The notes under the pieces are model-generated. The model was not told the DNA's origin, made no database searches, and saw only the letters and a list, made by a program, of their open reading frames with translations. A stretch of DNA of 63,279 nt, the filler included, from Bigelowiella natans CCMP2755 (lineage: Eukaryota > Protista > Cercozoa), in NCBI GenBank assembly GCA_000320545.1. It is 4 parts of 4 records of this genome, joined end to end, with 100 filler letters (N's around TTAATTAATTAA, not from the genome) between each part and the next. Parts side by side here need not be neighbours in the genome. Positions count along the whole stretch, not along the records: positions 1 to 21,903 come from ADNK01000201.1; positions 22,004 to 42,549 come from ADNK01000815.1; positions 42,650 to 61,034 come from ADNK01001915.1; 1 more part is not named here. One strand, written 5' to 3'. Made by a program: the position numbers and the translations under genes. Positions 1-63,279 of the stretch are shown here, piece by piece. Every line of letters begins with the position of its first letter. Within the stretch, counting starts at the first letter, position 1.

Positions 1-102
1 GGGGGGGTTTTTCCCCCCAAGCAAACAAAAAAAGTTTGGGGAAAAACCCGGGAAAAATTTTTTTTCCCGGGGGGGAAAAATTCTCCCCCCCCCCCCCCCC
101 CC

Positions 103-402
103 CGTTCCAATGTAGTGATACAGCTATAGGCGTTGGGCGCTGTAGCAACACAGTATGCAAGCAATCACCTATACAGCCGCAGAAGCTGTTATCTGGTCTG
201 ACGTCATCGAGAACTAATGATTATCGATTGACGATGAAATATACATATCGTGTTTTCGCGTGCGTCATCATACCTTCCGACACAAATACTTGAACGGAAG
301 TCTCATTGTCGGCTCGCACGTCCATCATTTCCAGGAAGGATCTTAAAGGTGAAGGAGAGCGGCAGAAGGGGTAAATGAAGGGATGTTAATTCTTCATCAT
401 CA

Positions 403-433
<31 letters not shown>

Positions 434-791
434 GCACATCGTCTTACTTTTCCTCTTCAACCAACTCGACGAATGACTTTGAGTCTACGACAATCTCGCC
501 CTGCCTCTCCCTCCACTTTCTTCTCAATATCGGTGCAATCCACACCACCATTAGGTAGGCGATGTATGTTCCTAAGCATGATCATCATCATTAATTATCA
601 TCCTCTCCCCTCTCCTCCTCCTCCTCTTCCTCTTCCTCATCATCATCATCATTATCCTCATAATCTCCACTACCCTTTCTCATCTATTACCAACGAGGGA
701 TACTGCTTCCCAAGCCACCACTTTTCCGTCGTGAAAGAAAATACTCAGCTCCGCCAGAGCGATCGCATAGAACATCTAAAGATTTTGACGC

Positions 792-822
<31 letters not shown>

Positions 823-1612
823 CCTATCACTAGTAACCTTATCATGCCAACAGCAGCACCGGTAGTGATGGTAACAATTAACAGCGTTGAAGATGGGTAC
901 GATGACTGACAATGAAAGCAAAACTGCCTCTACATTGTCTACGACAGTACCGACCATATCTCGAAGCATTGGTCGTCGTTTTATCTCTAAAGGCCCGTCG
1001 GTGCATAGAGCACAAACGCCAGGAATCAGCAGGAATGCAATCCAGCCACTTCCTGATGATGATGATGATGATGATAATGACGATGATGATAACTACGACG
1101 ATGCTATTGTGCATAAATTGTTGGCAGTCGTTTATGCTATCAGCAGGAACCAATAATGGCGCCGACGCCTGTGTCAGATTGGCCCTTCAATGTCGTCACT
1201 GCGTTCACCACGATTTCCGGTGCAGCAGACCTGTATATTGTTTCGGAATACCGTTGTCTACTCACGTATGCATAAATGAATAGATGCACGCGTGCATGCA
1301 TATTCTTCGTGAAGAGTGTGAGAGTGCGAGTGTGAGTGTGAGCGAGTGTGTGTGCATCACCATTGATGTATTATACAAATGGTGTAAATCTCTATGTATG
1401 TATATCGGTATGCGTACCCGAACGCCATGAAGGTCGCTCCAGCTATATCCTCTCGCACACGCCATCGTATACATAGCACCTCTAAGCTGGCCTGTATATT
1501 AACATATTGCATGAGGAGGAATAAGATTCCATGGGATATCACACGGTGAACAGTACAGTAGGAGCATTTTCTGTAACCCACATCTTTCTCTCTCTCTTCT
1601 ATGGTTATCATT

Positions 1613-1648
<36 letters not shown>

Positions 1649-2009
1649 GTCTTCATCGTCGTCATATATCCTGCAGCATAACGCATGATCGACAACCACT
1701 AAATAGTCGTCACAGATGGCGGCCAATCCCAAGAATCCATACAGCAACAGGAACACCTGGACGAAAATTTTGAGATGAAGAAGAAGAAAAAGGGAAGTAA
1801 GAGAATTATCATAACATCCAGCATAGTGTCGTCCATCGTCGAATATATCTGCACTAAAGTGCAATTTGCAGCTCATACCATTCAATCGGCGATAGACAAC
1901 CCCTCTTTCTACTCACGTGTCCCAACAATGCATGCAGACATTATTCCGACCTCTAATATGATGCCCCACGATGTGCTGTCGATTGTTGATAGACAAAGGT
2001 CCTTACGTA

Positions 2010-2053
<44 letters not shown>

Positions 2054-2214
2054 GGGGGAGGGATGGAGAGCGGGTCAACCAGGGCACTGCACCGATAAGA
2101 ACACCAAATCTGTACCACCGGTCGGGGGGGAAAATATCTTTGAATCATTCGAATGGTGTATCTCCCTCCTGGAGGGCTAACACAAGACATTTCCCTACCG
2201 TGAGAAAGGAGCAT
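103..2214 (-). CDS. K+-dependent Na+/Ca2+ exchanger (CaCA/NCKX family), multi-exon, 3' end runs off the window
   Basis: Spliced minus-strand exons read VFLLLYGFLGLAAICDDYLV / ASLEVLCIRWRVREDIAGATFMAFG / SAAPEIVVNAV..DTGVGAIIG / SGWIAFLLIPGVC..KRRPMLRD. This contains the alpha-1 repeat (GATFMAxGSxAPE) of NCKX exchangers. Start codon uncertain. Confidence 0.9.
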
Positions 2215-2940
2215 TCCTCACTCATTCCAAGAGGTGCTCTTCTTCCGCAGACGAGAAAATACCGCTTCCTCTGTCGTCCGTCCTTGGCCCGGGCGCCTCT
2301 CTATCGCCTATTCTCCTTCTCGCCCTCCTCTGTTCTTCGTCGCCCAACGGAGAACTACTTCTTATTCAATTCACAGCGGTGCACGTGCAGAGAACAGGTT
2401 CGGCTGGGAGGGGTGACGCCATAAAAATCAGCGACCGGAAACAGTATAAATTGAATTGTATTTATCGTGTGCGACAACTAATATACGAGCATTCCTGTGA
2501 ATTTAATAAAACGACTTCCGTCTCTTGATGGCGACACTGTGTAGTAATAAAACGGCGAACTTCAGCCGCTCGGCTGGCCACCGGAAATCTCGAGTAAGAA
2601 CGAAATTCGAGCGAGATATCACCTAAACTTGTGTGGAGAACATGAGCGGGGCCTTTCTGCATTTCGCAATCCCGATTGCAGCAATCCTTGTTGAACATTT
2701 CAGATGTTTTTCGGATGGAAATCGACCCATTCGGCTCGCGGCAGAGTCGTTGCAGCAAAACTAAAAAGGCACGATGCCCAGCTCGCACGCACATCCCCCT
2801 GCGCGCTCGCGCATGTCATGATTGTGCAGCCAATGATGGCGCCATGAAGGAGTAGGACTGGAATAGTGAAGACCATGATCCACCACGTAAGGTGTGCTTA
2901 CAGCCGTGTCTAAATCGACGGCGGCGGCTGGCGACAGGGC

Positions 2941-3917
2941 ATGAACTTGCATGCACAGCGAGAAGCCGTTGCACTGAGGAAGCGAAGGAGGAGGCGTGGC
3001 TTCTGGATCATCGTCTCCTTCCACCTTTGCTTCGCTCTTTCTGTGTTTGGGATTGATAAAATAACTAAGGCGGAGCCATCGTTGCTGAAGGTGAGTAGTT
3101 TGAGTGAGATTAGCTACCATGAGAATGATACCGACGACAACGACGACGACGACGACGACAACGACGACAATGGGAAACGAACTTAATCTCTTCATGTTGA
3201 TACTCTCAGAAGAAAAGCAGCGCAGCTGATAGTGCTAGCTCCTTGGGGAGAGCGTCGAGGGAGTTTGAGCTTGCACTTAGGCATTGCGTCAACAAGTAAA
3301 TAACCGCAATTACCACCGTATCCTGCTTCTACCAGAGGCTATATCATGCTTCGTTGTAGAGCAGTAGGAAATTATTCATCGCCGTCACTTAGTCCAATCA
3401 TCATAATCGCGATCATTCCCATCCCACATCCTTGCAGATATGACAAGTTCTCTGAATTGGAGAAAGAGTTTCAGTCAGTGGTCATGGATTTGATTACGGT
3501 AGTACGCGATTTGCTCGCCAAGAGAGCGTAATAACGGATACAAGTCATTTCTCCAATAACACCTAATTGCGACGTCGTTGCCGCTCTTGTCGTCTCCCTC
3601 CCCTCTCTCCTCTGCACATAGTTGTTCGCTAAATTCCTTTTCTCATGTAGGGGATCAGTAGCAGCGAAATCCGGGCCAAAAAGCGCCTGCGATTCCAGCA
3701 GAAACGAGAACTTGAGGAGGAGAAAGAAGGCCTCTTGCAACCAACGGTACGCTCCTTTGTCCTCTCCCTCCCCCCCCCCCCCCCCCCTTCCACTGATGCC
3801 GCAGCGACAAAATGCTCAGGCGATGAAGATTCACGATTTCGCTCGGGCTATGGCGAAGTTGGAAGTAAGCAAACTGCATTCAATCAATAACCAAGGCCAA
3901 CAATCAAATAGTACATC

Positions 3918-3957
<40 letters not shown>

Positions 3958-4330
3958 TAATATATGTCACTAAAAATATTTAAAATGTATTGGCTTTGGT
4001 TCCTATCACCCAGGCGTTGAAAGCACGTGTCCAACTGACCAACGACACGGATATAGAAGATGATGACTACGACTTTGACGGTGAGTTGGGAGACGATAAC
4101 GAACTTGAGCTCCTTTACGACGATGGCGACGACACAACTGCGATCACAGGAAGGGGGGGGAGAGGAATGACCATGAGGACGGAACAGGCAAAGCGGCAAA
4201 AAGAGGGGAATGATGACCGCATGATGAAGCAATCAACATTCCACGAGTTATCCGTAAACACTGAGCTTTTCGGAGTGAATCACGATTTGCTACAAAGAGG
4301 TGAAGAATGACTACCACAGTTGCGTATCAC

Positions 4331-4366
<36 letters not shown>

Positions 4367-4506
4367 AAATTGAAAATTGAACAACTTGCAGATTTGAACT
4401 TGGCGCGAAAAGACGGCGGCGACGACTTCGAGATCGACGATGAGGAAGAGGATGAGGTGGTCGCAACGAGTGTGCGCATATGCATGTATATATGTATACG
4501 TTCGCA

Positions 4507-4559
<53 letters not shown>

Positions 4560-4863
4560 ATAGAACCTCAAGTGTCACATATCGTATTGGCTTTTGACAA
4601 TCTGACCTGCAGCCATAATTTACAGCAGCAAAGAGAACAAAGCATGGTGCAGAAGAGGATTAAGAAGAAGAAGAAGGAGATCGACGCCGAAGCAGGAGAA
4701 ATAAGTATAAAAAAAAAGAAAAGAAGAACATACCAAATCTCTACCTCCCTCATCGACCGAACTCCCCCCCCTCCCCCTCTCTCCTCCTCATCGGCAGAAA
4801 CTAAGAGCCGACTGCGGCGTGCTGCCCTCGGCGACACAGTGAGGACGAAAAGATACTTACATG

Positions 4864-4902
<39 letters not shown>

Positions 4903-7473
4903 TTCACAAGAATGAACCACCGCATGCCTTTACGCTTTGCCATCGAAGCATAGCAAGGAAGAAGATTTCACAAACAAATGCTTTGTCCTTTCCCTCCCCC
5001 CACCCCCCTTCTCATAGCCTGTGAAAGAGTTTGGAATCCCGACGGGAAGCTTAGGTATCGATCAGCAGCGAGAGGATGTATATCAAATTGACCGCTGCTG
5101 CCCGTCTTACAAGCGCACACACGCCAAACCTCATTTTCCGCCGGACCTAATGATGAAAATGCAGTGGGTGAACATCGATAAACCCTCCTCAAATTTCGAA
5201 TCATGATGATAAGAACCCCCCCCCCCTTCTCTGATGTGCGTAATTGTTTGGCCTCTCAGGACTTGTTGTTGGGTTCGCGGGAGCTGCAGGTGCAGAGGAT
5301 AGCGCTGGCTTGTTTTTCTGTCTAATCGTTGTAGACAGGATGTGATGTCGTCAGAATTTTTAACGTGTTTCATTAGGTGCTGCTGCTACGGCTACGGCAA
5401 GATCCTCTCCCCCCCCCTTCTATCACAAGAATAAGATAAAAGTGCTTTTCGCTTCCTGCGATACGCCCCTTTCGCTGAAGGTCTGATGTCAGTGTTATAC
5501 CAGTGGGGGGAGGGGGGGAGAGACATATGAGTCCTAAGGCTTCGAAGCTTTTATGTGACGAGAATCGTTCGTTTTTTTTTGGTATTGTTGGAAGTCTAGA
5601 GAAAGTCGTATCATGCTGCTTATTCTTCTTAAAAAACCCAATGACCTTCTTTTTCATCATCATCATCATCATCACCGTTATCCTTTGATTTCACAACAAC
5701 AACAAAAAAGATGGGAATCGATGTGGAGAAGGTTGACGATAAGCTGCTCGTAGCGACCCCGTTTGGGTTCGGACTCGTCGTGCGGGGGGGGGGAGAGTAC
5801 GTGGAAGTGGAGACTCTCTTGGGGATGAGGATACCGGAAATACACAAATCGCTTATCACGCCTGCTCCGGGAGGTAATTGACTCTAAGAAAGAGTTTCAA
5901 TTCAAGAGTAGAAACAGCGGCAGCGGCAGCAGTGCCATCACGAAGCCCATGCATACAGCAGCGGTTAAATAAAAAAAATGAGGAAGTGTGTAGGTGGGGG
6001 GGAATGTTAGAGACGACGTTATATCTCCCAACACCAGGAATTAGTAGCATGTAGCACCTCATCGATAGTACACGTCTCCACATGCTCGCACAGAGTTACC
6101 ACTGCGTGTACCACGTGGCTTTTTCCTCGCGGGCCGCTATGCTCTCTATCCCCTCCCCCCCCCTCCTCTCTCTCTCTCTCTCTCTCTCTCGAATAGTCGC
6201 GAAAACCGCCATCTTTGCTGTTGTTAGGATGGAGAAACACATCCAATTTAAAAGTAGTATTCTCCAAGCCCCGGCGGGAGGTAGTAATACGCGTGATTTC
6301 CGCCATTATCATTGGAAATGCTCGATTTGCGATCGTTTTGTTTTTACATCAGATTTGTTTAAAGAGACTTATAAGCTGTTACACACACCCCTCCCCCCCC
6401 CCTCCCATTTCCTCAAACAGAGCACGATAGTCGCCACAGAAGATGAACGTCTGAACGCCGTCGCCCACGGGATCGACAACGTTGCGCAAAGGATAGGAGA
6501 TGTGCTATGTTGGGTCTCTGACCTAGGTATTGAGACGAAGTAGTAGTAGCGGTGATAGTGGTAGTAGGAGTTGTAGAAGGGGGAAGTAGTATTGAGCAGT
6601 AGTAGAAGAGTGAGGAGGAGGAGGAGGGAATGTTGTAAATAGCAGTGATTGATGATTGATGACATGAAACGGCGGCGCATGCCTATTTAATGCGTTGTTG
6701 GGTGAGACTATCGTCATCCCCCACTCCCATTTCCTGGGGGAACGAAATCCAAACCACGCACATGTCAAAAAATGCAGATGATTTTCTCATATATTCAATC
6801 ATCAGCGAGAGAGATCCAGATGATGCATCTCATGTTGTTTCGATGGCATTTCCTTTTGATTTCTCCTCCATGCTACACATATTAGGCTCGGAGCCGTACG
6901 ATGCACTCAACGCCCTTCAACTTCCTAAGACGCTGCTGCAATCACCCCCGAGGTAGCCTCTACATGGTATATCACGGAATGAATGGAAATCATCAACGGC
7001 TTATGGCATGAAAGAAGGGAGAATCTCTTTATTATGGCTGCTGCGCTGATAGAAGGATGATGATGACGATGTTGTTGATGATGATGATGATTCTGGTAAT
7101 GACATATTTGAGTTAATGACGACTTTTTGGGGTTATTTGAAGGAGGGGGGGGGGAAAGAAGGGAGGCCAAGAAGACGACGAGACGCTCATCTCCTACCAG
7201 AATGCAGCAGCGAATATTCCGGTCAACTTTGAAAGCTTACCTTGCTATTCCGCAGAGGAAGCTCAAGATAAAGGTGAGAAATGATGACCATGTGCATTTT
7301 TTTTTGAAAATTGATTTCGTTTGCCTCTCTGTTTCTCATCATCAACGTTCGTCGTCGTCGTCGTTGTCATCATCACCATCATCATCATCATCATCATCAT
7401 CATTTGCAGCAGCAGCAATTTTCTTTAGATAAATTACATCTATACACACACACACACACACACACACATTTTC

Positions 7474-7516
<43 letters not shown>

Positions 7517-7995
7517 CGCCCATATCATCACCATCATCCTGGTAGTATCAGTGAACCCTGTCGTCCACATTGATTATCCCCATAAACAACATAATGGCAT
7601 GCCCCTTCCCCCCCCCCCCTCCCCCCCCTCCTCTCTCTCGTATCACAGCGAGAACGCTGAATCTCACTGCTCGCTGGATCATTGCTGGTGCTAGGGACAA
7701 GAAATCAAATCTCGAAGGAAGGGTGCTGAAAGTGGTAGTACAGCAGCCCTTATCCATTCACTCTATATCTCCAACGTAAAACATACCAGTAGTAGCCAAA
7801 AATAAAAATAATGTATAAATTGCATATACACGTCTCTTTATGACATATTAAAAAATCAAACAACCGCAGCAACACAACGATTACTTCTATGATTCACGCA
7901 GAGCGATATCAACGGGGTCTATAGAGCAGTGCCGAACGTGTTGGTAAACTCAAGGCCGATTTATGAGAAGGATCCTCCTGGTAAGATAGTATTAT

Positions 7996-8057
<62 letters not shown>

Positions 8058-8641
8058 AGTACTGCAGCAAAGGAGCTGCCCTCCACCCATCCAAGAGGGA
8101 GATTGCTTTTGACATGTCGCAAAGATATAGGACGGCGCGATTAGAGCGAGGATGCCTACCCGTTTAATTGGCGAGTGCGAAGACGAATGCAGCGAGTGTG
8201 CAAAGTTGGGATAGATGATGAGAGTCATTGTTGCTCTCGCCTATTGTTGTTGTTGTTGTTTTTGTTGTCAAACAGGTAAGGAAACGATGATTTGGCATTG
8301 CGCCGATGTTGAAGGAGGTCAAAGAGGTAAAGTTAATCCTCTTCTTACTCCTCATCCTGTTCTTCTTCTTGTCGTTTTCATCATCACCATCATCACAATA
8401 GCATTCTATCTCTTTGCCTGTGCTCCTCCTCCCCTTCCTCCTCCCGTATCATTTGCTCGGTGTTATCAGCCTGGGTTATAGGCCCGAGGAAGTACCTTGG
8501 ATTGACAGTAGGTACCGGTGCCTATCGTAGCAGCAGTAGAGGAGGAGGAGGGAGAGGGAAAGGGAGAGGGAGAGGGAGAGGGAGGACGAGACGGAATGAG
8601 TTGCAAAGAACTTGACAACGCTCAAACCTCCATTATGTATC

Positions 8642-8680
<39 letters not shown>

Positions 8681-8923
8681 TATAAGCTTTCGGATATAGA
8701 TTATTTTGTACACACATGTCCTGTGTGCTTTCCATCATTAACACGGGTGCTATTATCTACCCCCCCTCACCCCCCTCTCATTTCCATAAAAAACAGGCTA
8801 CGCTTACAAGATTGGAGCGGGGCTGCAGGACAAAACCACTTGGTAGTAGTAAATGCGAGAGAGGGAGAGGAAGGAATGATTGGAGACTGGATATACATAA
8901 AAATAAAAAAATAGATACATAAA

Positions 8924-8956
<33 letters not shown>

Positions 8957-9690
8957 ACGTTACCTCCAAGTTCTCCTCATCTTTATATACCAGTCCGTAC
9001 GATGCTATACCCCTCGCCTTCCCCCCCCCCCCCCTGTCCTTGGGAGCTTTGCTCAATCTTTTGTTGTGCAGGCCTTGAAAAATGGTGTGCATCGTGTGTT
9101 CCCAAATGTGTTTCAGGTACACGACAGACGTGGACATCAACGGTGAAGGGGAAGAGGGGGGGGGGGGGGAGGAGGAGGTGGACGAGGAGAGAGAGTACGG
9201 CTACGGCAATGAAGCTTCTCTGGTTTCTTCATCGAAGAACAAGAGGAATAGAACAAACCGCCAACATCGTCATTCTGGCAAATACTTCACGTATGTTCCT
9301 GGGGAGCTTCCGGCCTCCTCTCAAGACTACAATGTGATGCTTATCCTTAACGTTACGAAGCTACCAGGCCCTTCATCGTTACTCAATCTGCAAGATGACG
9401 GGCGGGGCGCGGAAGATGAGGAAATAGCCCTCAGCACGATGCAGCCTTCTCTGATCGCTCCAAGCATAAATTCATCGTATGAAGTAGATGAACCTGTGGA
9501 AGTGATGATGCTAGGATGCTGCAATTCCCCCCCCTTCTGGGCCCCTGCCCGCATAGAAGCCGTCGAGGCCGACGAGGACATTACGCAGTACCGAAGCTCT
9601 CGAGTGCCATACAAGTCTCCGATTTTCCCCAATCGCTACGGCAAAGCAGAGGAATGGGGGAGCGGTAATGGCTTCCCCCCGTCAGGATGA
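2941..9690 (+). CDS. Large multi-exon hypothetical protein(s) with an N-terminal signal anchor, acidic/coiled stretches and a possible Agenet/Tudor-like segment near the end
   Basis: A series of plus-strand GT-AG-bounded open exons lies between microsatellite introns (e.g. ~3439-3500, ~4013-4320, ~5709-5872, ~6777-6952, ~7649-7776, ~9117-9690). The last reads YEVDEPVEVMM..FWAPARIEAV. Gene number and boundaries are unresolved. Confidence 0.45.
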
Positions 9691-9859
9691 TCGTCGTTGT
9701 TGTCGTTATTGTCGTCGTTGTCATTGTCGCTGTCATAATGTGCCGAGCATATCTTGAGAAACAGCTGTCATATAGTCGTCATCACCATCATCAACATCAT
9801 CATCATCATCATCATCATCTCATCATCTCTGGCACGCTTAAACGAGATGATGTCGCGTA

Positions 9860-10359
9860 GGCTATTATCATGACCACAACGCCAAGTACTACTACGGGCT
9901 CCGGATCGAACGAACGCGCCTCACGAGATTTGCCCGGTACTAATGCGTAGGAATTCTTGACAGGCGAAAGGCTATATCAACATCATCATCATCATCATCA
10001 ACAACAACAACAACAATAGTAACAGCGATAACAACGACGATGCACATCATAGGTGTAGCGGCATTCGTGTAAGTCGTATTCCGTGGTTCCTGCTTCGCAA
10101 ACGACCGGACAGCGCCAACGATGGTGCTGCGAGCAAGTCTTGTGGCGGCGATGAAGACGAAGAGGTGAGAAGGGAGATGGGGAGGGAGGGGCCAAGAGGA
10201 GAGACCGGATGGAGGAAGTGACGAGATGGGTGGTTTGGTAGGGCATTGGTGATGGGGAAGGATGATGTGGCCAATTTTATATACATTCCTAACACACACA
10301 CACACACACACACACACGATGTTCGTATAGCTGATATATTTACATATATATAAGACGGA

Positions 10360-10401
<42 letters not shown>

Positions 10402-11533
10402 CAAATGCTGCTGCTACTTATACTGCTCCGACTGCAAACCCTCTCTACCAACATCAGCATCTGGAACGCGGAACGACCCACATGGCAGCATTAATGCGCG
10501 AAATTGCAGACTGCAGCGACAGCAGCCGAAGCAACCAAGATGACGATGTGGATGGTTACCTTCATCGTCGCAGCGCCAAGGAAAACGGCTATAGCAAATC
10601 GGAGAGCTGCTCGGACCGATTTTGCGGCAGTGAGAATGATGATGAGGAGGGCAGGAGCAGTAGTAGCAAGAATGCCATCAACATCCGAGATGGTGCGTGG
10701 GGGTGGTAGGCAGAGAAGAGAAGGGCCAGATGAGAGGGAATGTGTACATTATTTACATGATCACATATATCTCCAGAAGATCATCCTCATAATTGCTTTT
10801 GACTCTCTGATGTTCATTATCTATTTGCACGTTTGAAAAGGGCCTTTGCGGTTCGGCTACGAAGTGAGCGGTGCCCCAGAGAAGTTCAGATACGCTAACG
10901 GTAGTAGTAGTAGTAGAAATAGCAGCAGAAGTAGCAGTAACAATAGGAGGAAAATCGCAGCAGCAGCCGTAATGCTGGAGAGGCCTCTTGGCAACCATTT
11001 GACTCAAAATTGCGTCTTGTTGGCATCATCAGGGCTGTACATTCGCGTGGAGGGCAGGACGGTCAACGGACAGTCTTTCTTCGCAAAGCTCCCGCATACG
11101 GAGGTAACCTAGCCTTGTGCTGAAATCGCACAGATAGATAGAGATACTTAACGGTTGGAGGAAAGGGAGGGGGGAGAGGGGGGGCTGGTGGTAGTGATTC
11201 TCCAATTTCGGACTTAAAAGTGTTGTGTGTGTTGTGTGGACACTTCCAGGGAATACGTTTATGGATGGCAAAGAATTTTCTCGTGATGGGGGGCAGTGGA
11301 ACAGTTGTTTCCTCCCCAATCGTAAAGCAGCCATCGTTGTTTGTCAACCGCCATGAGGTGTCGTTGCCTTCACGCCGTGGATGATGTTCTGCTTCTCTTT
11401 ATGAATTTACTCTTCTTTGTACCATGAATTTGTACAGAATATCGATAATCGGGCAATAGAGACGTGGTTCATTGGATCTTCAAAAGACGCAGGTACCGAC
11501 TTAGTTGTTACGATAAATTAGCGTCACTGCTGT

Positions 11534-11605
<72 letters not shown>

Positions 11606-13981
11606 TGGGTTTATATTAATGAACTAAGGAAAAACTACTATCAATTTCGTTGTTATTCCCTGTTCGTAGGAACTGCGAGAGGCGACTTGTGTTTACCAGG
11701 AACAGTAGGTTTGTAGCTGCTGCTTCTTCTGCTGCTATTGCACAGATCACGATGATGATTATAAACACAAAGATGATATAAAGATGATTACGGCGATAAA
11801 TCATTTTACAAGTGTGTCTAAAAGGATTTATGTGTGTGCATCTTGCCGTTTCTATATGCTTAGGCGTTGAGGATTACTGGTATCTAAATCTACCATCTGG
11901 GGCCATTCCGATGACCTCCATAACGGCGAAGGAAGTTCTTCTCACTCCGGATATTATTGAGCAAAAATGTACGCATATAGATGGGCACGCATGCGCGCGA
12001 GCACATTGCTGTATAGAAGAGTTTATGTGTGTGTATGTGTTGTGTGTGTGTGTGTGTGTATACGAGGTGCCATCGTTGTTGCAGTAGATCGATCTTGCGC
12101 TGATTTATTTGTTCGTTCGGTCTGCTGATATTTATACGACATTTCCCCCATATCTTAGTATTATCTTCCAAAGAGGACTTCAACCGCGCGGCTGCTACAA
12201 CAACAGCAGCAGAACCTTCAACAAAATCAACGTTTCCTGGCGACGCTGAACCTCCTGCCCCCCCGCCATACCCACCACCAGCATCCTCATCAGCATCACT
12301 CGAAAGGGAATTGGTGATGCAGAATATCCGAGTCGTGCTTCAAGAGCAACGACGTCATGTAGTTGGCACCGAGCGTTCCTGCGTGCCGTCCAACCCGTTT
12401 GGGCCTGGGATGGGGGAGGAGGAAGCCATGAAGACAGCATCATCGACACATGGAGTGGCTGCAGGCGATGAGCGACCCAAAGGATGGGGAGGAGGAGAAG
12501 AAGAGCAACAACAAATAGGACTTCGAGTAGTGTTTGTTTTCCCCCTGATATATTTCCGATAGCATAATGGCTGTTGGTGAGTGAGGCGGTTGTTGTAGTG
12601 AGAGAGTTGTATTATAGGGGGGAGATCTAGCGCTTAGGAACATAATCAATTGCATATTCCTCTCCTACGGTAAAGCCTCTCGTCCTTATTCTCCTCCCCC
12701 TCCTTACCATTGCAGGCTGCAGCCAGCACCCTCTTCTATGGGGGGAAAAAGAATCAGACGAGCGACCCCGCCGCTACCAGTACCCCTCCCCCCCCCCTCT
12801 ACCAACTCCATGCATGCGTCTTTGGGGCAGAGTACAAAGACGTATGGGTTGACCTCTACAGCTGCACACCGAGCGACGTCAATGGAAAGGCTGGCGAGTC
12901 AACCACTGATCCTGGTTGCTTTGATGATGATGGAAACAATGCGGCAGATTTTAAAAAATCGGTACTATCGAATAAACAAAAAGGAAGGGGACGGAAAGCT
13001 AGGACCCGTAATACCCCCAAAGTTGTTGCTGCTGCTGCTGCTGCCAGCACCCCTTACGATGACGGACGTGATTGCTTTGATGTTATCGTCGCGGATACTT
13101 TCAGAAACAGGTGAGACATTCATGAAGAGACAGTGTGAAACTGGAGAGTTTCTTGTTTTATGCTTCAGCACCTGTTAGCTCTCCCACTGTACATGAGAGA
13201 CCCATGTGTGCGTGTAATGCCGTCACCTTATCATTCTTATTGTCTTCGAAGGGAACTCGACCTCGTGGGGCGGATGCTGCGCAGGGCACCCAGAACGTGG
13301 ATCAGGAAGCTACCAGAAGCCGAGGCGGGGCGCATTCGGTCACGCATCGATGTGGGCGATACGGTGGAAATATTTGGGTTGAAAGACCGCAAGTATCGGA
13401 GGCTCAATGGCCAGATTGGCCATGTCGTAACTTTGGTCATGGACGGAGAGGATGGTACTTCTGCACGTACTGAAACGGATAGAGGAGACAGAAGAGTCAG
13501 CCGTGTTAGAGTAGCCCTTCTTTCCAGCTTAGAGAGAAAGAGCTTCAAACTCCGCAACGTAAGGCATGCGGCGCCTTCATCTATGCGCCTCCTCGATGAC
13601 TATAATGCCTCTGGAGACGGGGCCATGAACGATACATACTACGACAGCAACTCGATATTATACAACCCAGGAGCTGCAGTGGATAATACAACTGCTGGGG
13701 CGGCCTACTATTTCACAGTTCCTAGGTTGCATCTTCTTGGAAGAAGGGAACAACGAAGAATGGATGATGTAGCATCCAAGGAGATGAGTGGAGGAGTGGT
13801 CATTTCAAATGACAATTTGTTCGCGCGCCCGCTCCGCCTTCTCAAAAGAAACTTTCTTCGGCCTTCTTTGTCTCCCTCCCCAGCGCCTACCTTGCCTATT
13901 GGCGTCTCGCTTTCAGAGATTTTGAATTTGCACCAGGAACTACTCGGCAACGTGTCGACAGAGGATGGATCTAATGATTAA
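9860..13981 (+). CDS. Multi-exon hypothetical protein, possibly a continuation of the previous gene
   Basis: Plus-strand exons at ~10846-11103 and ~12715-13110, and a long terminal exon within ORF 13160-13981 containing VGDTVEIFGLKDRKYRRLNGQIGHV (a V.I.GL...LNG..G.V, KOW/SH3-like pattern). Confidence 0.5.
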
Positions 13982-14099
13982 CTCTTGCCGGTTGTAGGCT
14001 TCCGCTTTCATGGTGTCAATCATGCAGTTGCGATGTTCATCTTTCATCATCAAAGACGTGAGCGACGCTTTGTGGATGAACTGTATCAGCCAAATCAAA

Positions 14100-14930
14100 C
14101 TAACAGCCCCTTGCAGTCATCCATGTTGTGCAGCATGTGCATTGCTAGATCACAGGACCATGTGCTGCACGTCTAGACGTGTCGATCGCAATGGGTGCTG
14201 TTGGTGCACAACTCGTGTGGTTGCAATCGCAGACGTGGCCGCAAAGAGCGGTTGTGTGACTGACTGCACACCTTCATTGACAACTGCATTTGCTCAGTCT
14301 TGCACGTCTGGACGTGTGTTTCGCGTTCGATGTGTCACGTGCAGTTGTTCGTCTCAGTGGTGCCACAGCGCCATCTTGGCCAACCATGGAACTCCAAAGG
14401 AAATCCTGCGTTCACGCGTGCACGGAGCTGGGGAAGGGCGGGGCACGCAAACAATGATCTTTTTGTGGGTCTGATCGAAGGTTTTCATGACAGACATGCA
14501 ATGTGTCACGCCAGCACGTGTGCATCATGCACATCACATTGCTGTGTCCATCACAGTCATGACAGACGTGCAATTTGTTGTGCACACGTCACGCACATCA
14601 CGTGCGCTTGTTGCACCTGCTCGTGCAACTTCGCGCGGTCCACATTGGGTGTGAGACGCTCTGGCGCTGAACATTGGAACACATTGCACATTGAACATCA
14701 AAATTTTGACATTGATGTCACCACGTGCTCCACTTGATGCACATCTTCGGCAAGAAGAAGGACGTGCTGAAAATGCATTGTTCTCTGGAAGAAAATGAGG
14801 CAGATCCATTAGTTTGGTTCTCAGACATGGCGAGTCCGGCATGTAGAAAGAGAAAAAAATGGGCAAATTCAAGAATTGACAGATTTTCTCTAATGTCGCA
14901 GGGTCAAAATCGCTCGCATTTGTCTAAGTT
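14100..14930. other. TpA-depleted, TG/CA-rich intergenic tract A
   Basis: No TA dinucleotide between 14176 and 14809. The 7 TAs in the tract are all CTA or TAG. CpG is abundant. Confidence 0.9.
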
Positions 14931-15157
14931 TCTGCATGTTCGAGTACGGTCAGCTGTTGGTAAATCGCCCGATCCACTCACAACCCACAGCTCCACAATT
15001 CAAAGACTGTGAGAGATCGCTGACCTGTGCTTCCTGTGTGTGCATGCACATGCATCCCCCGTGTGATATGGGGAAGCCTCGTGGAGGAGGGCTATTTTTT
15101 GCTCTGACTAGTCCTTTTTTTGTTACGTACGTTTAAATTCAGTTGGAACAAACGAAG

Positions 15158-16265
15158 ATGTCAACCGAAGCCAAGAACTCGAAAAACTGGGAGAAGTTCG
15201 TGTCAGAGTACGGATCTTCACAGAAGGGCAAAACCTTCGCCATCACGGGCTGCACTTCTGGTACAGGCTTGGAATTTGCGAAATACATTGCTGGCCTTGG
15301 AGGGGACATTATCATGCTCAACAGGCCTTCAGACCGTTCGAAAAAAGCACTAGACATCGTGAAGGGAGTCGCTGAGAACAAAGGGGGCAAAGTAACTCAT
15401 ATAGACTGTGATTTGATGGACTTCAAGAGCGTACGTGAAGCTGCAGAGGCGCTAAAGAAAGAGCACACAGAAGTAGATGTACTTTGCAACAATGCCGGTA
15501 TCATGGCTTGGCCTGACAAAGCAACTACGGACGGTTGCGATGTGCAAATGCAGACAAACCACTTATCACACTTCTTATTAACGATGAAAATCTGGTCATC
15601 ATTGGAAGGTGCTGCAGAGAAGCGTGGTGAAGCTCGGATTATCAACCATTCTTCCCAGGCACGACTGGGAGACAAACTCGAAGCCAAATACCTTGAAAAG
15701 AACGGGGGTAACTTGGGCGGTGAGGAGGCTAAGTGGAAACGTTATCACCACACCAAGCTAGCAAACTGTGTTTTTACCTACACGCTAAACGACCGTTTGA
15801 AGGCTGCTAAAAGCAAGATCAAGGTGTTTGTAGCCCACCCTGGACTATCTGCGAGTAATCTACAGGCAACATCCATCGCGGCTGGGGGGATGAAGGGCAA
15901 AATGGATGTACCCCAGACCGCTCAAGAAGGTGCTATGGGCATCATTCGTGCTGCTATCGACGCCGAAGCGCAAAGTGGAGATTTTTTTGGACCCGGAAAG
16001 TCAGGTGGTGAAGGATGGAAGGAGGGATATCCGAATAAAATAGAGCCGGAGGAGGTATTGCCTTTTTCCTTTTCATCACATGTCACCCCATCTACGGAAA
16101 TCTGTGTGCGCACTGCAACAAAAACTATGAGTACATTGCAGTAATAGTTGCCTTTAACATCCTCACGAAACATTGATGTTTCCGTAGGTGTTGCTACACT
16201 CAGATAGCAAAGAGATGCTGTGGAAGGTGAGCAACAAAACTCTTGGAGAAAGTTGGGATCTATGA
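15158..16265 (+). CDS. Short-chain dehydrogenase/reductase (retinol dehydrogenase/WWOX-like), 2 exons (15158-16054, 16188-16265)
   Basis: TGCTSGTG Rossmann motif, NNAGIMA, TNHLSHF, catalytic YHHTK and AHPG. A phase-0 GT-AG intron restores the typical C-terminus EMLWKVSNKTLGESWDL*. Confidence 0.95.
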
Positions 16266-16450
16266 TCGCACTAATGATGAACCACGCAGAACTAGTTCAA
16301 CCATCGTGTAGGATTGGGTGTTCTTGGGCAACTGTCAGGCATAAACGAGTTTGTGCATGTGAATGATGTGACATGAACATCAGCGCATGATGACTCATGT
16401 TGGCGGCTAGCATGAGCAGTCTGTTTTGCTCTTCTGAAATGAAGGATGTA

Positions 16451-17620
16451 CATGTTGACATGTGTTGTTGTGCGAATTCAATGTGGCAACGTGCGCAGCG
16501 CGAAAAGCGCATGCAAAGAATGCATGCATGCTGGCGCAGCACAGAGGGGTGCACAGCAGGGACCTCTTGACATGTTGTCATGTGCATGTGCTGTGATGCA
16601 GGTGCGATCGATCAATGTCAGTTTGGCAGTCAGTGAGACATGAATGTCAAACGAAGCATGATGCATGCCAGCATGTAGCATGACCATTCTTTTCAATGAT
16701 GACAGAAAATTGTGGTGGAGATCTTTTTTCTGAGAATGCTGGAATGCAATCGCATGCGTCGCTTGCGTGCGTGCTGGCGTGTTCACACGCGGGATCCATG
16801 ATCCATGCCATTCTAGCATTCTTTCCAGTTTTTCCCCACCAAAAAACCAGTCCCAGACAACATCGAAAAGAAACAACGATTCATTGCAGTCTGACAGTGG
16901 CCAGGTGCAACTTGAGTTGTGTCACTCCTGGTGTGGAAAACTCCATCAGGCAGAGAAAGAAAGAAAGAAAGAAAGCCAAGAAAGAGAACAGCAGCTCTGA
17001 TCTAGTGATGGTGTGGTGCATCAACATCATCCAATTCTGCAAAACAAGATGAATGAATGAATGAATTGTCAAATGAATGTGGGTTGAATCGAAGAAGAAG
17101 AAGAAGAACAATGAACAATGATGATGAACCACATTTCCAAAGTGTGACAAGACATTTGCAGTGTGCGAAACGCAGTGCCTCGAACTAACTTCAGTGAGGT
17201 CCATCTAGTGAAACCAGAAGGAATCAAGAATGGCATTCTAGCCACTCCTCCGAAAGAAGAAAAGGAGAAAGGATCACGAACGAACGCACATGAACAATGA
17301 ACAATGAACAAAGCGTTGATCAAAAACTACATGCGCCAGAACCACATGGGAGACAGGCATTTGCACGCAGCAGAGCCTCAACAACACTCGCATGAAGTGC
17401 TCCAAGTACGAAATCGACGCTCACAATGCTACGCAGAGCCAAGTCGTTTCCATTTCTGCGACATGGACAAACCATCCCAGCATCTCTACGGAATTCATGG
17501 GCATTTCACCCTTGCGACAAGCCTTTCAAGGGACTAAGATTAGAGAGACCAGCACGACCAAATCACAACGGGGGAATTAGAATCTACCCTTCCGTTTGCA
17601 TCCGATCTTGGCGCTTTCCG
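16451..17620. other. TpA-depleted intergenic tract B
   Basis: Hand count: 14 TA in ~1.17 kb, 13 of them in CTA or TAG context. Confidence 0.85.
17106..17252 (+). repeat. Dispersed repeat, copy 1 (possible MITE/SINE-like relic)
   Basis: Matches the reverse complement of 23652-23861, including an identical 41-nt core TGTGACAAGACATTTGCAGTGTGCGAAACGCAGTGCCTCGA and the block AAGAATGGCATTCTAGCCACTCCTCCG. Confidence 0.9.
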
Positions 17621-17669
17621 ATTCTGTTAAGATTCAGAGAGAGGGGAAGGAGGTGGACGGACAGCAAAG

Positions 17670-18857
17670 ATGGGCATGGTTTATGATGCTTTGTCAGTTC
17701 TGCTGTACTTTGCGATCATTGCGGCAGCTGTGGCGAAACATTCGGCGATCGGGTAATCAAGTGCATTGGGAAAGCAGCGCGGTGTTATTAACCTACTGCG
17801 CGCGGGCCACACTGTGTCGTATCTTGCGTGCTTTTAACCGCTTCGTTCTCAGGTGTGTGTATGGGATTCTATTTTTGGTTCTATACCTTTGCGACACCTT
17901 CAATTTGATCGGAGCTTGGGGGACTGCACGTGCTACTTTTGCCGCATCGCTGGCATCTCTCTTGGCTGTTATCGGTCAGATACCACGATTAGAGGACACG
18001 GCACGAAATTCACCCAAACTAAGGAGTGCAAATATATTATATCTAGCATGAGTATTGTTGTGGTTTTGCGTATTCTCCTGGTGGACAGGCTTTCACATCG
18101 CCCTCGCTCGCAATGCTGTCAAAGACCCAGGTGCTTCGACGGCATGACCACAAATCTAACATGTCACGCATAACGCGCAAGCTCGCCGTACACTTACGTG
18201 AAATTGTGTGTGGAAATTGGTGCTGGTTTCTTTCAGACGACCATTGGTGGTTCATCGTGGGAATTAAGAGGAAGGAAGATCCTTTGTTGGTGTACCTTCC
18301 GGTACGTTACGTTTACAAGATATGCCCCCTCCCCCTATGTCAGCTTTACGTACAACCGTTGCATCCAGCTCTTTATAAGGAGTATACATAAACGCATGGA
18401 TAACAAGCCTAGAAAATGTGATCTCAAAGGATTTCACTCTTCTGAATTCTAACAGGATGTCTGCATCGCTGTCATTTCCTTAATCTCAATGCTCTACAAA
18501 ATCTGCTCCGTGGTTAGTGGAGACGGCATCACCCGTATTTCTTGCTATGAATTCCCTGCCCCCGTCCTTCATATCGTTGTCATCACCGTCACCGCCGCAC
18601 CAACCCAATCTATATCGTTTAAGAGCACTAGCTGAATATCAGTATCACACATTCGTGCAGGGGACCACGCAAGATGACGCATCGCCCTCATCGCCGTCAA
18701 CAACGGCCGTGGCTACTGCACGGAGGAATAATCAACCCAGAGACCTCCATGGAAGAGCTCAGACACCATTAGCATTCCGCATCGAGATTAGCTCCATCAA
18801 CATCTACTTGCTCGCATCCGCCATCGTTCAATGTACGAGTAGTAGAGTAGTAGAAGT

Positions 18858-18888
<31 letters not shown>

Positions 18889-19828
18889 ATAGTAGTAGCA
18901 GTAGTCATATCATAACGACACGTAACTCTGCCCTGCTCTCAAGGTTCGTTGATAAGCTTCGTCGGCTATTATGTGCCGTGGTCGCTGATGACGGTGTGCT
19001 TCGGTTTTACGCTCGGATTTACATGGATGGAGGCCGCGTTGTCGTGCATTCTGCCTGTGTTTGTTTTCGCGCATCTGGTCGTCAACTTGGTGTTGCAAAC
19101 GCTGAACGAGGTGAGGACAGGAAGTAGAAGAGGAAGAAGCAGAAGAGGGGAGGGGGTGGAACAATAATGATGCTGGAGCAACTGATAGTATGGAGAGATG
19201 AGAATATGAGTAATTACAAATCCTATTGTTTTCCCCCTGCATTATCAGCGCATTGAGAATATCTCTTTTCCTTTTCTTCTTCTTCCTCTTCTTCTTGCAC
19301 TCGTTCTTGTGTATGCGTGCATGATGGGGCAGGTGGGAGGTCTGGACTGTTCCACAGATCTTGCGTCCTACGGGTACTCGTCCTCCCTGTTGATGAGTAC
19401 CGTATGATGATAATTATGATGAGAATAGTAATTCTCTAGTAATAATCAGATAGACCAAATTCCATTCTTCCTTTCTTTTTGCTACCCCCCCCCCCTCTCC
19501 CTCCTTTTCACTCACCGCTTCATGTTTGCTGTGTCTATTTATAACGCACGTACACCTGACACAACCGTCGTTATCATCATTATCATCATTTGTCATCATC
19601 ATCATCATCATCATCATCATTTGTCATCATCATCTTCATCATCATCATCATCATTATCATCATCATTATCATCATCATCCCAATCGTGCAGGCTCTGCCT
19701 TTCTAAGCTTGACTTCCAGGGATATGCATCAGGTGTGGTAGCAGTATTTAGTAGTAGAAGTAGTAGTGGCAGTAGTAGTAGTTTGAACAGAATCAGCAAT
19801 CATCATAGCATAGGCATCTTACGATTCT

Positions 19829-19885
<57 letters not shown>

Positions 19886-21583
19886 GGGGGCGGGAAGAGA
19901 TAGGGAGTAACACACAGTCAATCGAGCATTGGTAGTCTTTCTCAGGCAATCGTCAAGACGGTCTTTCCATCTTGTCCTTTTCCTTCCTCTTCCATGTTTT
20001 CTCGAGCTGATTCTGGTTTCTCCCCTCTCTTTCACTCCATTCGTAGTTGTTTCCATTCTCCTCCTCTACATGGCGAGCCTTGCCCACTACCAGACGAAGT
20101 CCCGAAAGGTTAACGAGACCAAGAGAAAGAGAGAGAGAGCGGCGGGGGGGGGTGATGGTAATGCCGATGACGGTGATAACGAAGGAAGAAGGAATCGTGA
20201 TTGATAAGTGCGATGTATACATGCATGTATTTTACATGTGTAGTAGGAGAGGCAAATTAATAAATCAATACACACGTGAATATTAGCAAAAATATAAGCA
20301 AGGATGCAGCCAACAGTATGACTATCTCCTCACATGCAGAAACACGAGGAGGAGGAACAACGCATGGTGGGCACAGCCTGGGGAGGGGACAGTAACAGCG
20401 CGACTCGTGGCATCGATGCTCGGTCGTATGAGTGAAGAAGAAGAAGATGATGACAATAATTATAACTAAGAAGTGTTTATCATCACCCCTGAGCTTCAAA
20501 ACGCTTCGCTCTCACTCGTCGTGCTCATTCCTTCCTCTCCCCCCGCCTTCCTCTCCCCCCTGCCTTCCTCACGCCACGACAAACTTGCAGGCTCGTGCGT
20601 TATGAGGCTGACGGCGATACGTCGCACTACGATGGGAGAACAGATGGAGCTGCTGCTGGAGGCGTCGTGGTAGACATGAAGGGCCATCATCGAGCGAGTG
20701 ATGACGACGATGATGGGACGGAAAGGGTGGAGATGAAGACGAGGACGGTATATGATAGTTGTTATAGTGGCGATGTGTAAGGTCTCCTTCTGCTCTTTGC
20801 AGCACCCTAGCGAGTAATCGCGGCCGTCTACCTTTTCCTTCTGTTCCCAAAGAAACAGCATTTCTTCACCCCTTTTATTCCCCATTTTTTTTACCCCTCC
20901 ATCTCCTGCCACCAGTCCACCCTATCCCTCCCCCCTCCCCTCCTACCGGGAGGAGCAACTTGGATCATGATGGTCGTGGGGTGGACGTTGAATGCATGTG
21001 TTAAAAGTTCAGAATAGATGGGTTTACTGTTTTGGCCATTGCTCAATTCCCTCCCCCCACCCCTCCTCCCCTTTACCCCCCCCCCCCCCCTCTCCCCTGG
21101 CCTTCTCGCTATTTGTCGATGATTGATCTTCCAGAAAGCGATGGACGATCCTGACGGGCATCATGAGTCCCCCGCCATACTTGCTACCTCTGAGGTACAC
21201 AGCACGTTAGCAATAATGCCACAACACAAACACCGTACATCGAACGTCCACAACACAATTCTACGGCTGCGTTGATGGTCGTTCCGCATCCAAGGCATCT
21301 TGTCCTGGTGTTCCATCGTGTATGTAAAAGTGATGTTCTTCCTTATTCTCTCTCTGCTTTCTAAGGATCATAAGGAAGGGCAGCAGGGGCAGCAGCAGCA
21401 GCAGTTTGGGCAGAATTTGCAAGGTGCTACTTCTAAACAACTACCCAAAAGTTCCACACATAATTCAGCATCATGAAAAGAAATACGCGCGCTATTGCCG
21501 TCACCACAATCACCACACCAGAGGCTGCGGTTTCGAAATGCTAGGAATTGTGAAGGAAACGTGCATAGGATGATGATGATGGC

Positions 21584-21616
<33 letters not shown>

Positions 21617-21903
21617 ATTCACCCCGCATCCCCCCCCCCCCCGCCATCTTTCTCTTATCTATCTACCTAATTCCCCCCTTTCCGCCTTGTTTTCCTTCTT
21701 CCTACCCCGTCTTTCTCTTCTCTCACGACAACAACAAACATGCACAACAGAAACAAAAGGACCAGGCATTACCGAGAGACTATGTGGCCGGCTGACAGAT
21801 TCGTGGGCGAAGACACAACTGGAAATCCTCTCTCTACTTGCGGTGGGAGATGCCACGAAAGGGGGAAAGGGGGAGGGGGGGGCGGGGGGGACGACGACAA
21901 CAC
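17670..21903 (+). CDS. Polytopic membrane protein, probable Piezo-family N-terminus; truncated by the gap
   Basis: Spliced exons MGMVYDALSVLLYFAIIAAAVAKHSAIG-CVYGILFLVLYL..ASLASLLAVIG-FHIALA..-WWFIVGIKRKEDPLLVYLP-DVCIAVISL resemble the first Piezo TM unit (..SLVYLLF..HLALQ..IGVTR..APD). Further hydrophobic exons follow. Confidence 0.45.
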
Positions 21904-22003
21904 NNNNNNNNNNNNNNNNNNNNNNNNNNNNNNNNNNNNNNNNNNNNTTAATTAATTAANNNNNNNNNNNNNNNNNNNNNNNNNNNNNNNNNNNNNNNNN
22001 NNN
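21904..22003. other. Assembly linker N44-TTAATTAATTAA-N44
   Basis: Exactly 100 bp with a six-frame-stop spacer; identical to the other two gaps. Confidence 0.98.
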
Positions 22004-22021
22004 CTTCAGAGTTGGTATAAA

Positions 22022-22066
<45 letters not shown>

Positions 22067-23321
22067 CAAAGAGGGGGGGAGATATGTCAGCGGAACAGAA
22101 GAAGGTAGCTCTTCCATATCATTGCCTTTTCTGAAAGACGTGAAGAAGTAGCACATTCGTATTCATTAAAGTGCAATTCCCCAACGATAGACAATCCCTC
22201 CCATCGTAATATATAGTGTACAGGCTAACGGATCTCATGCAACGTCTCACAGAGATCATCTTTGATCTGAAAGACCGAGAGCGTTTATTACCCCGAACCC
22301 ATGTCGCAGAGGCGAATACTGGGGCCTTCCCCGCATGCAGCGACGATGGACGTGTTTGCTCCGGGCGCGTGTGGGATCGAACAGCAACGTATACTGAACC
22401 CGAGGCGAATCTCATCTATCAGCTCCACCGGCGCAGACGCGTCCCATATGCGTATCTTGCCGTCATGTCCTCCCGTTATGAAGAGCCCAGGGTCGGTCGG
22501 ATACCTGAAAGGAGGATTAGGGGTTATCGTCCGGATTGCGTTATACATTTTTGATATTGGTGAATCGACAGCACTTACTCCGTTTGAAAATTGTTATAAG
22601 TGCGTTGAAATGCGTGTGAGGTGTCTGTGTGTGTAGAAGATATACATGTTATGCTCTTGATTTTGTGTTTTGAGTCCTCGAAATATTTAAGAATAGGATG
22701 TGTAATAATGATGACCGCCACTGGTGTGTGTCGTCACAGCATTGTACTTACCACTGACAGCAGTGCTGCGACGACTTGAGGGAGCGTATACGTCCTATCG
22801 GCTTGTTGAAATAATAATGCGAGGAGGAGGAAGAATCAGCTTCGTTTTCTTCCTCGAAATCCTTCCTGACAAATCATCATTTACCATCATTACTATTGCC
22901 ATTGTTGCTATTTATAGTTTTTATTTTCTTCTTCCGAGCTCCTCAAACAACCGAGGAGTCCACAAGAAGCAGATAGGAAAATATCGCTGCGGCACATGTA
23001 CATTGCAGACTACTAGCAAATTCGTTCCTACCTGTCCATCCCATCGTCATCATCGTCGAATTGTTCGAACGAAGGTGATTTTCTGCTTTCGTACGCCTCG
23101 AGATCATAGATGCTCACACCACCCTGTAGGTCGCAGGAGAGGAGATAGCGGCCCGATGTCCGATCGATGTTCAATCTCGTCACCGGTGCCGCATGCAAGG
23201 AGTCGACGTACTCGGTGGACGACAGCAACAACCCGGCTGCACGGCGGGCCTGGACGCGTCGTCGATGGACATCGGGCCGCAAAAGCCCGAGAGCACGGAG
23301 CTTTAGCTCCAAAGGCAGCAT
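22004..23321 (-). CDS. ERCC8: DNA excision repair WD40 protein CSA/ERCC8; 3' part lost in the gap
   Basis: N-terminus LKLRALGLLRPDVHRRRVQARRAAGLLLS..HAAPVTRLNIDRTSGRYLLSCD..VSIYDL, then YPTDPGLFITGGHDGKIRIWD and IVAACGEGPSIRLCDMGSG. These segments are characteristic of CSA/Rad28. Confidence 0.88.
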
Positions 23322-23464
23322 CGCGTTGCCCTTTCTCGTGTCATGGGATGGGAAGGAGAAGCACCGGAACGCAAATCGATTTGTCGTTTTTTATATTTTT
23401 GGCAGCATTTTGGATGTCGCACCGTTGTGATGTAAGTAGAATCAGTGTGTTCCGGGAACTTTAA

Positions 23465-24595
23465 TTTTTCGCCCGGATTGCATGAAGCGGACCATGAAGG
23501 TGTGGTCCATGGGATTGTTCGCTTGGTGTTCGTAGGTGTGGTGTTCTTGCTTGGTGATCTCCAAGCATGAGCAAACCATCACGGCAGGATTTAGGGGTGC
23601 GTGGTCCTGGAGTTGGCAAAGATCATGCACAAAAGACAATGAAACTAGGAACGGAGGAGTGGCTAGAATGCCATTCTTGGTTCCTTGCAGTTTCACTTTG
23701 TGCATGAGCCAACACATGTTCGTAGCGAATGTTGCAGCATTGTCATGGCGTCATGCCCAAAATTAGACCTCGCTAGATTTAGCTCGAGGCACTGCGTTTC
23801 GCACACTGCAAATGTCTTGTCACATTTTGGAAGTGTGGTTTATCATCATTGTTCATTGTTCATTGATTGGTTCCCAGCGCGGACCCCCTCTCAGCACTTG
23901 CAGAATTGCAGTGCCGTGCGATGTTGTGTTGTGCTCATTCTGACCGCAAATTCATGTGACACAGCTAGGCAGGCAGACATGCCCGATGCTTGGTCTCCGT
24001 GGCCACATCATTCGCCCTCATGCACCATCGTCACCGTTTGGAACAAACTTAGAGCTCATTGGTTCTCATCACAATCAGCCTGACATCATTGTTCGTCATC
24101 GGATCATTCCCCTGAATTCTGATCACACCGTGCCTGCGTCTCAAGTGACGCTGGGCTGATCGTGCAATGTTTTGGCTCAGCAGGTTGCTTGCAGAGCGAC
24201 CGATGAGCATCCTGCACGTGCACGCTACGTGCTGTGCTAGCACGACGTGCGACCACGTGATTGTGTGATGATGGACATGCAATTGTGCAATGTGACACAT
24301 GTGTTGCATGTCCCATTGATCATGTGTCCCATTGCTGTGTCCATTGTCGTGCAAGGATGCAAGGATGCCGCAAAAGCACGACCACAGCTGTCACAGCGAC
24401 TAGCACGCATGCACGCAGATTGCACTTCGCTCTGTCCGCGTGCGTCTGGTGCATTGAACTAGTGAACCCAAACAGTGACCATGTGCGTGCAACCCGGCTG
24501 AACACTCGCGCACGATGCAGATCCGCACACGCACTTGCCATTTCTGCGGTGCACTGCTGCGAAAATGCCGAATGCATGTCCCAAATTCATCTTCA
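23465..24595. other. TpA-depleted intergenic tract C
   Basis: Hand count: 15 TA in ~1.13 kb (7 CTAG, 4 TTAG, 2 GTAG, 1 CTAC, 1 TTAT). Confidence 0.88.
23652..23861 (-). repeat. Dispersed repeat, copy 2 (about 65 bp longer internally)
   Basis: Homologous to 17106-17252 in the opposite orientation. Confidence 0.9.
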
Positions 24596-24610
24596 TTAAT
24601 GATTTTCATT

Positions 24611-26144
24611 TCAAGGAATTTGTCTCAAAGTCCGAGACCTGCAGTTCACATTTCTTGGTGGAAGTGCCTTGGAAGGGTTGATCTTACTTCTAAGCCAGAG
24701 GAATCGCTGTGATGCTGCCTCAGAATCTGGATTTGCTTTGGTTGCATTCTCAAAGTCTAGATAAGCATGTACCAAATTGGAAAGCTTGAGGCGAGTTTCC
24801 CCCCGAAGCAACAGAAACTCGGATTGAGAGGGGAGGAGTTTTATCGCTTCTGAAAGTTCTCTCTCTGCCCTTTCGTAATCTGTATTGTTGAACAATCTCC
24901 TTCCTCTTTCGAATCGCAGATGCCCAAAATCTGCGGACAACTTCTTGTATTGATGAGCATCCGTCCCCCCTTCCTGGCTTTTGAGGATGTCCAATGCATT
25001 CGTGTAAAACTTGACAGCGTTGTCAAACTCGTCCAGCTGCTTGTAGCAATTAGCTAAGTTCATGTGAAATTCAGCTGCTTCAGTGTTGCGCGATATGGCT
25101 TTCCGGAAACAGGTGATGGCATCCCTTACTTTGTTCATTTTGAGTAAACTGCAGCCGATGTCGTTCAGAGTTACTCCCATCTGGATATGTATTTCTTCGA
25201 GCTCCTTTACAGATGCACTTTCTTTGCCCTTTGACTCAGAGTGAACTATACTCATTGCGGTCTTTAGATCCTCTATCGCCGAGTCAAATTTTTTGGAATG
25301 CCGGTAAACTGTAGCTCTTAGCCTATAAGCATCGGCTGTTGGATTAGCTAATAGCGACGCATTGAGGTTCCGTATACTTTTCACATGTTCTCCATTCATC
25401 AAGTGTGCTGAAGCTTCATTGTAAAGGGACAAGGCCTTGCTCCGTATTGATTCCGCAATTCGAAATAGCTGTTTATTCTCAGGTTCTATTTTTCCGGCAG
25501 CTTCCAAATCCCCCTTCGCTCTCAAAAACTGCCTAAACTCAACCATAATCTTGGCACGGAGAATGAGAGCTTCGAAGTTGTTGGGGTCCTCCTTAAGAAT
25601 CATATCTATTTTCTGGAGAGCCGATTTCTTTAGACCATTATGTATATTTATCTTCGTTTTTTCAATCTTGTATCGGGTAGAAGTGTCCAAGACCAATGCT
25701 TCATCTATCTTTTGTTCTGCTTTCTGCCACTCAGCGTCTTCCTGCATTAACTTACCTGATATTTTGTATTAGCATAAAAATGTCTATGATGAAATATTCT
25801 CTTCATCGGAAATGAAATTTTTACTCACATATGATAAAGCAGATTCCGGCCAGCCTGTCTTTCAACCTCTGATCTTGTGGAGAGAGCTTCAACGCCCGTT
25901 TAAAGTTTAAGTAGGCGGACTTAAAGTCACACATCTGAATGTAGATTTCTCCTTTTCGACGATATAACTCGGCATTGTTTGGTTTCAAAAATGCAGCTGC
26001 ACCCAATGCTGTCACCGCAAGATCGGGCCGCCCATCAGCCAAGTGGCTCTCAGATATCTGCGTCTGTCGAATAACCGACTTTCGGAGTGCCCCTCTCGAC
26101 CTCGCTTTAAGAGTGAAGGGGTTTACTATGTACTGGTCATCCAT
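24611..26144 (-). CDS. TTC16: Tetratricopeptide-repeat protein, TTC16-like; 2 exons (26144-25829, 25755-24611)
   Basis: Multiple TPRs. ELYRRKGEIYIQMCDFKSAYLNFKRALKLSPQD..LKDRLA resembles the TTC16 N-terminal LCDFSSA..NLRRA segment. A phase-1 GT-AG intron joins the two ORFs. Confidence 0.75.
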
Positions 26145-26598
26145 TAGAAAGTATCAAAACCTGATGGATGGGTCACGCTAATCCTTATTGCATTGCCGAA
26201 ATATGTCAATTCTCCAAAAGTGATACCGTATTTAACTCCCCACTCCCCGAACAGATTGGAGGACTAGTCGGTGCGCATGTGGGAATATCTGAACCAAAAA
26301 ACATAAATGATGCCGAAATCGTGGGATTCAACCCAGTCCCCCCTCCCTTCCAAACATCGCACCGAAGGGGTGGGGACGAAAAACCTCTCCGATCCAGCGT
26401 TTCGTTTCTGAGCACGGTTTCTTTTTGGAGATGCATGCAAATCTCGAGAAATCCCCTGGATGTTTTATCCTGCGACATCAATGATCATTTATCGCATGGG
26501 GTAAATCGACATAGTTCTTTCAAGTCACTTTTTACAGCGAGAAACATCCAAGGACTGCAACGAACAATGAACAGAACACCCCCAACGGGACCAACTGC

Positions 26599-28182
26599 AT
26601 GGACGACCTGCCACGTGCCCTTCAGGGCATTCGTGCAATCGTCGATGACTACGATGGCTTCATCCTGGTGTCTGATAGGGAGAGGGGGATTCAATGAACC
26701 ATAGGGGACTAAAACTGACATTTTTTTGTTGCTTTTGGATTGCTAGGACCAGTACGGGGTTATGCACGACGGCGTAAAGCCGCTGCCAGGGGCGAGTCGG
26801 GCTGTGGAGGAGCTGCTACGTCGCGGCAAGGAGATCGTGATCCTGTGATGTTTAATGCGCTTATAATGAAGATGATGATAGTTCGCAATTATAGACTTGA
26901 TGGAAAGAATATACGCCCTTACACTCTATTCCATCCTTCCAGATCAAACTCCACCAGAAGGAGCACATCGACGTCCAGAAAGCTGGAGAAGCTAGGCTTT
27001 CCCACGAGTAAATTCGCTGGAATTATGACGGCCGGTGAGCATGCCTGGCACAGCATTCGATCTTCTCTGGATGCTGACAAAGTCACTCGAGGATGCCTCT
27101 GCATCGGCAAAAACTACGATACGAAGGAGGACGAAAACTTCGCCACAGGGCTAGGTGGAAGCTCGCCTCATATCCTCATTGCAATGATCTTCTGAGATGG
27201 CTTGAACAGATTCCCTCTTTATATGACTAGTTCACGTATGTGTCGACGTATTCAGACCTGAGGCTTGTTAGCGAGGCAGACGAAGCTGAGTTCATCTTAC
27301 TGAAAGGCACGGAAATAATAGGAATGGGAACAGAAAGTCAGAAACCAGTTGGATACGATTTCTCAAGAACTGGGAAGATTGAGGGGGCCTTACGAGATAT
27401 ATTAATCTCCGCTGCTCGGAAGTCCATCCCAATGCACTGTAGAACCAGAATAGCTTCATGCATCAAATACGTCGTTACAATATATCCTTCTTTCTTAGGC
27501 TTGAACCCTGACCGTGTAGCAGTACAACCGGATGGATCCCTTGCGTACATGCCAGGAAGTTTAGCGGCTTTGTACGAAGATCTGGTGGCCCAGCACTCCA
27601 AAGCTGAAAGTAAAAGCTGTGTGCAAATCTATGGGAAACCGACCGTGGAGTCCTTCTCACTCTGCCTAGAAATGATGCGAAGCAAAGGCATTAAGCCTCA
27701 GAGGGTCGTGATGATCGGGTACGTATTAATTAAAACTCATTGATGATTTTTTCCAACTGAATTGATGGAACGATAACGTTTACAGAGACTCGCTGGAACA
27801 TGACATATGTGGAGCGAACGGCAGTAGCGTTGACAGCATCCTAGTGGCGTCTGGTATCCACGGAAAAGAGATACTGACCTCCTCAGCATTTCGCAGTACC
27901 CAGTCAAATGAAATTCAAATATCAACCATGATAAAGGCCGTGTTGGCCTGCACTGCAGCAGCAGCACTTCTGACGATGAGGAGGCCATTGACTCATGCCT
28001 CTTTAAGGTCTGTTTGCACTGTATCGATTTCGCTCCTTGCGGCTTTACGAGGGACGCGAAGTTATATTTTCTGCGAGCACCACCAATCACCGCTTTGGAC
28101 GTACAAATCTGAACAGCTGGACGCTCTATACAAGAAATTCTCAGCTGTTCCATCCTTTGTGATTAGCCGATTCCAATGGTGA
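26599..28182 (+). CDS. HAD-superfamily hydrolase, subfamily IIA (TIGR01459-like), multi-exon
   Basis: Spliced YDGFIL-DQYGVMHDGVKPLPGA..EIVIL-SNSTRRS; NPDRVAVQPDG..YMPGSLA..YGKP; VVMIG-DSLEHDICGAN..DSILVASGIH. The true start may lie slightly upstream (~26460). Confidence 0.93.
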
Positions 28183-29404
28183 CACAATCTAGCTAGGGAT
28201 GTATATGTCTGATCCACCTGCTTGCAACGCTTAATCCGTACGTACGGCAGCCAAAAATCAAAGCACGCAGCTCGCTAGGAGATTTCCTAATCGATTGCTA
28301 TCATACAGCCGTGCAAGTGTTTCACAAGGTAGTAAGTGATCACGGGAATGAGCAACAGACCCACACTCGCAGTCTGCTACGATAGAATCGATCCCCATCA
28401 GCGCAACATCGCACACAGATGCAGTAGTGCTTGTATGCATCGGATCGCATGCGTACATACAGACTGCACTGTTGTTTGGAAATATTCGGATCGCAGATTG
28501 ATAGCGCTACGCTGTCTAGCTAGCTAGCTGTGCGATGCGTGCGAGCATTTTTGCCGTGATCGATATATGCACGCCACTGTCTAGACTACATAAGCGTAAA
28601 TTAAAAGCAAACTAGATAGCTTTGTTGTCTCACGATACACATGCGCATGCGTGCATTACATAGCCATTGAAACTTCATATTTTGTTCATTTCATTCGCCT
28701 CATACATTGCATAGCGATGTACAGACACAAGCACTCGCTCGCGCAGCCGATAGTAATGCTTAAGTAACATCAAGACAGGGCTTATTATTATAGACATAGC
28801 AATACAAAACATACATAATACATATATATATATATATATATATATATTACGTTGTCTATTATTGTTTATTATGCTTGCTGTGACCGGCTTCGACCGCCAC
28901 ACGATACACGCACACAAGTGCGTACATATATTTTTAAATGGCTATAGATATATTGCAAGCCATCGCGAAAGGCTGGATGACGAAGCATGGAAATTGAGAC
29001 CGTATTCGCTACATGATGGACACTAATGAAATGGAACGAATATCGCTCGACGTAATAATCTACAACGACTTGACGAATCGTAGGTTCGTTTACTTTGGTA
29101 CATCTAATTTTACTTTATTTTACACACTAATAACACTACAATTTCTGGAAAGGTTCTTGAAAGCTTCTGTAGCTGTCTGCTTTCTGGAAGGAGGGCTATG
29201 AGAAAATTTGGGGAAAAACGCGACAGCCTGCCACGCGCAAGACAGTTGGAATAAAACCCGCAGTCAACACTGGTATATTAAGTGCGTTTTCTGTGGATTA
29301 TCCTTCCATCCTAGAAGACAAACTCAGTACTCTGACTTCAATCATAAGTCTAGCTTTCCCTCCTTCCTTTCTTCGGCTGGGATTCATAATCATCATCATC
29401 TCAT

Positions 29405-30348
29405 CTAGCAATCATTCGTCACAATTTCCCCGGACCTCAGATGGAACCAGCATGTGTAAGGTTTCACCTTCTTGAAGAAGTAGACGACTTGCAGCTGCTC
29501 CCCGATGATATGCGTGATGACCCCAGGCACCCATTTTCGCTTAGTCGCTGGTGCAAACCGCCATACTCTCACGTCATCGTTGAGCTTGAAACCTATGCTG
29601 CTGCTTCTACTGCTGCTGCTACTACCATCTCTCCGCCGAGTAAATTTCCCTAATGGCGCGAGTCTATACTTCTCAGAGGGTTTAATGCGCTCTTGGATCG
29701 TCTCATTCTCGTTGGTTTTGAACTCAACTTCAAGTGACTCTATTCCACTGACGCTGAGGACGAGGCCCTCGGCCCACCATCCATCTTTCCGCCTCACGTC
29801 TAGCCTCGTGCCTTCCGTAAGAGCGTTGAAATTAATGCCAAAGCTTTTCGGAGGTTCCTCGTGGTACAGGTAGGCCATGGTGATGTTGACGACAGCTGAT
29901 GGAAACTCCGTCCTTTCGACGAGAAGGTGCTACAAACAAATATTCAAAGGGGATAACCGCGGGTTACACAAGATGAGATAGAAGTCAGGGGGGGACTAAG
30001 TAACAGAATGTGAATGCTGAATTCATCTACTCTAGCTTCACCGGCGCGAGGTTCGGTCTCATGCATATCTACCACTCATAGAACTACCTTTTGTGCAGAT
30101 TTGTAGTCGAAGAGGTCAACTTTTCGAAGTTTACGGATAACCGAGACAACGTAACCTCTGGCAGTTAGACGAGGGGCTAGGCCTGATGATTGCATCATGC
30201 TAACTACAAACTCACGCTTTTGTTTAATGTCCCGCATTAGGTCGTCGAGAGTACGCAAGAGGAGCGTATTTTTGTCCACCGTCTCTGGATTATTTTCCTT
30301 GTCGCACGAATCGAGCGCCATTATTCCGCAAGGAGGGGGCATCTCCAC
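29405..30348 (-). CDS. Hypothetical protein with tandem Tudor/Agenet-like (SH3-fold) domains
   Basis: GTRLDVRRKDGWWAEGLVLSV..LEVEF..RLAPLGKFT and FKLNDDVRVW..WVPGVITHI..LQVVY. An upstream exon lies at 30076-30348. Both ends are uncertain. Confidence 0.55.
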
Positions 30349-31080
30349 TGAGAAGAACGAAGAGCTTTCACATAGTTTTTTTCGTTTCTCGGATCCTGGT
30401 GAAATGTGTTAAGTTTTCACTCAGAAAAATGTAGAAACGAAGGATTGAAATGGTTCGCCCGCATTTTCCTATAAACAATTCTGAGGTGTTTGCGTTCCCC
30501 CCCCATTTGATTTTCGAATTTATCCGTCTATAAGAATACTAAACGACGAAAGGAGGAAGCAGTATCCACTCGTTCAGAACGATTTCCAACCTGCTTCCGC
30601 CTTAATAATTGCCCTCTTCGCCAATACGCGCCCCCTTTTCCTACTCGGAACGGGCGTAACATCGAAGCCACTCACAAGGGGTGTCCGGGGTAGGGGGGGA
30701 GCGGAGGACCTCGCCAACGTATCCATATTTCGGCCGAGAGTTTCAGATTTAGTGCAGAAAAGAAGCATATTTTTACGACTGCATTCCTGAACTTTAAGAT
30801 ACTTTCCACGATGAATCTTATGTCGCTAATTCGAATTCTGCGACTACTGTTAAGAAGACTGATATCTTTCGTCGTTCCAACTGTTCTTCACGATGTGTCG
30901 TACTCGACCTGACGCGAAATTATCTCGGATTGGATTTATAATGTTGTCGTCAGTAGAAATCCTCATGCGTTAGGAACTCAGCGCCTCACCCGAGAATGGT
31001 TTTCGAAACCCACTTGGCGATTTCAAATATTGAGAAAACTACCGGTTTATTTTCGGGTTGAAATCATCTGTATTTTGTAT

Positions 31081-32330
31081 TTTTGACCGGGATTCCGGGG
31101 TGAATCGACCAAACAGGTTCCCTCCTTTTTTTCATTCGTTCCGAAGCCGACACGAATGCGACGCGACATTGCTCTCGATGTTGCATCGAGGTGTGCTGAT
31201 CAAAGTCTGCCTTCCGACTCAATTGCACGTGACACTCATCAGAGTGACAGCTAGATGACTGCACAAATGTGAATTGTTGTGCCAGTGCCACAAGATTCAC
31301 GTAGGTCTAGAAGTGCACGCGGAGCCAACTAGCCAACCTGCCTAGCTAGCTGGCTAGCAACGCGACTTGCGATCGAACAGCGAGATGATGCTGTGGCGGA
31401 ATGAATCGTTCAAGTGATGAAGAATGCAGCCAAGCAAACCTTTTAGTTCCAAATCGCGTGCAAATGCACGCGCCACATGTGCAGACACACACAATCATGT
31501 GTGCATCTAAGAGCCAATCCAATGATGGGCATGCCCAGCTAGCCAGATGCCAGCATGTCCACATGGTCCAGGTGTGACGTGTGCAGACGGTGTGACACCA
31601 TGGCATGCATGGTGTGCACATGACATCACTGTGTCCATTGTGAGCATGATGGACGGCTAGTTGCCAAGATCAGCACGTGAGCATGTGGACAATGACAATG
31701 TTTGGGAAAGCACAAAAAAAAAGTCAGGAATTGTGCGTTCCAGCAGAAGCCATGCTGTGCATTGTGATTGGAGTTGTGTTGCTTGCATGTTGACACAATG
31801 AATGTGCATTTGCATCGTCACAGGCCCGCAACACTCGCTACGTCATCGCAAAATTGAGATGACGCACTGAAGAAGTCGAGACACCGGGCAAACACTCCAT
31901 CTCGACTTTTTGCATCAAGCTCGTTGTTCGAACTGCGATGATGACGTTTCGAGTGCCGTTGACAGGGATCCCTGTGCGATGCAGACTTGGACGCGTGCTT
32001 TTGCAGCCAAGTGCACATGTAGATTCATCGACAATTCATCGCGACATCTACCTAGCTACATCGACTTTCAATTTTTCCCGCCAAACTATGCGTATGCTGA
32101 TCTTGGCAAGTAGCCAGACATGTGATGCCATCTAGCCATGTCGCGCATGCATGTGATGTCACTGTGTCTGTCGTTCCATGGATGCAGTTAGCTGCTAGTG
32201 TTGCACATGCTGAGACTTGTGTGTTCGCTCATGCATGTTTGGACATGCTAGACATGAGCAGTCAATGTTCGTCGGCTACACAAACGGCTCCATCTAGGGC
32301 TGTCTGCAGCGGCCGCACACACAGCACCAT
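31081..32330. other. TpA-depleted intergenic tract D
   Basis: Hand count: 25 TA in ~1.25 kb, 24 in CTA or TAG context (mostly CTAG). Confidence 0.88.
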
Positions 32331-32460
32331 TGTAAAATCGTTAGCAAATGGCATCAAAACAGATCACAAGAAAGTCATTCATTTGTGAGTGACACAAGGT
32401 GTGCCCATGCCCACACATATTCGTTGGTCTCATTCATTGGATGGAGGATAGAGGAAGCCA

Positions 32461-33447
32461 CTATTTCCGATCTTCAACAAACTCGTATCTCCCGCGTTGA
32501 TTGCTACGGTTGCGTCACATGTAATTGTTTCCTCGCTACTCTTTAAATAATTACTTCAGAGCAGAGGCAATCTCTAAAAATTCTTGGCCTTCGTCGCTAG
32601 AAAGAAACGTCGAAAGAGGTTTGTGAAGAAGCAGTTGAACCGATTTGGTGTCTGATAACACTTTGTCGTTTATAATGACTCTCACTGCTGCTTTGGAGTC
32701 TTTTACCAGAGCAGATTTTGTTTCGTCATCTCTCACGCCATTCGCTTCTTCCCCGTCATTGAGCAGCGGTAGCAACCGCTCCTTCAGCGTGGTCACGGCA
32801 TTCTCCACTGCACCCTCCTCTACGACAGCGGCTTGATAGAGATCCAACGTGGCCTCAGGGGAGAGGGGGGGGGATGCAGTCACTAGAGGAGCAGCGAGAA
32901 GTGCGTCCAGGGCTGCTCCCCATGTTCCGGCGAATGCCTGCTGATTACGCTCTGACGTCACAATTGACGCTAATCTATCGACAGACTCCTCGCTGTAACG
33001 CGACAGAAACTCCTGATCATGACGATCAAAATTATTAGGGGGAGGAAGTGAGAATGTGGGGGGGGGGGATTAGGAGACAGAAAAGAGAGGAAACACACGA
33101 ACCGCGTGCGCTTTATACCTAGATCTAAGAAATATACCTTGATGAGAACGCCGGCTGTTTGATCGATTTGGTCGCGGAGGATGGCGATTGCAACTTGCCT
33201 CACGGGACCTAGGATCTGAAATTGAGGCATTAGAGCGATGCGAGAGTGATGGGTGATACGATACTCATTCGTCTTGGAAAGAGATGTATACTATTGAAAC
33301 AGACCTGTGTGTGCGCGCGCGCGCGCGCAATTTCACTTTTATATATTGTTTTTCACACAAATTCCTTCATATGCTATTCCGCTAAATACCGGGTTTTGAG
33401 CAAGGATATTCCCCACTAAATCGGCCTGTCAACACATCAACACACAA

Positions 33448-33503
<56 letters not shown>

Positions 33504-34108
33504 GTGTGTGTGTTGTGTGTATGGCTAGAATTCGGGAATAGCTCCAATTTATGGCTTCTACTACCGATTGAAGGAAGGCGAAGATTGCTTCATACAGCAC
33601 ACTCGTAACACTGCTCTGCACAAAGGAGCTGCGAATGACTGCCCCTATACCAGGCGATGCTGCTGCCTGGCGACCCAGCACATGATCAGAGGGAAAATGA
33701 ACGAGAGGATGGGGCGAGAAAGATGAAGGGCAGGTTTTTTGTTGGAAGGACGCACAACGTTCTTTTTTTTTTTTTTCCATGGGACATATAATGTTTGTGT
33801 GTGTGTGTGTGCGTTGCACGTATGTATGTGTACATGTTAAATTCATATATGTGGATACCTGCATGGACGGCGTGAGCTGCTTCACCAACGCTACTAATTT
33901 CGGGCCTGGGGTAACGAACGGCGTGTCATTCTGTGCTGCTGCTGCAGCAATTGGCCACATCTACTACTACTACTACAACTACTAAGTCTACCTTACTCAA
34001 TTGATAATTCTAGCCCAAAGCATTAGTAAAGACAACAACAATAACAACAATGGCTATTGAAAAAGATCTTATTCCTCACCCTTCTTGAGGCACCCCATCA
34101 ACTACTAC

Positions 34109-34150
<42 letters not shown>

Positions 34151-37100
34151 TACTTGCATAGGATCCAAGGGTTTTGCCTTGCCGCTCATTGGCCATACGC
34201 TCCGCCAGCGAGCTGCTCATCTCGAGGACCCTCTGCATACGATCGATTGCGGGCAGAGAGAGAGGATGAAATCAGCCCCGATTCTATAGCATGCCAAATA
34301 CCCGGCGGCAGCAGCAAAACAGTGCGGACTTACTAACCCAGGTAAGCTCGTTGCGATAATCGCTCCTTGCCACATGTGCGATTTCGTCGATTGCCTCCTT
34401 CACATCCTTCTCGCGGAGGACTTCGGATAGAAGAACGTCCTCTCGGGTGAGCCATGACACCAGCTGTTTCGTCGCCGCCACCATTTCCTCCTCCTTATAT
34501 TCCCCTCCGTCTTTTTTTAGGAGCGACAACGTCGCCTGGCCCTCCTCGCTGCGAAAGTACCTATCATTTGGTTGTGTATTGGTGGGGGAAGGAAGAAGGA
34601 GATGGAAGGAAAGTCAATTTTGTTTCTCTTCAAATGTTTCAGTGATGATGACGATTGGGAGCCTGTATTTGCCCTTGAGGGAGTAGTGAAAACAAAAGGC
34701 AAAATTGTTTTCTTCTGCGACACGCACGCTCATGTCGCAGAATTAACACTGATCCTTCGTCCTAATCTTTTTATCGCTCGCTGCTATTTACTGTTCGAGG
34801 ATGGACTCGGCAAGACGCTTGAGGCCTGATGGAAGTACATACAAAGAGAGGTGGGAGGGAGCGAGGGGGGGGGGGTAGTAGGAGGGAGGAGGGTGAGATG
34901 GATCACTCTCCACCTCGAGTTTTATCCCAAAATCTGACCTGATCCCTGTCCCGGTTGTAGCGGCTCTAGAGAGGTCACGAGCTCCAAAAACGATGATGAT
35001 GATGATGATGATGACGATGAGGAGGAGGAGGAGGAGGAGGAGGATGGGGTCTTCGCTGGCTGCTCCAGCTGCTTCAATACTGAACCGAGTTGTGAGGTCA
35101 TGACGTCTCCTCCATCACCGTCGTGATCATCACATAATATAGCCCACTGCTCAGCAATCGCAGGCGCGAGCTCATTACGAAGACGCTCTGCTTGCCCCGT
35201 TTCGGGAAGCAGTGTGCGGACGGGCGTGTTGATGATTGCCTCGATGCCGTCTCGTATCGCCTGGTGGCAGGTAGGGAAATGCAAAAGAGGGGGGGTAGGA
35301 GGAGGAAGAGGAGAAGAGAAACGATGATTATCCCTCGAATTTCTCAAGAGGAGGGCAAGGTAACGACAAACCCGTGAGACAGAGGCAATGTTGTCCTGAT
35401 TGTTATTCCCTGATTGTTGCGAGAGGGCCCCTACAGCCTGGGCATATGGGCTGCTACTCCTCGCCGTGTCCACAAGGCGCTCGAGCGCTTCGTCTAGATA
35501 TCCTCCGATGAACTTCTTGATTTGCGGGCCGGCCGTCCGGTCGACCTCGGCGCGAAACGTGCGGAGAATCTGATCCATCAATATGAGTGACAACAGATTC
35601 CCAACGATGCATGCGCACGCATGTGCGTGGGGATGGTGTGCCGCACTTCTTTATCGACGTCTACTGCTGGTGTAGGTACAACTTACTTCCTCCCGGACAA
35701 GCTGCATGCCAGGGAGCTGCTCGATGACTTTCCCCAAAATATCGGCCTCACGGATGAAGGCGAATATGCTCTCGTAGAGAACCTTTATATATATACATCA
35801 TGACCACCCATCACCACCATTGCAACCATTTTCGTCGTCGTCGTCATCATCATCGTCGTCGCCACCATCATCGTCATAAACGCACAAGCATCTCAGGCTG
35901 CCGTATACGCCATTGTTCTCTTCGCAGCACTCAACGAACGCGCGCACTCTCTTTTATTTGTAGAAACGCAGTACAGCGAAAATGGGGGGGGGGGGTACGC
36001 TAGCAAGATGGTGCTTGCAGATGTAGCCATACGAAAAGGACTGCCGCTTAACTGAAAACTACGATTCATACCGTCCCGAACGCATTCTTAACTGCCGAGC
36101 TGTATGTGACAGCTCGGACGACTCTCTCCACGGTTTCCTCTGCCGAAGCTGACGATGATGATGACGCCGCGGACAGAGAAGAAGCCGCACTACGACCGGA
36201 GTTCTCTATATTCTGGAATGGTGTGGAAGGTAAGTCAAGGAGATTAGATACAGCAGGAGCGATGCAGCAGAGACGATTCACAACTCCTATTTTTATGGAT
36301 TGAAAGCTGTTTGCAGCGATTTATGCTATTGCTTCCAGCCCCCAGGCATGCGCGAACAGACACCTCTAACAAAGCACTGGTTGCTTTGGGGCCGATTATA
36401 TCCGCAATGGTACGATCGCTGCTTCGAAGCTCGGCATCAGCACGTGCGAGACTTTGTTCCACGTCGTGTCGAATTGTACCGTCGTCTAATACGCTCTTCA
36501 CTCCCTCTTTGCATATACATTTACGTGTGTGTGTGTGTGTGTGTGTTTGTGTGTAGACTTTGATAAAGTCGCCGCTAAATTGATGCATATATGTAAATAG
36601 GTTTGCGTGTACGTGTTTGTTCTAAGTCTACTACACCTGCTGCTACTGCTGCTACTACTACACTACTACTCCTACTCCCTTTGGCCGACACCTTTGAGCG
36701 CAAGTGCAATCTGGTCAGGGGTGCCGATGAGGCTGTCGTCGTCAACCAGCCTTTGCTCAGACTATATACCGCACGCAACACCATCGTACGGCAACTTATA
36801 AAAGATAAGACACATCTACTTTAACAAATATTCGTTCCACTGTCTTCCTCGGCATTATACTACTACCACTACTACCACTACCAGGAAGCGGAGTGACGAG
36901 TCGACCATCTCCGTTCCCAAACCCGACGACGTGGCACTACTTGCGGCGGCAGCGGCGATTGCGGAGGGGGGAAGTGCCGACGAGCGAGCTTGTGATCTGA
37001 GTGACCGCGTAGAAAGAATCGGCACATTGCCCCGGCTCCATTGCAGCACCAGATCAGCGCGTCTAACGCTTGCCACACCTACCCGTATGTTGGAAACGTG

Positions 37101-37277
37101 GTCATTGTTCGAACGAGAAATCACACATTCAATTGCATTCTCACAGAAACCTCTTCCTCGGCCTCGTCCCAGGTCTGGCTCCAGCAAAAACGATCCTGTC
37201 ACGAGGATTATTCCAAGAGCCATAGCAGCAGCGACTGCAACACGGGGTGGCATGGTGTGGGGCCTGAGCCGTCCCAT
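32461..37277 (-). CDS. Putative plastid-targeted protein of unknown function with an internally duplicated helical domain
   Basis: Hydrophobic signal segment (VAVAAAMALGIILVTGSFLL) followed by an Arg/Ser-rich transit-like region. Two similar modules: VLYESIFAFIREADILGKVIEQLP..FRAEVDRTAGPQIKKFIGGY and VLYEAIFAFLQS-ADLVGNILAQNP-ILGPVRQ..LRDQIDQTAGVLIK-EFLSRY. Confidence 0.7.
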
Positions 37278-37522
37278 GGTGTCGGGAGGTGAACGGCTTT
37301 TTACTGTTGTTTATGTTGTCTCATTCGGCCCTGTTACTGCCCCGAAACTAACCGAAAACTTCCAACAGACATTGGGGATATTCGCGGCAGCCAAAAATCC
37401 GGACGCTGAGAACATCAGTACATCGAGCGATTTCACCCTGCGACAAAGGGGAAAATGCGAACTGGTCTGAAACTATGTACGTGTCTCATGTAGTGTCGTA
37501 GTCTGGCGCTCCCGTTGCGTAT

Positions 37523-37941
37523 CGACAACCGACTACCGGGTTGTTCTCGGCCTGTCCAACACGCGTGTGAAGGCAATTGTGTGAAGGCTCTGCTTTTCTG
37601 CTTTTGTGTGCACCTTCCCCTGACCACACCTGTGCTTCGTCGTTCATCTACACCACTTTCAAGTGCATGTGCATCTCTTTCTAACTACACGTGCAGCAAA
37701 TGACATGATGCGTGTGTTGTGCCAAACAATGCAGCACACCTCAACACATGCACAAACTCATGCACAACAGATGTGCTGACGTTCACTGTGCTACACCCAC
37801 ATGCCCAAACCCCAGATGTGCGGAATGCTAGAATGTTCGATGACTATTGATGCACTACACGCGTGCACACAAATAGCCCATTTAGAGGCTCTTTTTCTAC
37901 GTGCACACGGGAAAGGGTGCAGCAAAAATCGCGTGGGATCC
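37523..37941. other. TpA-context-restricted intergenic tract E
   Basis: 11 of 11 TAs are in CTA or TAG context; the tract is TG/CA-rich. Confidence 0.7.
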
Positions 37942-38090
37942 GTAACAAGCGCACATGCGCACATCGAGAGATGTACAACGATCGCGTATCGCGTTTTCAT
38001 TTCGTGCTATATCTGAACATGAACAACTGGCAAGGAGCATGTAGTATCTCTCATCGGAAACCAACCAATGGCTTGAGAATATAGACATAT

Positions 38091-38524
38091 TTAAACATAA
38101 TCGCCGAGAGCACTCATATGCAGCAGTGGGAATTTAGGTTGAGCTTCTGCTTTGATTAGGAAAGAGCTGCCATTGTTCCCTGCTGATTCTTTTTGCCCTT
38201 TTTCTCCTGTACTGCTGCCGCCGCCGTTGCCATCGGTTTGTAGTTTACACTGTTGCTGTTGTGCCCAGCCGGGCCCTGCAAAGGGGGCGATTAGTGACAA
38301 GGATGGTATTATCACTGGAGAGTGAGAGTGAGAGTGCTCGTGCCTACCACTTGTGTATATGTGCTTTTTTTGGTTCTTTTGGGTTTTGGGAAGCGGCTTC
38401 TTCCGCGATTCCATCATTTCATACCTCTTGTGGGCGCTTGGAGAAAATAATGGAGTACTCCATTTTGGTAGGGCCGCCTTTGCGCACCGGGGAGTTGAGT
38501 CGGATCTGCGTCGCAAGGCGCACA

Positions 38525-38559
<35 letters not shown>

Positions 38560-38985
38560 CGCGCGCACACAATTTCCCCCTCTCAATCAAACATGCAAAC
38601 ACCGAAAGGCAGATTCACGCACCACGCTTGTTCTGTGTTGTGTGTGTGTGTGTGTGTGTGTGTGTATTCGTAACAGAGGCAACATCCAGGATCGCCCCCA
38701 CCTCCATCATCGGATGCAGCAGCACTGCTGCTGCTGCTGCTACTACTATTCCTATTTCTATTCCTATTACTACTCACGTTATTCTTGATGATAAGCTCTT
38801 GTTGCTTGGGGTCCCAGCGAATCGACTGGTGGTTCTCCCCCCCTGGATACATTAGAATGATGAGAATTTTATATGATGTGAGTAGTAACCCTCCGCGTGA
38901 TCCTCAGAGGAAGGCGATTGTTGATTCAGCCCCTACCAATCAGCATTCCTCATGCTACTCTTTACGAGTGCTGCGCACTCCTCTT

Positions 38986-39022
<37 letters not shown>

Positions 39023-39631
39023 CTCTTTGTTGTTCTCATCACTGCAACCACCTTTTGGGTTTTCCCATTGCATGTGGATGCCAACCTCTGCCCAATTCAC
39101 GTGCTCCAGCCTTAAGGGAGGTTACGAAGACTTCAGAAGGGGGGAAGATACATACCACTACTATTCTCTTTCATGTGTGCTATTATTGTTGTTGTGTGTG
39201 TGGGGGAGGGGGGGGACAATATCTGGCTATTTTGCTCCACGCGCCCGATTAGTTTTTCTCGCACTATCAGCAAGACGCCCGCACAGTTGGCCACTCTCTC
39301 CTCTCGCCTTTGCTTCTCCCCCTCCACATTCTTCCTCCCCAAGTACCGTGCTCTATATTTGCCAGGCTGGCCATCCTTACGGTCGTACTCCACCGCTAAC
39401 GAAGGATTCAGCGGAACCCTGCACATACATGATGTCATGAGCAATATCATCGTATATGAATAGCATGCTTGCGTTGCATGTTTTGCTCCACGCGCACCAC
39501 AGATAGGCATCGTTCTTTTGCACATGAGAGGGGGGGGGGGGGGGGGGGGAGGAGAGATTCATGCGTATAAATAACACTACAGTTATCTTTTAATTCACAC
39601 ACTTACACTTACACACTTACACTTACACACT

Positions 39632-39664
<33 letters not shown>

Positions 39665-39761
39665 GCACGTGCTGACTACCTGAACTTGTTGAGTTCAATG
39701 GCACTGTACCAATTGCAGTAGAGGTATCCATTGCTCACCTTTCAATGTTATGTATGCGCGC

Positions 39762-39800
<39 letters not shown>

Positions 39801-41158
39801 TGTGTGAGTGTGCATGCAAATCTGCAAATAAACTTTCAATCTAATCATCGTCTTACGAAGATGAACACTTGCTGCAGGAGCTTCCGATTCAGCTTTATGA
39901 AAATTGGCGAGCAGCCCAAGTTCTGGGGAATGAATGGTCGAACAGGGTCAGGAAAGAGCACATACAAGCACCGTATATCTCGTCAGATTTTATCCTCATC
40001 ATTCCTCACTCAATCATCATTGATATCGTCCTCGTTTCGAATGGTGAAGCAATGTCACATACACTCTCTTCTACCCTCCCCCCCCCCCCCCCCCGCCATC
40101 ATCACCACCGCTGCAACTATGCTACTATTTGCTGTCGCTACTGCTGCTGCCTACCTTGAGGGCGTAGTCGTCGTTGATGACGTCTTTCTTGTCCCACCAG
40201 CCTACCAGCTCCCGTACCATTTGGATGTTTTTATGCTCTTGCGGGCTCAGCTGGTGCTGCTGCTGGTGTTGCTGCCTGCCGTGATATGTTCGCAGCTTCT
40301 TCCGTGTGCTATCGTCGCAGTCATTGGCCTTCCCCGCTCCCCCTGCCGCGATTAGGCTTCGATCCAGAGTAGAGCTGGATTCCGAAATTGACCGTTTAAT
40401 AGCACCCTCACTTCCTCTTCTGCTACTGGTCATGCACTGGGGGGGGGGGACGCCACTTCTTTGTCGCTGCTGTCGGCCGTAGTGAGAGTAGGAGAATGTG
40501 GCGGTGCCGTTGCTGGCCTCCCCTCGCTGCTGCGTGCTCAACTTGCCGTTGGAGGAGGAGGGGAGGGGGAGCAGGGAGGTGTACTGTTTTGGCAGCCAAG
40601 ACGACAGCGCGCTGAATATCTAAAGGAGGCAAGAGATGAAGAAGATGAAGAAGAAGAAGGAGAAAAATTAGAGGAAGGCAATCATTGATAACTGAAGTGT
40701 GTGGGTATCACTCATGTATAACAATATCATCTTTTCCAGCCCGTCCGTCTATCATCTTCGCGTAATCATCCTCTCATCGTTGTATTTTGGGAAGTGACTT
40801 TCGATTTCATCGTCTTCATAAAGCTGCCGTCTGAATTCTCGCAAGATCTTAACTGAAGGCGCGAGGTAGCATCTTCGTTTCTACTCAAAATGATCACATA
40901 CAAACACATGCACCAGAGCAGGTGTGCTCAGGGCAGATCGTGTTTTGCGGGGTATGCAACACTACTCAAAGTGCTCATATGTATCTTATGTCACACCCAC
41001 CTGATGATTTTAAGGAGTGACGTCCTCCGTAGTAGAGAGGCGTTAATACATAGTGCAAGTAATGCCATTCCACACGCAACCAGCCGAAGCTGCCGTCTTG
41101 AGCGTATTCTCCTCAGTCTTAGCACATCTGAACCGGCTAGCATTCTTTCGCGATCCAT
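38091..41158 (-). CDS. Multi-exon hypothetical protein with an N-terminal signal anchor
   Basis: The first exon MDRERMLAGSDVLRLRRIRSRRQLRLVACGMALLALCINASLYYGG ends at a GT donor. Further minus-strand exons include ~40150-40620. No family recognised. Confidence 0.45.
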
Positions 41159-41822
41159 CGGTTGTGACAATATGAATTGCGATCACCGGAGCTGGCTTCT
41201 CACTCAGGGGCAGGGGGAAGGCCAGCGTTTCCGTTTTCGCATGTCTCCAACGACATTCATATCTTCATAACAATCGTCGTCCGAATGGTCCTGATGTCGT
41301 AGTTAAACCAACTCAGTCATCAGTCACTAGAGAACGCATGGCCGCTGCCACGCTTAAGGATCGCCGGCATGCATTTGCGTCGGCGCTGCAACGAAAGCGC
41401 GACCGCATTCTGACAAATACTATCCTCCAGAATTGTGCGCCTTCGTATGCAAGCGACTGCCGCTCTCCTCTCATTACTGGCGTAGGGGGGACGAACCCCT
41501 TGTTTCCACAAGGTATATTTGTAATAAAACCTAAGAATAAGGCGTGAGAGGGGGGGGCAGGGGACCTAACGTACTATTTTGGCCAGGGGGCGGATGGGCT
41601 CCTACTGAAGTTGTTGCAGGGTTGTTGCCGGCAAGGGAAGTTGTTGTGAAGTTGTTGCCGGCAAACGAAGAGTCGCTCTCCCGGGTTGTGGCCTTCCAGG
41701 AGTGAAGACGCGCGGAGAGATGGAAGGAATTGTACAGTTTACCCGGATATATCCTACAATTCTTTGCCTAAATCAAGTTTTCCTCAGTTGCCCTCCGACC
41801 CCGACCGGGCTGCCCATTATCC

Positions 41823-42056
41823 ATGGTGGTCTCTGCGGTGGAGGAGGCCAAGCCCCCTCCCAACGATGCGAAGATCTGGAGCCCGCTGAGGGAGTCGTAC
41901 AAGCCCTCGAACAAGCCAGCGACGTACTATTGTGGGGCCTGTGGAGCTCTTCAAGACCATGTAAACCCTTCGAAAATGCCCCGCTGCCAGCAGTGCGGAC
42001 ACCGGATCCTCTACAAGACGAGGGAGAGGAGACCCATCAGGTTCCTGGCGAGATAA
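41823..42056 (+). CDS. RPB12: RNA polymerase I/II/III shared subunit RPB12 (RPABC4)
   Basis: Zn ribbon YYCGACG..PRCQQCGHRILYKTR..RFLAR*, the canonical RPB12 C-terminus. Confidence 0.95.
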   Translation: MVVSAVEEAKPPPNDAKIWSPLRESYKPSNKPATYYCGACGALQDHVNPSKMPRCQQCGHRILYKTRERRPIRFLAR

Positions 42057-42410
42057 AGTCCTGCCTTTTCAAAGATCAGGCCACGTAAGGGAGGCTAGGA
42101 GGTCTAGGCTTCACTCGTCACCGAGCCTTTAGAGACGCTCCTCGATGATTTGGAATACTCCCTGATGAAACGTGCTTTGAATGTAATGTTTCTGCGTAAT
42201 AGAGAACAATTGAACGCAACTTGGGAACGTACTGCACTTTATGAATCATATGTAGAGGAATCAGTCTCTGTGCATTTTGATACCCTTTTCGTCTTAAATG
42301 AGGCGCGAATACATTCGTTTGCTACAATTTACTACTTTGTGTATTGCTTGTCGTTGCTCTCTTCTTACATCACGCCCTTATAATCGTCGCACCAACTGTG
42401 TGAGCGAATA

Positions 42411-42414
<4 letters not shown>

Positions 42415-42480
<66 letters not shown>

Positions 42481-42510
42481 AGAGAGAGAGAGATGTGTGT
42501 GTGTGTGTGT
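42415..42510. repeat. Representative compound microsatellite (TA)n-(GA)n-(TG)n; dozens of (AC), (AG), (AT), (ATC), (AGT) and poly-C/G tracts occur, mostly in introns
   Basis: Visible directly in the sequence. Confidence 0.95.
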
Positions 42511-42549
42511 GCGTGTTATGACTCCACAATGGGTTGGCTGTCTACCCGA

Positions 42550-42649
42550 NNNNNNNNNNNNNNNNNNNNNNNNNNNNNNNNNNNNNNNNNNNNTTAATTA
42601 ATTAANNNNNNNNNNNNNNNNNNNNNNNNNNNNNNNNNNNNNNNNNNNN
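42550..42649. other. Assembly linker N44-TTAATTAATTAA-N44
   Basis: Same 100-bp spacer. Confidence 0.98.
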
Positions 42650-44038
42650 CCCCCCCCCCCCCCTTCTCCCTTTCTCTCTCTCTCTCTCTCTCTCGCGTCC
42701 CTCTCCCTCCGCTACCTACTATCAGTTGTCGTATTTGCTCCGAAAGCAGCCGAATAAAGACACGCGTCGAGTAGCACATGGCCTGCAAGCTAAGATAAAG
42801 AAGGACCTTGCTCGATATGGTGATGGGCAGTGAGTATGTAATTTATCGAACAAATTTCTTTAAGTTTTGTTCCTGGTTTCTCTCTCCTTTCTCTCTCCTT
42901 TCTCTCTCCTTTCTCTCTCTCTCTCCTTTCTCCCTCCTCCTCCTCTCCCCGCCTCTCATGTATGGCTTTTGGTTTGCCCGCAGCAACTACATTATCGGTG
43001 AGCCTGCAATACGGCCCTGAGGCAAAGCTACCAAACTCCTTGCGAAATTCATCCGGTGGGTTGTTGGAGAACAATGCCACTTGCTTTTGGTGCTACACGA
43101 CACGCCGTGCAGGCTGCGCTTTATCATCTATTTCGGAAAACAAGCGCAACATCTACACCAATACGAACATGCTAAATGGATTGATAGAGAAGGGGCGAGA
43201 GAGGGGTAGAAAAGACAGCGGGATTGCGTTTTGTTGTTTAATACTAGCATTGACTTATGCATGATCCTTCTTCCTCCACCACCACTGCCCCTGCACTAAT
43301 TGTTATTTGAAAGGCATCGTAGCGCCCACATTCACACGGCGGCGCGACGGTCGGTTTTGCTACCTCTCAATCGATTCAAACTTGTTCCCAAAGGAGCGGC
43401 AGCCAGAACAACAAGAACAAGAACAACAACAACAACAACAACAATATACACACGCACACCGAAGCGAGCAAGAAAGCTTAAAGAGCCACGACGGCACCAG
43501 TAGCCCTTCCCCTCCCCTCTTACATCTTACCGTTGTATTCTGGATCGCAACGGACGAAAGCTCGACAGCTGCCACCGCTACTGCTGCCGCCTCCCTCTCT
43601 CCCCTGAGGAAAGAGCACGCCCATCGAAAGGCAATGGATATTGTCTTCAAACTCACCGGGATCTGCGAGCCCCCAATGGCGTTTCAAGTCGCAGAAGAGC
43701 ACGTTTCCCCTCGTCTTTTCTCTGCGTCAGCCGGTGCAGATGCTGCTGCCACCTCCTCACAAGGCGAAGGGGGGGAACCCATTCGCACTGGAGGGGGGGG
43801 GGACGTCCGTGCCAGCAGACACCTTCAGTTAGCGGTCAACTCCCCCATCGCCCTGCGCGAGATCAGAGAGGAAATGTCGAAGATGTCGCACGCAAGGGTG
43901 AGGATGATGGGGGGTCTTTGCTGCGCCGCAACCGCGGCCGAGAAGGTTGAACACGCACAGCGCACCGCGCGCGATTTCCGATTTGTTTCCCGTCCTGATG
44001 CAGATCCGTGGCTCGGGTATGGGTCTAGGATTCTATGA
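42650..44038 (+). CDS. C-terminal part of a divergent protoporphyrinogen-oxidase-like (flavin amine oxidase family) protein
   Basis: TLSVSLQYGPEAKLP..GIVAP..YLSIDSNLFP..LHLTVV..AMDIVFKLTGICEPP..MMGG..KVEHAQRTA follows the order of the PPOX C-terminal motifs (VAVVNLQY..LP, G.LVP, DS..FP, VTV, LGL..P). The 5' part is in the gap. Confidence 0.45.
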
Positions 44039-44692
44039 TGACGGCGAACGATGAATGATGCTGAGGAGGTTGAATTCATTCGCTTATCCAATGCACTCGT
44101 GATTGTCAATGCATGCATGCATGGCTAGATGGCTGCGAAGAAGCAGTATCCGACGGCAACGCGACAAAATAACCGATAATTGCGTCACATTACGTGCAAT
44201 GCTAGAATGTGCTGAGCTTATTTTATTATATTTAGCCGTGTAGCTATTTAGCATGTTTAATAGTTTGCTGCCAGTACTACTGGGCATCTGCTAGATCTGC
44301 AGCACACGCATGCAGAAACACTTCAGATATTTTATTTGGTGTCGTCACATATCGATACTTGCGAGCACATAAATTACGCATAAGAACATGTAGCGTGCGC
44401 TCCTACGCTCGGCGATGTATCAAAGTGTCAAGGCTTGGGAAGTCTATAAGTCTATCTATGAGTAAATCACTAAATGAATACCGCTTTAACTAATAATTTA
44501 TCAACTGTTCAAATGCAATGCATGCATGCATGTGTTCTCCATGGGCTCATGCTCATTGCTTATGCTTTCCGAACTCACTATCGTAAGTAGTAAAACTATA
44601 TATTCTATAATCTAGATAATCATCTCTTCAGAGGCTGCTACTCTGCTGCCCTATTCCTATTCCTAACGCAACGACGAATTCATGCAACCAAG

Positions 44693-47455
44693 TCAGTTGT
44701 CTTCGACAGCTTCCAGAGTGTACTTCACCTTCCCCCGGGATGGGTGCGCCATTGCAATTCTTACTATGTCGCCGTGTTCCACGTGCAGCGTGGCTTTGAA
44801 GTTCTTGGCCCTCCACTTCGATCCCTCGTATAGTTCGGCTCTTCCTGACTCGATCGCATCAGCTCGGTAGTGATGAATGGTAGTTTTCACAGGTTTGGGG
44901 CGCTGCAGCCGCCATCCCGCCGCAGGGACGTCGTTGATCTGCGAAATCGTGAGTTTCCCGTTAAATTTTATGCGGAAGTACACGGCCTTCGGCTTGCTCT
45001 CCTTCACATCGAAGCTGCGTTCCATGCGCCCTGGCTTCAGCCGGATATACGGATTGGACTTTCCGTAAATGACGCGAATGGGGGCCTCGCCCTCGAGGGC
45101 ATTTCTCGCTTCGTGGCGTCCTTCAGCAATCGCCTGCATTGATGGTGACAGGGGGGGGGGGGGGGCATGAGAGCATGAGGGGGTTGTGAGTTATGAGATG
45201 GCTTGAAAACGGTATACTGCGCTCACGCCAGCAAAGAAACATCAATTTCGCGAGAGACAGGGCTTCGCAGTGATGGTGCCTTCGCTCATATCATATGTCC
45301 CCACTGTTTTGTCTTGTTTGTGTTCAACTTACGACGCCGCCGTCCTTCGCTTTCGCCGAGGAAGCTGAAGCAGCAGCCGCAGCAGCGTCGTTGCCGTCGT
45401 TCACGAACACTCCTTGCTGCGCCGAATCGGCCCACGCGTCCAGGCGGGAGACCGCCTCGATGTAGCGATCCAGGTTGTGGTGCTCGAAGAGGTCAAGAAG
45501 TGTGTGCGGGTACCACCCTGCGACATGCTTCGCAGGGTAGACTGAGAGCTGCTCCTCCTCTCGCGGTGTCGGGTCCGACTTTGAGTAGTACACCTTTGAT
45601 TTGAGGAAAGCTGCGTAAGTGGCGCTGCTGAGGCAGGGGTTCTGCAGTAGCGCGGCTATTGCCACCCCTCCCCCCCTCCCTTTTTGCAGTTTAAACGCGC
45701 GTGCTTGTGTGTAGAAGAAGCGCGGGAGGAAACCAGGCTTTCGCTGTTCTTCGTTTGTTTACTGGTGATACTAGTGATAAGATGTTGTGATTGGGGATGT
45801 GGTGTTTGAGGCACCTGGAGGTCGGAGTCCTTCCTATTCTTCAGTGACTGCTCCTCTGCGCTATCGGTCGTTAGCTGGAGGAATATCACCTCGCCTGCCG
45901 CAGCGCAAACCAGGAGGAGGAAGAAAGGCCAACGGCAAAACAACTGAGAATAAGGAACTCTACTTCTGAGCATCGTAGAATGGGAATGCTGGTTAAGATA
46001 GAGAGGAGGGGAGAGGTGTAGGGGATGGTGATGGTGATGATGGTGATATTATTATGATGCTCTCAGTAGCATGGCCATTATTCAGCACCTGTCGGCTCAT
46101 ACCCAAGGAACAACTCTCTATGTTCCACCCAAGTTTTCCGCGCAATCTCGAAAAGGTCTAGAAAGCCGATTCTAAGAGCCAGGACACCGGGGCACATCGT
46201 CATATTAATCTTGATGCGACGCGCTCACTAGCACACAGTGACTCAGATTCCGCAAACGCTTTCTACTCCTACAATTCACTTGTTTGCATGCTCTCTATCT
46301 CTCTCTCTCTCTCTCGCCGACTGTCGCGCAGTTACTCGCACTCAGTACCCCGCAAATAGCTTCACTAGCGAGCCAACAACTCCTTTAGGAATAACGAATT
46401 CCACGTAGGCCGGTATAACCTACAAGAAATGGCAATGAAGAACTGAAGGAAAAGGAAACGAGATTTAGCCACCTGCAAGAGCCATTCTGGTGTGCCTAGT
46501 CTAGGTATTGGGTCGTCTCGATTGATGTAGTAGTGAACGTTTCTTTGGAACTCATCCCACCACTGCCTCTTCCATGCGGCGCTGCGAGATTACATCGTGG
46601 TTAGCAGCTCGCACAGCAAACACCAGCGGTAGGTTGCAAGTCACCACAAGCGGCAAACACCACACTCATAACTCACAACAGTCAATGCCCCGTCCTCCTG
46701 CAATAGGTAGTAAGCACTTTCGAGGACTACTGACCTGTATTGCCTCCCAGATGCAACCACCTGCGGCGACCCAAAGACTCGAGCAAATATCCGGTGGCTG
46801 CTATCGCCTCGTGAGCGGAATCGTCGGCGAAGAGCTGAGAATCGAGGACTTCCAAGGAAATACCTGTTAAATTTAGACAGATCTCACTCGTTCTCCTCAC
46901 GCCTGGCTGCTTAGCACACTCACATATTCATGGTATCTTTTTCGTTGTTTTATACTTATCAATCCCCCCCCCCCGGTCTCTCCCTAAATCCCACTAAATT
47001 TTTCTTTTTTGTAGCTAAATTAATAGATCTCACGCAAGCGTTATCTGGCTATAGGCCCCGCCAAGAGAATGGCCGCCTATCACAAGGGTGTCCAACCGAA
47101 CGTTGCCTTTTTTCGCTTTATTGCGCAGGTTCTCCGTCAGTATTCGGGTGATATTGCCTTCGATCATCGCTAAGACGTCCCCCGCGGCATTGCCATTTGC
47201 AATGGCATTGGCCATTGCCGCCTAATAGGAATACAACGTGGTCGTCATTTCAATGTTATTCTCTGCTGATCGTCGTCCCTGCAGGAAGGAAGCTCGTTGG
47301 AAATGACTTTTCGCGATTTCGCGTGTGGGATGGTGGTATACCTGTAGCTTGACACCGTTTGCCCACTTTCGCCCGGGGGAAATGTCAATGATCATGTCTA
47401 CGGGGTCTTGTGTACCTCGGAAAGTGAGGAAGATCTAAAATGATGCACACACATA

Positions 47456-47493
<38 letters not shown>

Positions 47494-47723
47494 CAATGAC
47501 AACAACAAACAACACACACGAATGAATATCGAAGCATCTTTGAGCAGTGAAGTAGCATCAGAGGAGCAATTATATAATGGTAAAATGTGAGGACGAGTAG
47601 CGTGAGATATAGAGTACCGTATTATTCCTGGTATGTAGCGCCCAAGAGGTAAGATCCTCCCCCATTGAGGGAGATATCTCCTCTACCTTGAAGCCCCTGG
47701 TGGTAGGACAGGGAAGCATGAAC

Positions 47724-47787
<64 letters not shown>

Positions 47788-48491
47788 TTGTGGCAATATT
47801 ATGGGTACAATCAACGTGAAAAGTTATGATTCCGATGATGATGATGATGGTGTTGGTGATGGTGATAATAATGGTGATGATGATGGCTATGGAATCATCA
47901 ACAAATCGGCGTGCGAAAACGAAGGTGAAGGTAAGCGCAATATTAACTCATTATCCACGTCAACGGTGTAAGACCTTGATTGGAGGTATCGCTCGGAAGT
48001 GTCGATTGCCTTCGTTAAGCCTTCATCCATCTTTCGCCCTTCCCAGCTCTTATTGTATACGACCTGGCTCAGATGTGCGCAGTCTAATGCATACGATGGG
48101 CTGAACTTCCTACACAGTCAGTAGAAAAATAAGGAGGGATATGCTTGATTCGGTTCCGCACTGATCGACCTCATATATTCAATTCCTTTCGTATCGAGCC
48201 GCAAGTTGTGAGCCCCGGCTGCTTTGTTCGGAGTGATATGCTGCCGACTATTCCCCCTGGCAGTTATCTGGAACAACGTTGCAATGACGACTCATATACT
48301 GTATATTATAAGAAGATATTAATCGTACTGACTTGAGAGATATCTGCCGTAAGAAGATTAGAACTACAGCCGTAGAGGGTGATAGCCAAAATTGCTAGAA
48401 TGAGTAGGAAAGAGAGGAGAGAAACACAACTCTTTGAAGTTCTTTTCATGGATATTCTTGACAGCGGCGCGGGTTGAGTGAATTGTGCCAT
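44693..48491 (-). CDS. Class 3 lipase (alpha/beta hydrolase) with an N-terminal signal/anchor and a C-terminal extension
   Basis: IFLTFRGTQDPVDMIIDI, LVIGGHSLGGAYSQI (nucleophile elbow), ARVFGSPQV, YINRDDPIPRL; hydrophobic N-terminus VSLLSFLLILAILAITLYG. Confidence 0.9.
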
Positions 48492-48964
48492 CGTCTTGCT
48501 CGAGTGGCGTTCTCCGAATCTTCGTAAATTGTCAGATTAGGAAGGTACTTTCATGCGTTTCCCATGGTTTCCATGGCAAATCATACTGAGTAGATAGTGC
48601 ACTTTTTTCCATCGAACAACCGAAATGCGTCCCCTAGCGATGTGGGCACAGAAGCATTCGCGGATTTTTTTAAAAAATCGCCAAGCTGTTGCGACATAAG
48701 TTAGATGTTGTCGCAGGTAATTTTCACCCCTTCTATTAAATAAAAAAAGTTCCGACATATATTTCTGTGAGTACCTTCTCACTGGTTAACGACATGGTGT
48801 TCTCCATGTCGCTAAAACAAATCCGCATGCTTTCTTTTGTCATTCTGATCGTCGTAAAACAACGATTTTATTTGGTGAAATCGGCTAAAATTAGCGCAAA
48901 ACCCGAACGAATTCTCTTGCTTGCTGTCATAGTCTCGTGGCTTTTACCCCGCCCTCCTCCCAAG

Positions 48965-49572
48965 ATGGAACACAACGCTTTCACGCTCGGCCACCCTACC
49001 GCCTTCGCACGCCGCAGATTGTGTCATGGAAGGGCAGTTCTCTGTGCTTCTCTGTTGGTCAATGTAGCACTTTCCATGGTCCTTATCGGGAACATAGCTG
49101 GTGCTTCGAAGCCGTCCTACGGAAGGCCCGACCTGGGATTTGGTTGGTTTGGAAATGGAGACAACGCCAACGCCGCCGTGGCCGCTGCGGGTGCCGGTGG
49201 GACCGGATTAGCTGTGGCAGGAGGTGGACCTCAGGCTAGCCCCGCCCAAACCCAGCTTGTGCAGGCTGATGCTGTCGCTCCGGCCACCGATCAAATGGCT
49301 ACCACACCTGTAGTTCAGCCGGCCGCCGCACAACCAGCCCCAGCCGTGGTCCAGCAGCCAGTGATTGTGCCACAACCAATGTTCAGTCCCTTTGGTTTCC
49401 ACTCCATGTTTATGCCGAGTAAGAGAGAAAGAGAGAGAGGGGGGGGGGGGAGGGAGGGAGAGACGTGAAATGCGTTCAGAGAATGGCGCACGTAAAAGAT
49501 TATGATAGAGTGTAAAAATGGTTGGGCTCATATATATATTTGTAGGTGCATGCATGGTTTAGTGTTTGTATT

Positions 49573-49615
<43 letters not shown>

Positions 49616-50022
49616 AGTTATGAGAACAATAAATTGAAGCATCTTCGGTAAAATGGACATTGCTAATTTTACCAGGCTGGCCGACACTGATGTTACAAAC
49701 ACTGCTGTCGTTTCCCCACATGATTGGGGGGATGTTTAATCGGGGAGGCGGCTACCATCGCGAAGTTCACCACCATCACCACCACCACAGTCCTCACCAT
49801 AATCAGCAGCACAACCAACACCACCACGGCGGCCGTGAGCCTGTTACAGTCGGCCATAGTCACGGCGGTGCCTCTGCTGCCCCCAAGACGCATGAGAAAG
49901 AAATGGCGATGTCCCACGGTCATAGCACGGCTTCTGCTGGTAGCCATCACGCTGCTCATCACTCCTCGGGTCATCACCAATCTCACCATGGTCATCACGG
50001 CGGTGGTCGTCGTCGTCATTGA
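48965..50022 (+). CDS. Small signal-anchored protein with an Ala/Pro/Gln-rich middle and a His-rich C-terminus; 2 exons (48965-49418, 49676-50022)
   Basis: A phase-1 GT-AG intron joins the ORFs in frame. LCASLLVNVALSMVL is the hydrophobic segment. The His codons are mixed and interspersed with other codons, so this is not a simple microsatellite. Confidence 0.8.
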
Positions 50023-50775
50023 TTTCCCCTACTAAATTCACATGCATGTCTTCTCGCAACGCTGTCTTGTCAATCATCACTGACATTGTGACAAGTCTAG
50101 TTTAAAGAAATCAGCCCGTAAATAAAACGTAAGTAAAGCGTGAGCACGTGTTGCCCATTTATACCCTTTGTCACGACAAATAGTAGAATAAGCCTTGCCA
50201 CATGGCTGGATGTATATATATATATATATATACATATATATATTTATATATACATATTGCAACATGAGGCGATTGTCATTATGCAGCTGTAACGTTCATT
50301 GTAGAGACAGTACCTACATTGAGCCTTCGATTTCATTGTCTGCACTGCACTGCAATGCCTGATCGATCTAGCAGAGCGCGTCTATGTACTTCGCTGGCAT
50401 ACGCACCACTAGACCGTTTTCTTTGCGCACACATGCAAAGACTGAATAGTAATTCATATTCATAAACCGTCCTAGTGTGGTTTCGCATGTCGTTCGATGT
50501 AGTAACCCTCCGGGTTGTTCACATGCTGTGTGATATTATGCGTATCGCAATGAATAGGCAGCCATGCCTAGTCATGGGCTAGCGGCACAATTGATACACT
50601 GTTTGCAGAACATGTTACTAGATCATGTGACCAGCGCGCAACTATAACATAAGCGCGTGTTTGGCATACGATGCACAGTTGCCTGCAACAGCATTGCTCG
50701 CACAGTCAAGCAAGTGCCTTGCTGTGCGCTGGTGCGACGCGTGCATGCGCGCATGTGCCAAAAAGTAGTAAAGAC

Positions 50776-50819
<44 letters not shown>

Positions 50820-50912
50820 CAAGGCAATATTCTACTAAAATGACGACAATGTTTGCCTGTCAGTTTGATTGTGATAATAGGATTTTACTTTATGCACACG
50901 AATTGCGTTTTA

Positions 50913-52048
50913 CTAGACAGACACAGAGCACTCTAGGCGGCTTGGGTCGAAGCTTTTGAAGGGGTACTTACGCTTACCGGAGCCGTTGTTCTGGCACTTG
51001 TTCGCGGCCTTAAGCCTCTCATCTAAAGCTTTCAACTTCTCTTGAAACCCCCCCCAGATCTCCTTTTCCCATGGAGGGGCTGCCGAGGCCCCGAAATAAT
51101 GCGGGAAATCATTCATCAACGCCGGCGTCCGGATGGCGGTGAACGCCGCAATGCAGCACGTTATCAGATAAGATTGGAGGTCCGAGGAGCATTTCCCTTC
51201 GGGGATGCGAAGGGACACAAACGATCTAATGATGAAGAAACAGCGACAATGATGATAAAATGTGTCTATACGATTACAGTGGCATGAGTTAGTGATCGGT
51301 GGCAGTAGAGTATAGCCTAAAGAGAAAAAAGTCTTAATTCGGGCTGCTATTTTGAAAAATCATGCTCTCCAACAGTTGCGAGTGTAGTCAGTTGCGGGTG
51401 AGTTATAGCGTCGTTTCCTTACGGTTTTTGCACGTAATCGACGACGACGCCAACGAGCTCATGGTATGCTGTGCTGATGAAGATGAATTGAGCAAGGAGG
51501 TCCACCAGCGCCTTCGGCCCGCCATCCTTACTATCATCGTCAGAGTTGGCTAGTGGAGGCAGCTTGTACCTGAATTACAATTCGCAAATTTAACAAACAC
51601 GCAACAGTATATTTGCGACTTCAGCGCGTGAAATCAGCTATTTTCCTCATACATATTCGCCCTCATTCCACCTCCCCCTCTCTCTCTCTCTTTCTTTCTT
51701 TCTCTTTTCCTCCTCCTGTCAATCCCTCCCCTCTACCGAAGCCCTGGCCTACTTCTGGTGTTTTGTAGACTCTTGCACGATACGATAGAATTCTGCTGTA
51801 GCTTTGCCTTCCTCGTCCCCGTCATCTCCCCCCTCTTTCTTCTCCGCCTTTGCCCTTTTCAGCCAGGCGACCACGTAGGCGCGGATTTCGTTATAAATGG
51901 CAATGCCATCACTCATGTAAGGGAAGCGATCCTCCTCGCTCATCTTCTCTAGTTCTTTACCGAAGTTTCGCGACGGAAATGGCTCAAATATATCGCTCGA
52001 CTTCACCCCCTCTTCCATCATCTGTTTCACTGATTCATACCTGGACGA

Positions 52049-52081
<33 letters not shown>

Positions 52082-54811
52082 CTGAGATTCGGTTTTCAAA
52101 ATTCTGCCAGACAAAAGCTCTAGGTGTTATTGTTATAGTTGTTGTTGTTGTGGTGGTGTGCTGATGCGGTATCTTCTATGATGAAGCATCGTCTGGCTAT
52201 CACTTTGCTGGGCATTACTTCAGGCCGCTGGCACGATGAAACATCGATCGCTCCGGAAGGAGAGACTGGAGAGCCGAGTTGTTTATATATGTCGTTCGGA
52301 AAGTAAACGGCCCTTGCAAACCATTAATGCGACAAGAACACGATGTTATATCAAACACGGCACATGCATATGCAATATATGTGTAAGCGTCCGTCACACT
52401 TGACGTTCATATCGTAAGACTACTGCCTCATCCTGCCGTCACAGTACGCGGGAGAAATAAATGTTAAGCTAAAAATAAACCCCGATTTAACTGAAAACAC
52501 CCGTGTTTTTCAGTTCCTTCGTCGTAAGAAAGCAGTGTTGGTAGGTTACAGTTATATTCCTTTAATGTTCTGAGCAAATTGCGCCGCTCATAAAGTTGGA
52601 CAAAGCAGAAGTACCCAATAGCCGTCGCACGGGATGGTTCGGCTTTAAGGCCTCTATCATTGCATAAATCACGCAGTTGGAGCAAAGCTGATAGAGCACA
52701 GCAATGATTTTCGAGAAAGAAGTGAAACATATATATCCGGGCAGTCTCAACACCATTGCCAGCAAAACCCAATCACACTGCCCGAACTTCGATGCCGTTT
52801 GAAAATAGATCGTTATCGGCTAGTGCTATTGTCCAAACGCGGAACATGAATCATGCCGTTTTCGCCGGTAAAATAATGACTACCAGATGCGAGTGTAAAA
52901 GATGCGGTACCGCCGTGACGTACATGGCAAAGGAGGACTTTGCTGCGAATTTGGCGGCTTCCCAACCATCATTTCCTGCAGACAAACAGAAGAAACATCG
53001 CTGGGAGTCATTCACCAAACATGGGGAAGTATTCTTGTCTTTTGCCGGCATGCTGCTACATGATCTCTAAACAGAAACTTCGTGAACGATGTCAGGGGGG
53101 AGGGGGGCGGGGGGTTGTGACGGAAGATTTAATATTTTTCTCTCCTTACTGGCTTTGACATCTATCACTAGCCAAAATGATATCCCAGTCTCTAGTGTGA
53201 AACGCCGCAGTAATACAAACCAGGCCTCAAGAGCTTGTTGGACACGTAGTCGTACATGGCAGTGAGCTTCTGCTCCGAGCTGAAGTGCAGCCTCATCCCA
53301 TACTGCCGAAACCCTTTTCGGACCTCACAGAATATCAGAAAACCAAACATGTTCATAAAATAACAAAAGGTTTTCCGATGTTAATAACAAAAGGTTCTCC
53401 GGCGCTCGGTGCATGGGGAAGATTCATAAACTGCTTCATCAGGCTCAGATTCATCAACTAACACCGCTGCCCATTCACGCGAGCGCAGAGCATTTCTTCG
53501 CGCTACCTTGAGGTGCGACAAGTTGAGATCGGCCACAAAGGGGCCAAGATCTGACACGTCCTGATAATGGTGACGAGGGGAGGTTGGTCGATGCTTTTAT
53601 GAAGGAGCGGAGGGCCCAAAGAGGCAAAATCAGGAAAAAGAAATTTAAAAATTCAAATCTTGACCTTGAGATCCGTGTTCGAAACACATTGCAACTGGCA
53701 GGAGCCGGTCTAATATTGGAAGAAGGATTGGGTATAATTACGTGTTTGTGGGTAGAGAGATATCTCTCGAGTTAGAAGTCATCCTGAACGAATGTTGCGA
53801 ACGTAGTCGTTATGTTGCTAGTGCCTTTAATTGCCCAATGAATGGTAAAGAGGCCAAACATGAAAATACAAAACTGCTTGCGTCTTGTTTAGACAATACC
53901 CCGTAGAAGAAAAATCGAGAAATAGCTTCATCACTGGAAAACTCATTGATCTCATTGTACGGCTCAGGCATCGCCATTCCTTCGGGGGAAGGTGGTGTAC
54001 ATGGATGGAAAATACATCGATGTTTCAGGAGCTTATTTTTCTCAGGAAGGGCGATATGAAGGGTATTCTAAGTACTGCTTTCAGGCATAAGTGTAAGACC
54101 TGGGGAGAGATGAAGTTCGTTGAGAAGTTCCTTCGCTTCTTGATCAGTGGCCTGGAAACTGCTATCCTTGAGAGGGAAAAAGAATGGCCGACTCAGTAGC
54201 CCAAGGAGAATCCTCTTCTTAAATCCGATTTGTCCAAATAAATCGTCGTCACGTGTCATTGGAATCTTGATACCGTTACCTAAATCCACGGTCTAAACGA
54301 CATAAGCAAACAGTGAGCCGACAGAGAATTGGGCCCATTATTACTATGCAAATATTATATTAGTAATAGTCTCTAAATTTACTTGATACTCTGTTTTATT
54401 TTTCTCCCACACTCCATCCTGGACCTTCTTCCAGCCCTGCAAACACAGTTAGCAGAAACAGATCTTGTGCGTGATGCAGCCAAGAAAAAGGAAACCAGTG
54501 GCAAATAGTACCAAATCAAACTCATCCGTCTTCACCATATCTGGCGTGCCTCCCTCATTAGTATTGTTGGCCTCGATAACTTTTCGTGGGAAGAGTTTGA
54601 CCATGGCTATTGTGAATTCTTCCACATGTCCAAGCTGGACAAAAAACACTTGTAAACGCACGTTAAAGATCCCTCTCGAACCAAGTTCATCCCCGATTCG
54701 CGCCACACACAAACCTATCGCATCTATAGATTTCAAAGCGGTCCTCACCAATCTCTTGGACTCATCTGACACGTCCGGCATGAGCAATCTGCTCACCGAG
54801 CAACAACCCAT
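50913..54811 (-). CDS. LOX: Lipoxygenase (algal type, no PLAT domain evident), ~15 exons
   Basis: Spliced: SDEAISRFFFYG..DLGPFVAD..VRKGFRQYG..WEAAKFAAKSS..VPHLLHSHL-LCSN..LKPNHPVRRLLG-PFTFRTTYINNSALQSLLPERSMFHRASGL..FPYMSDG..TAYHELVG..FDPSRLECSVSV*. The HxxxxH, the third His and the C-terminal carboxylate metal ligands are present. One acceptor (53324-53326) is GAG. Confidence 0.93.
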
Positions 54812-55338
54812 TGTTGCTTGCTTCCGACTTCAGAATTCAGACCGAAATGCGACTTTGGTCAGGTAAGATTCCAAGAATAGCCTCGAAATTCTAGTAAATC
54901 AGTTAAGACTATCAAAATGTTGCTGAAAATAGCGCACCAACTACAAATTGCACGATTTTATTTGTCCCGAGGCATCGCTTTTTCGCGTCTTCTCTATGTG
55001 GTAACGCTATTGTGGAAATTCAACTCTAAAATGGCCCCAGTTGTACACAATTTACCCTTTTTTCATTTCAGCCTCAAATCTCACATCTTATATACCAAAA
55101 AGTCGTACGAATATCATATACGACATCCAAAATAGAGATTTTTCCACATATGCAGGAAATGGCATTGTCGTAGTAAAAGAATTCATGTCGTTGTGGAATA
55201 TTAAGTCCTATGCTCTTCACGGCGAGTTAAATGGACAAGAAAAATACCGGGATTTACATAAATCTGGAATAAATTAAGTGAAAATCAGAACAAAATTATC
55301 ATATTTTCTTTGTCGCAATTCTAAATTAATTGCTCAAA

Positions 55339-56664
55339 ATGGCGTCCCATAGGTCTGTGTAGTATGGGTTGGACCACCCGAAGAACCCCTCTTTTATCTT
55401 GAAAACAGGATGAATACCAACCCGTAAAATCTTCGCCCACCTTTTCCGTATATACTTTTGAACTGCCTTGAAGAAAATTGGAAGTTGGCGAGGTTCTTGG
55501 TGGTCCGAATGCTGGTTCGGAATGTGTACCTAACATTTTGTTCTATCGCAGAAATCTTCCCTCGGCATTATTCATGCTGATCATGGCAGGAATATCGGCT
55601 GCTGTTCCTTCTGGATCATTTAGAAGGGTCGCCTCGCCACAAGCTAGGTTCAGAGCCCCAATTCTCCCCTCCCGCAGTACTAGACAGCTCCGGCTCTCTG
55701 TAGAAGGAATCAAAGGGTAAACTTTAGCAACAATTAAAATTCGTCATTAGTATCATAGAAGTGGATCATAATATTTGGCATCAAAAGGTTTGAATCATTT
55801 GTTTTCGCCCTTTTCACACTTATCCTGTCTGTAGAGCGGGGCCTTTGAACGGCCTCCTCAACTCTTTCTACGAAAAGATGCAAAAGGCAACAGAGACGAT
55901 GAAGGTTGGGACAAAATATTGTGCTTCCTCGACATCGCCCTCCCTCCCTCCCTCCCTCCCTCCCTCCCTCCCCCCCCCCCTGGTTTTTCTTTGCTGCAAC
56001 CAAAACAACTTCTCCTCCCCTTAAGAGAGCTTTATCAATCTGGCTATTGAATGTAACATGACGGTATATAACAGAAGGACTTAGAATCCGCTGAGTATGA
56101 GGGATTTTCCACGGATGAGACCGTTCGAGTGATCGTTAATGGAGCACAGCAACCAAAGCTCGTGGATGTGACGCAGGCAGCTGTTGATCAAGGTTCCTAA
56201 TATTCCGTATCAGCCATCTCTGCGCGCATGTATGTGATATAATACAGTGCCCGTTTGTGCGCTTATATGTGATGGTCATTTATGCATTTGAGGATTAAGC
56301 ATTGAATGGCCTCTCTCACTGTAATTCTCTGAAAAGGGGCTGAGAAACTAGAGCAACTTGTGGTTGAGGCTTCAAAGGATGCATACCGCGTGAGCAAGCA
56401 AGGGCAGGAAGAAAGAATGAAGAAATACTTCAAGGTTACGAGATATATATGAAGTTTATTTAATGGATGTATTAATCGTAGCTGCACAACATACTTGCAT
56501 CGAAGGCAAGTCTTTCTATCATCCATTCTCGTGTAGATTAGCCTATCTATCGGTGTTAACTATGCATGGGGAAATGCTACCAAATATGTGATTTTCGATA
56601 TAAAATAATGCTCCTGCAGGATATGGGACTTCCTATGCCTCCCAACGCAAAGCTGCCGTTTTAA
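55339..56664 (+). CDS. ybaB: Plastid-targeted YbaB/EbfC family protein (STIC2-like)
   Basis: Signal peptide + Arg-rich transit peptide (SALFMLIMAGISAAVP..RRVASPQARFRAP), then KDLESAEYEGFSTDETVRVIVNGAQQPKLVDVTQAAVDQG-AEKLEQLVVEASKDAY..EERMK..MGLP. Confidence 0.9.
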
Positions 56665-57805
56665 TTAAAGCTGCATTCCAACGATTATATGGAACTGAAC
56701 TCCGACAGGGATTCTTGCCAAAGCTCGCTCAATGTACGAATTATGCGCTCGCTGCTTGCTGTGGGGGTGCATTACTAAATCTGTTAAAAAAATAAAGAAC
56801 AGTTTATTGCTTCGAATACATGCTGAACGTTAGATTTAGATAAAAATCAGAATGTCATCTTGGCTGTGTAGCTGCCGTTAGTTGTTAGCAGCGATCGAAC
56901 AAAATGTTTCTTCTCTACTATAAATGTGGCATTATGTGGACAAAAAATATTGTGCGGCAGATGCAGTTTGCGTACATGCGACCACGATTTTCATTAGCTA
57001 GCCTAGCTTATTGCATATGTGTGTGACGGTCCAGCGGTGTACATGACCTAGATAACCATCGATCTAGCCCTGCTAGCTCCCAGCTAGCCTGCTTGGCGCA
57101 GGCATTTACGTACAGTGCAGTGCGCCGTGCGTGTATGTACACACGCATTATGTCGCGCTAGCGTGCTGTATTCGTGGCTCATGAGCAATGTGATGCGCTC
57201 AATTGCAATAGACAAAGTAATAGCACATGTGGTACACATATGACATTACATGTGAGACGGATGTAATGAAGAATTAAATTTTTTCAATGGTCATCCTGAT
57301 GTAGCTGTGCAATGCAGCGGCTACAGCGCTAATGTTATGTCTGTTGATATTACATGTCTGTCATAAGTATCCCCTTCTTCTTCGCAAGTCATTTACAACA
57401 TCTTTAGTTGTATCATTGTTACGCGTGATGGCAACGTCATGACAATGCTAGAATATCACCTCAAGTTGCTGTGTCCATCATGCGCAATAATCCATTGCAA
57501 ATGCTTAACACCGCACACATATTAGGATGATAATAGAAAATGTTATTTTGATCAGCTCATTCATTGCTGCATCCGTCTCATATATGCATGCCGCACACAT
57601 CTAAATAAAACTTAGCAGCTGCAAAACTAGCAGAAGGCTTCATGATGGGCATTGCTCTTAAAATTACACCAAAACGGAGTCGAGGTGCACGATGATCATG
57701 CACACACACATTCATGACGATCATTTGTCGCTAGGACGGGCTCTTCTCAGCAATGCTAGAATGACGCGAAACCAGCTACCAGGTATCCAGAGAATCATCA
57801 ACTGA

Positions 57806-58177
57806 CTACAGATACTTCCTACACCTTTTGGAACCGCACCTGCACCGCATCTTCAGCTCGCCATCCTTCTCCTTCGCGGTATACTTTGTCCGAGCACCTT
57901 GGTTGTATTTCCAGCATAACTCAGTCATCGGCTCGACGTCTTCCTTAGCGAATAGCGCCATCAGCGGCTTCGGAAACCTGCCAGTGAGACAAATGAGCGG
58001 CGAAGAAAGTTATGAGAGAAACATAAAAATTTTTCGAAAGAAAGAGAAATAATGAGAGGGGGGGGAAGGGGGGAGGAAAGGGAGAGCAAAACAACAACAA
58101 ATACTAAACTGATTTCCTCCCCCACCGTTCTTCCAGCCAACACCACCCACATCCATGATGATTTCCTCTTGGGTACG

Positions 58178-58212
<35 letters not shown>

Positions 58213-59958
58213 CTGGTTATCGAGGATGATCTTCACGCACACGTTGGGCTCGCAGCTGTGATTGAAGAATCGAGCGACATTTCCCCACAGATTTCCGTCG
58301 TTTGTAAACCTGAAGGGCTTTGGCCCCAAGCTCACCTCCGCGACGTACGTCGTCCCATCGTCCAGTGTTAGCTTCTCTCGTCGCAGTCTCTCCGCGGGGT
58401 CAAAGATAACTTCACCGAAGTAGCAGCAGATGTACTGACCCTTCTCTATTCGCTCCGTCGAGCGCACCCCCCCAGCCCTTCTCGCCGTAGTGAAACAGTT
58501 GCAGAGGCACCGACGTTGCTGGGAGAGGAGTGACGGGGGGGGGGGAGGGGAGGCGGCATTGCAGACGAAATAACGTTACTTGTTAGGAATTGTTCGTTTC
58601 GTAGCAAAATGCAAGGAAACAGATGGTTGATTGATAAAAACACGGAGGAAAACTGATATATGACACTGACGGTCTGCAAAGAGAAAGCTGATGGCGCTGC
58701 AAAGCTGAAAGGGACTAACAGCAGGCAGTTTCACGTCGATCCCGCTGGGAAGCTTCTCCCCCCCCCCTCCCCCCCTCCCTCTCTCTTTCTGTCTCAATCG
58801 GCTCTGCGAATTGTCAAGGTGTTGCTGCTAGGAAATAATGCGCGTCGATAACAGACGCAAAACAGCACTACCACGTATGCTGAGCTGCCTGAGCCTCCTG
58901 CTCATCGTCGCACAACGGCAGCCTGGGCTGCATTTATGGCTAAACTCCGGCTTCCACCTCGGCTCGATGGCGTTGTTCGTTCGCAGCGTGTCTGGGGACT
59001 GCCAGCTGTCTCGCTCCTCCTTGAACCTCTTCGAAAAGAGCGCTTTCAAAGGCTTATCGGTGAGCTGGCCGTTGCGGAGGAGGAACTTGGGAGCGACGCA
59101 GTAGCGGAAATAGGGGAGATTCGGTGCTTTCCTCTTCTCACTTTGCGTTTTCGTCGTTTTCGTTCTCGTCTCGGCCAACCGTCCTCTTTTGATATCGAGG
59201 TCGTTGGTTTTATTATTAGCCCTTTTGCCACGCTTCACGCCCCGCCCCCCCTCCCCCTCTTCCTGGGGGCCAACGGTCTCTTCGTTAGAAGAGGAAGAAA
59301 TGGCAGGTATCGCAAACGGTTCCAGGCCGTCGGTTATGTCATCATACTCACCCAGCGATAAAAGAACAATGCGGTGACACTCAGTGTGCATTTCCTCGAC
59401 AGATAGCGCCGTGGACGATGATTGGGCTGAGGAGGACTTTAAGGTGCTTGGGCGCCGGGGGGGCAGCGATGTGGAGGATTGGCCGACTCTATTCAATCTG
59501 CTATTCCTGATGTGCTCCTTCGCCGCCTCAATCGTCTTCGGCGAGAATCGAAGCTCGTACCGTGCATAGATGCCACTGAGAAAGCTAGGTAAGAAGGAGG
59601 AGGGGGGGGGGGGAGAGAAGGGGGGGGGAGGGGGCGTGAGCAAATAGTCGTTGTTGTAAGCCAGGAAATCACCACGGGATAGAGGGCCTCATTTAGGAAA
59701 AAGGTTTACGATGTTTTCACGACTCACTCGATATCCCCGTAGTCAACGAGATGATCTGCGAGGTACTTCCCCTGCTTGTCTTTCACGTTTAAGCTTGCAC
59801 CCATCTCCACGAGGATCTTTACAGCCTCTACACTCCTTGCCCAGTGAATAGGATAGAACCTGCATCAGCATATAAGTATATATATATATATATATATTGT
59901 GTGTGTGTGCGTATGTATACGTGATTACTATCAGTATTATCGCCTTTTCGCAAAACAA

Positions 59959-59998
<40 letters not shown>

Positions 59999-60096
59999 GC
60001 GTACGTGCATAGTGACTGCTGTAGCAGTCTCAGCAACGCCTCCTCTTCTCACACGAATTACCAAACGGTGACAAATTGATGACTGTCGTACAAACG

Positions 60097-60142
<46 letters not shown>

Positions 60143-60334
60143 TGCACATGTAAAATATATCTACGTATAACATATCTACTCTTCCTCATACCCGCATGCA
60201 TCGAGGTCGTTCACCAAGCGACGAATCATCGTTTTCCCCGTTTTGGGATCCTATCGAGAATGATGACTCAGCCAGAGCAACAACACGCAATCCAACCACA
60301 TATTCATAATACACACACACACACACACACACAC

Positions 60335-60376
<42 letters not shown>

Positions 60377-61034
60377 CATTAATTGATATCATTTCACGAG
60401 CTCCTTCGTTACTACTAGTCACCAACCTTATACTTGGGCGGCGCTCTTTTGTCTGCATAAAATAAGGGCAGAAGATGCACCAGCAAAGGGGGGGAGAGGC
60501 GTGGGAGAGTTCAGTATTCAGTGCATGATCAAGTGCCGACATCTACGCCTAAACAACGAGATTTCTATAAGGAAAATACTTTCGCGATCTCGCAGCATCC
60601 GCACGGCTCGCGTCTGGCGCGCGCCCTTTCCCTTCTCCTCTCTCACGATGACTCGATTCCTCTTCTTCTCGGTCCTCATTTCCGCATGGCCAGCAAGCGA
60701 GATCTCGCAATCCCTGAGAGCCGCTAAGGCATCGACGGCGTTGTGCTCAGCTGCAAGGGCAACGGCATTCTTCCTCGCCTTTGCATGGTATGACTGTGCG
60801 ATACACACATGCACAGGGAGGGGGGGGGGGGGGGGGGTTGTATTTTGAGGATGGAGAGGAAGGGAATGATTCTAACATGCGCCTGATTCTTCTTAACAAC
60901 TCTTACTTCTGGTATCCTATCGATTGATTAAGAAGACGTAAGCACTAGATACCACGCTCACCATCACTCAGACGTACGTGCTGGCGTTTGTAGAGGTCCG
61001 CGCCGAGTCAAAGAGCAGCTTAACCACCCGCGCC
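57806..61034 (-). CDS. Ankyrin + pre-SET/SET/post-SET histone lysine methyltransferase (SUV39/G9a/SETDB group, probably H3K9)
   Basis: DDITDGLEPFAIPAI (pre-SET start), CSPGCRC, LQLFHYGEKGWGVRS..ICCYFGEV..GNVARFFNHSCEPN, ELCWKY and CRCGSKRCRKYL*. An upstream exon reads PIHWARSVEAVKILVEMGASLNVKDKQGK (ankyrin). Confidence 0.88.
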
Positions 61035-61134
61035 NNNNNNNNNNNNNNNNNNNNNNNNNNNNNNNNNNNNNNNNNNNNTTAATTAATTAANNNNNNNNNN
61101 NNNNNNNNNNNNNNNNNNNNNNNNNNNNNNNNNN
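61035..61134. other. Assembly linker N44-TTAATTAATTAA-N44
   Basis: Same 100-bp spacer. Confidence 0.98.
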
Positions 61135-62289
61135 CTTTGTTATCGGTCGGCAGAAAGACTGGAACTTTTATTTCAGAGAGAGCACCAGTTCTTGAACCAA
61201 TACAGGGGAAAAAGTCACAGAAGTCGCTATAGAAGAAGAAGAATCCCCGCGCTGCAGGAATTCAAATCGCGGCGGTCGGAAAGAACCCAGAGAAGAAGCG
61301 AGGAGATTCAACAGCGTGGAATTTGGAACGGGCCTTGGCCAGGTATGCGATGAGCTCTCTGTCCCCCCCCCCCCCCCCCCCACTAATGCCAATGCTTACC
61401 ACACATACCCATTTCGTGCAGGGGTCTGAGGAGTCGACAGAGAGCTCATCGCATACCTGGCCAAGGCCCGTTCCAAATTCCACGCCGTTGAATCTCCTCG
61501 CTTCTTCTCTGGGTTCTTTCCCACCGCCGCCATCGTCAACGTCGCCGTCCTCATCACCATCACTTTCCAACCAAGAAGGCCCACTCCTTCGAGTCAGCTG
61601 CAGTTGCAGTTTAAGAATCTCTGACTTCACTTCAACGGCGGATGCGGCACTGCCTTTCAGGCATTTTAAGATCGAGTACCGAAGGTCGTATTTGAGTCCC
61701 TCCGCCTTTGTACTCGGTAGCACAGCCATTTGCCCCCACATACTCTCGCCGCTAAGCGAGGAGGGGCGCTGCATATCAAAGATGATTCCAGAATTTCGGC
61801 TGAGAGCTAAAGTAATTCTTCCACAGAAGAGGCCTGGTGAGACCACTGATGCGCTCAGAAGATGGTGAATGCCGTCGTCGCTCTGCGTCTGGGCGACCCG
61901 GTGCAGGAAAATATCGTGAATGTGAACTCGGCGTGATATACCCTCTAGGTAGAGAAAGGCAGCTCACAACAACGCCATCTTGAGCGGAACAATTTAGTCT
62001 TACCTGTAGCAATCCAAATAAGATCCCTAGTCCGGCCAATCATTTGATCTCCCCACCTCCATATCTGTGTTTAGACGAACATGCTTAAAACGGGGACGGT
62101 AAGTCTCCCCCCCAGTCTCCCCCCCCCCCCCTTACCCTCGCGCGTGATCGGATTGTTACCTTAATACTGCCGTCCCAAGAGGATGTATATAGCTCTTTAG
62201 CTAATGTATCAAATGCAAAACCTCCAATTCGGTCTGCATGAGCCTATTTACAAATTATAGTACACACATACACACACAACACACAAACT

Positions 62290-62335
<46 letters not shown>

Positions 62336-62802
62336 TACACATACACATACGTGTTCATATCCATACCCAATACATAGCATTTCATATTTCTTGCATATGC
62401 TTATTAAATATGGCGAAGGTTAGTGCAAAGTGGATTAGAATGAAGGGAAGGGAGGGGAGAAGCTCGCTAGGGTCATACGCATGAGCAGCTGCGAAATTCT
62501 CACCATCATCGCAGAACAAGATCTTGGCCACAACAGAAATTCCAATATGACGTCGACTATAGCCCTGACGCTCCCAAGGCTCGTCACTTCGACTAGACTC
62601 TACAGGGGGGGAAGTCTCTTAAGCGTCCAGGTGATTGATTTTCTGTTAAAGAAACCTTCGCGATTGTCTTCGCCTTGGTAGTATGGCGGGGGTTTATGAT
62701 GCCATGCACTGGACGGTGTTCGCCCTGTCTTACTTTCTTCCCCCTGCCCCCGTCATTAAGACTTCGTGGCCTCTCCCTCTTCCCTGAGCTGCTTCGGCTC
62801 AT
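61135..62802 (-). CDS. 5' exons of a minus-strand gene, possibly the N-terminus of the SET gene across the gap
   Basis: ATG at 62802 (MSRSSSGKRERPRSLNDGGRGKKVR, NLS-like). Exons at ~62480-62598 and ~61400-61900 have GT-AG boundaries. Confidence 0.5.
61269..61530. repeat. 95-bp inverted repeat (arms 61269-61363 and 61436-61530, 2 mismatches, 72-bp loop)
   Basis: Direct comparison of the two arms. Confidence 0.95.
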
Positions 62803-63237
62803 TTCCGTGCTCGTAGGGCTCAGCACGACGGGAAAGCATACAACTGGCAGCAGATTCGGAATAGAAAATACCCTTAGAATATCCTATTTTCCCCTTACTT
62901 TCTCCACCGACGTCTGAATTAATTTAATACATGATTTCGAATTTTTGTCGAAATTTAATTTTTCCCTCATACTTAATATATCTACATCATTTTGGTCTAA
63001 ATTTGTTCCGGTTGTTCCGAAGCCTCGCTACCCCCGCCTCCAGCTCCTTTTTGCGTTCCCGGGAGCTGAGGAGAAGGAGCTAAAGGGCGGACATTCCTCA
63101 TATTTTCATGCAACAACGAACAATCGCCCTTGCTACAGTCAGTGGCTTCGCTTCCGGTAAAGTCTGATGAATAGGAAGGGGGGAGGTGGCTCTTTGTCGT
63201 AGATTTCTGATCAGCTCTCCCTCCCCCCCCCCCCCTC

Positions 63238-63275
<38 letters not shown>

Positions 63276-63279
63276 CTAC

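Follow-up and report, generated by a model that had tools for sequence, protein, structure and literature searches.

Depletion of TpA in five head-to-tail intergenic spacers of Bigelowiella natans nuclear DNA

Some intergenic spacers of Bigelowiella natans nuclear DNA contain almost no TpA, and others keep it; the question raised by this locus is what separates the two kinds and how the difference arose. The sequence analysed (the window) was a 63,279-nucleotide stretch of B. natans nuclear DNA from assembly GCA_000320545.1, consisting of four parts of four records joined by filler letters. A preliminary description of the window had proposed that TpA loss follows gene orientation. De novo TpA->TpG/CpA hypermutation has been measured by mutation accumulation in B. 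natans (Mettrop et al., bioRxiv 10.64898/2026.01.13.699255), and erasure as a mutational process, which that description had assumed, is thus real in this species. According to the main text of the preprint (10.64898/2026.01.13.699255), two viral regions yielded 231 hypermutations, of which 230 were A->G/T->C and fell on TpA without exception; the measurement was confined to integrated viral DNA (NCLDV, virophage), the signature was tied to viral and transposon-like sequences, and the process was read as a defence against foreign DNA. The preprint covered viral regions of 25-186 kb and 124 clusters, each made up of three or more 1-kb windows, and its cut-off for a low-TpA window marks 5% of the genome by definition. 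The hypermutation process itself is already published. Gene orientation and flank context are not analysed in the preprint's main text, from which the words "context", "promoter", "orientation" and "trinucleotide" are absent, and de novo mutations in host spacers are not reported there.

Extent and composition of the depleted tracts

Five tracts of 0.4-1.25 kb were nearly without TpA outside CTA and TAG. A DTAH-free run was defined as a stretch whose TAs occur only as CTA or TAG. The tracts and the head-to-tail (tandem) spacers that hold them are:

S1: tract 14085-14944 in spacer 13982-15157, from the P0018 gene (+) to an SDR gene (+); 7 TA, 0 DTAH.
S2: tract 16450-17406 in spacer 16145-17575, from the SDR gene (+) to a long + strand gene, Piezo-like according to the preliminary description; 7 TA, 0 DTAH.
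S3: tract 23463-24596 in spacer 23377-24610, between a TPR gene (-) and a WD40/ERCC8-like gene (-); 15 TA, 1 DTAH.
S4: tract 31079-32331 in spacer ~30700-32331, between a - strand gene with an RNA end at 32332 and an Agenet/Tudor-like gene (-); a single DTAH (32093) across 1253 bp.
S5 (weaker): tract 37521-37942 in spacer ~37471-38093, between two - strand genes; 11 TA, all CTA or TAG.

Four spacers described as convergent, and one short region near the start of the window, serve for comparison:

C1: 28183-29100, convergent, spared; TpA observed/expected (o/e) 1.19, 59 DTAH, an (AT)15 repeat.
C2: 44039-44692, convergent, spared; TpA o/e 1.02, 32 DTAH.
C3: 50023-50912, spared, convergent status weakly supported; TpA o/e 1.00, 49 DTAH.
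C4: 56453-57805 (56665-57805 in the preliminary description), convergent, spared; TpA o/e 0.91, 63 DTAH in 1353 bp.
2618-2887: short erased core upstream of the P0018 gene (ATG at 2941); 4 TA, all CTA or TAG; TpA o/e 0.26, CpA+TpG o/e 1.43.

The DTAH-free runs were 31079-32092 (1014 bp), 16450-17406 (957 bp), 14085-14944 (860 bp), 23842-24596 (755 bp, plus 23463-23840 past one DTAH) and 37521-37942 (422 bp), and 14175-14809 comprises 635 bp without any TA. Twenty Markov-1 simulations of the window gave a longest TA-free gap of 119-189 bp, and in 20,000 simulated 1100-bp spacers, with DTAH as dense as in the convergent spacers, the longest gap had a median of 81 and a maximum of 263 bp. A blind 400-bp scan of the window recovered exactly the five tracts plus one false positive, which lies inside a gene and contains (CA)n/(TG)n microsatellites and 7 DTAH. 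The underlying sequence was reproducible, 14 DNA runs containing 92-94% of the words sampled from 13000-22900.

In five merged segments, TpA o/e was 0.19, 0.20, 0.24, 0.32 and 0.43 and CpA+TpG o/e was 1.72, 1.75, 1.74, 1.78 and 1.84; all five pass both cut-offs given in the preprint for a hypermutation footprint (rho TpA <= 0.43; rho CpA+TpG >= 1.52, rising as TpA falls). The corresponding TpA and CpA+TpG values were 0.23 and 1.69 for the S1 spacer, 0.24 and 1.67 for the S2 spacer (1431 bp, 4 DTAH in all), 0.28 and 1.73 for the S3 spacer, 0.32 and 1.78 for S4 (31101-32250), and 0.43 and 1.84 for S5 (37551-37950). The four large tracts carry an excess of the products of both strands (TpA->TpG and TpA->CpA), with CA o/e of 1.60-1.93 and TG o/e of 1.68-2.00, and the order of CA versus TG shows no consistent relation to gene direction, that is, no strand bias. 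CpG o/e was 0.67-0.97 in the five tandem spacers versus 0.89 in the whole window. On a 1-kb grid, 6 of 63 windows were low in TpA by the preprint's cut-off and 4 passed both cut-offs; since the passing windows (14001, 16001, 24001, 31001) are isolated and form no run of at least three, tracts of this kind would not be counted among the preprint's 124 clusters. The tracts hold ORFs of 120-158 aa. TAA and most TAG stops are missing from DNA free of TA, and genes predicted in the tracts may be artefacts.

For the comparison of flank contexts, tracts were picked on total TA only. The TAs left over in them comprised 5 DTAH, 13 one-sided and 13 CTAG, compared with 193, 79 and 30 in the convergent spacers (Fisher 3e-7), and the per-side retention factors were 0.71 for C, 0.34 for T, 0.25 for G and 0.06 for A. 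Sensitivity is probably governed by the base that precedes the T (A > G, T >> C). CCAH+DTGG products were enriched 2.10x versus 1.21x for CTGH+DCAG (Fisher 0.015), a surplus which suggests that this base occupies position -2 relative to the edited adenine (5'-D-T-A).

Origin of the tract DNA

To judge from their composition, the tracts look like native intergenic DNA. The sum fTA+fCA+fTG was 0.220-0.243 in tandem spacers, 0.243-0.252 in convergent spacers, 0.199 in introns and 0.182 in exons, and is thus conserved between the two kinds of spacer. GC content was 0.46-0.50 in tandem versus 0.41-0.43 in convergent spacers, a rise as expected if ~7% of steps went A:T->G:C. On TA-free words only, the tracts' 4-mer spectrum correlated with that of convergent spacers at r=0.78 raw and 0.885 after in-silico TpA erasure, compared with 0.42 and 0.57 for introns and 0.35 and 0.56 for exons; the erasure rates were derived from the same tract/convergent-spacer comparison, in which convergent spacers are only a proxy for the ancestral state. 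On balance we consider it probable that the five tracts are ordinary B. natans intergenic DNA in which TpA was converted in place to CpA/TpG, the likely agent being the TpA-specific A:T->G:C hypermutation published for this species.

Relics of inserted foreign or mobile DNA, hypermutated as a defence, are an unlikely alternative that nevertheless accounts for several observations. Either the elements would insert near promoters, a preference known for some retroelements such as Tf1 of fission yeast, or the stretch from a 3' end to the next promoter would be the one place where insertions are tolerated. The tracts form discrete blocks of 0.4-1.25 kb, the preprint's link of the signature to viral and transposon-like sequences points the same way, and S2 and S3 have a highly represented dispersed repeat in common, its copies being 91-92% identical:

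17106-17252 (+): dispersed repeat, copy in S2.
23652-23861 (-): dispersed repeat, second copy, in S3.

Each copy is oriented like the gene downstream of it. The repeat has very high depth in RNA contigs, with many variants (four alternative alleles create a TA and one removes one, too few to count), and its match to an snR76-like C/D-box was weak (E 0.074) and fell short of the gathering score. Viral contigs lacked an exact 38-nt piece of the repeat, which is weak evidence against insertion. Apart from this ~150-bp repeat, no sequence was shared between tracts or with the rest of the window. Pfam searches gave no transposon or viral match among 68 short tract ORFs, where the one match listed was CedA (E 0.004, below cut-off), and only one weak TLC match among ~13 long tract ORFs. 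No sign of viral, transposon or other foreign origin was thus seen in Pfam, and the 4-mer make-up is far closer to native convergent spacers than to introns or exons; a decayed non-coding element might escape these comparisons. Three tracts moreover start within 1-53 bp of upstream RNA contig ends, which is unexpected for an insertion. The contigs, from 2-3 studies, end at 14032/14075, 24607-24657 and 32332-32375, only a weak hint that the tracts are untranscribed.

The size of the genome also bears on the inserted-DNA alternative. For 94.7 Mb (PMC13746701, quoting Curtis et al. 2012), the preprint's 5% cut-off leaves at most ~4,700 low-TpA 1-kb windows, from which we infer that head-to-tail spacers cannot all be erased. 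An orientation rule cannot, on this reckoning, hold genome-wide for all tandem spacers, and at most ~1/3 of them can carry a tract, a bound that speaks for inserted DNA.

Gene orientation and transcription

All five tracts lie in head-to-tail spacers, as had been described, with gene directions taken from spliced RNA contigs, homologous proteins or Pfam. P0018 (1602 aa) corresponds to a single + gene from 2941 to 13981, its final 200 aa being identical to the window; the SDR gene is on + (Pfam 1e-21), and six GT..AG introns on + lie between 17753 and 21134. The TPR protein, on - at 24614-26144 with its stop codon at 24611-24613, is 99% identical to jgi/Bigna1/71293, RNA contigs of the ERCC8-like gene terminate at 23330-23376, and twelve introns on - belong to the ERCC8-like, the Agenet-like and the 32.3-33.4 kb and 38.2-41.0 kb genes.

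TpA was retained in all four spacers earlier called convergent (o/e 1.19, 1.02, 1.00 and 0.87, with 32-59 DTAH each), and the longest DTAH-free run covered 10-12% of a convergent spacer versus 61-73% of a tandem spacer. Their orientation stood firmly for two. RNA contigs verified C1 (the + gene ends at 28319/28354 and the - gene begins at 28877-29214), and both neighbours of C4 were verified, YbaB_DNA_bd in two + exons (56072-56197 and 56333-56449) on the left and a SET domain on - on the right, where a CxCxxxxC (post-SET-like) tail closes the - ORF at 57806. For C2, the left gene was verified by P0017 exons on + up to 44035 and the right gene is probable only (- ORF 44696-45139, codon score 24.9; a search for a homologue found none). 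For C3, the gene evidence consists of weak Pfam matches, MFS on + (E 2e-4) and a NUDIX-like domain on - (E 9e-4). The weak exception reported at 2620-2886, with 4/4 TAs in the protected context, was recovered with a TpA o/e of 0.26 over 2618-2887, the label "divergent" being that of the preliminary description; the signature is absent from the divergent spacers 26145-26532 and 41604-41771.

Erasure was therefore seen in 5/5 tandem versus 0/4 convergent spacers (nine spacers, Fisher p=0.0079; p=0.048 with verified spacers only, which retains 2/4 convergent). This count leaves out the spacers that abut N runs (Piezo-like|ERCC8-like, 21904-22003; RPAB4->P0017 gene, 42550-42649) and possible tandem spacers within 52.7-56 kb. 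Sparing cannot be put down to spacer length alone, given that C4, at 1353 bp, matches the tandem spacers in length. The five tracts all fall within 14-38 kb, compared with 44-58 kb for three of the four convergent spacers, and in the tract-rich part C1 is the one convergent spacer that is spared. The link to orientation reaches nominal significance, but the sample is small and, as tracts and most convergent spacers occupy different regions, the link is regionally confounded.

The same figures, together with the 6/63 low-TpA 1-kb windows here against 5% genome-wide by the preprint's definition, lend something to the idea that the footprints are genuine and their orientation pattern is a coincidence or a regional effect on a 25-kb neighbourhood. 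This is quite unlikely, in that C1 is fully spared with S3 on one side and S4 on the other, exons and introns of the same 25 kb are spared as well, the two divergent spacers just named lie in the stretch without the signature, and every tandem spacer of the stretch is erased.

The position of the tracts relative to transcripts was also compared. They span the head-to-tail spacers from about the end of the upstream gene to 50-400 bp before the next, starting 14-305 bp past the upstream stop codon and ending 54-380 bp short of the next ATG or RNA start. TpA o/e was 0.67 in exons and 0.84 in 18 confirmed introns, and introns just 350 bp from a tract edge were also spared. Sparing does not always extend to 3' UTRs and core promoters, however, since the S3 tract begins 14 nt past a stop codon and S2 has 0 DTAH from 17407 up to 17576, the position of the first RNA contig. 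The proposed targeting of untranscribed or silent chromatin agrees with the spared exons and introns, but "untranscribed" alone does not explain a 522-bp gap between contig ends in C1 that keeps TA; as read from sequence, silent chromatin is only partly supported.

If the tracts are native spacer DNA edited in place, the process would act on DNA outside transcription units. Convergent spacers would escape through being covered by 3'-end transcription or gene-body chromatin of both neighbours, and short divergent spacers would be mostly core promoter. It is very improbable that the tracts are instead selected functional elements (terminator or insulator DNA, or arrays of promoter-distal binding sites with abundant CATG, TGCA or CACGTG) and not scars, for despite their strict placement between a 3' end and the next promoter and a 2.4-4.5x enrichment of GTGC, TGCA, CATG and CACG, these words are products of TA erasure in GTAC, TATA and TACGTA-type DNA (observed versus predicted change r=0.65), the tracts have no common motif order or alignment, and a mutational process of exactly such kind has been measured in B. 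natans.

A bolder proposal, which we offer tentatively and regard as rather doubtful, is that the hypermutation is not solely antiviral and routinely sweeps, via 5'-D-T-A, host transcription-free DNA between a gene end and the next co-oriented promoter. On this view the tracts would record intergenic chromatin state in heritable form, with 3' ends and core promoters as their limits and gene orientation as the determinant, and many "unannotated TpA-depleted genes" of the annotation would be spurious ORFs within them. The sole report of the hypermutation presents, in its main text, a defence aimed at integrated viruses; if the signature regularly fills the spacers between ordinary host genes, and does so by orientation, foreignness would be a less likely targeting cue than the state of chromatin or transcription. 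In that case the process would shape promoter-upstream DNA genome-wide, and sequence alone could serve to map that state from its footprint.

Comparison with known systems

The closest parallel is the hypermutation of viral DNA in B. natans itself, with which the tracts share the species, TpA loss, CpA+TpG gain, both strands and the preprint's thresholds. They differ from the 25-186 kb viral regions of the preprint in being single stretches of 0.4-1.25 kb, flanked by ordinary genes of the host, and in showing no sign of foreign origin. The deaminases ADAT2/TadA, ADAR and AID/APOBEC are discussed in the preprint (10.64898/2026.01.13.699255). As with polynucleotide deaminases, A->G beside a 5' T fits adenine deamination, and the editing is clustered and locally targeted. 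ADAR prefers a 3' G, with which the -2 rule found here, if right, does not match (protection comes from a C before TA and not from a G after A).

RIP of ascomycete fungi is a dinucleotide-specific, transition-only DNA hypermutation with sharply bounded domains, converting CpA to TpA in duplicated DNA. The tracts resemble it in dinucleotide specificity at the DNA level and in sharp boundaries. The direction is reversed here, and 4/5 tracts are unique within the window apart from one short repeat; RIP proper, with C->T at CpA, TpA excess and a duplicated target, was rejected, since TpA is depleted and, the 150-bp repeat aside, no tract sequence recurs in the window.

In vertebrate CpG decay outside CpG islands, one dinucleotide decays where chromatin or transcription state permits. 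The dinucleotide and the chemistry differ from those of the present case, in which promoter-distal upstream DNA has decayed and gene bodies are spared; the likeness is that base composition becomes a map of chromatin or transcription state.

TA-poor tracts and flank context

Five TA-poor tracts were located in the window, all in head-to-tail (tandem) spacers, and each contained a long run free of DTAH, that is, of TA lacking both a 5' C and a 3' G.

S1, 14085-14944: longest DTAH-free run 860 bp, from 14085
S2, 16450-17406: longest DTAH-free run 957 bp, from 16450
S3, 23463-24596: longest DTAH-free run 755 bp, from 23842
S4, 31079-32331: longest DTAH-free run 1014 bp, from 31079
S5, 37521-37942: longest DTAH-free run 422 bp, from 37521

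There was zero TA across 14175-14809; the longest TA-free gap in 20 first-order Markov simulations was 119-189 bp, and 20,000 spacers simulated with the DTAH density seen in convergent spacers contained no gap longer than 263 bp. The four large tracts had observed/expected (o/e) ratios of 0.10-0.27 for TpA, 1.60-1.93 for CpA, 1.68-2.00 for TpG, and approximately 1.3 for GpC, and were depleted in GG/CC and AG/CT. A blind 400-bp scan using published cut-offs returned exactly the five tracts and one segment within a minus-strand gene (38251-38650). This segment, in which 7 DTAH remain, reached both Rho cut-offs only via (CA)19 and (TG)16 microsatellites, and window-based screens would wrongly include it. 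The segment 43640-44017 was also rejected as a tract; it is TA-poor, but consists of GC-rich coding sequence without CpA/TpG excess.

For the flank counts, tracts were selected on total TA only. The remaining tract TAs comprised 5 DTAH, 13 one-sided (CTAH/DTAG), and 13 CTAG sites versus 193, 79, and 30 in the convergent spacers (Fisher 3e-7), with tract/convergent density ratios of 0.027, 0.17, and 0.46, respectively. CTAT/ATAG sites were wholly erased in the tracts (0 left, 32 in convergent spacers), whereas CTAA/TTAG (7 vs 21) and CTAC/GTAG (6 vs 26) survived; a rule of protection by a preceding C or a following G does not hold exactly, nor does the YTAR rule, and both were outperformed by a symmetric multiplicative fit with per-side retention of 0.71 for C, 0.34 for T, 0.25 for G, and 0.06 for A. 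Among the products, CCAH+DTGG was enriched 2.10x and CTGH+DCAG 1.21x (Fisher 0.015). From these small counts, the outcome seems to be decided by the base two positions 5' of the changed A.

Gene models and spacer orientation

The window as a whole is intron-rich eukaryotic DNA with a GC content of 0.48 and a TpA o/e of 0.76. A 385-aa TPR ORF on the minus strand was 99% identical to jgi/Bigna1/71293, which identifies the window as Bigelowiella natans nuclear DNA; the next matches were other chlorarachniophytes (46% and 40%). The sequence is reproducible, since 14 DNA runs contained 92-94% of the words sampled from 13000-22900. Across the entire window, Rfam yielded 0 matches at gathering score and 0 tRNA genes were found. 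A pattern of 44 N, 12 bases, and 44 N occurs three times (21904-22003, 42550-42649, and 61035-61134). No part of the window matches residues 1-392 of the window protein P0017 (738 aa, Bigna1 77341), which means that DNA is absent or masked at 42550-42649; two spacers adjoining N runs, one of them RPAB4 to P0017, were left out of the comparison.

Spliced contigs from runs presumed to be RNA defined six GT..AG introns on the plus strand between 17753 and 21134 and twelve on the minus strand, in four genes at 22.5-41.0 kb. The gene models and the spacers read as convergent (C1-C4) were as follows.

2941-13981, plus: gene of window protein P0018, ~30 exons, 1602 aa, final 200 residues identical to the window
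Plus: SDR gene, Pfam 1e-21
24614-26144, minus: TPR protein, by protein mapping
28183-29100: C1, RNA contigs on both flanks
44039-44692: C2, left neighbour verified (P0017 exons up to 44035, plus), right neighbour a minus ORF, probable only
50023-50912: C3, weak Pfam matches in the neighbours
56453-57805: C4, YbaB domain over two plus exons, and SET domain on minus with cysteine-rich end at 57806

As P0018 is encoded by a single gene, the left 11 kb contains no hidden spacer; no Pfam domain was present in the exons tested, and several long ORFs within the gene are not exons. The SDR protein had no exact entry in the protein collection searched. The right-hand minus ORF of C2 (44696-45190) had no homologue among the longer proteins searched, and PDB sequence searches with ORFs flanking C2 and C3 were uninformative. 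When profiles of unrelated window ORFs were pooled, P0017 was found from 14 slices and P0018 from 10; the 22 other slices found no protein, which says little. ORF length was uninformative as an indicator of coding strand in this window, and codon scores from an initial model trained on the window itself were noisy. A codon model trained on verified exons was right for 14 of 15 held-out exons; it gave false antisense scores of 10-14 nats inside a known plus-strand gene (19-21 kb), and only scores >20 were trusted. The ends of RNA contigs had no evident poly(A) signal in common.

The TA-rich, ORF-poor segment 59700-60550, inside a minus-strand block, was rejected as an unhit tandem spacer, because visual inspection showed an ankyrin-like exon and its acceptor site at 59727-59860, which makes the segment intronic. 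The SET-domain gene (57806-61963, minus) comprises the cysteine-rich end and this exon, a layout that we take to resemble EHMT/G9a-type methyltransferases, and its long intron (59861-60550) is packed with compound microsatellites of (TA)n and (TG)n.

With gene directions verified, each of the five tracts has the 3' end of one gene on one side and, on the other, the start of the following gene in the same direction; the tracts and their head-to-tail position noted in the preliminary description were confirmed by DTAH-free runs, simulations, the blind scan, and gene models. In the tandem spacers (n=5), TpA o/e was 0.23, 0.24, 0.28, 0.44, and 0.65, CpA+TpG was 1.53-1.73, and a single DTAH-free run occupied 61-73% of each; in the convergent spacers (n=4) the corresponding values were 0.87-1.19, 1.23-1.47, and 10-12% for the longest run. 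Sparing is not caused by length, since C4 measures 1353 bp. No depletion was detected in 18 confirmed introns (TpA o/e 0.84) or in exons (0.67), and the divergent spacers 26145-26532 and 41604-41771 had no signature. The weak exception proposed upstream of P0018, in a putatively divergent spacer, was borne out, with a 270-bp erased core whose 4 TA all lie in the protected CTA/TAG contexts. In C3 and C4, CpA+TpG was raised (1.39-1.47; introns 1.11) with normal TpA; this excess could be native alternating purine-pyrimidine texture, or partial or old erasure.

The proposed sparing of convergent spacers held for TpA in all four; convergent orientation was upheld for C1 and C4, the right-hand gene of C2 is probable, and the evidence at C3 is weak. 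The contrast of 5/5 tandem spacers hit with 0/4 convergent gave p=0.0079 (Fisher); p was 0.018 against 0/3 and 0.048 when only the two convergent spacers with both neighbours verified were counted. These figures cover nine spacers in one window, with all tracts inside 14-38 kb and every convergent spacer but C1 outside that stretch, and from this single window we hypothesize a link between TA erasure and gene orientation.

Origin of the tracts and basis of the orientation contrast

The summed TA+CA+TG frequency was 0.220-0.243 in tandem spacers, 0.243-0.252 in convergent spacers, 0.199 in introns, and 0.182 in exons. GC was ~0.06 higher in tandem than in convergent spacers, matching ~7% of steps turned from TA to CA/TG. 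Based on 4-mers without TA, tracts correlated with convergent spacers at r=0.78 raw and 0.885 after in-silico erasure, the rates of which were derived from the same tract/convergent comparison; the values were 0.42 and 0.57 for introns and 0.35 and 0.56 for exons. Every tract was as similar to erased convergent DNA as to other tracts. The tracts shared no sequence except a repeat of ~150 bp, and their ORFs had no transposon or viral Pfam matches. On account of these dinucleotide sums, GC, 4-mers, and negative searches, the tracts are interpreted as native spacer DNA that underwent erasure in situ.

The conserved repeat (~150-210 bp) occurs at 17106-17252 (plus) and 23652-23861 (minus), at distances of 280-485 bp ahead of two RNA starts, and both copies run in the direction of the gene downstream of them. 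An ATGATGA box opens the repeat, which also gives a weak C/D-box match of the snR76-like type (E 0.074, under the gathering score). Its many variants and an RNA contig depth in the hundreds to thousands indicate a dispersed, apparently highly expressed family.

Our best guess is that DNA within transcription units would be excluded from the process, as would 3' zones common to two convergent genes. RNA contigs from two or three studies end at 14032/14075, 24607-24657, and 32332-32375, and tracts start at 14085, 24596, and 32331, a weak hint that a tract begins where the upstream transcript ends. Against a simple transcription-unit rule, TA is kept in C1 in the gap between contig ends, S3 begins 14 nt past a stop codon, and beyond S2 no DTAH occurs between 17408 and 17576, the position of the first RNA contig. 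The earlier proposal that the process is barred from transcribed DNA and core promoters thus agrees with the spared introns and exons and conflicts with these S3 and S2 boundaries. RNA contig depth over the tracts was near zero, which is no sign of silence; in raw-read run X21 nearly all reads fell on the dispersed repeat. In the text available for 10.1101/2025.03.17.643675, a single H3K9me3/H3K27me3 state covers a sizeable part of the B. natans genome, and those data could bear on the suggested targeting of silent chromatin. Pure selection, with a global pressure leaving TA only where needed, is unlikely given that introns keep TA. An R-loop or other one-strand cause is also unlikely, CA and TG excess being alike whatever the gene direction.

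Relation to the known hypermutation process

According to the available text of a preprint on mutation accumulation in B. natans (10.64898/2026.01.13.699255), 231 of 302 new substitutions fell in two integrated viral regions, and 230 of these 231 were A->G or T->C, every one on TpA. The long-term signature was defined there in 1-kb windows (Rho TpA <=0.43, Rho CpA+TpG >=1.52), and 124 clusters of >=3 signature windows were read by the authors as foreign DNA. An ADAT2-like candidate is also named there. On a 1-kb grid the present tracts are isolated windows (4/63) and would therefore be absent from those clusters. Stop-free frames of 138-158 aa without Pfam match lie within TA-free tracts (13998-14474, 14264-14737, 16478-16921, and 23667-24083). 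Gene finders could annotate such frames as genes, and artefacts of this kind may make up part of the unannotated TpA-depleted CDS in the preprint.

The words context, promoter, orientation, and trinucleotide are absent from the preprint's main text as available, and the literature search found no paper tying TpA loss to gene orientation; the host head-to-tail location, flank rule, and orientation link were not found in the published text searched. By definition, Rho TpA <=0.43 covers 5% of 1-kb windows genome-wide (10.64898/2026.01.13.699255), or about 4,700 windows of a 94.7-Mb genome with 21,708 genes (as given in the accessible part of PMC13746701); here the figure is 6/63, from four tracts. 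If half of all spacers are tandem, such a tract could be present in no more than ~1/3 of roughly 10,000 tandem spacers, and erasure of all head-to-tail spacers cannot be the rule. The five tracts satisfy both Rho cut-offs of the preprint, and the mutational process itself is already described in its available text (10.64898/2026.01.13.699255).

Follow-up and report, generated by a model that had tools for sequence, protein, structure and literature searches.

What removed nearly every TA dinucleotide from five intergenic tracts of the Bigelowiella natans CCMP2755 genome, leaving almost only those preceded by C or followed by G? The tracts (14100-14930, 16451-17620, 23465-24595, 31081-32330, and 37523-37941; tracts 1 to 5, 4,801 bp in total) lie in the window, by which we mean the whole stretch of 63,279 nucleotides that was analysed. 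With D = A/G/T and H = A/C/T, we refer to the palindromic TA context class as DTAH. By direct count, the tracts hold 7, 14, 15, 25, and 11 TA, respectively (72 in total), 69 of which sit in CTA or TAG, and 0, 1, 1, 1, and 0 DTAH (3 in total). Base composition predicts 171 DTAH summed over the five tracts, and the rest of the window, with simple repeats masked, predicts 155. The stretch 14176-14809 contains no TA, and the control 57061-57300 contains 12 DTAH. The totals are identical to those of an earlier note on this DNA, which had expected roughly 170 DTAH. That note had also cautioned that the tract boundaries were chosen after the data had been seen. A two-state HMM, with emissions fixed at a tenfold DTAH loss and boundaries left free, returned exactly five segments (13689-15064, 16158-17625, 23479-24679, 31084-32416, and 37526-37934), recovering the same five tracts and thereby answering this concern. 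Ranked by length, the DTAH-free gaps of the window give these tracts the first five places (1015, 958, 861, 756, and 423 bp); the sixth gap measures 379 bp. An exponential tail fit expects fewer than 4e-5 gaps at the length of the four longest and 0.07 at 423 bp; judged by gap length alone, tract 5 is the weakest.

Contigs from two DNA runs match 13900-17067 and 13900-17115 letter for letter, indicating that the tract signal is not an assembly artefact. No differences were found in 13900-17067 in the two runs, and the tracts hold almost no remaining DTAH substrate. Relative to the rest of the window, TG/CA in the tracts stands at 1.58x and CpG at 0.93x. TG/CA exceeds its background expectation by 383, twice the shortfall of TA (179), implying a contribution from the source composition or a TA-richer source, from earlier rounds, or from CpG decay. 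This surplus, together with some CG/TG variation, would suit an origin without any local mutator, in which TA-poor repeats underwent CpG decay and the surviving CTA/TAG were re-created by C>T. The nearly undiminished CpG argues against such an origin, on which the repeat copies described below bear directly.

A process with this signature has been described in the same species. Working with mutation-accumulation lines of B. natans, Mettrop et al. (bioRxiv 10.64898/2026.01.13.699255) observed hypermutation of TpA to TpG/CpA. Two integrated viral regions accounted for 231 of the 302 nuclear point mutations found in 15 lines, and 230 of these 231 were A>G or T>C, every one on TpA. The mutations occur in situ on the chromosome, in silent viral DNA, with new ones still appearing at about 1e-7 to 1e-6 per site per generation. 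The preprint also describes 124 clusters of TpA-poor, CpA+TpG-rich 1-kb windows, an enrichment of transposable element-type Pfam domains among TpA-poor CDS, and a targeting of transposons that is inferred from composition only. It draws a comparison with the repeat-induced point mutation (RIP) of fungi, although its own main target is single-copy, and proposes an ADAT2-like deaminase, with Bn78255 as the candidate. The main text, as available, does not mention a flanking-base preference around TpA; the supplements may show one or list the present loci. Our literature search on Bigelowiella with TpA or hypermutation found nothing besides this preprint, and one on TpA depletion with transposons and A-to-G found nothing related; searches on DNA methylation did not establish its presence in B. 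natans. The earlier note, which knew of no such description in chlorarachniophytes, is thus superseded on this point.

All five tracts fall within the thresholds of the preprint (rho TpA ≤0.43 with rho CpA+TpG ≥1.52), as do 4 of 63 one-kb windows on a grid over the whole window. The resemblance to the viral hypermutation comprises the species, the TpA to TpG/CpA change on both strands, and the compositional scar; among our tracts, only tracts 2 and 3, through their repeat copies, establish the matching direction on both strands. The targets differ: the measured ones of the preprint are viral insertions of 186 kb and 25 kb on scaffolds 10 and 146, whereas the tracts here are intergenic, measure 0.4-1.25 kb, and are shorter than its three-window cluster rule. 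The process is real and already known, and what we add is the context gradient around TA, polarised evidence from a repeat, and short tracts in which erasure reaches beyond the repeat to neighbouring genes.

Tract 1 (14100..14930; rho TpA 0.14, rho TG+CA 1.80) lies upstream of a short-chain dehydrogenase (SDR) gene with one intron (15158..16262, plus strand; Pfam adh_short, E 1e-21). This gene separates tracts 1 and 2 and provides an un-erased internal control, its exon 1 carrying 21 DTAH in 897 bp. A paralog with 92% identity occurs in a cluster labelled Bigelowiella natans, and its model name presumably denotes another scaffold. Tract 1 is weakly multi-copy (summed contig depth 79-283, compared with 79 for single-copy DNA) and weakly resembles tract 4 over 66 bp (z 4.1; the one value above 4 in 30 comparisons among tract parts outside the known repeat). 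Adjoining tract 3 is an un-erased exon of a TPR-repeat gene (24611..25768, minus strand; Pfam TPR families) with 35 DTAH in 1,158 bp, which is 100% identical to P0122, named jgi/Bigna1/71293 (Bigna1 = Bigelowiella natans). From the naming convention, we take this model to lie probably on scaffold 15, not on scaffolds 10 and 146. Tract 4 (31081..32330; rho TpA 0.32) is rich in surviving CTAG, which accounts for 13 of its 25 TA, and tract 5 (37523..37941; rho TpA 0.42, rho TG+CA 1.78) is the shortest. A Pfam search of 25 ORFs gave mobile-element family matches in none of the 14 tract ORFs and no match for the three tract 4 ORFs tested; a sub-threshold TLC match in one tract ORF was taken as noise. 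Elsewhere in the window, an inverted repeat at 61266-61533 (121-nt arms, 89% complementary, 26 nt apart) adjoins an assembly gap.

Self-comparison of the window identified one dispersed repeat common to tracts 2 and 3. In tract 2, a truncated family A copy with an (ATTGTTC)n-type tail (W17; 17106..17252, minus strand) is 92% identical to the outside copy L003, and seven of the nine differences between them are TA to TG/CA. It is accompanied by a family B piece with the same tail motif (17272..17390, minus strand; 84% identical to L002:170-284, depth about 59,000). In tract 3, a second family A copy (W23; 23482..23874, plus strand) is 94% identical to L005 over 395 columns and has lost 5 of 14 TA sites without gaining any. 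Tract 3 begins on its left where W23 is truncated, the last DTAH on the left being at 23462 and the HMM edge at 23479. Summed contig depth, which is not a copy number, reaches 35,000-60,000 at 17044-17436, compared with about 79 at 16451-17040 and 79 in single-copy DNA. If foreign or mobile DNA was the target, the candidate in these two tracts would be this high-copy repeat; viral contigs searched with one repeat motif yielded no match.

The simple-repeat tail end is common to all seven copies, a finding biased by the use of a near-tail motif to find the five outside copies (L001-L005) in one metagenome scan. Three copies stop after about 150, 180, and 390 bp, and the depth drops from its maximum to 1,000-10,000 away from the tail. 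The shared tail, variable truncation, and falling depth fit the 3′ end of a non-LTR retroelement or SINE, which family A likely represents, its orientation being deduced from the sequence. Rfam gave no matches for the window and four of the five outside loci, and no reverse transcriptase domain or RNA family was found for the repeat with Pfam on the tract ORFs and with Rfam. The AATGAAC-type tail at 17106-17120, 17290-17310, and 23851-23865 has the TG/CA form in all seven copies and could be an erased AATAAAT-type microsatellite fixed in master copies. Three outside contigs carry other recognisable DNA: a TnpB/Fanzor-like ORF of ordinary TA content about 600 bp from the repeat copy (L004:61-549; Pfam Cas12f1-like_TNB, E 6e-17), an un-erased class I SAM methyltransferase-like ORF directly beyond the repeat tail (L002:331-1548; Pfam Methyltransf_23, E 2e-10), and AT-rich phage-like DNA joined to the repeat copy at an A run, possibly in a chimeric contig (L003:1-1365).

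The direction of change was read from the nearest-copy pairs, W17 with L003 and W23 with L005, in which the outside copies are TA-richer. At 12 of 24 TA sites of the outside copies, the window copy has TG or CA, while other bases changed at 15 of 482 positions (p = 6e-11; here and below, p-values treat related copies as independent and overstate that independence). No TA was gained in the window copies relative to these nearest copies. The earlier note had proposed a region-targeted, two-strand TA to TG/CA mutator and the polarising of repeat copies as a check; this excess and the direct measurement in the preprint support the proposal. At all 4 sites shared by W17 and W23, both had changed in the same direction, and hence the events may not be independent. 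Compared with L001, L002, and L004, which are more distant or have themselves eroded, W23 retains TA at one or two sites where they lack it, as expected if every copy erodes independently. One aligned site has TA in four outside copies, CA in one, and TG in both window copies, implying that TA is the hub state.

These comparisons largely refute, for tracts 2 and 3, the origin without a local mutator, which we regard as very improbable. It draws some support from the outside copies, which are already partly TA-poor (rho TpA 0.47-0.75) and, when long, contain 4-5 CTAG per kb. The same copies, however, retain TA that the window copies have lost and keep 13-22 DTAH per kb, so the source is not DTAH-free, a state that the earlier note had named as contrary to its proposal. 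Furthermore, the surviving CTAG were inherited in 5 of 5 cases when compared with the nearest outside copies, and none was re-created. The CTAG excess in the tracts is largely explained by the CTAG content of the source repeat.

Sequence variation within the repeat family indicated where the change takes place. The complete list from one DNA run on L005:120-670 contains 30 variant places, 12 of them TA positions with T>C or A>G changes. Within L005:120-500, T>C/A>G variation occurred at 12 of 26 TA positions compared with 4 of 155 other A/T positions (p = 7e-9). At single TA sites of L005, T>C and A>G were found at 31/31, 40/44, 59/43, and 74/26 percent, which points to DNA as the substrate and to both strands. 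An RNA-level change, such as ADAR-like editing or misincorporation at reverse transcription, fixed by retrotransposition, would accord with a family that looks retroposed and is transcribed with a strong strand bias. The near-equal T>C and A>G at the same sites oppose it, as do erasure reaching 650-720 bp past the repeat, the in-place change in silent viral DNA seen in the preprint, and the 3′ G preference of human ADAR1 (PMC3113232), since TAG is spared here. We give this route hardly any credence. The RNA reads themselves, from one run, pile on 17044-17436 with a strand bias of up to 249 versus 7 mean depth and come from many copies. In the variant tables, RTAA/TTAY sites seemed to differ between the strands, but tract composition gave this asymmetry no support and it was dropped. 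At 17106-17390, among the 40 of 72 variants listed, 8 of 13 non-TA transitions lie at ApT, compared with 25 percent expected (p = 0.006, post hoc); without two transitions compatible with CpG decay, the figure among the variants listed is 6 of 11 (p = 0.03). A weaker ApT to GpT/ApC component in the repeat family is therefore possible, judging from these variants.

Because TpA is palindromic, damage to A cannot be separated from damage to T, and A>G and T>C are equivalent. Oxidised thymine mispairs, and a T at TpA converted to, for example, 5-formyluracil by a TET/JBP-type enzyme would pair with G and turn T:A into C:G. A literature search for such a TET/JBP-type enzyme and thymine in Bigelowiella found nothing. 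We consider thymine oxidation quite unlikely.

The loss of TA is graded by its neighbours. Relative to the background, DTAH survives in the tracts at 0.02x, CTAH/DTAG at 0.49x, and CTAG at 2.8x; with the repeat copies removed, the values are 0.015x, 0.48x, and 2.7x. Finer classes separate ATAG/CTAT (0.10x) from CTAC/GTAG (0.63x) and CTAA/TTAG (0.83x). The window copies have lost 8 of 9 DTAH, 4 of 10 CTAH/DTAG, and 0 of 5 CTAG. The clean pair L004/L005 shows the same order (6 of 18, 1 of 13, and 0 of 5), and so do the variable sites on L005 after one site private to it is dropped (7 of 10, 1 of 5, and 0 of 2). Among the outside copies alone, the contrast between contexts is 12/62 versus 1/63 (p = 0.001), in a multiple alignment whose context labels are wrong at a few places close to an indel. 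In the L005 run, 3 of 10 DTAH sites have no variant at 10 percent, variant calls end at position 499, and a single CTAA site has changed completely. Within the repeat family, variation reaches CTAG as well, in 30-45 percent of the family depth (22 and 23 percent at 17206-7, 30 percent at 17240) among the 40 of 72 variants listed. The sparing of CTA/TAG and CTAG is thus graded, not absolute. The DTAH-only rule of the earlier note holds in that DTAH is lost fastest, and fails in that CTA/TAG is slowed, not immune.

This gradient runs against the 3′ preference of human ADARs. ADAR and TadA/ADAT2 resemble the present process in converting A to I, read as G, and in their 5′ U/T preference, although their natural substrates are mostly RNA. 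Human ADARs rank 5′ neighbours U>A>C>G, and on the 3′ side both ADAR1 and ADAR2 prefer G (PMC3113232), as in UAG, whereas TAG and CTAG survive in the tracts.

The gradient also bears on an error-prone polymerase. Polymerase eta prefers the WA motif, and a polymerase of the eta or iota type that copies repeat chromatin and inserts G opposite T would affect both strands, would need no new enzyme activity, and would accommodate the few A>G changes at AA in the repeat family. AA steps are barely depleted (AAA 0.88, AAC 1.08, AAT 0.97, compared with 0.16 for TAA), which weighs against a WA-type polymerase. Additionally, the changes in the preprint occur only at TpA, with almost no other error type. 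We therefore judge a polymerase origin unlikely.

Erasure continues past the repeat tail for 650 bp in tract 2 (16451..17100; 3 TA, no DTAH, rho TpA 0.06) and for 722 bp in tract 3 (23876..24597; 6 TA, no DTAH, rho TpA 0.15). The tract 2 flank is essentially single-copy at 80% likeness (depth 79-91), yet erased, and between the end of the tract 3 flank and the TPR stop codon lie only about 15 bp. The flanks of the outside copies keep DTAH in four of five cases (18 in 546 bp, 34 in 1,250 bp, 2 in 74 bp, and 2 in 20 bp; L001, 0 in 72 bp). Spread from the repeat and insertion of the repeat into older erased DNA both fit these two cases.

From the species, the depletion, the direction of change in the repeat, the involvement of both strands, the context gradient, and the spared genes, we read the tracts as scars. 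They are likely old marks of the B. natans TpA to TpG/CpA hypermutation, in which a host enzyme probably damages chromosomal DNA and is directed to repeats and foreign sequence; an adenine deaminase is the most probable candidate. The enzyme would act in place on chromosomal TpA, deaminating A to inosine, which would be read as G at the next replication to give TG or CA. Its targeting may follow silenced repeat chromatin or RNA, and the flanks, as well as tracts 1, 4, and 5, would have been affected likewise. Successive cycles of mutation and re-amplification may have left the source repeat partly TA-poor, and the function may be defence. Fungal RIP is likewise a repeat-associated, dinucleotide-specific transition process that affects two strands and can reach adjacent DNA. 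It differs in that its C>T changes, which sequence duplication triggers and a RID-type enzyme mediates, create TpA, whereas the B. natans tracts lose TpA and gain none.

A more specific form of the deaminase reading is advanced tentatively, and we hold it to be somewhat doubtful. The mutator would edit double-stranded DNA under the guidance of chromatin, recognise a palindromic four-base site (DTAH, with CTAG spared), target viruses and short retroposon copies alike, extend some 0.7 kb beyond the tail of the element through single-copy DNA as far as the adjacent gene, and act more weakly on ApT. If so, its fingerprint, unlike that of ADAR, could identify the enzyme.

In any case, a candidate enzyme will have to show the same graded four-base preference in vitro, a fingerprint that speaks against a simple preference of the ADAR type. 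The process has so far rested on one preprint, and the polarised copies move transposon targeting from compositional inference to direct comparison. Moreover, tracts too short for the three-window rule suggest that the erased fraction of the B. natans genome exceeds the 124 clusters.
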